Shown: piece by piece, positions 1-15,581 of the stretch | Layout of the letters: each line of letters starts with the position of its first letter | Position numbering within the stretch: the stretch's first letter is position 1 | IMG/VR virus record: IMGVR_UViG_2778261646_000020 | Source of the DNA: a virus | Taxonomy: Duplodnaviria; Heunggongvirae; Uroviricota; Caudoviricetes | Length of the DNA: 15,581 nt | Strand: one strand, 5' to 3' | Program-made: the position numbers and the translations under genes | Notes under the pieces: generated by a model | What the model was told of the DNA's origin: nothing | Database searches by the model: none | Seen by the model: the letters and a program-made list of their open reading frames with translations, nothing else

Positions 1-792
1 ATGCCATTAAATGGAGTCAGTGCTGCGATGCGCGAACGGGTATCGCAGCAGTTAAAAGAAATAGAACGTCGCTATGGCGTGAAAGTGCTGTACGCCTGCG
101 AATCAGGCAGCCGCGGCTGGGGATTTGCCTCGCCCGATAGCGACTACGATGTACGGTTTTTGTATGTCCATCCGCTGGAATGGTATCTGCGTGTAGAGTC
201 ACCGCGCGATGTTATCGAGCTGCCCATCGACGACGAAATAGATGTTTCCGGTTGGGAGTGGCGTAAGGCGCTGGGATTATTGAAAGGCGCGAATCCGACG
301 TTGATAGAATGGCTGGATTCTCCGGTGGTCTATCAACAAGATGAAGAAACGATAACGGCGCTTAAGGCAATGGTCCCAATGTGGTTTTCTTCGTTGCGTG
401 CACGCTGGCATTACTATTCGATGGCGCAGAAAAACTTCCGCGGCTATTTGCAGGGCGATGAAGTTCGACTGAAAAAATACTTTTACGTGCTGCGTCCGCT
501 GCTGGCCGTACGCTGGGTTGAAGCGGGAAAAGGCGTGCCGCCAATGCGCTTTGCCGAGTTACTGGCGGGAAGCGAGCTTGATGCGCCGTTACGCGTAGAA
601 ATAGACGAACTGCTGGAGCGTAAACAGCGAGCGGGGGAGGCGGAATATGGTCCGCGTCGTCCTTTGTTACATGCGTTTATTCGCGCGGAGCTGGCGCGCG
701 GGGAAATTCCACCAGTGTTACCGGATAGCAGAGAAGGGGACGTTAAGGAACTGGATAGTTTACTGTACCAGACGGTAATGCGCCGGGCGTGA
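1..792 (+). CDS. Nucleotidyltransferase-fold (pol-beta superfamily) protein, 263 aa, function unknown
   Basis: ATG at 1-3, TGA at 790-792. Motif ESGSRGWGFASPDSDYDV fits the minimal nucleotidyltransferase signature G-S-x(9-13)-D-x-D. The start coincides with the window edge, so the true N-terminus cannot be verified. Confidence 0.6.
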   Translation: MPLNGVSAAMRERVSQQLKEIERRYGVKVLYACESGSRGWGFASPDSDYDVRFLYVHPLEWYLRVESPRDVIELPIDDEIDVSGWEWRKALGLLKGANPTLIEWLDSPVVYQQDEETITALKAMVPMWFSSLRARWHYYSMAQKNFRGYLQGDEVRLKKYFYVLRPLLAVRWVEAGKGVPPMRFAELLAGSELDAPLRVEIDELLERKQRAGEAEYGPRRPLLHAFIRAELARGEIPPVLPDSREGDVKELDSLLYQTVMRRA

Positions 793-809
793 TGCCCGGC
801 GTTATTTTA
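781..809 (+). terminator. Rho-independent terminator for the plus-strand gene
   Basis: Perfect 8-bp GC-rich inverted repeat cgccgggc (781-788) / gcccggcg (794-801) with 5-nt loop containing the TGA stop, followed by ttatttta (802-809). It lies between two convergent stop codons (790-792 and 807-809). Confidence 0.5.
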
Positions 810-1262
810 CGGCTGATATTGCCAGCTACTGACTAAAGCGTACAAGTGGTTTGGAGAATAGCGCCAGCTTTCCTTCAGTTGCAGAAATTCAGCACAAAAT
901 TCACTGCAAAACAGGCGATCGCGCTGTTCTTTATTACCGATAATAATTCCTAATGCTCCGCGCCAGTCATATTTTTTGCCATCATGTTTACGGAAAAAAG
1001 TTTCCACATCCTGAAGGCTGGCCTGGAGCGGCAGCATATCCCACTTATCCGCTGGCAACGGCATTATTTTTCCGCGTACACCGCGATCGCGCAGTGATGC
1101 GGAGTAACAAAGGTAACTCTTTTCACCATGCTTAATGGCTAATTCACAGTGGGAATAATGACCACGTGTGATTTTACGGGTAAGCCAGTCAGCCAGTCGG
1201 GCAATACCACGGTGCTCTGTTCGGCCCTTATAACAAGCGAGCCAGACAGTGGTTTTACTCAT
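807..1262 (-). CDS. Hypothetical cargo protein, 151 aa; possible permuted papain-like (NlpC/P60, YiiX/YaeF-type) hydrolase
   Basis: ATG at 1262-1260 overlaps the TGA of the upstream tail fibre assembly gene (ATGA overlap), stop TAA at 809-807. Conserved-looking Cys/His motifs (WLACYKG, HYSHCEL, FCSEFCAEF). Product assignment is weak and from memory. Confidence 0.5.
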   Translation of the reverse strand: MSKTTVWLACYKGRTEHRGIARLADWLTRKITRGHYSHCELAIKHGEKSYLCYSASLRDRGVRGKIMPLPADKWDMLPLQASLQDVETFFRKHDGKKYDWRGALGIIIGNKEQRDRLFCSEFCAEFLQLKESWRYSPNHLYALVSSWQYQP

Positions 1263-1966
1263 GGTTGCCAGCCTGTTGAATAATCGTAGTCGAGCACCGC
1301 CTGAATATCGTCCAGTGCTTCCACCGCCGCGATATGGTGCTGGGCGTTTGCGAACAAGCGCATATCGTGATCCATGGTGACCGATTCAAACTGGGCGGCG
1401 ATTTCGTTGGTTAACTCGATCAGACCATTATTTTTAGTTTTCCACATTAACCCTGGCGGAATTTTTTTCTCCGCTCCCATTTTGGTGAGTGAGAGCTGCT
1501 GGATACGGCTGCTTGTATCACTGTGGAAGTAATGGTTGTTGATGATGATGTAATCGGTTGTGATGGCATCGCGTTGATTTTTGATTGCAGAGTATTTCGC
1601 CTCTTTAGCATCGGTTATAGATGGTTGCCATTTTTCACCATCCCAACGTTCAAAAGAACCTGTCGGGGAAATGACTGTTACATTTTCAGGTAATTGGCCC
1701 AATTCTTGAATAATAAGCTGGCTACCATCAACTTTGTTATAAACAGTTTGGCCTCGATGATCTTCAATAAGTCTCCATGTTTCATTCTCCCACACTGGAG
1801 TAAAACCAGGAGCCTTTTCGGGAGGTGAAATTAATGTGCAATAATTTGGCAAGCCTGTATTAGGTGCAATGTATGCATCAGACTCACCGATATATTCTTG
1901 GGAGTCTTGTGAAAAATTATATACAGTTAGTATTTGAGCTTCATCAGAAAAGGTAAAAGTATTCAT
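1259..1966 (-). CDS. Tail fibre assembly chaperone (Tfa; P2 gpG / Mu U-like)
   Basis: 235 aa. ATG at 1966-1964 overlaps the tail fibre stop (ATGA). C-terminal region ([24 protein letters not shown]) resembles the conserved tail fibre assembly domain. Sits immediately downstream of the fibre gene. Confidence 0.8.
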
Positions 1967-3543
1967 GCTAGCCTCACAATATAGTTGAATGCGATATTTT
2001 TGACGGTGTTTTCGGTGCTGCCGGTATTATTAATGGTTAGGGAGTGGTTATGGGAACCAAGTGCAATTGAATGCGAATGGGTGCCGAGCGCAACAGTGTG
2101 CGAATGGGAACCAATTGTAACACTATGAACGTGTGATGGAACATTAATTGCCAAAGATGATCCGGTACCAGGGCCATATGATGTCCAGTCGCCTTGGCCC
2201 TCTGGTGAAGATGTCCCTGTTCTTACTGTTGCAGTTGCCGAGCCTGAGCCAGATGAACTTGTTGTTTTATTTCCATGGTTAAATGATGATGCAGTTTTAG
2301 TCCCCAAGTCTGTGAGGGGTGTGGTTTTCGTCCCTAAATCAGTACTCGAAATACTGCCCGTATGGTTATGTGATTTAACTCCATCCAGTTCAGTAGATAA
2401 TATAGCGCGCCCACTGGATGGTTTTCCTTTAATTATCCATCCGCGCATATCAGGAATAACACCAGATGGATATGCAATTGCCAGTTTGGGATAGGAGGTT
2501 TTATTAAATGTCTGACCTGTCATCAGAGCGTAGCCTGAAGGTACAGAATCAGATGGCCAGGGAATAGGCATCCCAACAGGACAGCTTTCCGCAGCAATAG
2601 CCTTATCCATCGCTGCCTTAACCGCGTTCGGCGTCGCAGCTTCCGTCGTACTGGTGCTGTTGGTCGCATTATTAAGTTTCACGACCCCTTTTTGTGTCAG
2701 CGTACCGTCGGGGATACCTGTTATTTGCCCCCAGGCATGGGTATGGCTGGACGGCGCCGCAGCAATAGCCTTGTCCATCGCTGCTTTAACCGCACTTGGC
2801 GTTGCAGCTTCCGTTGTACTGGTGCTATTTGTTGTGTTGTTAAGTTTAACGACTCCTTTCTGCGTCAGTGTACCGTCAGGGATACCAGTAATCTGATTCC
2901 AGGCATGAGTATGACTGGTTGCGGCTTTGCTATTTGCCAGGTCATATGCCGTTTTTACCGCTTTTGGCGTGGCTGCTTTAGTCTCATCATCGCTATTAGT
3001 TGCATTACTGAGCTGCGTAAAACCTTTTTGTGTCAGCGTCGCATCAGGATGATTTCGTGATTGCTGATGTGTTTTCAACGCGTCATCGACATATTCCCTG
3101 GTTGCCACAACGACTGAAGGGTCGATCAAAAGCGTCACCGCGTCTGCATTGGTGACTTCCATGACCGCGCGTATAACGATTTGCTTACTGGCCCCCGCAG
3201 GTAATCGTGGCTTATAGGTTTCCGGGAATTTACCAATAGCGACCAGCGTGCCGTCGGTATCCAGTAACCCAACTTCGCGTACATACCAGCCTCCGACTTG
3301 TTCGGGAATAATCGCTTCTGCGATAACCCAGGCCGGATTATCTGGCGCAATTTTTAATGTATTGAGCTGACCACGCCAGACCTCATGGACTACTTTGGTC
3401 TGACTTTCTGTCGGTTCGATATATTTACCATTACCGTCGCCAACTACCATAGTTTGCAGACGGATCTGTTTTTGCTCGGCCAGTGCTGAGGCAATTTTGG
3501 CTTTGCCTGCAGCAGTTAATATTGTAAAAAATTCACTTGCCAT
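1963..3543 (-). CDS. Tail fibre protein, mosaic (P2 gpH-like N-terminus, fibre repeats, collar domain, His-rich tip)
   Basis: Start taken at ATG 3543-3541 ([16 protein letters not shown]...), with GGAG 5 nt upstream; the longer ORF to 3666 has no start codon at that position. N-terminus resembles the baseplate-attachment domain of P2 H-type fibres. Internal ~55-aa tandem repeats ([25 protein letters not shown]...). Collar-like motif [20 protein letters not shown]...YPKL...[12 protein letters not shown]-terminal HxH repeats ([32 protein letters not shown]). Confidence 0.85.
2584..3042 (-). repeat. Tandem ~165-bp direct repeats (about 2.7 copies, diverging) inside the tail fibre gene
   Basis: Seen directly at DNA level: 2586-2750 and 2751-2915 align over most of their length, with a more divergent partial third copy to about 3042. 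Encodes the repeated fibre motif ATPxAVKxAxDxA...HTHAW. It also generates the spurious plus-strand ORFs 2654..2896 and 2692..3060. Confidence 0.8.
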
Positions 3544-3545
3544 TA

Positions 3546-4262
3546 TTACTCCGGATATACAGACATAATTTCGGTGCTCCAGTATCCTGTGCCGACCTTC
3601 ATCGGTTGGGATTGTGTAAGGCGATCGGGTTGATAAGGTAGTAGTTGGATATATTCCTCCACACAATAACCCGTCGCTAAAAATATTCCTGATGACTGGC
3701 TGAGGCTTTCTGCAACAGGAGGCAATACTGTAATGACTTCCCCTCCTTGCATGGCGCTGCCAATAACTGGTATTGGGCTTCGATTAATAAGCCAAATAAC
3801 AATGCTTTCCAGCTTTGAACGAACATTTTTATATTCATGAATTAATGTGATAAGTGCATTGAATTCATCTTCATTTAATCCTTTTTCCTCTAGTGTAATA
3901 TTTACCTTAAAAAAATAAGCCTTCCCCCCATATTCAAACCATTCTGAAATAGTTCCGGGTAAGGAAAGTATTTCCAGCACCCGCCGTACCGCCCAAATCG
4001 TTCCTTTATATTTATGCAGCTCAATGGCTTGCTTAATTAACTCGCGCTTCTCCCGCTCATCGGTGGTAAATAACCAACCTTCCAGCCCCTGAACGTGAAA
4101 TTGTTCTGCAAGGGCTGGTAATGCCGAAGCATCAACCAGGTCGACCAGATAAACCATCAACGCCGTCAGATCGAGTTGGGCAAAACGCTCGGCGGCGATG
4201 TTTGCCAGAATCGAAAAACGCTCATCGCTGGCAAGCGGCGGCGGTGGCAGCAATTTATCCAT
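3546..4262 (-). CDS. Baseplate protein, P2 gpI-like (tail protein I family)
   Basis: Start taken at ATG 4262-4260 ([16 protein letters not shown]...), which overlaps the gpJ-like stop by 8 nt; the track ORF begins at a TTG at 4277. Stop TAA 3548-3546, 2 nt before the fibre start. N-terminal LLPP motif and position between J-like and fibre genes match gpI. Confidence 0.75.
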
Positions 4263-5370
4263 CGCTGACTCCGGCAATCGTGACGTCTATTGCAGTGCAT
4301 TCCGCCCATTCATGCGCCTGCAAAATACGTTTTGTAGGCATATTCAGCGCAACGTCATAGACGCCATCGACCTGTAACACTTTGATTATCTGGTTTGGCA
4401 CAATGTCCTGCCCCAGATGTTTCTGCCGCTGTTGCGTCCAGAGGCTAATCGCTTTACGCGCCGCAGCCAGCGTTGTCTCCTGATCGGCGGTGGTAAACAG
4501 CGTTAGCTGAGCACGGATCTCATACGGCACTCGAAGAGCGCATTTCGCACTCACTTTGTCGGTTAGCGGTCGTTTTTTCTCCTTGCTAACCTCCTGTTCG
4601 ATTTGCGCGAGCAGTTCTATTCCTGGCAGTCCGTTCAGGGTTAGCGGGTAGATCTCCACGCAGCCTTCTGGCAATCCCTCGTCCGGCCCCAGTACTGCAA
4701 CGTCAATAATCGACTGGCTAACAGAAAGCGTATGAAAGCGGTATGCGCCATAGCTGCCCGCATTACTAAAGCTTTCTGGTGCCAGTTGGATACGCTGGCG
4801 CAATGCGTCATCGCTCTCTTCACCGCAGCCGCCCGTTGACGCAGTCAGGTTGGTTACGTTGATGTCATAATGACCAATCCTGTCGACCAGTGCGCTAATT
4901 TGTGCAGGCTGCCAGCCGTTGCCCTGTTCACCTGCTGCGAGGCTGGTGGCAGGAACGGCGATATGCAAACTCCTGGCCGGAAGCAGAACATCTTCATCGG
5001 TGGCGAACATCACGCTATCAGAGGCACTGGCCCGCGTCCCCTGGGGAATCAGGATATTGCTGGTATACGCACTGACGACCGAAAACTGCAACGTCGTTTT
5101 TGCCGGTTGTGCAGGCAAACGGTGAACGCCCACCAGCTCCCCTAAATAATCCAGCATTGGCGCGCGGGAATACGCGACCAGGTTCTGTTTCGCCGCTTCC
5201 TGAATGGCGATGCGTACAAGGTTTTCACGATAGGCAAACAGGTCGATGAGCAACCGCTCAGCCTGTGCCGGATAGAGTTTTTTACCGCTGGCATCTTCAT
5301 ATTGCGCAATCATCTCACTGGTAATTTGCGCAGGATCGCGGTCAATAAAATTGGGTTCGGCTATCGCCAT
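4255..5370 (-). CDS. Baseplate assembly protein, P2 gpJ-like (T4 gp6-like wedge)
   Basis: 371 aa. ATG 5370-5368 with strong GGAGG Shine-Dalgarno upstream. Size and position between W-like and I-like genes are typical of the Baseplate_J family. Confidence 0.8.
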   Translation of the reverse strand: MAIAEPNFIDRDPAQITSEMIAQYEDASGKKLYPAQAERLLIDLFAYRENLVRIAIQEAAKQNLVAYSRAPMLDYLGELVGVHRLPAQPAKTTLQFSVVSAYTSNILIPQGTRASASDSVMFATDEDVLLPARSLHIAVPATSLAAGEQGNGWQPAQISALVDRIGHYDINVTNLTASTGGCGEESDDALRQRIQLAPESFSNAGSYGAYRFHTLSVSQSIIDVAVLGPDEGLPEGCVEIYPLTLNGLPGIELLAQIEQEVSKEKKRPLTDKVSAKCALRVPYEIRAQLTLFTTADQETTLAAARKAISLWTQQRQKHLGQDIVPNQIIKVLQVDGVYDVALNMPTKRILQAHEWAECTAIDVTIAGVSDG

Positions 5371-5720
5371 AACACCTCCGTTGAGTTGATAACGCCGTCA
5401 GCGGCGCGCCATTGCACACGTAACGTCAGATGTTCACCGTCGATTACTGGTGTCACCTTCAGCAACCGACAGCGCGGTTCCCACTGGCGGATGGCTTCCA
5501 CCGACTCCCGTACCACATGCGGGATTGCCCGCTCGATGGGGTAATCGATGTAGTGCCACAAGTTGCTGCCAAACAGCGGTCTGTGAGGATCACTGCCGCG
5601 CGGTGTGCGCAGAATGATGTGTATCGCCTGGTGAATATCATCCAGCCCGCAGACGTATTCTTCAGGCCGCTGCAAGGCCGGTTGCCAGTGCAGCGTTGAG
5701 GGGCGTGTTTTTGTGTTCAT
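5361..5720 (-). CDS. Baseplate wedge protein, P2 gpW / T4 gp25-like
   Basis: 119 aa. ATG 5720-5718; 3' end overlaps the gpJ-like start by 10 nt. Size and position are typical of gpW/gp25 family proteins. Confidence 0.75.
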   Translation of the reverse strand: MNTKTRPSTLHWQPALQRPEEYVCGLDDIHQAIHIILRTPRGSDPHRPLFGSNLWHYIDYPIERAIPHVVRESVEAIRQWEPRCRLLKVTPVIDGEHLTLRVQWRAADGVINSTEVLWR

Positions 5721-5780
5721 GAGGGTATTTTCGCCCTGAACGGGCTGTGGAGATATTAAAGCGATTTAGAAAACTGATTG

Positions 5781-5813
5781 ATTAAAAAGAGAAAACCCGC
5801 CATCAGGCGGGTT
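5781..5813 (-). terminator. Intrinsic terminator-like hairpin between the V-like and W-like genes
   Basis: 8-bp stem aacccgcc (5794-5801) / ggcgggtt (5806-5813), 4-nt loop, starting 5 nt after the gpV-like stop. On the transcribed minus strand it is followed by TTCTCTTTTTAAT. Confidence 0.4.
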
Positions 5814-5818
5814 AAAAG

Positions 5819-6520
5819 TCAGTGTGAATGGTGGTTGGAGTTGCCACCGCTGTCCTGCAATGCGCCGCTGGCCTGAACGTTGCCGATCACGTTGACATTG
5901 CCGGTTATCGTGGCTGCGTTACCGATGCCTCCACTTCCTGCCATCCCGCCAAGCCAGGTGAGTTTTTTCATTACCGTGACGTTGCCAGTAAAGGTGCTCA
6001 TGGGCGCATCTACCGTCACTGCTGCTGCTTTAACCTCGACCTTAGTGGCGTCGATGCTGACATCGGTCGCTTTAACATCGACGGTATCGGAAGTCACGGT
6101 GACCTGTTGGGCTTTAATCTCAACGTTGGGCGATGTCAGGCAGGTACCGTTGATAACCTCAATCACGATTTTCTCGATACCGCCGTTGATCGTCAGCTGG
6201 TGCGTGCTGCGGTCATATTCAAACGCTGCGCCATCAGAAAACTGGACGTAACGTTTGTCGCGCGAGGCTACAGGCGCGGTGTCAACCGTAGAATAAACTG
6301 CGCCCAGCACCACGCCATCTTCACCGTTATTGTCCAGCAGAACTTCCACTTGCTCGCCCATATCCGGTAGCCAGTAGTCTTTATTGTCCTGGGAATTGCG
6401 TTGAAGTACCGCAAGCCAGTTGCTCTTCAGATTGTCACACTCCGGGAGCGTGACCCGCACCCGAACGCTGGTTTCGTCAATATCGCTGATAATCCCCGTT
6501 TGACGGGTTACTCCTTTCAT
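5819..6520 (-). CDS. Baseplate spike, P2 gpV-like (T4 gp5-like), with C-terminal beta-helix-like region and His-rich tip
   Basis: 233 aa. ATG 6520-6518 with GGAGGA 9 nt downstream of the gpD-like stop. C-terminal half is rich in V/T/G repeats (VTVTSDTVDVKATDVSIDATKVEVKAAAVTVDA) and ends ...SGGNSNHHSH. Confidence 0.75.
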   Translation of the reverse strand: MKGVTRQTGIISDIDETSVRVRVTLPECDNLKSNWLAVLQRNSQDNKDYWLPDMGEQVEVLLDNNGEDGVVLGAVYSTVDTAPVASRDKRYVQFSDGAAFEYDRSTHQLTINGGIEKIVIEVINGTCLTSPNVEIKAQQVTVTSDTVDVKATDVSIDATKVEVKAAAVTVDAPMSTFTGNVTVMKKLTWLGGMAGSGGIGNAATITGNVNVIGNVQASGALQDSGGNSNHHSH

Positions 6521-6529
6521 ATTTCCTCC

Positions 6530-7570
6530 TTACTGGCTGGTCGCTGGCCCGCGCGACACGTCGATTTCAGTGGTATAGCCGCTGCGCACAAAACTGTGAG
6601 TCGATTTATCAATTAGCCATTGACCGGAAAGCACGCCAAAATCGGTTAGCTCGATTTTATTGCCCGCCGTCAGTTCCGGGCAGCCCATCATTGTGAGCGT
6701 TCCGGTTTGCTGATATTCGTTGTGGCTGTCGAGTGCAGCGTTGGCTTTTGCCTGTGCTGCGCCAACGTCCGTCGCCCGACTGTTCAGTTTTAGCGTGTCG
6801 GCACTGGTGCCGACTCCACGGGCAGACGGTTTTTGCTGGCTGTCGTGGGTGTAGATAACCAGTTCTTTTTTCTTACTATTTTGATGCTGTACGGTGGCGT
6901 TTTTGTAGATACGGTTAATGGTATCTTTGAAGGTGAAATGCGAAACGTCTTTGCGGTCGATCTTTTTCACAGGTGCCAGGCAGCGCAGCGTGGGTAAATG
7001 TGAAAAAATCAGCTCTTTCGTCGTCACTTTTACGGCATAACCATATTCACTGGCCAGACGTTTGAGAAATCCAACATCGGTTTCGCCGTACTGTGTCACC
7101 CGGTCAATTGTCAGAGGCTCGATTTTGCCCACCAGCTTTAGGCCGTGAGTTTGTGCGATACGGCTGGCGATAGCCGAAAGCGTCGTTTCTTCAAAGCCCT
7201 GGCTGTTACGGGTGCGCAGCGCCTGATTGACGGAAGTGGCGATGCCATCAATATTTACCGTAGAAGGTGGCGCTGAAATATCAATTTTATCAATAATATA
7301 CTGACCACAATCGAGCAGCTTTTCTCCCTGATAACCCATATGCAGCGCCAGCGTATCGCCTTTGCCGGGATACCACTCTTTTATCCAGCGTCCATCTGTG
7401 TCATCCAGTGTAATTGCGATGGTATCCGACTCGTTTTTGATGCTGTCGTGGTAACTGATGCTGGTGACATAGGGTGTGATGTCATAAGTGATATCTTTAT
7501 GCCCATACCAGAGGGTAAAAATGGGCGTGAGTGTGGCAAAGACGCCACCAGTTACGCTTATCTCAGCCAT
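6530..7570 (-). CDS. Baseplate hub protein, P2 gpD / Mu P-like (late control D family; T4 gp27 / VgrG N-terminus-like)
   Basis: 346 aa. ATG 7570-7568 with GGAG upstream. Size and position between X-like and V-like genes fit the phage gpD family. Confidence 0.75.
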   Translation of the reverse strand: MAEISVTGGVFATLTPIFTLWYGHKDITYDITPYVTSISYHDSIKNESDTIAITLDDTDGRWIKEWYPGKGDTLALHMGYQGEKLLDCGQYIIDKIDISAPPSTVNIDGIATSVNQALRTRNSQGFEETTLSAIASRIAQTHGLKLVGKIEPLTIDRVTQYGETDVGFLKRLASEYGYAVKVTTKELIFSHLPTLRCLAPVKKIDRKDVSHFTFKDTINRIYKNATVQHQNSKKKELVIYTHDSQQKPSARGVGTSADTLKLNSRATDVGAAQAKANAALDSHNEYQQTGTLTMMGCPELTAGNKIELTDFGVLSGQWLIDKSTHSFVRSGYTTEIDVSRGPATSQ

Positions 7571-7770
7571 GGTGGGATCTCCGATAAGGTTTTATTAACG
7601 GAAATGACCGGAATAATGAGCTGAATACCGGAAGGCAGTACCGGGTAAATGGCTACATGTGGATTGGCGGCGATTATGCGTTCATAAGCCAGCGCATCAC
7701 CGTAGTAATGCCATGCCAGATTATCCCAGCGTTCGCCGTCGGTGGTGATATGTTCAAGGTATCGCATCAC
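7558..7770 (-). CDS. Tail protein X-like (small LysM-like tail/baseplate protein)
   Basis: 70 aa (69 aa if started at the ATG at 7767-7765 rather than the GTG at 7770-7768). Overlaps the upstream U-like stop and the downstream D-like start. Size and position match gpX. Confidence 0.65.
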   Translation of the reverse strand: MMRYLEHITTDGERWDNLAWHYYGDALAYERIIAANPHVAIYPVLPSGIQLIIPVISVNKTLSEIPPWLR

Positions 7771-8720
7771 CAGATCCTCGTAATGGTCGCGGCAGCAAGC
7801 TGGCTCACTGTGGGAGTGGTTTGTTGTACCGTTGTTCGTGCCTGATCAACCAACGTTGCGGCTTTATCAAACGTCGCTTCGGCGATGTCGCTGGTAATGT
7901 CGTCGAAAAGCGCCTGAGCATGGTCAACCAGTGTACTGGCGTCATTGGCGCAGTCCCGGATACCTGGCATGTTACCCAGTAAAGTTTTAATCTGCGCCGA
8001 CAACGCTTTTGGGAGTCCTGCCAGCGTTTGCAGATCCATTGGCTGTTTAAACAGGGTTTCGATGGCGTCGATTGTCTTTTTCAATGACGTAATTATCTTT
8101 TCACACTTTTCTTTTAACGCTTTGGCCTCTTTAATCATTGCTTTCACTTTTGCCACCGTTTTTTTAATATCTTCAATGGCTTGTGTCAGTTCATCCAGCA
8201 TCTCTTTGGCCTTACGCATACCTTCTTCGATGGCGTTTAATATCTGATCAAACCAGGACTCCACCTTGTCGGGAAAATCGCTCGCCTTTTCCTCGATGTT
8301 GGGCTCCTGGGTGGTAATCGCCGGAGGTAAAAGTGGATTTTTAGGATCGCCGGTGTACTCCTGGAGCGACATCGTTCCGTTTTGGGCAATCACATTGCCC
8401 CAGGGATCGGTGTGCTGGTGGGTGGCGGTTAGCTCCGTAATCACAAACCAGCCGCGATAATCGCCATTGCCAAATACCAGTGCCATCGCCTTGTGAGCAA
8501 GCATGGCTTCACGCAGTCGGTTCAGCTCTGTTGTGGGCTGGCAAAACTGGCTGTGCAGGGAAAATTCCAGCGCCAGCATATCCAGCTTATCGCCAATAAA
8601 CTGCACGCCGGGTTTGCCTTCTATACGGGCATGTGTGGCGTAATCCACGCCCATTGTGCTTTTAAAGCCGTCCCAGAATGTGACAACCTTCAATTCAATC
8701 TCTCCTAAAACGGCATACAT
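7767..8720 (-). CDS. gpU-like tail protein with ~170-aa C-terminal coiled-coil extension (occupies the position of Mu N, the DNA circularization protein)
   Basis: 317 aa. ATG 8720-8718 shares one base with the tape measure TGA. The N-terminal ~140 aa (MYAVLGEIELKVVTFWDG...GKPGVQFIGDKLDMLALEF...FGNGDYRGWFVITEL) resemble the gpU family. The C-terminal half is K/E-rich with heptad-like periodicity (EEGMRKAKEMLDELTQAIEDIKKTVAKVKAMIKEAKALKEKCEKIITSLKKTIDAIETL). Confidence 0.6.
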   Translation of the reverse strand: MYAVLGEIELKVVTFWDGFKSTMGVDYATHARIEGKPGVQFIGDKLDMLALEFSLHSQFCQPTTELNRLREAMLAHKAMALVFGNGDYRGWFVITELTATHQHTDPWGNVIAQNGTMSLQEYTGDPKNPLLPPAITTQEPNIEEKASDFPDKVESWFDQILNAIEEGMRKAKEMLDELTQAIEDIKKTVAKVKAMIKEAKALKEKCEKIITSLKKTIDAIETLFKQPMDLQTLAGLPKALSAQIKTLLGNMPGIRDCANDASTLVDHAQALFDDITSDIAEATFDKAATLVDQARTTVQQTTPTVSQLAAATITRIW

Positions 8721-11095
8721 CAGGCATACCCCCGGCGCTGTTGTTGCGCCATTACGTCGTTAATCATTCTTTCCAGTTCGCGTTTACTCATCGTCAACAC
8801 GTTCTGAATCTCTTTAGTGGTGTTTTGTCCGTTTCCCTGCACGGTAATCTGTGGCGAAAAATTTACCTGGACTTTTCCTGAGGAACGGGAGGGTAGCGTC
8901 GCCGGTTTGGTTACGGATTTACCAGGTAAAGAGGCAGATACGGGTTTGGCGGCTGTATTTTTTGCCGCTGGCGCCGATGACGGCGTAGCCGTTTTGCCGG
9001 ATGGCGCGAGTTGTTTGCCCACCGGCGGCGTTAAAATCGCACCGGCAACGCCTGGAACAACGGTCGCGGGGGAGACGGATGCGGTATTAGTCGTGCTTGT
9101 AATAGCTGTAGCCGATCCTTCTGTACTAATACCCATCGTGGTTTTTAGCCAGTCTGGGATGGCGTTTTTTACCTGATCAATAATGCCTTTCAGAGCGGGG
9201 AAGGCATTCATTATGCCGTCAACCAGACTGCCCAGAAGATTGCTGCCGAACTCGCTAAAACTTGCAGGCATCTCGACACCAAACCAATTCATCACACTGG
9301 AAAAGGCGCTATAGAACAACTCCAGCGGTGACCAGTCGAGAATCAACCGACAAATTCCTGCAATGCCGCCGTCAAAGGCCGTGGTGATACGTTGCCAGAT
9401 GGTCGAAAAGAACCTGGAGATAGGCTCCCAGTTGCGACAAATCAGATAAGCAGCGCCCGCAATCGCAGTGATGACCAGACCAATGGGATTCATCAATAAA
9501 ACCCTACCCAACCAGAAGACGGTCTGACCTACCTGTTTCAGTGCGCCAATCAGGCCATGACCAAGCAGTTGCATTAGCCATTTTGCGCTGCCACCCAATG
9601 ACTTAACCGCTGATAGCATCTTACTTGCCCCGCCTGTGAGCGCCAGACTTGCCTTGACTTTCAGGAAGATATCGACCAGACGAATAAACGGCGAGGTGAT
9701 GAGGTTCGCGCCCAGCTTTAAAACATTCAGCGCGCCGTTAAACAGCCAAACCGCCCCGACGATTTTCGCAATGTTTTGCACCAGCGCCGGATGTTCGCGT
9801 AGCCAGGCGCTGAACTGGCGAATAACCGGCGTAAGGCTTTGTGCCAGCTCGCCAATCGCCGGCATAAGCTGCAAACCAATGCTGAGCCATAAATCATTTA
9901 ATGCCAGCTGTAACGCTTTAGTCTGTTCAATGGGCGAGGCCATTTGCGCAGAAAAGTCAGCGTTAATCAGATTCTTGCTGGTGGCTTGCATGGCAGAGGC
10001 TTTTAACTGGCGATATTCCTCCATATTCGCCAGCATAGGTGCCAGGAATTCCACCGTTTGCGCATCGCCGAACATTTCGCCCAGATTAAATTGCGTTACC
10101 ATCAATTGCAGCGCATTGCTGCGAGCAGATAAATCTTCAATCTGCATAGTGCGTTTGAAGGTGTCGAGGATCGCCGGATTCATCTTCTCAAGCTGCATTT
10201 GTACGATATGAGTCATGGCTTCGCTAACACCCATACCGTTTTGCTGATGTTCAAGCAGAGAGCCTTGCAGATCGACGCCCTGGCTGGCGAACCAGCTATC
10301 GGTTTTTTTCGAAAAGGTGGTTTGCAGAAAGTGGTCGAAATTCTCCGCCGCCGCACTGGCGCTGGCCCCGTTTTTCATGGCGATCTGCATGGTGGCGCTC
10401 AGTTCAGCCATACCTTCCAGACCCTGAGCGCCGGTTTTACCTGCAAATTTCTCTATCCACTGCGTTTGTTCAGCAATGACAGGCCCACCGCTTTTGCTAA
10501 TGCCGTACATCATGTTTTGCGCGGCGTGGAAATTTTCCGGGGCAATATTCAGTCGATCATGGGTTGCGAGCGCGGCATTCGCCCATGTTTCAGCACTTTC
10601 GCGCGTGGCGGTGGCAGCTTTGGCGATCTCCGGCATATAACGGTTGAGATCCTGTATCGACGACAAATTGCCTTCGATCAGCGTTTGGGCTGCGTTCTGT
10701 AAGGTGGTCTGCTGCTGGTTAAAATCCATGCTCCAGTCGCGCAGATTAAGGCTGAGCGTCTCGCGGGTTGTAGCATTCATCCCACCTTTGGTCGCCATAT
10801 TGACCATGTTGTCCTGAAACTCATACGGCAACTTCCAGTCGGGGGCTTCAACATTGAATACTTTGCTAAATTGCCCGGCAAATGTTTGGGTTTTCTCCAT
10901 CAGATTAGCGCGGCTGCGGCTATTTTCCTCCAGGCGGAGAGCGGAATCGGCAAGCTGCTGCGTTAGTTTGATAACTGTCGCCTGCTGAGTAGAGAGAGTT
11001 AACAATGTTCTGGCGTTGAGTGAGCCGTAACGGGCTATTGCCTGCGTCAACGTCTCATTACGCGCCTGAAGCTGGGTAATAATATCGTTGGCCAA
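8720..11095 (-). CDS. Tail tape measure protein
   Basis: 791 aa, the largest ORF, located between chaperone and baseplate genes. Alpha-helical N-terminus, central hydrophobic/Gly-rich segments, Pro/Ser/Thr-rich C-terminus. The annotated start is a TTG at 11095-11093, with an in-frame TAA 4 codons upstream and no ATG or GTG in between, so the exact start is uncertain. Confidence 0.85.
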   Translation of the reverse strand: MANDIITQLQARNETLTQAIARYGSLNARTLLTLSTQQATVIKLTQQLADSALRLEENSRSRANLMEKTQTFAGQFSKVFNVEAPDWKLPYEFQDNMVNMATKGGMNATTRETLSLNLRDWSMDFNQQQTTLQNAAQTLIEGNLSSIQDLNRYMPEIAKAATATRESAETWANAALATHDRLNIAPENFHAAQNMMYGISKSGGPVIAEQTQWIEKFAGKTGAQGLEGMAELSATMQIAMKNGASASAAAENFDHFLQTTFSKKTDSWFASQGVDLQGSLLEHQQNGMGVSEAMTHIVQMQLEKMNPAILDTFKRTMQIEDLSARSNALQLMVTQFNLGEMFGDAQTVEFLAPMLANMEEYRQLKASAMQATSKNLINADFSAQMASPIEQTKALQLALNDLWLSIGLQLMPAIGELAQSLTPVIRQFSAWLREHPALVQNIAKIVGAVWLFNGALNVLKLGANLITSPFIRLVDIFLKVKASLALTGGASKMLSAVKSLGGSAKWLMQLLGHGLIGALKQVGQTVFWLGRVLLMNPIGLVITAIAGAAYLICRNWEPISRFFSTIWQRITTAFDGGIAGICRLILDWSPLELFYSAFSSVMNWFGVEMPASFSEFGSNLLGSLVDGIMNAFPALKGIIDQVKNAIPDWLKTTMGISTEGSATAITSTTNTASVSPATVVPGVAGAILTPPVGKQLAPSGKTATPSSAPAAKNTAAKPVSASLPGKSVTKPATLPSRSSGKVQVNFSPQITVQGNGQNTTKEIQNVLTMSKRELERMINDVMAQQQRRGYA

Positions 11096-11185
11096 AATTG
11101 TTTCTCTTTAAATATTGATAATGGCCCGCTGGTTATTTTTCTAAAAAAAGGGGCAGGGAAGAAATAAACCTGACGGGCTTGGGAA

Positions 11186-11210
11186 ACTCGCAGACATCAG
11201 GTCTGCGAGT
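11186..11210 (-). other. Perfect 10-bp stem-loop between chaperone region and tape measure gene
   Basis: actcgcagac (11186-11195) / gtctgcgagt (11201-11210) with 5-nt loop atcag. Contains the stop codon of the alternate-frame chaperone extension. Not followed by a clear U-tract on the transcribed strand. Confidence 0.5.
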
Positions 11211-11284
11211 CATATTCGATTTTTATTTGGGCGCTGGCTTCATCCAGCCAGTTGCTAAAGTCATCGACGGTAAGGGCGTCTATC

Positions 11285-11602
11285 TCACTGGGTGGAAAGC
11301 GAAACCATCTCGCCAGTAACGCCATCGCTTGCCATAACAGTGGCGGATTCTGTAGCCACGCTAAGCATGGATTGAAATCGTTTCTGCAATGCCTGGTAAT
11401 CCAGCAAATCCATTTCAGCTAAATCTTCTGGCACCAGTCCGGTCATTGCCGCCATTAGCGGTTCATCCCACTCTTCAGGTTTTTCGCTGATCCGGCGCGC
11501 GTTGCGCATATCTTTTACTTTCAGGCGACGTAATTGCAGAGTGTTAATTACGTCTCCCGCCGCTGAAGTAAACGGGAACTGTAAGATATAATGTTCTTTC
11601 AT
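11285..11602 (-). CDS. Tail assembly chaperone, P2 gpE-like
   Basis: 105 aa. ATG 11602-11600 with AAGGA upstream. Motif GLVPEDLAEMDLLDYQALQKRF resembles the conserved core of gpE-family tail assembly proteins. Located between tube and tape measure genes. Confidence 0.75.
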   Translation of the reverse strand: MKEHYILQFPFTSAAGDVINTLQLRRLKVKDMRNARRISEKPEEWDEPLMAAMTGLVPEDLAEMDLLDYQALQKRFQSMLSVATESATVMASDGVTGEMVSLSTQ

Positions 11603-11628
11603 TTTGTGTCCTTATTTATTTTGCAAAG

Positions 11629-11648
11629 TTCGGGGCCGTAGCCCCGAA
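11629..11648 (-). other. GC-rich hairpin between tube and chaperone genes
   Basis: 8-bp stem ttcggggc (11629-11636) / gccccgaa (11641-11648), loop cgta. No U-tract follows on the transcribed strand, so it is not called a terminator. Confidence 0.4.
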
Positions 11649-11652
11649 TAAC

Positions 11653-12177
11653 TTAGCCACCGATGTTATTGCGATAGGTACTTAATTGATCCACACCATT
11701 AACCCGGAAAATATTGGCCATATAATCAAGTTCAAGCAGCGTTTCACCATCAACTACTTGTTTAATATAAGTGCAACCAAAGGCGCTGCTGAATTCCGGG
11801 TTTTCATTCTGTTTAAATGTGCCCAGTGGATTCTTTTTAAACATCACGGTTAAATGTGTCACTAGCGCTAATTGATTCGCTTTCCCCTGGGAGTTATAGC
11901 AATCAATACTGGAGCGGCACTGTAATGCAACCGCCTGCCACGGGTTTGCCGTTTTACGCATTACGTCCTGATAGAAGGAGTTCCATTTAATTTCGCCCTC
12001 CAGTTTATCGAAACCCGCCGGGAGTTCGATTTTACCCACCATGCCCAGTGCTTTATGCTCCTGCATAATTAAACTGACATCCGGCAATTTAATTTCGGTT
12101 GCACGACCTAAAAGGTTATTACCATCGAGATAAATATTGGCGTTGGTAATACGGTTAATTTGAATTTTTCCAGCCAT
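11653..12177 (-). CDS. Tail tube protein (P2 FII / Mu M-like)
   Basis: 174 aa. ATG 12177-12175 shares one base with the sheath stop. Size and position immediately downstream of the sheath gene; N-terminus MAGKIQINRITNANIYLDGNNLLG is typical of contractile-tail tube proteins. Confidence 0.85.
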   Translation of the reverse strand: MAGKIQINRITNANIYLDGNNLLGRATEIKLPDVSLIMQEHKALGMVGKIELPAGFDKLEGEIKWNSFYQDVMRKTANPWQAVALQCRSSIDCYNSQGKANQLALVTHLTVMFKKNPLGTFKQNENPEFSSAFGCTYIKQVVDGETLLELDYMANIFRVNGVDQLSTYRNNIGG

Positions 12178-13579
12178 TAGCTATTGCTCTCCAGAGAGAC
12201 TAAATATTCAGAAGTAATTTCAGTTTCAAACGTCAGACGTTCCAGCGGCGGCGGCGGGGTGAATTTATAGCTCAGCAATAAATGCCCAGCGCTGAGTTCA
12301 GTCGGTGAATTTCGCGCCGGATCGTACCAGCATTCAAAGCCAAGCAGTGCGCCGTCGGCAATCAGCTTACGGCCCCAGGTATTTACCGATTCGGTCAGGG
12401 CATCAATCAGCGCCTGATTAATCGGCATATCAATATACTGCTGACTGAAATAACGGATTGACTCATTAATTACATCGCCTGTCCGGCGGACGTTTTCAAA
12501 GTTACGCATATGGGTCACGGTAGGCCACGCTGCAGTGCGGTTGCCCCACAAGCGCAGACCAGAGCCGTAACTATTGAAAATAGTGGTAATGCCGTTTTCG
12601 TTTAGCTGATTCACTTCGCTTTGTGGATCATCAATCATTGCGGAAAGCGAACGTTCAATACCGGTAATACCCTGAATTTCTTGGTTTGAGTTGCTCCACC
12701 AGAAACCTTTTTCGAGGTCTACTTTGGCACGTAGCCCGGCAGCGCGCGAAGAGAGCGGTTCGAGAACTTCTTGGTTAGTGATGCCATCGTAAACTTTGAC
12801 GTGTGGGTAACATAAACGCGCACGATCAGAGCTGGTGTTGAAGTTGATAGCCCCTTGCGAACCGCGTCCTGCCAATACCTGCTGGAATGTCGTCCCAATC
12901 GGGGCATCAATGTAGGTAATCGCACCAAGTTTTTCCGCTTGTGCAATCAGCTCTGTAGTTACTGATTTTTGCGTACAGAACACGGGAGCAAGCAGGATTT
13001 TGGCGTAGAAACCATACAGGTTATAGGTGTCCTGTAGCAGTTTCATCCCCGTGCGATCGCCTGCGGTATTAACGGCACCGATAATATCGGCTGCGGTGAC
13101 CTTTGTAGGGTCGCACCAGGAGGAATGTCGGCTCCTGTACGGGTAATTATGCCTGTTTGTTCATCTACGCTAAATGCTGCGGTGTTATAGGTTGATGAAT
13201 TTGATGAAGAGGGCTTTAGAACCACGTTACGCACATTGCGGTGAGTGAGTTTCGCCTGGTTGTTAGCATCAAAAGTGATACTTTCATTGCTGATGTTGGA
13301 GCCATGTTTTGCCGGATCCAGCACGTTAATCACCACCACCGTACCGGCACCGTGGTCATAAATCGCCTTCAGTGCCTGTGGGATCGTAAAGTTAGTCTGA
13401 GTCGAACCAAACTGCGCAGCATCGCTTTCAGAAAGGCATAATGTTGGTTTATTTACCGGACCACAGGGGGCCGTACCGATTAAAGCGATGACGGCGGATT
13501 TTACCGCTTTAACCGGACGCGGGCCGGTTTCAATTTCAATGGTTTCTACACCGTGCAGATAATTAGCTGCCATGTACAA
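12177..13579 (-). pseudogene. Tail sheath gene interrupted by a frameshift (two ORF fragments 13043..13579 and 12177..13046)
   Basis: N-terminal fragment (MYMAANYLHGVETIEIETGPRPVKAVKSAVIALIG...) matches the sheath N-terminus. The downstream frame, read upstream of its first Met, gives ...KVTAADIIGAVNTAGDRTGMKLLQDTYNLYGFY..., which continues the sheath. The two frames meet near 13105-13125, consistent with a 1-nt deletion (or 2-nt insertion) relative to an intact gene. Confidence 0.75.
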
Positions 13580-13760
13580 TTTCCTCTCCGTTATTTTGTT
13601 CTTCCTGAGTGATGACAGGAGTCAGATGATTGCGGGCAATCATGGTCATGACCCACTCGTTGTCTTCTGGCAGATCAATTTCACTGTTCGGCCACAATAA
13701 GATTTCTTGTCCGTCGGCAAGGGTGACGCCGCTTGCCGGGCCGTTGTAGATGTATTTCAT
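13563..13760 (-). CDS. Small conserved tail-module protein, 65 aa (position of Mu gp38; function unknown)
   Basis: ATG 13760-13758 overlaps the upstream stop (ATGA); 3' end overlaps the sheath start. Assignment is by position and size only. Confidence 0.5.
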   Translation of the reverse strand: MKYIYNGPASGVTLADGQEILLWPNSEIDLPEDNEWVMTMIARNHLTPVITQEEQNNGEEIVHGS

Positions 13761-14212
13761 TCAGTTTCCTCGTAATTAACTTCAGTAAGCAGGGTAAGGT
13801 CCGTGCTTTCCCGTTTCGCGATAAACAGCGAGCTGGTCGCCATTTCCAGGATGTAGCGGCAGAAACCGCCGCTCTCACCTGTATTAATTTCTTTTTCAAG
13901 CCAAAGCAGACGATCGCAATCAGGAAGCTGAAGGCCACCCAATGCGCTGCGTATGTGATCAAGTGCGTTTAACGCGTCACAATTTTTGCCAACAATAACG
14001 GTGGCGGTTAAGCGAAGTATTTGCTGTTGCACGATGGCATCACTGCTTTCGGGCGTGGTAAAGACAGAACCGCTATAATTAACAATCACCGCAACTTGTT
14101 GTGTCTGTGGAATATATTTCTGGGCATCCGTAGATGAAATAAATACGTCCATTTCGGGGTTGTGCTCACGTAATCTTGTCACGACACAATTCATTACAGA
14201 TAAAATTTCCAT
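13757..14212 (-). CDS. Putative tail completion / sheath-proximal protein, 151 aa (position of Mu gp37 or P2 R/S)
   Basis: ATG 14212-14210 with AAGG upstream. First gene after the terminator and intergenic region, translationally coupled to the next gene. Assignment is by position and size. Confidence 0.45.
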   Translation of the reverse strand: MEILSVMNCVVTRLREHNPEMDVFISSTDAQKYIPQTQQVAVIVNYSGSVFTTPESSDAIVQQQILRLTATVIVGKNCDALNALDHIRSALGGLQLPDCDRLLWLEKEINTGESGGFCRYILEMATSSLFIAKRESTDLTLLTEVNYEETE

Positions 14213-14261
14213 ATAGGCTGTACCTTAATTACCGCTCACTTCGTTATCGTTGAGATATATT

Positions 14262-14281
14262 CTGAAGCAGTGAAGGTGAAG
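14262..14281 (-). promoter_or_regulatory. Three closely spaced TGAAG repeats (CTTCA on the transcribed strand) in the lysis-tail intergenic region; candidate regulator site or late promoter region
   Basis: Plus strand TGAAGcagTGAAGgTGAAG at 14263-14281, lying between the terminator hairpin (14328-14354) and the first tail gene start (14212). No convincing sigma-70 -35/-10 pair was found. Confidence 0.3.
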
Positions 14282-14320
14282 AATCTTTTAATGTGATTTA
14301 GAGAAAAAATTGAATGGCTA

Positions 14321-14354
14321 TAAAAAATCCCCACACTTACGTAAAGGTGGGGAT
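14321..14354 (-). terminator. Rho-independent terminator after the lysis-like cassette
   Basis: 7-bp stem tccccac (14328-14334) / gtgggga (14348-14354) with a loop containing the palindrome ttacgtaa, beginning 4 nt after the stop at 14361-14359. On the transcribed strand it is followed by TTTTTTA (14327-14321). Confidence 0.6.
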
Positions 14355-14358
14355 GTAT

Positions 14359-14673
14359 TTAATAACTGCCACGTTGTAATAGCTCGATTTTGCTATATAA
14401 GGCATCCAGCTTTGCTTCTAATACTGCTTGCCCACGAAGATAATCTTCTCTGCGGACATAATGCAGCGGAAGCTCGGCACGAAATTCAAGAAACTCTCTT
14501 TCCAGTTTCGACCAACTTGTTTCTGATTCCCTGCGGGCATTTTCCAGAGACTCAAAACGCTCATTAAGTCGTTTTTCAATTTGTGCTAACAGCAGTTTTC
14601 CGGCAGCAAACATTAATCCAACGAAGGAAAGCATAAGGGAGATCACTTCCCAAAAATCGATACTGAGTTTCAT
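14359..14673 (-). CDS. Membrane-anchored coiled-coil protein, 104 aa; i-spanin-like
   Basis: ATG 14673-14671 with GAGGGG upstream, 12 nt after the transglycosylase stop. N-terminal hydrophobic segment (VISLMLSFVGLMFAAGKLLLA) followed by a charged helical region (EKRLNERFESLENARRESE...). Confidence 0.55.
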   Translation of the reverse strand: MKLSIDFWEVISLMLSFVGLMFAAGKLLLAQIEKRLNERFESLENARRESETSWSKLEREFLEFRAELPLHYVRREDYLRGQAVLEAKLDALYSKIELLQRGSY

Positions 14674-14685
14674 CGGCCCCTCTGA

Positions 14686-15291
14686 TTAATGAAGACAGCT
14701 TGCCTGTCCCCAGAGTAAATAGCGGGCGGCATGTTGATAGAGGATCATCTTTGGATAGCGACGATTTTCTCGCCAGTTCGTGGCGCTGCGCCCGGCGTTG
14801 ACTTGCTCAACATGACCAAACCAGCTAGTGGCATCTAACCCTTTGGATGCAGCCAGTTTTTTATCCCGGTTAACCCACCCCTGACCGCCGTTATAGGCGC
14901 TTAGGGTAAACGCCATACGCTGACAATCATTTTTCGCAGAGATGTTTTTCCACAAATGCTGGTCATATTGCACCAGCGCGCGAATCGCCCAGGTTGGGTT
15001 ATACGGTTTGTTTTCACGCAATTGTGGATACAACTGGCTTATCCATGTCGCTGTAGCAGGCATAAATTGCGCCATACCTTGTGCGCCAACGGGGGAACGT
15101 ACCATTGGCTGCCAGGCGGACTCCTGGTGTAATTGCCCGGCAAAGTCGGCCACTGGAGCATTCAGCCCCCAGACTTCTCGAGCTGTACGAATTAGTTCGT
15201 TTCGCCATGCCAGAGAGGCTCGCGGCGGTTCAGAGGCGTTAAGCGGGAAAAGAACGAAAATAATCATAGACGCGATATATTTCAGCCACAT
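14686..15291 (-). CDS. SLT-domain lytic transglycosylase with N-terminal signal peptide (endolysin-like)
   Basis: Start taken at ATG 15291-15289 (MWLKYIASMIIFVLFPLNA...), 2 nt after the upstream stop; the longer ORF from 15369 overlaps the upstream gene. Contains a catalytic-type Glu-Ser (LHQESAWQP) and the AQGMAQFMPATA motif characteristic of the soluble lytic transglycosylase fold. Confidence 0.8.
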   Translation of the reverse strand: MWLKYIASMIIFVLFPLNASEPPRASLAWRNELIRTAREVWGLNAPVADFAGQLHQESAWQPMVRSPVGAQGMAQFMPATATWISQLYPQLRENKPYNPTWAIRALVQYDQHLWKNISAKNDCQRMAFTLSAYNGGQGWVNRDKKLAASKGLDATSWFGHVEQVNAGRSATNWRENRRYPKMILYQHAARYLLWGQASCLH

Positions 15292-15293
15292 CA

Positions 15294-15581
15294 CTATAGC
15301 CCTAAGGCGACGGAAAGACAGACGGCGGCAACGATGATGGCGCGGCGAATCATTGCCGCCGCGCAGCAACGAGGTTCCTTCCAGGGGCTAAAAGAGTCAG
15401 GCCGTGCCCAGGGGAACAAACTGCGATCGAGCCAGTATCCCAGCACCGCGGAAAGCGAAACCAGGCTTAGTTTATAAATGACGACCGGGATCTGTGCGGA
15501 AGAGGTCCAGCCGATCACGACAAACAGCGCGGCGGAATCGACTAGCCAGCCGGAAAGCCGGGGAAAAGTGACTTTTTTCAT
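15294..15581 (-). CDS. Small membrane protein, 95 aa; possible holin
   Basis: ATG is the last three bases of the window (15581-15579), so the start is at the edge and a longer N-terminus cannot be excluded. Two to three hydrophobic segments; lies immediately upstream of, and is translationally coupled to, the lytic transglycosylase. The hydrophobic C-terminus is atypical for classical holins. Confidence 0.4.
   Translation of the reverse strand: MKKVTFPRLSGWLVDSAALFVVIGWTSSAQIPVVIYKLSLVSLSAVLGYWLDRSLFPWARPDSFSPWKEPRCCAAAMIRRAIIVAAVCLSVALGL

Follow-up and report, generated by a model that had tools for sequence, protein, structure and literature searches.

Gene content and boundaries of the element

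The window considered here is a stretch of 15,581 nucleotides of the E. coli chromosome, and the genes of the element that it carries, between positions 807 and 15581, all lie on the minus strand (Table 1). They comprise lysis genes for a holin, an SLT endolysin and a small membrane protein, then a terminator, and finally a complete contractile-tail set of the BcepMu/P2 type that ends with genes for the fibre, its chaperone and a protein of 151 aa. The first-pass annotation had described a contractile-tail module with an adjacent lysis cassette and no head genes, and both the gene content and the near-identical genomes described below confirm it; profile searches (Pfam, phrog) support the tail or lysis character of the module from the holin to the fibre chaperone.

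Table 1. Features of the window, with their positions and the evidence for their assignment.
Feature	Position	Strand	Evidence or remark
RlaP-family nucleotidyltransferase gene, convergent	1..802	+	PF10127, E 6e-96; outside the element, marks its left boundary
Terminator of the RlaP gene	780-802		Part of the left boundary
Predicted Cys/His hydrolase, 151 aa	807..1262	-	YiiX-like permuted NlpC/P60 fold; final gene of the element
Tail fibre assembly chaperone	1259..1966	-	Caudo_TAP + DUF4376, phrog_1807, phrog_105
Tail fibre	1963..3543	-	PF12571, PF03406, PF07484
Baseplate wedge I	3546-4262	-	PF09684
Baseplate wedge J	4255-5370	-	PF04865
Baseplate wedge W	5361-5720	-	PF04965
Internal terminator (5794-5813) and second promoter-like block	5740..5813	-	Upstream of W
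Baseplate spike V	5819..6520	-	PF04717
gpD hub	6530-7570	-	PF05954
gpX	7558-7767	-	PF05489
gpU-like	7767-8720	-	PF06995
Tape measure protein, 791 aa	8720..11095	-	PF10145
Putative E' extension, overlapping -1 frame	11197-11325	-	ORF in alternative frame
Tail assembly chaperone E	11285-11602	-	PF10109
Tail tube protein	11653..12177	-	PF04985, E 4e-56; 69% identity to BcepMu gp40
Tail sheath gene, disrupted	12177..13573	-	
gp38-like protein, 65 aa	13563..13760	-	phrog_895; 46% identity to BcepMu gp38
Gp37-family protein	13757..14212	-	PF09646, E 7e-34; homologue of BcepMu gp37, counterpart of Mu K
Candidate Mor-dependent late promoter block before gp37	14270..14310	-	Six-genus alignment
Intrinsic terminator closing the lysis operon	14321..14354	-	Hairpin CCCCACC..GTGGGG + U-run
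104-aa protein, BcepMu gp25 homologue	14359..14673	-	46% identity to BcepMu gp25, phrog_462
Lytic transglycosylase endolysin, 201 aa	14686..15291	-	PF01464 (SLT), E 1e-14; phrog_669; 55% identity to BcepMu gp22
Holin, 95 aa	15294..15581	-	PF13272 (Holin_2-3), E 2e-26; phrog_1528; 61% identity to BcepMu gp21

The holin is the first gene of the lysis operon, and its start codon is the end of the window. The endolysin has a hydrophobic, signal-like N-terminus (MWLKYIASMIIFVLFPLNA). The 104-aa protein, which has no Pfam match, combines an N-terminal transmembrane helix with a coiled coil and sits where Mu has its gp25 ‘releasin’; BLASTP and hhalign detected no sequence relationship between it and Mu gp25. 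As had been proposed, the lysis and tail genes are separated by a terminator and a short gap, which measures 146 nt and opens with a hairpin and U-run (dG -15.5 kcal/mol, z -4.1). No spanin gene was detected in the element, including by comparison with BcepMu, so efficient particle release is not guaranteed. Beyond the gap, the Gp37-family protein matches PDB 2GJV, the structure of its Salmonella orthologue STM4215 (E 1e-54). At the other end of the tail operon, the fibre carries three fibre repeats and a collar domain in addition to its N-terminal collar-fibre domain and a tip of HxH repeats.

The left boundary is genuine, as the first-pass annotation had supposed: about 1440 E. coli genomes without the tail genes match only window positions 1-811, and their matches end at 807-811. 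On the right, the genomes of IAI39, CE10 and N32, which are about 100% identical to the window, continue past 15581 with an ISL3 element, the Mor gene and the core gene lysC, and past position 1 with RlaP, slipin and yjbD. Capsid, portal, terminase, transposase and repressor genes are absent past 15581 in these genomes, and the 17 kb on each side of the element in IAI39 is ordinary chromosome, free of genes for heads, packaging, transposition or a repressor. In MS6198 and PD23 the order is holin, a 537-nt spacer, mor and lysC. The operator described below and mor sit just outside the window, beside lysC, and positions 807-15581 probably represent most of a chromosomal element of about 16.5 kb. 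Among 5426 complete E. coli genomes, gp37, the lysis genes, mor and lysC are contiguous in about 197 (the sheath segment being present in 196), and this headless layout is invariably found beside lysC; a carriage of about 3.6% implies that the element is often lost.

The LexA box and candidate promoters

The analysis of the region between holin and mor revealed a near-consensus LexA box at an aligned position in all six members of our lysC-linked set (E. coli, Salmonella, two Superficieibacter species, Phytobacter and Dryocola), which reads TACTGTATATGTATACAGTA in E. coli and AACTGTATATATATACAGTA in Salmonella and precedes a conserved sequence, GTGTAAAATG. In BcepMu, PhiKM and the other variants checked, the search for a CTGT-N8-ACAG core gave nothing at a comparable position; two similar matches in these phages lie elsewhere and are off consensus. 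From its position and conservation, the box probably controls a promoter.

Terminator-plus-promoter-like units are conserved before gp37 and before W. The candidate promoter of gp37 consists of CTAAATCACATTAAAAG, about 22 nt and a GAATAT -10-like element, and the block before W consists of CTAAATCGCTTTAATATC at 5752-5769 followed by GAAAATA. Their location and conservation suggest that both blocks may act as late promoters on which Mor would operate.

Lesions in the lineage of the window

In the window, the sheath gene consists of two separate ORFs (13043-13579 and 12177-13046), a feature that the first-pass annotation does not mention. Comparison with IAI39, whose sheath is intact (474 aa), and with all other best hits identified the lesion as a 28-bp deletion at ~13110/13111 between 11-bp direct repeats (TCGCACCAGGA), so that the N-terminal product stops at 176 aa and the C-terminal part forms its own ORF of 289 aa. 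The identical truncated product occurs in at least six contigs of independent assemblies. Just outside the window, ISEc53 (ISL3) splits the LexA box in this lineage, and a contig of the sheath-deletion lineage breaks within this IS at a point 437 nt upstream of holin; about 11 of the 196 E. coli carriers have ISL3 inserted in the operator. Since the sheath is frameshifted and an IS lies inside the LexA box, the copy in the window is probably non-functional and its lineage probably inactive.

Conservation across genera

The headless layout beside lysC is common to Salmonella, the two Superficieibacter species, Phytobacter and Dryocola, the hairpin at the mor-lysC junction is homologous in all six members of the set, and the hairpin closing the lysis operon is retained in five of the six. 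Because the six share the same deletions and the same lysC junction, their divergence took place in the headless state. Except in the lineage of the window, nearly every ORF can be aligned at full length across these genera with zero stop codons. Over 2268 codons, omega lies between 0.074 and 0.106 in all 15 genus pairs; dS ranges from 0.65 to 1.6, which is near saturation, and tracks that of lysC (r = 0.77). Between E. coli and Salmonella, the per-gene omega is 0.04-0.13 for most genes. Mor and the lysis genes rank with the most strongly conserved genes of the element. Within E. coli, the dS of the element (0.058) is similar to that of its flanks (0.055), with an omega of 0.10, and the fibre is the fastest-evolving and most divergent gene (omega 0.35). 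These substitution patterns indicate that the element is under purifying selection, and has been since the headless state arose.

Comparison with known systems

Bcepmuvirus phages (Burkholderia phage BcepMu, Escherichia phage PhiKM, Klebsiella phage KP12) possess homologous and collinear genes for Mor, holin, SLT endolysin, gp25, gp37, gp38, sheath, tube, E/E', T, U, X, D, V, W, J and I, and the element is collinear with BcepMu gp21, 22, 25 and gp37-51 and with PhiKM. Instead of the P2-type layout suggested previously, its ancestry is of the BcepMu type, in which P2-like tail proteins are combined with a gene order like that of Mu. In contrast to these phages, it has no GemA, transposase A/B, repressor, Rz/Rz1, gp26, terminase, portal, F, G, protease/scaffold, capsid, gp35 or gp36; it occupies a single chromosomal site rather than random transposition sites; it possesses the LexA operator; and its end adds the fibre chaperone and the YiiX-like gene. 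The head genes of BcepMu-type phages lie between gp25 and gp37, where the element has only the short gap, and gp37 is the first gene retained after the deletion of the head module. The element probably descends from a BcepMu-type transposable myovirus that lost three blocks: the early region (GemA, transposase A/B, repressor), the Rz/Rz1 spanins, and the stretch gp26-gp36 with the terminase, portal, protease/scaffold, capsid and head-completion genes. It has kept mor, the lysis operon (holin, secreted SLT endolysin and gp25-like protein), the entire operon for the contractile tail, which runs from gp37 to the chaperone of the fibre, and the YiiX-like hydrolase gene. The divergent orientation of mor and holin is that expected if the early region between them was deleted.

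The Salmonella Typhimurium LT2 region Def4 (STM4196/4198-STM4219) is the orthologue of the element, with the same gene order between yjbD and lysC, and with the LexA box and the mor-lysC junction as in the element. Its identity is about 78% at the nucleotide level and 65-97% at the amino-acid level for nearly all genes (about 59% for Gp37). It differs in its fibre tip, its left flank and the presence between V and W, at the place of the internal terminator and second promoter-like block, of gtrABC, an O-antigen glucosylation operon that is absent from E. coli and the other genera. In the literature searched, this orthologue is named only as defective prophage Def4 and not as a tailocin.

R-type tailocins, such as the P. 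aeruginosa R2 pyocin, P. syringae Rp4 and Burkholderia BceTMilo, are likewise chromosomal, headless contractile-tail clusters with their own lysis genes and a variable fibre. DNA-damage-linked control would be a further common trait, to judge by the LexA box; however, R pyocins are regulated by a PrtN/PrtR circuit, whereas in the element a Mor-family activator lies directly behind the box. Its BcepMu-type ancestor is also unlike those of these tailocins; Rp4, of Mu/SfV-like ancestry, represents an independent domestication of a myovirus tail, and its lysis cassette, unlike that of the element, contains spanin genes (PMC4684702). The E. coli chromosomal region proposed as an ‘ST131-specific tailocin’, whose contractile tail is related to the R2 pyocin, is described as a full, intact P2-like prophage that encodes everything a complete phage needs (Tantoso et al. 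2022, PMC9205054), and is a different element in a different place.

A probable tailocin-like element under predicted LexA-to-Mor control

The first-pass annotation had left two options, a tailocin or a Mu/P2 hybrid prophage represented only by its tail half, with head genes outside the window. The second is compatible with the window by itself, and complete BcepMu-like E. coli prophages do exist (PhiKM, with a sheath about 74% identical), but the head genes sought past 15581 are replaced by the IS, mor and lysC, and the flanks of near-identical genomes, the contig ending inside the same IS, the contiguity from gp37 to lysC in 197 carriers and the 146 nt at the head-gene position make it extremely improbable; it was rejected for every sequenced relative examined. 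The tailocin option is favoured by the architecture, and it is strengthened by the six-genus conservation at the same locus, the purifying selection and the conserved LexA box, so that the best reading of these sequences, and a probable one, is a tailocin-like element of the R type that has been domesticated and is controlled by LexA through Mor.

It is unlikely that the element is an inert, slowly decaying prophage remnant whose genes are intact through short time or recombination with active phages, even though the Salmonella copy is catalogued as defective, few E. coli genomes carry the element, the spanins are lost, and the sheath deletion and the operator insertions are genuine lesions. 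Neutral decay predicts an omega near 1 and many frameshifts, whereas omega is about 0.08-0.10 and the ORFs remain open at the dS values given above, across genera that diverged while headless; the sheath is only 71-74% identical in amino acids to those of the closest complete Bcepmuvirus phages, so recent refreshment from them is unlikely; and the element has conserved a host LexA operator, for which the related phages checked gave no counterpart. Somewhat more doubtful still is domestication for a non-killing role, as controlled autolysis (releasing DNA, vesicles or public goods), as a cargo carrier (of gtrABC or the YiiX-like hydrolase), or as a tail donor to another phage or satellite. The gtrABC operon inside the Salmonella cluster, the conserved non-structural hydrolase that ends the operon and the high conservation of the lysis genes and mor agree with such a role, but purifying selection reaches beyond the lysis and cargo genes to every structural gene of the tail (sheath, tube, baseplate and tape measure among them), gtr is restricted to Salmonella within the set, no partner head-only element was seen, and the fibre evolves fastest, as expected of a receptor-binding weapon or of target range.

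For the tailocin-like element, we infer induction, particle formation and killing from its gene content, gene losses, locus, conservation, selection and operator. In intact copies, DNA damage would lead to LexA cleavage and derepress a promoter overlapping the LexA box upstream of mor, and Mor would then activate -35-less late promoters ahead of holin, gp37 and W. DNA-free contractile tails would assemble, and the holin and endolysin would lyse the producer and release them. The role of the element is most likely that of an SOS-induced bacteria-killing particle which, in the manner of R-type tailocins, would bind related enterobacteria through its variable fibre and kill them by puncturing the envelope.

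Chromosomal context and boundaries of the tail cluster

Apart from four substitutions and one 28-bp gap, the window has the sequence of the E. coli genomes IAI39, CE10 and N32. In IAI39, the left 17 kb run from metH to rluF-yjbD and then to the slipin and RlaP genes, and to the right of the holin lie ISEc53, an ISL3-family insertion sequence with a ClbS/DfsB passenger, a gene for a Mor-family activator, and lysC-pgi-yjbEFGH. No capsid, portal, terminase, integrase, transposase or repressor genes were seen in the IAI39 flanks, and inspection upstream and downstream in the near-identical genomes likewise gave no head, integrase, transposase or repressor genes. In MS6198 and PD23, which are free of the insertion sequence, the holin is followed by a 537-nt spacer and mor, with lysC 55 nt further. 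Head, replication, transposition and integration genes were not found in the element in the contexts of IAI39, MS6198, PD23 and Salmonella, and the head and early proteins of Burkholderia phage BcepMu had no tblastn match in the six lysC-linked loci. The suggestion of the first-pass annotation that the region could be the tail half of a prophage is refuted by what lies beyond position 15581 in IAI39, namely only the insertion sequence, mor and lysC.

Among 5426 complete E. coli genomes, 197 contain a 2.8-kb probe reaching from gp37 into lysC as one unbroken stretch, and the sheath segment is present in 196, so that essentially all carriers are headless and adjoin lysC. About 1440 further E. 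coli genomes match only positions 1-811 and continue from slipin-RlaP into a zeta-toxin gene and lysC. These matches set the left end of the element near position 807, beside the convergent gene, where its end had already been placed. The slipin (SPFH) and RlaP-family genes make up an island of two genes between yjbD and lysC, which about 30% of E. coli have irrespective of the tail cluster, and the zeta-toxin-family gene stands next to it where the cluster is missing; PADLOC returned a match for none of the three genes.

Gene content of the element

All genes of the element lie on the minus strand, and profile searches identified their families unambiguously (Table). The searches agree with the earlier statement that every gene from the holin to the fibre chaperone is related to tail or lysis functions. 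The terminator and roughly 150 nt said to separate the two gene groups correspond to a hairpin with a U-run in the lysis-to-tail gap; this lysis-operon terminator was missed by a simple terminator scan and was confirmed by sequence reading and folding. The contractile-tail set is complete, with sheath, tube, chaperones, tape measure, hub/spike, baseplate wedge, fibre and fibre chaperone, and the tail genes are intact in IAI39, MS6198, PD23 and five other genera. The structural set of the window copy is damaged: its sheath gene carries a frameshift and lies in two pieces, which the first-pass annotation overlooked.

Table. Features of the element, its surroundings and related loci. Coordinates refer to the window unless preceded by the L-number of a retrieved locus (L001, IAI39; L002, Salmonella).
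Feature	Coordinates	Strand	Family or remark
RlaP nucleotidyltransferase gene	1-792	+	convergent, own terminator
151-aa ORF		-	last gene of the element
Tail group, second part		-	U, X, D, V, W, J, I, fibre (collar and HxH-repeat tip), DUF4376/TAP fibre chaperone
Fibre gene	1963-3543	-	
Repeated unit upstream of W	5752-5769		
Site of gtrABC in Salmonella	~5770-5819		terminator only in E. coli
Tail group, first part		-	Gp37 family, 65-aa gp38-like protein, sheath, tube, chaperone E with E' frame, tape measure
Sheath gene, two pieces	13043-13579, 12177-13046	-	
Repeated unit upstream of gp37	14285-14301		
Lysis-to-tail gap	146 nt	-	hairpin and U-run at start, dG -15.5 kcal/mol, z = -4.1
104-aa protein	14359-14673	-	gp25 homologue; single N-terminal TM helix and coiled coil
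SLT lytic transglycosylase	14686-15291	-	profile search; hydrophobic signal-like N-terminus
Holin	15294-15581	-	PF13272
Slipin-RlaP island	1-792; L001 15868-17792; L079 2868-5754		
Salmonella gtrABC (STM4204-4206)	L002 14131-16966		
ISL3 insertions in the LexA operator	L001 32920-34807 (IAI39); L082 1-127; L085 2049-3366		

Descent from a BcepMu-type phage

The closest complete phages are members of Bcepmuvirus, with sheath identities of 74% (Escherichia phage PhiKM, Klebsiella phage KP12) and 71% (BcepMu). Mor, the holin, SLT, gp25 and gp37-gp51 are homologous and collinear with BcepMu and PhiKM, and the fibre and fibre chaperone come after them. Compared with these phages, the element has lost the early region gp02-gp20, which includes GemA, transposase A/B and the repressor; Rz/Rz1; and gp26-gp36, which comprise the terminases, portal, F, G, protease/scaffold, capsid and the equivalent of Mu J. 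The right-hand deletion has kept gp37, whose Salmonella orthologue is STM4215 (PDB 2GJV). This protein is regarded as one of the tail-terminator type, equivalent to Mu K, in which case the right-hand cut falls at the boundary between the head and tail modules. Among the lysC-linked loci, neither the DDE transposase A, the transposition protein B nor the repressor had a tblastn match, and the holin-mor spacer measures 537-660 nt. A Mu-like head and packaging module is not placed between lysis and tail genes either, as only the 146-nt gap separates the gp25-like gene from gp37. The identification of the element as a Bcepmuvirus prophage was rejected, since transposase, repressor and head genes were looked for and none is present.

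Headless BcepMu-type derivatives with other deletion end-points were observed in Lelliottia, Lonsdalea, Chromobacterium and Rivihabitans. The Lelliottia locus (L006) has kept transposase A/B and the repressor and has the gp25-gp37 junction in common with the element; the Lonsdalea loci (L018, L020, L023) have kept transposase, Rz and gp26; and in Chromobacterium (L041-L046, L049, L058, L060, L075) and Rivihabitans (L062) Mor is directly upstream of gp37. Given these differing end-points, head loss from a BcepMu-type tail may have occurred more than once.

Conservation across genera

A scan with one genome per species yielded 74 loci. Sorted by tblastn searches with proteins from BcepMu and E. 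coli, most of them proved to be complete prophages that include head genes. The exact gene arrangement of E. coli (lysC, mor, holin-SLT-gp25, gp37-gp38-sheath) is found again in Salmonella, two Superficieibacter species, Phytobacter massiliensis and a Dryocola species. A hairpin in the mor-lysC spacer is common to all six genera with this layout and speaks for one ancestral arrangement and against repeated insertions of a randomly transposing phage.

From mor to I, nearly all genes align over their full length across genera, and stop codons occur in none. The dN/dS values lie between 0.074 and 0.106 in all fifteen genus pairs (2268 aligned codons), and the dS of the element (0.65-1.64) is similar in size to that of lysC and tracks it (r = 0.77). 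Gene by gene, omega between E. coli and Salmonella is mostly 0.04-0.13, compared with 0.03-0.07 for neighbouring core genes. Within E. coli, IAI39 and MS6198 differ by a dS of 0.058 in the element and 0.055 in the flank, with an omega of 0.10 overall and 0.35 for the fibre. Because the deletions are common to all lineages, this divergence accrued in the headless state, and the substitution pattern indicates that the tail, lysis and mor genes are under purifying selection as a headless unit, which argues against an inert remnant.

Operator, candidate promoters and predicted cascade

In all six genera, a near-consensus LexA box occupies an aligned position in the holin-mor interval (TACTGTATATGTATACAGTA in E. 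coli MS6198, AACTGTATATATATACAGTA in Salmonella). Directly after the box comes a conserved GTGTAAAATG, a plausible -10 element of a promoter reading toward mor. At the sequence level, this conserved LexA box beside the Mor activator gene makes a predicted SOS-linked regulatory circuit. The pattern CTGT-N8-ACAG was not found anywhere in the window, nor in BcepMu or the variants from Lonsdalea and Chromobacterium; a single match each occurs in PhiKM and at the Lelliottia locus, both located elsewhere and off the LexA consensus.

A repeated unit, composed of a terminator hairpin, CTAAATC[AG]C[AT]TTAA, about 20 nt and an AAAATA or GAATA element, lies upstream of gp37 and of W (Table) and is kept in all six lysC-linked genera. 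At W, only about 8 nt separate the -10-like element from the ATG, and a Shine-Dalgarno sequence is not apparent, so the transcript may be almost leaderless. Upstream of the holin, a conserved 24-nt block is found at 65-90 nt; one late-promoter motif covering this region as well was given up, since the spacing of the block is unlike that of the gp37 and W units. From their position and conservation, the units upstream of gp37, W and the holin are putative Mor-dependent late promoters. On the same grounds, DNA damage would lead to LexA cleavage, production of Mor, and expression of the lysis and tail operons. The literature on the Salmonella genes offers weak hints of stress expression, STM4213 being indole-induced and STM4217 up in a dps mutant.

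Lysis cassette

The candidate release cassette contains a holin and an SLT endolysin and has no Rz/Rz1 homologues, which were found neither in the element nor in the lysC-linked loci; a small lipobox ORF as a spanin candidate was not found on the tail strand. The 104-aa protein is a homologue of BcepMu gp25 and not a spanin. It is among the best-conserved products (E. coli and Salmonella proteins 90% identical in amino acids, omega 0.05), a membrane protein kept while the spanins were lost. The Mu gp25 releasin (DUF2730) is a protein with an N-terminal TMD encoded just downstream of a membrane-tethered endolysin (PMC9239132), and the gp25-like protein is similar to it in position, size and topology, with a predicted N-terminal TM helix. 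Assignment to the releasin family was rejected and only the positional analogy retained, as the gp25-like protein had no Pfam DUF2730 match even at E 10, no BLASTP alignment with Mu gp25, and an hhalign probability of 0.4%.

The probably inactivated copy in the window

The sheath frameshift of the window copy follows residue ~153 and is due to a 28-bp deletion between two TCGCACCAGGA repeats. An exact-protein look-up found the truncated 176-aa sheath product on six or more contigs, each from an independent assembly, so that it represents a real allele and not a one-off assembly error. When complete E. coli genomes were queried with the 161-nt junction, the best-ranked matches listed were all without the deletion. 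The GCA_002513485.1 contig, one of these with the deletion allele, ends inside ISEc53, 437 nt upstream of the holin; the IAI39-type ISEc53 is also present in the lineage of the window, at the centre of the LexA box and with the target duplication ATGTACAT. In isolate 648, an unrelated carrier, ISKox3, a different ISL3 element, is inserted in opposite orientation into the centre of the same LexA box (duplication ATATGTAT). The operator is uninterrupted in 185 of the 196 carriers. Two ISL3 insertions in one operator could reflect a preference for this AT-rich palindrome as target or selection for silencing a self-lytic module. With its frameshifted sheath and an insertion sequence in the LexA box, the window copy is best interpreted as a recent inactivation in an element that is otherwise maintained.

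Fibre alleles and gtrABC

At least two fibre alleles occur in E. coli, of 526 aa in IAI39 and of 536 aa in MS6198 and PD23, with 88% amino acid identity and an omega of 0.35 between them. The Salmonella fibre gene STM4200 serves as a Typhimurium-specific PCR target (PMC6201931), and both the alleles and this use as a marker are consistent with a variable receptor-binding tip. In Salmonella, the gtrABC genes for O-antigen glucosylation are located between the stop codon of V and the promoter-like block of W, where they might provide self-protection against the element's own particles.

Comparison with known systems

Like R-type tailocins, the element has a complete contractile tail, its own lysis genes, no head or replication genes, a predicted damage-linked switch and a fast-evolving fibre. 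Unlike characterised tailocins, it has a BcepMu-type ancestor, has a Mor activator behind a LexA box as its putative switch, and has no detectable spanin. Assignment to the injection systems of the Afp/PVC type was rejected: no ORF matches the Pfam families of the AAA+ ATPase, the Afp-type tail-length terminator or toxin payloads, and the genes are laid out as in a fibre-bearing tail of phage P2/BcepMu. Between the two alternatives offered by the first-pass annotation, the half-prophage has fallen away, and the tailocin is the reading supported by architecture, conservation and regulation.

The orthologous Salmonella Typhimurium cluster Def4 (STM4198-STM4219) is named in the literature solely as a defective prophage, and the published 'tailocin' of E. 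coli ST131 is a different element, a complete P2-like prophage. In open-access full text, we found no description of the lysC-linked locus as a tailocin and no report of DNA-free killing tail particles from it. We give slightly less than an even chance to the full proposal that the intact lysC-linked copies, present in about 3.6% of E. coli, as Def4 in many Salmonella, and in Superficieibacter, Phytobacter and Dryocola, are a functional R-type tailocin native to the Enterobacteriaceae. According to this proposal, a BcepMu-type tail would have been captured before the genera diverged and stripped of its head, transposition and repressor genes; control would have passed from the phage repressor to a host LexA-to-Mor cascade; and fibre variation, together with gtrABC in Salmonella, would set the killing range and self-protection.

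Salmonella phages have been engineered into tailocins (PMC10670071), and the Pseudomonas R2 pyocin has been retargeted to E. coli and Klebsiella (PMC11762384); in open-access full text, no native tailocin from E. coli or Salmonella was found that has been characterised by experiment. The window itself carries a narrower message, that of a well-bounded headless tail cluster with a broken sheath gene. If particles are made, the element would amount to a ready contractile weapon that the SOS response can induce and that comes with a natural range of fibre alleles. It would also be a clean case of prophage domestication over a long time, in which six genera have the deletions and the junction in common, omega is about 0.1 and a host operator has been acquired. 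The Salmonella Def4 locus, so far treated as junk, would then have a function.

What the first reader, a model, noticed from the sequence alone, without database searches (positions are those of the whole stretch)
807..1262. Cargo gene translationally coupled to the tail fibre chaperone: possible Cys/His hydrolase at the fibre-distal end of the element
The 151-aa ORF starts with an ATGA overlap on the tail fibre assembly gene, so it is co-expressed with late tail genes, yet it resembles no core tail protein. Its Cys/His motifs (HCEL, FCSEFC) are reminiscent of permuted papain-like (NlpC/P60, YiiX-type) hydrolases. The position just beyond the tail fibre genes is a recognised site for accessory and anti-phage cargo in P2-like prophages. 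It could be a fibre-associated enzyme, a superinfection-exclusion factor, or a defence or toxin gene.
Basis: inference. Interest (0 to 1): 0.55.

Follow-up and report, generated by a model that had tools for sequence, protein, structure and literature searches.

The report
Cysteine hydrolase coupled to tail-fibre chaperone
The last gene of a phage-tail gene cluster in E. coli encodes a small enzyme of the circularly permuted papain-like (YiiX-type) class, wrongly labelled "enoyl-CoA hydratase" in databases; in hundreds of phages it is translated together with the tail-fibre chaperone, and what it acts on is unknown.

Summary
Window 807..1262 (minus strand) is a real 151-aa gene. Its ATG overlaps the TGA of the upstream tail-fibre assembly (TFA) gene as ATGA.

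The cargo/defence reading is not supported:
- There are no PADLOC hits.
- The gene co-occurs almost one-to-one with the tail cluster in E. coli (203 vs 197 of 5426 genomes).
- It stays 96% identical where the fibre tip and the TFA N-domain are swapped.
- Its dN/dS is 0.06-0.10.
- In 75 of 80 viral loci it starts within -11..+3 nt of the stop of an upstream ORF, a recognisable TFA gene in 74 of the 80.

Many related TFAs, such as lambda Tfa, lack it, so it is an optional add-on.

The element is a Mu-type, tail-only cluster, the E. coli counterpart of Salmonella "Def4" (the gene matches STM4198).

The best reading is a Cys-His-Tyr acyl/amide hydrolase or transferase that works with the fibre module. 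The substrate is unknown. Interest is moderate.

The parts
807..1262 (-). 151-aa gene (17.8 kDa, pI 9.4) with no hydrophobic segment or signal peptide. It encodes a stand-alone permuted papain-like (YaeF/YiiX-like NlpC/P60) protein and is the orthologue of Salmonella STM4198.
1149..1151 (-). Codon of His38, the candidate catalytic base. It sits in the motif Y-S-H-x-E, and Glu40 is encoded at 1143-1145.
   Evidence: It aligns with the catalytic His49 of 3kw0. It lies at the start of strand 38-44. It is present in 149 of 149 representatives, and Glu40 in 147 of 149.
906..908 (-). Codon of Cys119, the candidate nucleophile, in the motif F-C-S-E.
   Evidence: It aligns with the catalytic Cys154 of 3kw0. 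It is the first residue of helix 119-126. It is present in 149 of 149 representatives.
969..971 (-). Codon of Tyr98, the candidate oxyanion-hole tyrosine.
   Evidence: It is present in 149 of 149 representatives. It lies 21 residues before the Cys, compared with 27 residues in BcPPNE (Tyr127) and 13 in YiiX (Tyr115). The equivalence is inferred and was not superposed.
1259..1262 (-). ATGA start/stop overlap between the TFA gene and the 151-aa gene, implying translational coupling.
   Evidence: The same 4-nt overlap occurs in Salmonella, E. coli D7, an HP1-like prophage, Pm86 and pAN, and in 49 of 80 viral loci.
1259..1966 (-). Tail-fibre assembly protein (235 aa). It has an N-terminal Caudo_TAP-like core and a C-terminal DUF4376 domain (residues 119-227, encoded at about 1283-1612).
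   Evidence: DUF4376 proteins are experimentally studied fibre chaperones in Alteromonas phages (PMC10579305).
1963..3543 (-). Tail-fibre gene (526 aa by the RefSeq start). Its C-terminal tip (about 1963-2600) is exchanged between strains, together with the N-terminal half of the TFA gene.
780..802 (.). GC-rich hairpin between the convergent nucleotidyltransferase gene (plus strand) and the 151-aa gene (minus strand). Only the plus-strand side is followed by a T-tract.
811..812 (.). Boundary of the tail element. About 1436 E. coli genomes that lack the tail cluster share window 1-811 only, so the 151-aa gene is the terminal gene of the inserted element.

Best explanation
**What it is.** The gene encodes a small cytoplasmically made enzyme of the circularly permuted papain-like NlpC/P60 group. 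It represents a separate family closest to YaeF/YiiX.

**Expression (inferred).** It is translated by coupling to the tail-fibre assembly (chaperone) gene, as the last cistron of a Mu-type late tail operon. It should therefore appear at the same time, and in roughly the same amount, as the fibre chaperone.

**Chemistry (inferred from the superfamily).**
- Cys119, at the N-terminus of a helix, is deprotonated by His38 on the neighbouring beta-strand.
- Cys119 attacks an acyl carbonyl and forms a thioester intermediate.
- Tyr98 stabilises the oxyanion.
- Glu40 probably orients His38, in place of the usual third residue.
- The intermediate is resolved by water (hydrolase) or by an acceptor (acyltransferase).

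**Substrate (by analogy).** Characterised permuted members act on fatty-acyl ester or amide bonds, or on isopeptide-type bonds. A peptidoglycan peptide is therefore the less likely substrate.

**Working model.** The enzyme is an optional third component of the fibre module (fibre, chaperone, enzyme). It would act in one of two ways:
- on the fibre/chaperone complex, by processing it or releasing the chaperone "cap"; or
- carried on the particle, or released with it, to act on a lipid-linked envelope component.

**Shown here:**
- the fold;
- the invariant residues;
- the conserved coupling to TFA genes;
- purifying selection;
- fixation in the element.

**Inferred:**
- catalysis;
- the substrate class;
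- any link to fibre function.
For: **Fold and active site.**
- The family profile hits 3kw0 at E 7.8e-5, aligning S-H with S-H and C-S-E with C-S-E.
- The AlphaFold model has pLDDT 82.8 and pTM 0.81.
- BFVD hits include proteins named "Permuted papain-like amidase YaeF/YiiX C92".
- His38, Cys119 and Tyr98 are 100% conserved and Glu40 is 99% conserved.
- The catalytic residues of 3kw0 and YiiX, and the fatty acid bound in YiiX, are described in PMC3142127.
- Characterised permuted members are lipid- or acyl-directed: LnsA and Tox-Act1/TseH.

**Coupling to the fibre chaperone.**
- The ATGA overlap is in the window.
- In 75 of 80 viral loci the gene starts within -11..+3 nt of an upstream ORF's stop.
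- In 74 of 80 loci the upstream gene is a TFA of the DUF4376 type or the PHROG 8258 type.
- The same arrangement occurs in SuMu, Mcat7, AP1, pAN, Pm86, P2-like and lambda-like clusters.

**Retention.**
- The gene is in 203 E. coli genomes and the tail cluster in 197.
- It is 96% identical in strain D7, where the fibre is 45% and the TFA 50% identical.
- The exchanged block stops inside the TFA gene. The DUF4376 half and this gene stay together.
- dN/dS is 0.06-0.10 in a tail-only element shared with Salmonella.
Against: - No activity, substrate or partner was tested.
- The model coordinates could not be inspected, so the Cys-His-Tyr geometry and the S1 pocket are not verified.
- The canonical third catalytic residue (Glu64 of 3kw0) aligns with Ala55 here, and with Ser in most relatives.
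- Pfam PF05708 is not matched. The best hit among 46 members has E 0.073.
- Foldseek against the PDB found nothing.
- Related TFAs in lambda, in P2-like phages and in 243 phage records mostly lack this gene. Alteromonas DUF4376 chaperones act without it. It is therefore not required for fibre folding in general.
- Adjacency to TFA genes could simply reflect a preferred insertion site at the end of late operons.
- Two contexts are not fibre-linked: a Tokpelaia chromosome and the Ralstonia jumbo phage RP12.
- In this window's strain the sheath gene is broken, so the element may be inactive here.
Confidence: 0.5

Rival explanations
1. **Host-directed accessory gene (moron).** The enzyme is carried at the end of the late operon for a purpose unrelated to fibres. 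Examples are superinfection exclusion, defence or counter-defence, a toxin, or remodelling of the producer's envelope lipids or lipoproteins so that released particles are not lost on debris.
For: - The gene is optional among phages with homologous TFAs.
- It is the terminal gene, abutting the element boundary.
- In a P2-like cluster a homologue lies between the fibre genes and the sheath gene. From my own knowledge this corresponds to the P2 Z/fun cargo site.
- PHROGs files the family under "moron, auxiliary metabolic gene and host takeover".
- Permuted NlpC/P60 toxins that attack phospholipids exist: Tox-Act1 and TseH.
- A Tokpelaia chromosome carries an orphan copy.
Against: - There is no PADLOC hit.
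- No sigma-70-like promoter was predicted near it, and the start overlaps the TFA stop in most loci. This differs from the usual moron layout, as I know it from the literature.
- No adjacent immunity-like gene is present.
- The gene is not variable within the element family, whereas the fibre tip next to it is.
- It is kept under purifying selection in a tail-only element that does not replicate or inject DNA. That argues against a role in phage genome-level conflicts, though not against a benefit to the host.
- It has no signal peptide, so it cannot reach the periplasm unaided.
Confidence: 0.25
2. **Peptidoglycan endopeptidase.** It would act either as a second endolysin, released through the holin lesion, or as a particle-borne wall-degrading enzyme that helps tail penetration.
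For: - It belongs to the NlpC/P60 superfamily, whose canonical families are cell-wall peptidases.
- Classical endolysins also lack signal peptides (established knowledge).
- In several siphovirus-like loci the gene lies next to the holin and endolysin genes.
Against: - The closest structures are YiiX and BcPPNE, which have been proposed to be lipid-amino-acid amidases.
- Permuted members tested so far act on acyl-lipid bonds. This includes TseH, once thought to be a wall peptidase.
- The conserved partner is the TFA gene, not the lysis genes. In this element the lysis cassette lies about 13 kb away, at the other end of the tail cluster.
- Adjacency to lysis genes follows from the order fibres-then-lysis in those phages.
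Confidence: 0.1
3. **Non-catalytic protein.** It would be a second fibre chaperone or a small structural or adaptor protein that merely keeps a papain-like scaffold.
For: - The coupling to TFA genes is tight and near-stoichiometric.
- The canonical third catalytic residue is missing.
Against: - His38, Cys119 and Tyr98 are invariant and Glu40 is 99% conserved across 149 representatives at 50% identity or less. These are the positions of the catalytic residues in 3kw0.
- Inactive scaffolds normally lose such residues.
- There is no similarity to any known tail structural protein or chaperone.
Confidence: 0.07

Closest known systems
[quoted passage not shown]
   Same: - The S-H and C-S-E motifs align.
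- A tyrosine is conserved upstream of the Cys.
- It is a cytoplasmic stand-alone protein, as BcPPNE is.
   Different: - Identity is only 18%, and no member reaches the Pfam threshold.
- It is shorter: 151 aa, against 195 aa for native BcPPNE and 180-189 aligned chain residues in the two structures.
- The third catalytic residue (Glu64 of 3kw0) is replaced by Ser or Ala.
- A Glu two residues after the His is nearly invariant instead.
- The family is phage-borne and tied to tail-fibre assembly genes. To my knowledge this context has not been described for YiiX-like proteins.
Lipid- or acyl-directed permuted NlpC/P60 enzymes: LRAT/PLAAT, T6SS effectors Tox-Act1 and TseH, S. aureus LnsA, MARTX RID, CLN5, DeSI/PPPDE
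   Different: - The relationship is much more distant than to YiiX.
- Those proteins carry secretion signals, membrane anchors or toxin-delivery domains, and some have immunity partners. None of these is present here.
Accessory genes next to receptor-binding genes, such as P2 Z/fun, T5 llp and the cor genes (from my own knowledge, not tested here)
   Same: The position is just downstream of the fibre and chaperone genes. The gene is optional among related phages.
   Different: - There is no sequence or fold relationship.
- Those are membrane proteins or lipoproteins, or have their own expression signals.
- This gene is translationally coupled to the chaperone gene and is predicted to be a soluble enzyme.
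Enoyl-CoA hydratase / carnitine racemase (crotonase), the label in GenBank records and PHROG 1128
   Same: Nothing except the inherited database name.
   Different: There is no Pfam hit to crotonase families at E up to 1. The protein is only 151 aa. Every significant structural neighbour is papain-like.

Membership tests
Permuted papain-like NlpC/P60 (YaeF/YiiX-like, PPNE) | Papain-like alpha+beta fold with circular permutation, the His-bearing beta-strands preceding the Cys-bearing helix | tested here: met
   [not shown]
Permuted papain-like NlpC/P60 (YaeF/YiiX-like, PPNE) | Invariant nucleophilic Cys at the N-terminus of a helix | tested here: met
   Cys119 is the first residue of helix 119-126. 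It aligns with Cys154 of 3kw0. It is present in 149 of 149 representatives.
Permuted papain-like NlpC/P60 (YaeF/YiiX-like, PPNE) | Invariant catalytic His on a beta-strand, N-terminal to the Cys | tested here: met
   His38 is at the start of strand 38-44. It aligns with His49 of 3kw0 and with the S-H of YiiX. It is present in 149 of 149 representatives.
Permuted papain-like NlpC/P60 (YaeF/YiiX-like, PPNE) | Third polar catalytic residue on the next strand (Glu64 in 3kw0) | tested here: not met
   The aligned position is Ala55 here, and Ser in 84% or Ala in 16% of relatives. Glu40 (99% conserved) may substitute, but the geometry could not be checked. PPPDE1 and LRAT also depart from the canonical third residue.
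Permuted papain-like NlpC/P60 (YaeF/YiiX-like, PPNE) | Conserved oxyanion-hole tyrosine (Tyr127 in 3kw0, Tyr115 in YiiX) | tested here: inconclusive
   Tyr98 is invariant in 149 of 149 representatives and lies 21 residues before Cys119. No residue-level structural superposition was available.
Permuted papain-like NlpC/P60 (YaeF/YiiX-like, PPNE) | Match to the Pfam PF05708 (Peptidase_C92) model above its threshold | tested here: not met
   There is no hit for the window protein at E up to 1. One of 46 family members hits weakly, at E 0.073.
Permuted papain-like NlpC/P60 (YaeF/YiiX-like, PPNE) | Hydrophobic S1 pocket, lipid binding, and hydrolase or acyltransferase activity | not testable with these tools
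Testing needs a structure with ligand and enzymology.
Enoyl-CoA hydratase / crotonase (database label) | Crotonase fold and a match to ECH family models | tested here: not met
   [not shown]
Canonical NlpC/P60 cell-wall peptidase or endolysin | Cys before His in the sequence, with a lysis-cassette or secretion context | tested here: not met
   His38 precedes Cys119. There is no signal peptide. The lysis genes lie at the far end of the tail cluster. The phage NlpC/P60 endolysin Phi1gp518 is the canonical type, Cys54 then His105.
Anti-phage defence or variable cargo at a prophage hotspot | Match to known defence families | tested here: not met
   PADLOC gives 0 families at E up to 1.
Anti-phage defence or variable cargo at a prophage hotspot | Presence or absence varies among otherwise similar elements | tested here: not met
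   The gene is in 203 E. coli genomes (196 of them full length). The baseplate region is in 197 genomes (195 full length). In strain D7 the gene is kept while the fibre tip is exchanged. Among more distant phages with related TFAs it is optional.
Tail-fibre module (fibre + assembly chaperone) accessory component | Same-strand, immediately adjacent to and co-translated with a TFA gene across diverse phages | tested here: met
   In 75 of 80 loci the gap is -11..+3 nt. In 74 of 80 loci the upstream gene is of TFA class. Seven further, more distant contexts show the same arrangement.
Tail-fibre module (fibre + assembly chaperone) accessory component | Physical association with the fibre, chaperone or particle, or a requirement for fibre function | not testable with these tools
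   No multimer prediction was possible. The SuMu virion proteomics does not mention the homologue gp51.

The most novel reading that the evidence does not exclude
Tail-fibre modules of many temperate phages and tail-only elements have an unrecognised third component. It is a chaperone-coupled Cys-His acyl-hydrolase or acyltransferase that does one of two things:
- it covalently processes the fibre/chaperone complex, by de-capping or by adding or removing an acyl group; or
- it rides on the fibre tip to attack a lipid-linked envelope molecule of the target cell, such as lipid A, a lipoprotein or a phospholipid.

The second case would be the first lipid-directed enzyme known to be delivered by a phage tail fibre or tailocin.
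Probability: 0.15. Interest if true: 0.75.

Novelty: new variant of a known kind. Interest (0 to 1): 0.47.

Why it matters
- **Annotation.** A large protein family has no Pfam model and carries a wrong metabolic label ("enoyl-CoA hydratase"). It comprises 4440 clusters at 50% identity and appears in more than 500 viral contigs. Placing it in the permuted papain-like group corrects the annotation and names testable catalytic residues: Cys119, His38, Tyr98 and Glu40.
- **Biology.** Its near-obligate translational coupling to tail-fibre chaperone genes suggests an enzymatic step in fibre or particle biology that current models of fibre assembly and host recognition do not include.
- **Applications.** This matters for engineering phage and tailocin host range, where fibre-plus-chaperone cassettes are usually swapped without this gene.
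- **The element.** The gene also marks an uncharacterised Mu-type tail-only cluster shared by Salmonella (Def4) and about 4% of complete E. coli genomes.

Tried and rejected
**Searches that found nothing**
- The afdb50 library was unavailable.
- The window protein has no match in Pfam, NCBIfam or PADLOC.
- Literature searches found no functional study of STM4198, of the neighbouring STM42xx genes, or of this E. coli cluster.
- The SuMu virion proteomics paper does not mention the homologue gp51.

**Leads that proved irrelevant**
- The "enoyl-CoA hydratase" label is rejected.
- Among the longer family members inspected, no consistent fused domain was seen. By eye, P0109 looks like a sheath N-terminus fused by deletion, and P0217 has a low-complexity N-terminal extension.
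- The Neisseria prophage NlpC/P60 endolysin Phi1gp518 is of the canonical, non-permuted type.
- The published "ST131 tailocin" is a different, P2-like prophage.
- A paper that pairs "enoyl-CoA hydratase" with inversions is unrelated.

**Technical limits**
- Iterating a home-made DUF4376 HMM did not recruit the other upstream ORFs. Representatives of those ORFs match a second TFA family, PHROG 8258.
- Model coordinates are not exposed to scripts, so active-site distances could not be measured.
- A lipobox reading of L8-A9-C10 was rejected. Only nine residues precede the Cys, and the family consensus has Phe at that position.
Full report
**Observation**

The ORF at window 807..1262 lies on the minus strand and encodes 151 aa. 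The plus-strand bases 1259-1262 read TCAT, which is ATGA on the coding strand. The ATG of this ORF therefore overlaps the TGA of the 235-aa gene at 1259..1966. That upstream gene matches Pfam DUF4376 (3.8e-14) and Caudo_TAP (3.3e-7). It also matches PHROG tail-fibre and tail-fibre-assembly families. The motifs HCEL (residues 38-41) and FCSEFC (118-123) are present. The protein is 17.8 kDa, basic (pI 9.4) and hydrophilic. Its most hydrophobic 19-residue window scores only 0.14 on the Kyte-Doolittle scale, so it has no signal peptide or membrane segment.

**Where the window comes from**

- The first 4.3 kb are 100% identical to the chromosomes of E. coli CE10 and IAI39.
- In IAI39 the gene is annotated as hypothetical protein WP_000047947.1. 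It is the last gene of a cluster that runs, on the minus strand, in this order:
  - holin, lytic transglycosylase and a membrane protein;
  - Gp37-family protein, sheath, tube, assembly chaperone and tape measure;
  - a "phage tail protein" (labelled phage P2 GpU in the Salmonella record), X and D;
  - baseplate V, W, J and I;
  - fibre, TFA and this gene.
- The gene order is that of the phage Mu tail (my own knowledge of Mu).
- The annotated region contains no head, replication or integration genes.
- Beyond the holin lie an ISEc53 transposase, a ClbS-like gene, a Mor-family activator and lysC.
- Genomes without the cluster share only window 1-811. In the example inspected, a zeta-toxin gene sits between the nucleotidyltransferase gene and lysC.
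- The element boundary therefore falls at the last codon of the 151-aa gene, which is the terminal gene of the insertion.
- A GC-rich hairpin at 780-802 separates it from the convergent nucleotidyltransferase gene.
- Salmonella carries the orthologous cluster at the same locus, STM4198-STM4219. STM4198 is 77% identical to this protein and shows the same 4-nt overlap with STM4199.
- Older papers call that region "Def4" or "STM4198-4218 putative phage". I found no functional work on it.

**What the protein is**

- Sequence libraries are silent. Pfam, NCBIfam and PADLOC give no hit.
- PHROG 1128, "enoyl-CoA hydratase/carnithine racemase-like", matches at 2.4e-58. The same label appears on homologues in SuMu, Pm86, RP12 and many Pasteurellaceae genomes.
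- A profile built from 46 homologues hits the solved B. cereus "cysteine peptidase" 3kw0 at E 7.8e-5, and YiiX (2if6) weakly. It aligns Y-S-H with F-S-H and F-C-S-E with I-C-S-E.
- Xu et al. 2011 (PMC3142127) identify those residues in 3kw0 as the catalytic His49 and Cys154, with Glu64 and Tyr127. They also show a fatty acid bound next to Cys128 of YiiX.
- An AlphaFold2 model built on the alignment has mean pLDDT 82.8 and pTM 0.81. His38 opens a beta-strand and Cys119 opens a helix.
- Foldseek against the PDB found nothing.
- Foldseek against predicted viral structures found uncharacterised Caudovirales proteins. It also found entries named "Permuted papain-like amidase YaeF/YiiX C92" and "Cysteine peptidase".
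- No crotonase-like feature exists, so the hydratase label is wrong.

**Conservation**

- A full HMMER scan of 1.84 billion representatives found 4440 clusters at E up to 1e-3, and 1941 at E up to 1e-10. Nearly all of the best 150 are stand-alone proteins of 135-180 aa.
- In an alignment of 149 of these representatives:
  - His38, Cys119, Tyr98 and Trp74 are invariant;
  - Glu40 and Gly61 are 99% conserved;
  - Ser37, Arg63 and Pro137 are 97% conserved.
- The position that aligns with the third catalytic residue of 3kw0 (Glu64) is Ser or Ala. The triad is therefore atypical, and Glu40 is the obvious substitute.
- Among the longer family members inspected, no consistent fused domain was seen. 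By eye, P0109 looks like a sheath N-terminus fused to the homologue by deletion.

**Genomic association**

- Among the 80 best loci from IMG/VR (25 clusters at 70% identity):
  - 79 have a same-strand ORF just upstream;
  - 49 show exactly the 4-nt overlap;
  - 75 have a gap between -11 and +3 nt.
- The upstream protein is a DUF4376-type chaperone in 40 loci. In 34 loci it belongs to one cluster whose representatives match PHROG 8258, "tail fiber assembly protein".
- The two upstream classes share the Caudo_TAP-like core (hhalign probability 98%).
- The same trio of fibre or tip protein, small TFA-like gene and homologue recurs in:
  - the Mu-like phage SuMu;
  - Moraxella Mcat phages;
  - Pasteurella Pm86;
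  - Pseudomonas pAN;
  - Acidovorax AP1;
  - an HP1-like E. coli prophage, where more tail genes follow;
  - a P2-like cluster, where it lies between the fibre genes and the sheath gene;
  - a lambda-J-like siphovirus module;
  - two metagenomic phages, where lysis genes follow.
- The exceptions are an orphan copy in a Tokpelaia chromosome and a copy in Ralstonia jumbo phages.
- The association runs one way. The N-domain of this TFA is homologous to lambda Tfa and to P2-type TFAs in 243 phage records, yet only 25 phage records carry the enzyme.
- Alteromonas DUF4376 chaperones work without such a gene.

**Is it variable cargo?**

- In complete E. coli genomes the gene occurs in 203 of 5426, with 196 full-length copies. 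The baseplate region occurs in 197, with 195 full-length copies. Every listed full-length copy lies beside a DUF4376 gene.
- In strain D7 the baseplate J protein is 100% identical. The fibre is only 45% identical and the TFA only 50%. This protein is 96% identical.
- A sliding comparison of the window with D7 gives these nucleotide identities:

| Window positions | Identity | Content |
|---|---|---|
| 1 to about 1600 | 83-99% | nucleotidyltransferase gene, this gene, DUF4376 half of the TFA gene |
| about 1600-2600 | unalignable | TFA N-domain plus fibre tip |
| about 2600-3900 | 58-84% (one gap-rich window lower) | rest of the fibre gene and the gpI gene |
| beyond about 3900 | 93-100% | end of the gpI gene and the baseplate J gene |

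- The specificity cassette is therefore exchanged, while this gene and the DUF4376 domain stay put.
- dN/dS is 0.10 for the window against D7 and 0.06 for D7 against Salmonella. This equals the value for baseplate J, 0.07.
- These results do not fit a hotspot cargo gene. They do fit a gene that matters to the element.

**Mechanism**

- The following are shown:
  - the fold;
  - the invariant Cys, His and Tyr;
  - the conserved coupling to TFA genes;
  - purifying selection.
- The following chemistry is inferred from the superfamily. His38 activates Cys119, which forms a thioester with an acyl group. Tyr98 stabilises the oxyanion. Water or an acceptor then resolves the intermediate.
- Characterised permuted members act on fatty-acyl or isopeptide-type bonds:
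  - YiiX and BcPPNE have been proposed to be lipid-amino-acid amidases.
  - LnsA takes part in lipoprotein N-acylation.
  - Tox-Act1 and TseH are phospholipases.
  - From my own knowledge, PLAAT/LRAT, RID, CLN5 and DeSI also belong here.
- I therefore favour an acyl or amide bond substrate over peptidoglycan.
- The protein has no export signal and is made together with the chaperone. It would then act in one of three ways:
  - in the cytoplasm on the fibre/chaperone complex, where DUF4376 chaperones have been proposed to form transient caps on fibre tips;
  - carried out on the particle;
  - released at lysis.
- I put this fibre-module accessory enzyme model at about 0.5. The rivals are:

| Rival | Confidence |
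|---|---|
| Host-directed accessory gene | 0.25 |
| Peptidoglycan endopeptidase | 0.10 |
| Non-catalytic scaffold | 0.07 |

**Verdict**

The cargo/defence framing is not supported for this element. The finding is a new, unmodelled and mis-annotated family within a known superfamily, with a conserved context that I did not find described. Interest is moderate. It is a well-defined and cheaply testable lead, not a surprise in kind.

Noticed in passing
window ~13110/13111, within the sheath gene 12177..~13579 (minus strand); IAI39 locus L001 33111-33138: The tail-sheath gene carries a 28-bp deletion relative to E. coli IAI39, between 11-bp direct repeats TCGCACCAGGA. It splits the 474-aa sheath ORF into 289-aa and 178-aa ORFs. 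The contractile tail is therefore probably non-functional in this strain, although the fibre, TFA and 151-aa genes are intact.
   Followed up: yes
window 807..15581 and beyond; L001 20807-38386: The whole element is a Mu-type, tail-only cluster with its own holin, transglycosylase and Mor-family activator. It has no head, replication or integration genes, which makes it tailocin-like. It lies between the nucleotidyltransferase gene and lysC in about 197 of 5426 complete E. coli genomes. It is orthologous to Salmonella STM4198-STM4219 ("Def4"). I found no functional study.
   Followed up: partly
window ~1600-2600 (TFA N-terminal half plus fibre C-terminal tip): Between strains the fibre tip and the N-terminal (Caudo_TAP-like) half of the chaperone are exchanged as one block. 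The DUF4376 half of the chaperone stays conserved. This suggests that the N-domain is the part matched to the fibre tip.
   Followed up: partly
window 1..792 (plus strand) and upstream; L011: An RlaP-family nucleotidyltransferase gene (PF10127, 5.8e-96) lies next to the element and is present in 1632 of 5426 genomes. A slipin-family gene lies just upstream of it in the three genomes inspected (IAI39, AR_0128, D7). In the one tail-less genome inspected (AR_0128) a zeta-toxin family gene occupies the site. The interval from the nucleotidyltransferase gene to lysC therefore looks like a variable hotspot.
   Followed up: partly
L012 12748-15583 (Salmonella Infantis contig): The Salmonella version of the cluster has a gtrABC-like O-antigen glucosylation operon inserted between the baseplate V and W genes.
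   Followed up: no
L001 35948-37705 (E. coli IAI39): An ISEc53 transposase gene and a ClbS/DfsB-family gene sit between the holin gene and the Mor activator gene. They separate the activator from the operon it presumably controls.
   Followed up: no
window 11095..11285: A gap of about 190 nt lies between the tail assembly chaperone gene (11285..11602) and the tape-measure gene (8720..11095). This is the usual place for a frameshift-extended chaperone product. It was not examined.
   Followed up: no
protein P0109 (232 aa, from the representative search): By eye, this family member looks like a chimera: a sheath-like N-terminus joined to the enzyme. That implies a large internal deletion in some degraded tail cluster.
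   Followed up: no
L005 6465-9609 (E. coli HP1-like prophage): Here the homologue is not terminal. Three more overlapping genes follow it, of 289 aa, 211 aa (HP1_ORF34 family) and 548 aa. Their function is unknown and they may be further fibre components.
   Followed up: no

What the first reader, a model, noticed from the sequence alone, without database searches (positions are those of the whole stretch)
11197..11418. Alternate-frame extension of the gpE-like chaperone suggests an E/E'-type programmed frameshift, but in the +1 (or -2) frame
Tail assembly chaperone genes upstream of tape measure genes commonly produce a second, extended product by programmed frameshifting (P2 E/E', lambda G/GT). 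Here the +1 frame is open from 11418 through the E stop and continues 30 codons beyond it (SEIDALTVDDFSNWLDEASAQIKIEYDSQT) to a TGA at 11199-11197, inside the loop of a perfect 10-bp hairpin. The canonical -1 frame closes 2 codons after the E stop. No obvious XXXYYYZ slippery heptamer was found.
Basis: partly seen in the sequence, partly recalled or inferred. Interest (0 to 1): 0.5.

Follow-up and report, generated by a model that had tools for sequence, protein, structure and literature searches.

The report
Conserved +1 frameshift in tail chaperone
The phage tail-assembly chaperone gene in this window almost certainly makes a second, longer protein when a few ribosomes slip one base forward on a conserved UUU_C site; this is the known two-product trick of phage tail genes, done in an unusual direction and left out of the genome annotations examined.

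Summary
The +1/-2 frame is open from 11418 to a TGA at 11199-11197, that stop sits in the loop of a perfect 10-bp hairpin, the -1 frame closes at once, and there is no X_XXY_YYZ heptamer.

The alternate frame encodes a P2 E'-like domain (MALLARWFRFPPSEID...). It lies in the +1 frame in 139 of 144 unique related loci, from E. coli, Salmonella, Burkholderia BcepMu, Pseudomonas, Ralstonia and metagenomes.

Purifying selection switches from frame 0 to frame +1 at codon 76, about 29 codons before the chaperone stop:
- Codons 1-76: pN/pS 0.17 in frame 0 and 1.43 in frame +1.
- After codon 76: about 1.1-1.5 in frame 0 and 0.11-0.26 in frame +1.

The only motif conserved in the permitted interval is an in-frame TTT followed by C (window 11377-11374), present in 138 of 139 loci. 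High-GC relatives keep TTT here although they otherwise use TTC.

Best model: tRNA-Phe slips +1 from UUU to UUC, giving a 134-aa E+E'-like protein (76 + 58 aa) beside the 105-aa product.

This is a new variant of a known kind. No experiment supports it yet, and no database record examined annotates it.

The parts
11285..11602 (-). Frame-0 tail assembly chaperone ORF (105 aa, the G/E-like short product). Only codons 1-80 are under protein-level constraint.
   Evidence: PF10109 Phage_TAC_7, E=4e-18, residues 6-80. pN/pS is 0.17 for codons 1-76 and 1.1-1.5 for the last 29 codons. RefSeq names it 'phage tail assembly protein'.
11374..11380 (-). Proposed +1 shift cassette CGA_TTT_C. Phe76 codon TTT (11377-11375) sits in the P site and slips to TTC (11376-11374). 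CGA (11380-11378) is the preceding codon.
   Evidence: In-frame TTT_C is present in 138 of 139 unique +1-type loci inside the permitted interval, bracketed to 8 nt on the 5' side and 18 nt on the 3' side. TTT is kept in high-GC relatives whose flanking ORFs use TTC 96:9. CGA precedes TTT in 86 of 139 loci although it makes up 7% of Arg codons in the flanks. It is one of only two TTT codons in the gene and the only one followed by a pyrimidine.
11197..11373 (-). +1-frame segment read after the shift: 58 codons (NPCLAWLQNPPLLWQAMALLARWFRFPPSEIDALTVDDFSNWLDEASAQIKIEYDSQT) plus TGA. Together with codons 1-76 it gives a predicted 134-aa E+E'-like fusion.
   Evidence: Translation. pN/pS in frame +1 is 0.26 (TTT_C to ATG 11325), 0.11 (ATG to the frame-0 stop) and 0.20 (after the stop). 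It matches PHROG 8286 at E=1e-20.
11224..11325 (-). E'-like domain (MALLARWFRFPPSEIDALTVDDFSNWLDEASAQI), the presumed tube-binding 'T' part.
   Evidence: PF06528 Phage_P2_GpE, E=0.0023-0.0029, 17.5-17.8 bits, below the cut-off of 23. BLASTP and HMM alignment to P2 E' residues 104-135.
11186..11210 (-). Perfect 10-bp hairpin with the +1-frame stop codon in its 5-nt loop.
   Evidence: Sequence. It folds in almost all relatives, with compensatory arm changes (GCAGAC/GUCUGC, GCAGG/CCUGC, GCAGGCG/CGCCUGC) and the stop (UGA/UAA/UAG) always in the loop. It does not fit the terminator consensus.
8720..11095 (-). Tape measure protein gene downstream (791 aa), the presumed client of the chaperone.
   Evidence: PF10145, E=1e-10. 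RefSeq names it 'phage tail tape measure protein'.
11653..12177 (-). Tail tube gene upstream (174 aa), the presumed partner of the E' domain.
   Evidence: PF04985 Phage_tube, E=4e-56.

Best explanation
The chaperone gene between the tail tube and tape measure genes makes two proteins from one start codon. Most ribosomes read frame 0 and make the 105-aa chaperone. Its functional part is the first ~80 residues; its last ~25-29 residues are an unconstrained by-product of the overlap.

A minority of ribosomes, with peptidyl-tRNA-Phe (anticodon GAA) on the UUU codon of Phe76 (11377-11375), slip one base forward onto UUC (11376-11374). This replaces a G:U wobble with a G:C pair. They then read AAU... 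in the +1 frame to the TGA at 11199-11197. The result is a 134-aa protein: the chaperone domain, a ~16-aa linker and an E'-like domain.

By analogy with lambda gpG/gpGT and P2 E/E+E', the shared N-terminal domain would coat the tape measure protein and the rare C-terminal domain would recruit the tube protein. The frameshift efficiency would set the ratio of the two products.

Shown here: the frame architecture, homology of both domains, the switch of selection between frames, and conservation of UUU_C. Inferred: that the ribosome rather than another process makes the switch, that the direction is +1 rather than -2, the efficiency, and the functions of the two products.
For: 1. Domain order. 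The fusion has PF10109 at residues 6-78 and PF06528 at 93-126. P2 E+E' has PF10109 at 7-85 and PF06528 at 104-139. The E' motif aligns directly with P2.

2. Frame relation. The E' domain is in the +1 frame in 139 of 144 unique loci. These include the isolated phages BcepMu, phiE255, PhiKM, KP12, Komp_PAO1_1 and Bise.

3. Selection switch. Over 28 unique relatives, codons 1-76 give pN/pS 0.17 in frame 0 and 1.43 in frame +1. From TTT_C to ATG 11325 the values are 1.09 and 0.26. From that ATG to the frame-0 stop they are 1.48 and 0.11.

4. Bracketing. The +1-frame stops in relatives lie as close as 8 nt upstream of TTT, and the 3' limit of the permitted interval (frame-0 stop or E'-domain start) as close as 18 nt downstream of it.

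5. Slip motif. In-frame TTT_C is present in 138 of 139 loci, and the exception has CTT_C, which is also +1-compatible. High-GC relatives keep TTT although their flanking ORFs use TTC 96:9.

6. Independent start excluded. The +1 frame has no ATG, GTG or TTG between its upstream stop and ATG 11325, yet the 16 codons before that ATG are constrained.

7. Literature. [quoted passage not shown] 2016, PMC5009743). UUU in the P site is among the most shift-prone codons in vitro (bioRxiv 10.1101/2025.10.02.679949). Both forward and backward tail-chaperone frameshift sites occur in the SEA-PHAGES annotations: 350 forward and 2368 backward candidate sites (PMC10885494).
Against: - There is no direct evidence: no proteomics, ribosome profiling or reporter data.
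- No recognised stimulator is conserved. The frame-0 A-site codon is not rare (CAA/CAG, CGC, CGG, CTG). No Shine-Dalgarno-like sequence is common to the clades. Downstream RNA folding is no better than shuffled sequence in 7 of 8 lineages.
- Phe76 is a conserved residue of the chaperone domain, so part of the TTT conservation reflects the amino acid. The codon-choice argument rests mainly on the high-GC lineages.
- The PF06528 match is below Pfam's gathering score.
- This particular prophage copy is defective, with a 28-nt deletion in the sheath gene, so the product may have no role in this strain.
Confidence: 0.72

Rival explanations
1. The E'-like peptide is made as a separate small protein that starts at the ATG at 11325 (42 aa, MALLARWF...). 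There is no frameshift.
For: The ATG at 11325 is invariant in the 28 closest unique relatives. The ORF listing reports a 42-aa ORF at 11325..11197. Other phage records annotate such small ORFs separately: phiE255 gp16, Komp_PAO1_1 CDS0016 and BcepMu gp42. PHROG 8286 is a family of ~54-aa proteins.
Against: The 16 +1-frame codons upstream of this ATG are under purifying selection (pN/pS 0.26, against 1.09 in frame 0). LWQA shows only synonymous changes. The +1 frame has no start codon upstream of that ATG. The Met is absent in PhiKM, KP12, BcepMu, Ralstonia and Pseudomonas relatives (G, V, K or A at that position), which still keep the frame and the upstream Trp. No Shine-Dalgarno sequence precedes the ATG.
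Confidence: 0.08
2. It is a -2 ribosomal frameshift like that of phage Mu gp41, reaching the same frame by slipping back two bases.
For: The +1 and -2 frames are the same frame. Mu, whose chaperone weakly matches the same Pfam family, uses -2.
Against: The putative Mu site is a run of five G (CGG_GGG_CGA), inferred from the Mu sequence because Xu et al. 2004 was not held. Nothing comparable exists in the permitted interval here. No P-site or A-site codon in 11403-11362 can re-pair two bases upstream, and the only half-match (AAA to AGA) is not conserved, being ACC, GAC or GAG in relatives. The chaperone HMM built here does not detect Mu gp41.
Confidence: 0.05
3. The switch of frame is made in the mRNA, by RNA polymerase slippage or editing, or the gene is a decaying pseudogene of an ancestral in-frame fusion.
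For: Rare database proteins are in-frame fusions of the two parts (P0001-P0004 and P0040, 125-134 aa). Locus L099 has an indel that puts half of E' in frame 0.
Against: Transcriptional slippage needs long homopolymer runs, and the interval has none longer than three. The in-frame fusions are nearly all single-sequence clusters seen on one or two contigs, with indels at different places, whereas the two-frame form stands for hundreds of sequences. The two-frame arrangement is conserved in 139 unique loci, including isolated, propagated phages, with strong purifying selection on both parts.
Confidence: 0.03
4. The open alternate frame is a coincidence with no coding function.
For: A 73-codon open stretch has about a 3% chance in random sequence.
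Against: Conserved peptide, pN/pS about 0.2, a Pfam/PHROG match and homology to P2 E'.
Confidence: 0.01

Closest known systems
Phage P2 E / E+E' tail assembly chaperone pair (-1 frameshift at T_TTT_TTG)
   Same: Same gene position, between the tube (FII-like) and tape measure (T-like) genes. Same two Pfam domains in the same order and spacing (PF10109 then PF06528; fusion 134 vs 142 aa). The shift occurs at the end of the PF10109 domain, within about 3 aligned codons of the P2 site. No downstream RNA structure is needed in P2 either (PMC3091744).
   Different: The direction is +1, not -1. The slip motif is a single codon plus one base (UUU_C) rather than a tandem-slippage heptamer. The E' frame ends 101 nt before the tape measure start instead of overlapping it. 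The PF06528 match is below threshold.
Phage Mu gp41 (-2 frameshift)
   Same: A tail chaperone whose extension lies in the +1/-2 frame. It has a weak PF10109 match, just below the cut-off (24.7 vs 25 bits). It is a documented precedent for a non -1 shift at this gene.
   Different: The putative Mu site is a G5 run (CGG_GGG_CGA). The Mu extension is unrelated to E' (no PF06528 or E' HMM hit). Mu gp41 belongs to PF23746.
Lambda gpG / gpGT
   Same: The functional model: an abundant short chaperone plus a rare frameshift-extended form. The shared part binds the tape measure protein, the extension binds the tube protein, and the ratio is set by frameshift efficiency (about 30:1) (PMC5009743).
   Different: No sequence similarity was found. 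Lambda uses -1 on G_GGA_AAG and is a siphovirus.
UUU_Y +1 shift-prone sites (E. coli UUU_Ynn; Yersinia YopN-TyeA; influenza A PA-X UCC_UUU_CGU)
   Same: A P-site tRNA-Phe slips from UUU to UUY. The BcepMu-like relatives carry UCC_UUU_CGC or GCC_UUU_CGC, nearly the influenza cassette.
   Different: Those cases concern other genes. Here no rare or stop codon follows the site.
BcepMu gp41/gp42/gp43 as annotated in GenBank
   Same: It is the homologous locus. BcepMu gp41 is the chaperone and gp42 is the +1-frame E'-like ORF.
   Different: The record treats gp42 as a separately initiated 'G' protein that frameshifts into gp43. The comparative data here favour gp41 shifting +1 into the gp42 frame at UCC_UUU_CGC.

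Membership tests
P2 E/E+E' tail chaperone system | Gene lies between the tail tube and tape measure genes of a contractile tail module | tested here: met
   Tube (PF04985) at 12177..11653, chaperone at 11602..11285 and tape measure (PF10145) at 11095..8720; sheath, gpU, gpD, V, W, J and I homologues surround them.
P2 E/E+E' tail chaperone system | N-terminal domain of family PF10109 (Phage_TAC_7) | tested here: met
   E=4e-18, 65.7 bits against a cut-off of 25. P2 E itself scores 47.5 bits.
P2 E/E+E' tail chaperone system | C-terminal extension of family PF06528 (Phage_P2_GpE), encoded in an overlapping frame | tested here: inconclusive
   17.5-17.8 bits, E=0.002-0.003, below the cut-off of 23. 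Direct alignment to P2 E' residues 104-133 is supportive (BLASTP E=7e-4, family HMM E=6e-8, both against a single sequence).
P2 E/E+E' tail chaperone system | -1 frameshift on a T_TTT_TTG (or X_XXY_YYZ) heptamer | tested here: not met
   The extension is in the +1 frame, the -1 frame closes after 2 codons, and the gene has no heptamer. Four relatives of the same family do use -1 (G_GGA_AAG or A_AAG_GGA).
Mu gp41 -2 frameshift | Slippage on a run of G (CGG_GGG_CGA; putative site read from the Mu sequence) and a PF23746 chaperone | tested here: not met
   There is no G run, no PF23746 match, and the family HMM does not hit Mu.
+1 programmed ribosomal frameshift at UUU_Y | In-frame UUU followed by a pyrimidine, placed where the frame-0 and +1 open frames overlap | tested here: met
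   TTT_C at 11377-11374, and 138 of 139 unique relatives have it at the homologous codon.
+1 programmed ribosomal frameshift at UUU_Y | Protein-level selection passes from frame 0 to frame +1 at the site | tested here: met
   pN/pS changes from 0.17 (frame 0) and 1.43 (+1) to 1.09 and 0.26 across the site.
+1 programmed ribosomal frameshift at UUU_Y | A stimulator: slow A-site codon, upstream Shine-Dalgarno-like sequence or downstream structure | tested here: not met
   The A-site codons are common ones. No Shine-Dalgarno-like sequence is shared. Folding z-scores range from -1.1 to +0.25 in 7 of 8 lineages. The rare CGA codon before UUU is a possible stimulator, present in 86 of 139 loci.
+1 programmed ribosomal frameshift at UUU_Y | A trans-frame protein with the predicted junction is detected | not testable with these tools
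   This needs mass spectrometry or a reporter assay.

The most novel reading that the evidence does not exclude
A large clade of P2/BcepMu-type contractile-tail modules in Proteobacteria, including elements in about one in seven complete E. coli genomes, has switched the ancestral tail-chaperone frameshift from -1 to +1. It keeps the shift within about 3 codons of the same place in the protein. It uses a minimal cassette, (CGA)_UUU_C, with no classical stimulator. The rare, inosine-decoded CGA codon just upstream could act as a new E-site or P-site enhancer of +1 slippage.
Probability: 0.25. Interest if true: 0.6.

Novelty: new variant of a known kind. Interest (0 to 1): 0.42.

Why it matters
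- **Annotation gap.** The long chaperone form is presumably essential, as in lambda and P2. It is missing from the annotation of every RefSeq and GenBank record examined. Relatives of this region occur in 769 of 5,426 complete E. coli genomes and in isolated phages such as BcepMu and PhiKM. The BcepMu record carries a different, probably wrong, frameshift model.
- **Evolution of recoding.** One protein family (PF10109 + PF06528) uses -1 in some members and +1 in others, at nearly the same point in the protein. That makes it a natural system for asking how recoding direction evolves.
- **Mechanism.** It offers a compact candidate cassette for +1 frameshifting without a stop or hungry codon, conserved from E. 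coli to Burkholderia and easy to test in reporters.
- **Applications.** For engineered phages and tailocins built on these tail modules, knowing about the second product matters.

Tried and rejected
- **Classic slip motifs.** A search for X_XXY_YYZ heptamers and long homopolymer runs in the chaperone ORF found none in the permitted interval.
- **Downstream RNA stimulator.**
  - RNAalifold on the 28 relatives gave only a weak GU-rich stem.
  - Single-sequence folds of 8 divergent lineages had z-scores from -1.1 to +0.25, except phage Bise at -2.9. I rejected this as a conserved feature.
- **Upstream Shine-Dalgarno-like stimulator.** Only the Pseudomonas subgroup has one (GAGGUG_UUU). It is not general.
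- **Terminator reading of the hairpin.** The hairpin does not fit the consensus scan.
- **Other +1 sites.** CTT_A at 11365-11362 sits where selection switches, but it re-pairs poorly and is absent from PhiKM-like and other clades.
- **-2 sites.** No re-pairing is possible, and Mu's putative G-run is absent.
- **Independent initiation at ATG 11325.** Rejected because of selection upstream of the ATG and loss of the Met in other clades.
- **Database searches without result.** NCBIfam gave no hit to the fusion or the E' part. PDB sequences gave nothing meaningful.
- **Natural in-frame fusions as 'Rosetta stone' evidence.** Only rare variants with indels at different places were found, nearly all single-sequence clusters.
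- **Literature.**
  - Christie et al. 2002 (PMC135442) and Xu et al. 2004 are not held.
  - Searches for a prior description of a +1 shift in BcepMu- or P2-type chaperones found none.
  - Absence from this library is not proof of novelty.

Full report
**1. What is in the window**

The window carries a contractile-tail module on the minus strand. In order it holds:
- an SLT-domain protein and a Gp37-family protein;
- the tail sheath, here split into two ORFs;
- the tail tube (12177..11653, PF04985);
- a 105-aa chaperone (11602..11285, PF10109 Phage_TAC_7, E=4e-18);
- the tape measure protein (11095..8720);
- homologues of gpU, gpX, gpD, V, W, J and I, a tail fibre and a fibre-assembly protein.

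An RlaP gene lies on the other strand. RefSeq records with the identical sequence call the 105-aa ORF 'phage tail assembly protein'. They annotate nothing between it and the tape measure gene, and a locus-tag number is skipped there.

**2. Check of the observation**

- The +1/-2 frame is closed by TAG at 11421-11419 and then open from 11418 to TGA at 11199-11197. It runs 30 codons past the chaperone stop.
- The -1 frame ends two codons after the chaperone stop.
- The TGA lies in the 5-nt loop of a perfect 10-bp hairpin (11210-11186).
- There is no X_XXY_YYZ heptamer.

**3. The alternate frame is coding and homologous to P2 E'**

- The +1-frame translation matches Pfam PF06528 'Phage P2 GpE' from Met (MALLARWFRFPPSEIDALTVDDFSNWLDEASAQI). 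The score is E=0.002 and 17.8 bits, below the cut-off of 23.
- It matches PHROG 8286, a family of small phage ORFs of unknown function, at E=1e-20.
- It aligns with the corresponding stretch of P2 E+E' (MADVAVIFHWPPSELYPMSLTELITWREKA).
- P2 E+E' has PF10109 at 7-85 and PF06528 at 104-139. The fusion predicted here has PF10109 at 6-78 and PF06528 at 93-126.

**4. Conservation**

I fetched 200 related loci from complete E. coli genomes, one genome per species of GTDB, IMG/VR contigs and GenBank phages. HMMs for the chaperone domain and the E' domain located both parts in each locus.
- Of 144 unique loci, the E' domain is in the +1 frame in 139 and in the -1 frame in 4.
- One locus (L099) has an indel that puts half of E' in frame 0.
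- The +1 group includes the window's own family (E. coli, Salmonella, Superficieibacter, Dryocola, Phytobacter, Lelliottia) and PhiKM/KP12-like E. coli and Klebsiella phages.
- It also includes Burkholderia BcepMu and phiE255, Pseudomonas Komp_PAO1_1 and Bise, and a Ralstonia phage.
- The -1 group (for example Pasteurella phage AFS-2018a) carries classic heptamers: A_AAG_GGA or G_GGA_AAG.

**5. Where the frame changes**

I computed substitutions over the 28 unique close relatives.

| Segment | pN/pS frame 0 | pN/pS frame +1 |
|---|---|---|
| Codons 1-76 | 0.17 | 1.43 |
| TTT_C to ATG 11325 | 1.09 | 0.26 |
| ATG 11325 to frame-0 stop | 1.48 | 0.11 |
| After the frame-0 stop | 1.59 | 0.20 |

(All values; the per-codon table is.)

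- The last ~25-29 residues of the '105-aa protein' therefore evolve as if not selected, and the +1 frame is selected from about 11373 on.
- The selected part includes 16 codons upstream of the only in-frame start codon (ATG 11325). The residues LWQA just before it show synonymous changes only. This excludes separate initiation as the main explanation.
- In addition, that Met is not conserved in PhiKM, BcepMu, Ralstonia or Pseudomonas relatives.
- A Trp 3-6 codons after the proposed site is conserved in the +1 frame in most clades.
- Stop codons bracket the event. In relatives the +1 frame is closed as near as 8 nt upstream of the Phe76 codon. The 3' limit of the permitted interval (frame-0 stop or E'-domain start) lies as near as 18 nt downstream of it.

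**6. The slip site**

Inside that bracket the only conserved nucleotides are an in-frame TTT followed by C (window 11377-11374).
- It is found in 138 of 139 unique +1-type loci. The exception (L195) has CTT_C, on which tRNA-Leu(GAG) could also re-pair +1.
- In the high-GC relatives the flanking long ORFs use TTC 96 times and TTT 9 times, yet this Phe is always TTT. That argues for selection on the nucleotides and not only on the residue.
- In the -1-type relatives that keep the Phe (L188, L191, L193), TTT is followed by A; the Pasteurella phage has Leu there.
- The preceding codon is CGA in 86 of 139 loci, although CGA is 7% of Arg codons in the flanks of the lower-GC loci.
- Other clades have UCC/GCC_UUU_CGC, GUG_UUU_CGG or UGG_UUU_CGY.
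- tRNA-Phe (anticodon GAA, established knowledge) pairs with UUU through a G:U wobble and with UUC through G:C, so the +1 slip improves pairing.
[quoted passage not shown] It says this appears to be the YopN-TyeA site, and that influenza PA-X uses UCC_UUU_CGU (PMC5009743).
- A -2 shift finds no possible re-pairing in the interval. Mu's putative G-run site, CGG_GGG_CGA (read from the Mu sequence, since Xu et al. 2004 was not held), has no counterpart.
- The predicted product is M1-F76 plus 58 residues, 134 aa in all.

**7. Stimulators**

None of the usual ones is conserved.
- The frame-0 A-site codons are common ones.
- A Shine-Dalgarno-like sequence is present in only one subgroup.
- Downstream folding is no better than shuffled sequence in 7 of 8 lineages.

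A low intrinsic efficiency would suit a G:GT-like ratio, which is about 30:1 in lambda and 2-3 times more frameshifting in P2. The efficiency here is unknown.

**8. Comparison with what is known**

- Frameshift-extended tail chaperones are well known. Lambda G/GT and P2 E/E+E' use -1, Mu uses -2, and an archaeal myovirus probably uses +1.
- In SEA-PHAGES annotations, 350 forward and 2368 backward candidate slip sites were retained for tail chaperone genes.
- UUU_Y as a +1 site is also known.
- What appears undescribed is that a large clade of the P2 E family uses +1 at UUU_C, within about 3 aligned codons of where P2 shifts -1.
- No record examined annotates the fusion.
- BcepMu's record proposes a different scheme, gp42 slipping into gp43.
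- My literature searches found no description, but the two key papers, Xu 2004 and Christie 2002, were not available.
- I therefore class this as a new variant of a known kind, of moderate interest.

**9. Caveats**

- Everything is comparative. The ribosomal nature, direction and efficiency of the shift, and the roles of the two products, are inferred.
- The copy in this window sits in a defective element. Its sheath gene has a 28-nt deletion relative to strain AR_0013.

Noticed in passing
window 13579..12177 (minus strand); deletion point about 13121-13111: The tail sheath gene is split into two ORFs (178 aa and 289 aa). Compared with E. coli AR_0013 (L001, a single 474-aa sheath CDS), the window lacks 28 nt between two copies of an 11-nt direct repeat. 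Over the stretch compared, the two sequences otherwise differ at a single base. This copy of the element is therefore probably defective.
   Followed up: partly
window 11210..11186 (minus strand), and the small second hairpin about 11178-11164: The hairpin that holds the E'-frame stop codon in its loop is conserved in relatives. Its arms show compensatory changes, and a stop (UGA, UAA or UAG) is always in the loop. It lacks a T-run and fails the terminator scan. Its role (mRNA stability, pausing, or control of tape measure translation) is unknown.
   Followed up: partly
L038/L209 (BcepMu 24602-25363) and L039 (phiE255): GenBank and RefSeq annotate BcepMu gp42 as a separately initiated 'lambda G-like' ORF that slips into gp43. 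The comparative data suggest instead that gp41 shifts +1 into the gp42 frame at UCC_UUU_CGC. In phiE255 and vB_E274 the 'gp43' region is annotated on the opposite strand.
   Followed up: partly
L001, L002 and L211 (RefSeq E. coli records): The locus-tag numbering skips one number between the chaperone and tape measure genes (for example RS04425 then RS04435). A gene call at the E' ORF may have been made and later dropped by the annotation pipeline.
   Followed up: no
L099:1116-1380; proteins P0001-P0005, P0027, P0040: There are rare variants with indels or deletions that fuse the chaperone and E' parts in one frame at various points. Examples are P0001 (134 aa, switch at ...TESS|LLWQAM) and P0005 (a deletion joining MDLL to ARWF). 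Nearly all are single-sequence clusters and may be sequencing errors or natural mutants.
   Followed up: partly
whole window; IMG/VR loci L009-L031: Many related IMG/VR contigs are only 13-18 kb, and the window holds tail genes, an SLT-domain protein and a Gp37-family protein but no head genes. The Salmonella counterpart is cross-referenced to LT2 genes STM4212/STM4213. The element may be a tail-only remnant or a tailocin-like cluster rather than a full prophage.
   Followed up: no
L195 (IMG/VR 3300003320_000475): This is the single +1-type relative without TTT_C. It has CTT_C (AAA CTT CAG / CTT CTT CGG) at the equivalent place, a possible alternative +1 slip codon resembling the CUU of prfB.
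   Followed up: no

What the first reader, a model, noticed from the sequence alone, without database searches (positions are those of the whole stretch)
13043..13150. Tail sheath gene is split by a frameshift
The sheath is encoded in two overlapping frames. The first stops at 13045-13043, but the second frame is open upstream of its first Met and encodes ...KVTAADIIGAVNTAGDRTG..., which continues the sheath. The frames meet around 13105-13125, consistent with a single-base deletion. If real, the element cannot make a normal sheath, indicating a decaying prophage or tailocin; if it is an assembly error, the element may be intact. Either outcome changes the interpretation of the whole locus.
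Basis: seen in the sequence. Interest (0 to 1): 0.6.

Follow-up and report, generated by a model that had tools for sequence, protein, structure and literature searches.

The report
Tail sheath gene broken by 28-bp deletion
The tail sheath gene of a headless, phage-derived tail cluster in an E. coli chromosome is broken by a real 28-base deletion between two 11-base direct repeats; it is an ordinary loss-of-function mutation, and the only unusual point is that the same deletion arose at least twice.

Summary
On the minus strand the sheath is split into a 176-aa ORF (13573-13043) and a 289-aa ORF (13046-12177) in different frames. The cause is not a single-base deletion. The window matches E. 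coli N32/CE10/IAI39 almost exactly (1-2 SNPs in 15.6 kb) but lacks 28 bp, nt 453-480 of the intact 1425-nt, 474-codon gene. The missing segment lies between two exact 11-bp direct repeats (TCCTGGTGCGA); the surviving copy is at 13111-13121. This is the signature of replication slippage.

An assembly error is unlikely. The same allele is in GCA_002513485.1 and in at least three other sequencing runs, including one on a haplotype 2.1% divergent, so it recurred. It is rare: 0 of 196 complete genomes that carry the locus have it, and intact proteins were seen on more than 1,200 contigs.

The deletion leaves no correctly translated copy of residues 155-185, which contain the most conserved sheath block, so a normal sheath cannot be made.

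The locus is a BcepMu-type tail-plus-lysis cluster with no head genes, sited next to lysC as in Salmonella STM4200-4219. The intact sheath gene is under purifying selection. This is an ordinary recent pseudogene and of low interest.

The parts
13043..13573 (-). 5' sheath fragment (ORF A, 176 aa from the ATG; an in-frame TTG lies at 13579). It has 154 native residues, then 22 out-of-frame residues (TLQRSPQPILSVPLIPQAIARG) and TGA at 13045-13043.
   Evidence: This exact protein is found on 5-6 public contigs.
13111..13121 (-). The surviving copy of the 11-bp direct repeat TCCTGGTGCGA, which is the deletion junction. In intact genomes a second copy lies 28 bp away; one copy plus the 17-bp spacer (AAGTTTGCGCCTATTAT) is missing here.
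   Evidence: Alignment to IAI39 and GF130. Deletion mapped to nt 453-480 of the intact CDS. It is the joint-longest (with one other 11-bp repeat) and the closest-spaced direct repeat in the intact 15.6-kb locus.
13046..13111 (-). The stretch read out of frame after the junction (22 missense codons). In the other frame, 13047-13121 still encodes native residues 161-185 (SWCDPTKVTAADIIGAVNTAGDRTG), but no start codon gives access to that frame.
12177..13046 (-). 3' sheath fragment (ORF B, 289 aa, equal to residues 186-474 of the intact protein). Its ATG overlaps the TGA of ORF A (ATGA).
807..15581 (-). Context: the headless BcepMu-type tail and lysis cluster. Gene order: holin 15294-15581; SLT transglycosylase 14686-15291; membrane protein 14359-14673; Gp37 13757-14212; gp38-like 13563-13760; sheath; tube 11653-12177; tail assembly chaperone 11285-11602; tape measure 8720-11095; gpU-like 7767-8720; X 7558-7767; D 6530-7570; V 5819-6520; W 5361-5720; J 4255-5370; I 3546-4262; fibre 1963-3543; DUF4376 1259-1966; hypothetical 807-1262.
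   Evidence: RefSeq annotation of the near-identical CE10 and N32 loci. Pfam families on called genes. Comparison with the BcepMu gene order.

Best explanation
A spontaneous 28-bp deletion inactivated the tail sheath gene of a domesticated, headless BcepMu-like tail cluster. The deletion arose by slipped-strand mispairing between two exact 11-bp direct repeats (TCCTGGTGCGA) spaced 28 bp apart.

Slippage removed one repeat and the 17-bp spacer. Because 28 = 27 + 1, the reading frame shifts after Ala154. Translation runs through 22 wrong codons and stops at TGA 13045-13043.

Residues 155-185 are never made correctly. They include ADPTKVTAADIIG..AG.RTG, the most conserved block of this sheath family. 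The 289-aa C-terminal part could be made only by re-initiation at the overlapping ATGA (inferred, not shown). In that case the N-terminal and C-terminal parts would be on separate polypeptides, so a contractile sheath should not assemble and any tail-like particle would be inert.

The lesion is real, recent and rare. It is inherited in a small clade of the IAI39/CE10/N32 lineage, and it arose independently in an MRY15-117-like lineage because the repeat pair favours slippage.
For: 1. Nature of the lesion. The window equals N32, CE10 and IAI39 over 15,581 bp except for 1-2 SNPs and a 28-bp gap. The gap is flanked by an exact 11-bp repeat.

2. Direction of the change. Salmonella STM4213, phages KP12 and PhiKM, and BcepMu gp39 (70-82% aa identity) all keep the segment, so it is a deletion here and not an insertion elsewhere.

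3. The site favours slippage. The repeat pair is the joint-longest and the closest-spaced direct repeat in the intact locus.

4. It is real and inherited.
- GCA_002513485.1 (NLXL01000037.1) is 100% identical to the window over 13,405 bp, deletion included.
- ERR4920143 has the deletion but carries the ancestral G at 10104 and a different SNP at 6301.
- SRR24045179 has the deletion with 9 other SNPs.

5. It recurred. SRR32281254 differs from MRY15-117 by one SNP over 20.9 kb, apart from the same 28-bp deletion. That haplotype differs from the window at 275 sites over 13.4 kb.

6. It is rare.
- No complete genome showed the junction allele: all 21 on the window's haplotype were listed and carry the extra 28 bp, and 189 of the 196 with the locus were checked intact at the site.
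- Intact proteins were seen on 709 + 495 contigs, against 5 + 1 for the frameshifted products.
- The junction 30-mer is absent from GTDB representative genomes and JGI metagenomes.

7. Loss of function is plausible.
- The Pfam Phage_sheath_1 match starts at residue 182, upstream of ORF B's Met186.
- The alignment to the R2 pyocin sheath PA0622 (3j9q, E 3e-45) starts at residue 167, inside the lost block.
- The intact gene is under purifying selection: dN/dS 0.13 within E. coli and 0.08 against Salmonella.
Against: - No read-level data were available, so mixed populations within a sample cannot be excluded.
- I could not check whether the contigs grouped with GCA_002513485.1 are re-assemblies of the same runs.
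- No experiment shows that the intact cluster makes particles, or that the two fragments cannot complement each other.
- Transfer of the deletion between haplotypes by a very short gene-conversion tract is not strictly excluded. It would have to be under about 90 bp, between the haplotype-specific SNPs at nt 437 and 526.
Confidence: 0.9

Rival explanations
1. Assembly or sequencing artefact: the genome really has the intact 474-codon gene, and the 28 bp were lost in silico.
For: None of the complete E. coli genomes checked shows the deletion. The allele is known only from draft or short-read assemblies.
Against: An 11-bp repeat is shorter than any usual assembly k-mer, so it cannot collapse a de Bruijn graph; the junction k-mers must be in the reads (inference from how assemblers work). 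The same junction appears in at least four separate data sets with different linked SNPs and on two haplotypes. More than 1,200 other contigs assemble the intact allele, so the loss is not systematic. Typical sequencing errors are homopolymer indels, not a 28-bp loss bounded by a repeat.
Confidence: 0.04
2. A functional split or recoded sheath: a programmed frameshift, or two polypeptides that still assemble.
For: The stop of ORF A overlaps the start of ORF B (ATGA). That could allow coupled translation of the C-terminal 289 aa, which keeps both main Pfam sheath domains.
Against: All relatives, from E. coli to Burkholderia phage BcepMu, encode one uninterrupted protein of 474-477 aa. The split arises from a deletion that leaves residues 155-185 untranslated in their correct frame; these hold the best-conserved block. 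No frameshift could restore the missing 28 bases. The allele is very rare.
Confidence: 0.02
3. One deletion event spread between lineages by recombination, rather than recurrent slippage.
For: E. coli recombines, and SRR24045179 shows a patch of 9 SNPs just downstream of the deletion on an otherwise IAI39-like sequence.
Against: In SRR32281254 the haplotype-specific SNPs at nt 437 (16 nt upstream) and nt 526 (46 nt downstream) are both of the MRY15-117 type. The whole 20.9 kb matches MRY15-117 apart from one SNP. An imported tract would have to be under 90 bp.
Confidence: 0.1

Closest known systems
Spontaneous deletions between short direct repeats (slipped-strand mispairing, as described for lacI by Albertini et al. 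1982; from my own knowledge)
   Same: One repeat copy plus the spacer is lost exactly. The end points are an exact 11-bp repeat 28 bp apart. The same deletion recurs independently.
   Different: Nothing differs in kind. Here it hits a phage-derived structural gene in natural isolates.
Tail sheath of Burkholderia phage BcepMu (gp39) and relatives: Escherichia phage PhiKM, Klebsiella phage KP12, Salmonella STM4213
   Same: The intact E. coli allele is 70-82% identical in protein and collinear over its whole length. The neighbouring genes follow the BcepMu order from gp37 to the tail fibre.
   Different: The window's copy lacks 28 bp and is split. The E. coli cluster has no packaging or head module (BcepMu gp26-gp36), no transposase and no repressor.
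R-type pyocin (R2) sheath PA0622 and R-type tailocin clusters
   Same: This is the closest solved structure (3j9q, E 3e-45). The locus has the tailocin layout: a regulator (Mor), a lysis cassette and a complete contractile tail module, with no head genes, at a fixed chromosomal site.
   Different: The ancestry is BcepMu/Mu-like, not P2-like. About 80 extra residues (85-166) lie between the N-terminal part and the conserved domains. No particle production or killing has been shown for this cluster, and I found no paper on it. In this window the sheath is broken.

Membership tests
Contractile tail sheath protein (Pfam Phage_sheath_1 / Phage_sheath_1C; P2 FI / BcepMu gp39 type) | Sequence match to the sheath domains above the curated thresholds | tested here: met
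   Intact allele: PF04984 107.9 bits (cut-off 31.4) and PF17482 65.2 bits (cut-off 26.9). ORF B alone: 104.2 and 66.5 bits. R2 pyocin sheath, E 2.9e-45.
Contractile tail sheath protein (Pfam Phage_sheath_1 / Phage_sheath_1C; P2 FI / BcepMu gp39 type) | A single uninterrupted polypeptide that carries both the N-terminal region and the C-terminal domains | tested here: not met
   In the window the gene is split into 176-aa and 289-aa ORFs by a 28-bp deletion. It is a pseudogene of this family.
Contractile tail sheath protein (Pfam Phage_sheath_1 / Phage_sheath_1C; P2 FI / BcepMu gp39 type) | The gene lies immediately upstream of the tail tube gene within a tail module | tested here: met
   The tube gene (PF04985) is at 11653-12177, directly downstream. 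The assembly chaperone, tape measure and baseplate genes follow.
R-type tailocin (phage tail-like bacteriocin) cluster | A complete contractile tail module with no capsid, packaging, replication or integration genes | tested here: met
   The annotation between yjbD/slipin/NTase and Mor-lysC holds only lysis and tail genes. The BcepMu head module, gp26-gp36, is absent. In this window, however, the sheath is defective.
R-type tailocin (phage tail-like bacteriocin) cluster | Own lysis cassette and regulator | tested here: met
   A holin (PF13272), an SLT transglycosylase and a membrane protein lie upstream, and a divergent Mor-family activator lies next to lysC. No Rz/Rz1 spanin pair was identified.
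R-type tailocin (phage tail-like bacteriocin) cluster | Production of tail-like particles that kill related strains | not testable with these tools
   This needs induction, electron microscopy and spot assays. No report was found for this cluster.
Slippage (direct-repeat) deletion | The deleted segment equals one repeat copy plus the spacer, bounded by exact short direct repeats in the ancestral sequence | tested here: met
   two TCCTGGTGCGA copies 28 bp apart in IAI39, GF130 and MRY15-117, and one copy in the window.
Programmed ribosomal frameshift | The two-frame arrangement is conserved among homologues | tested here: not met
   All homologues have a single ORF.

The most novel reading that the evidence does not exclude
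The 11-bp repeat pair in the sheath gene could be a recurrent, irreversible off-switch for a still-functional BcepMu-derived tailocin shared by E. coli and Salmonella at the lysC locus. Loss of the sheath would then be repeatedly selected in some niches, not merely tolerated. That would also imply that this uncharacterised cluster is an active weapon in the roughly 3.6% of E. coli that carry it.
Probability: 0.08. Interest if true: 0.45.

Novelty: already known. Interest (0 to 1): 0.15.

Why it matters
The result settles how to read the locus. The strain has a headless phage-tail cluster that is complete except for one recent, real, inactivating deletion in the sheath gene, so it should be annotated as a sheath pseudogene and the cluster predicted non-functional. 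It also shows that a frameshift seen by eye need not be a 1-bp indel. Beyond that it is a textbook slippage deletion in accessory DNA. The recurrence on two haplotypes is of minor interest. The uncharacterised tail cluster is more interesting than the lesion itself.

Tried and rejected
- Insertion or duplication in the other genomes instead of a deletion here: rejected, because distant homologues keep the segment.
- Deletion allele in complete E. coli genomes: none found. Seven of the 196 genomes are too divergent around the site for megablast and were not resolved individually.
- Junction 30-mer in GTDB species representatives and JGI metagenomes: no hits.
- Other split alleles returned by the 289-aa look-up. 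L010 is a scaffold gap (a run of N). L011, L013 and L014 are contig-end truncations of intact sequence. L012 (ERR12103629) has a messy local change near nt 438-442 (+1 base) in a 2.9-kb contig, and I do not trust it as a real lesion.
- Literature on this cluster as a tailocin: nothing found. The published ST131 'tailocin' is a different, P2-like full prophage. The Salmonella STM42xx papers use these genes only as markers or screen hits.
- Structure prediction: not run. The intact protein is not encoded in the window, and the PDB and Pfam alignments already place the lost segment.

Full report
**1. The observation**

The sheath gene is on the minus strand.
- ORF A runs from 13579 (TTG) or 13573 (ATG) to a TGA at 13045-13043.
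- ORF B runs from the ATG at 13046 to 12177 (289 aa). The two overlap as ATGA.
- The ORF B frame is open upstream of its Met and reads ...SSWCDPTKVTAADIIGAVNTAGDRTGMKLLQ. ORF A ends ...GADIPPGATLQRSPQPILSVPLIPQAIARG*.
- ORF A gives a below-threshold match to Gp18_domIII_N. ORF B gives strong matches to Phage_sheath_1 and Phage_sheath_1C.

**2. What the lesion is**

Megablast of the sheath region against 5,426 complete E. coli genomes found 196 with the locus. In every row listed, the match spans 1,431 bases of the record for 1,403 bases of query, in two pieces. Over the whole window, N32, CE10 and IAI39 span 15,609 bases for 15,581.

Direct alignment shows the window lacks 28 bp:
- IAI39: ...GACATTCC TCCTGGTGCGA AAGTTTGCGCCTATTAT TCCTGGTGCGA CCCTAC...
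- Window: ...GACATTCC TCCTGGTGCGA CCCTAC...

One copy of an exact 11-bp direct repeat and the 17-bp spacer are gone. That is nt 453-480 of the intact 1,425-nt CDS (474 codons, WP_000729840.1). The surviving copy lies at window 13111-13121. Because 28 = 27 + 1, the frame shifts after Ala154, and 22 missense codons and a stop follow.

Outside the deletion the window differs from N32 by one base: position 10104, which gives S331L in the tape measure protein.

**3. Deletion here, not insertion elsewhere**

Salmonella STM4213, Klebsiella phage KP12, Escherichia phage PhiKM and Burkholderia phage BcepMu gp39 are 70-82% identical in protein to the intact allele. All are collinear through this region. 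They conserve the block ADPTKVTAADIIGxVNxAGxRTGMK, which the window can no longer translate in frame.

**4. Real mutation or artefact**

Exact look-up of the 176-aa frameshifted product found it on six contigs.
- NCBI GCA_002513485.1 (NLXL01000037.1) is 100% identical to the window over 13,405 bp, so it is the likely source or a clone-mate.
- Logan ERR4920143 carries the deletion but has the ancestral G at 10104 and a private SNP at 6301. The deletion therefore predates these SNPs and is inherited within a small clade.
- SRR24045179 carries it with nine other SNPs.
- SRR32281254 carries the same 28-bp deletion on a different haplotype. Over 20.9 kb it matches MRY15-117 except for one SNP and the deletion, and it differs from the window at 275 of 13,405 sites. 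The haplotype-specific SNPs 16 nt upstream and 46 nt downstream of the junction are of the MRY15-117 type. Independent recurrence is far more likely than transfer.

An 11-bp repeat cannot collapse in k-mer assembly (inference). More than 1,200 contigs assemble the intact allele: 709 + 495, against 5 + 1 for the truncated products. I put the artefact explanation at about 4%.

**5. Mechanism**

In the intact 15.6-kb locus this repeat pair is the joint-longest (11 bp) and the closest-spaced (28 bp) exact direct repeat. The repeat itself is not statistically unusual: an exact repeat of 11 bp or more within 100 bp occurred in 18.5% of shuffles. Loss of exactly one repeat plus the spacer, and its recurrence, are the classic marks of slipped-strand mispairing during replication (established knowledge; Albertini et al. 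1982, from memory).

**6. Consequence**

Shown:
- Residues 155-185 have no correctly translated copy.
- The Pfam sheath-domain match begins at residue 182, upstream of ORF B's Met186.
- The alignment to the R2 pyocin sheath (3j9q, E 3e-45) begins at residue 167, within the lost block.

Inferred:
- ORF B might be translated by termination and re-initiation at the ATGA. The only Shine-Dalgarno-like bases, GGGG, abut the ATG.
- Even then, the N- and C-terminal parts would be on separate chains. In R-pyocin sheaths both ends contribute the inter-subunit links (my knowledge of Ge et al. 2015). Sheath polymerisation and contraction should fail.

The intact gene is under purifying selection: dN/dS is 0.13 within E. 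coli and 0.08 against Salmonella. The lesion is therefore a recent loss, not a late stage of long decay.

**7. The locus**

In CE10, IAI39, N32 and MRY15-117 the cluster sits between yjbD-slipin-NTase and Mor-lysC. The gene order is: holin, SLT transglycosylase, a small membrane protein, Gp37, a gp38-like ORF, sheath, tube, assembly chaperone, tape measure, gpU-like, X, D, V, W, J, I, fibre, DUF4376, and a hypothetical gene.

Compared with BcepMu, the packaging and head genes gp26-gp36 and all transposition and regulatory genes are missing, while the order from gp37 to the fibre is kept. Salmonella has the same arrangement at the same lysC-Mor site (STM4200-4219), with a gtr operon inserted.

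This is the layout of an R-type tailocin, but no functional evidence exists. I found no paper on it. The ST131 'tailocin' of PMC9205054 is a different, P2-like prophage.

The tail cluster occurs in about 196 of 5,426 complete genomes. The other roughly 1,440 hits to the window match only the NTase gene at 1-811.

**8. Verdict**

The split is real, and its cause is a 28-bp slippage deletion. The allele is rare, inherited and recurrent. This is an ordinary pseudogene in accessory, phage-derived DNA. Interest is low (0.15) and the kind is already known.

Noticed in passing
window 807-15581 (whole cluster); L003, L004, L018: The locus is a headless BcepMu-type tail plus lysis cluster with a divergent Mor activator. 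It sits at the same lysC-adjacent site in E. coli and Salmonella (STM4200-4219). The sheath dN/dS is 0.08 between the genera. It looks like an old, domesticated tailocin candidate, and I found no functional study of it.
   Followed up: partly
L003 27916-29805 (CE10); L009 1-437 (the window's assembly), just beyond window 15581: In the IAI39/CE10 lineage an ISL3-family ISEc53 element plus a ClbS/DfsB gene (about 1.9 kb) is inserted 306 bp upstream of the holin, inside the 537-bp Mor-holin intergenic region. The GCA_002513485.1 contig ends inside this IS, so the window's strain has the insertion too. It may affect Mor-dependent expression of the cluster.
   Followed up: partly
L003 20720-23095 (CE10); L004 14296-15543 (MRY15-117): Other lineages carry different single lesions in the same cluster. 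CE10 has a nonsense codon (Q75*) in the tape measure gene, and MRY15-117 has a fragmented tail fibre gene. Sporadic inactivation hits different genes in different strains.
   Followed up: partly
window 10104: This is the only base substitution between the window and N32, CE10 and ERR4920143. It is a non-synonymous change (S331L) in the tape measure protein.
   Followed up: yes
window 11197-11602 (-): The tail assembly chaperone gene (PF10109, 11285-11602) is overlapped at its 3' end by a 42-aa ORF in another frame (11197-11325). This is the position of the usual programmed frameshift product (BcepMu gp42/gp43; P2 E/E+E'). No slippery site was looked for.
   Followed up: no
window 1-792 (+) and upstream in L003 10868-11995: A nucleotidyltransferase-domain gene follows a slipin (SPFH) family gene. 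The pair is not part of the tail cluster, and the NTase gene is present at 91-94% identity in about 1,440 further E. coli genomes. Its function was not examined.
   Followed up: no
L012 1640-1650 (Logan ERR12103629): A different apparent lesion lies about 12 nt upstream of the repeat: GTACAGGAGCCGAC becomes GTACGAAGGCCCGAC (+1 base). It also splits the sheath in a 2.9-kb contig. It could be an assembly or sequencing error.
   Followed up: partly
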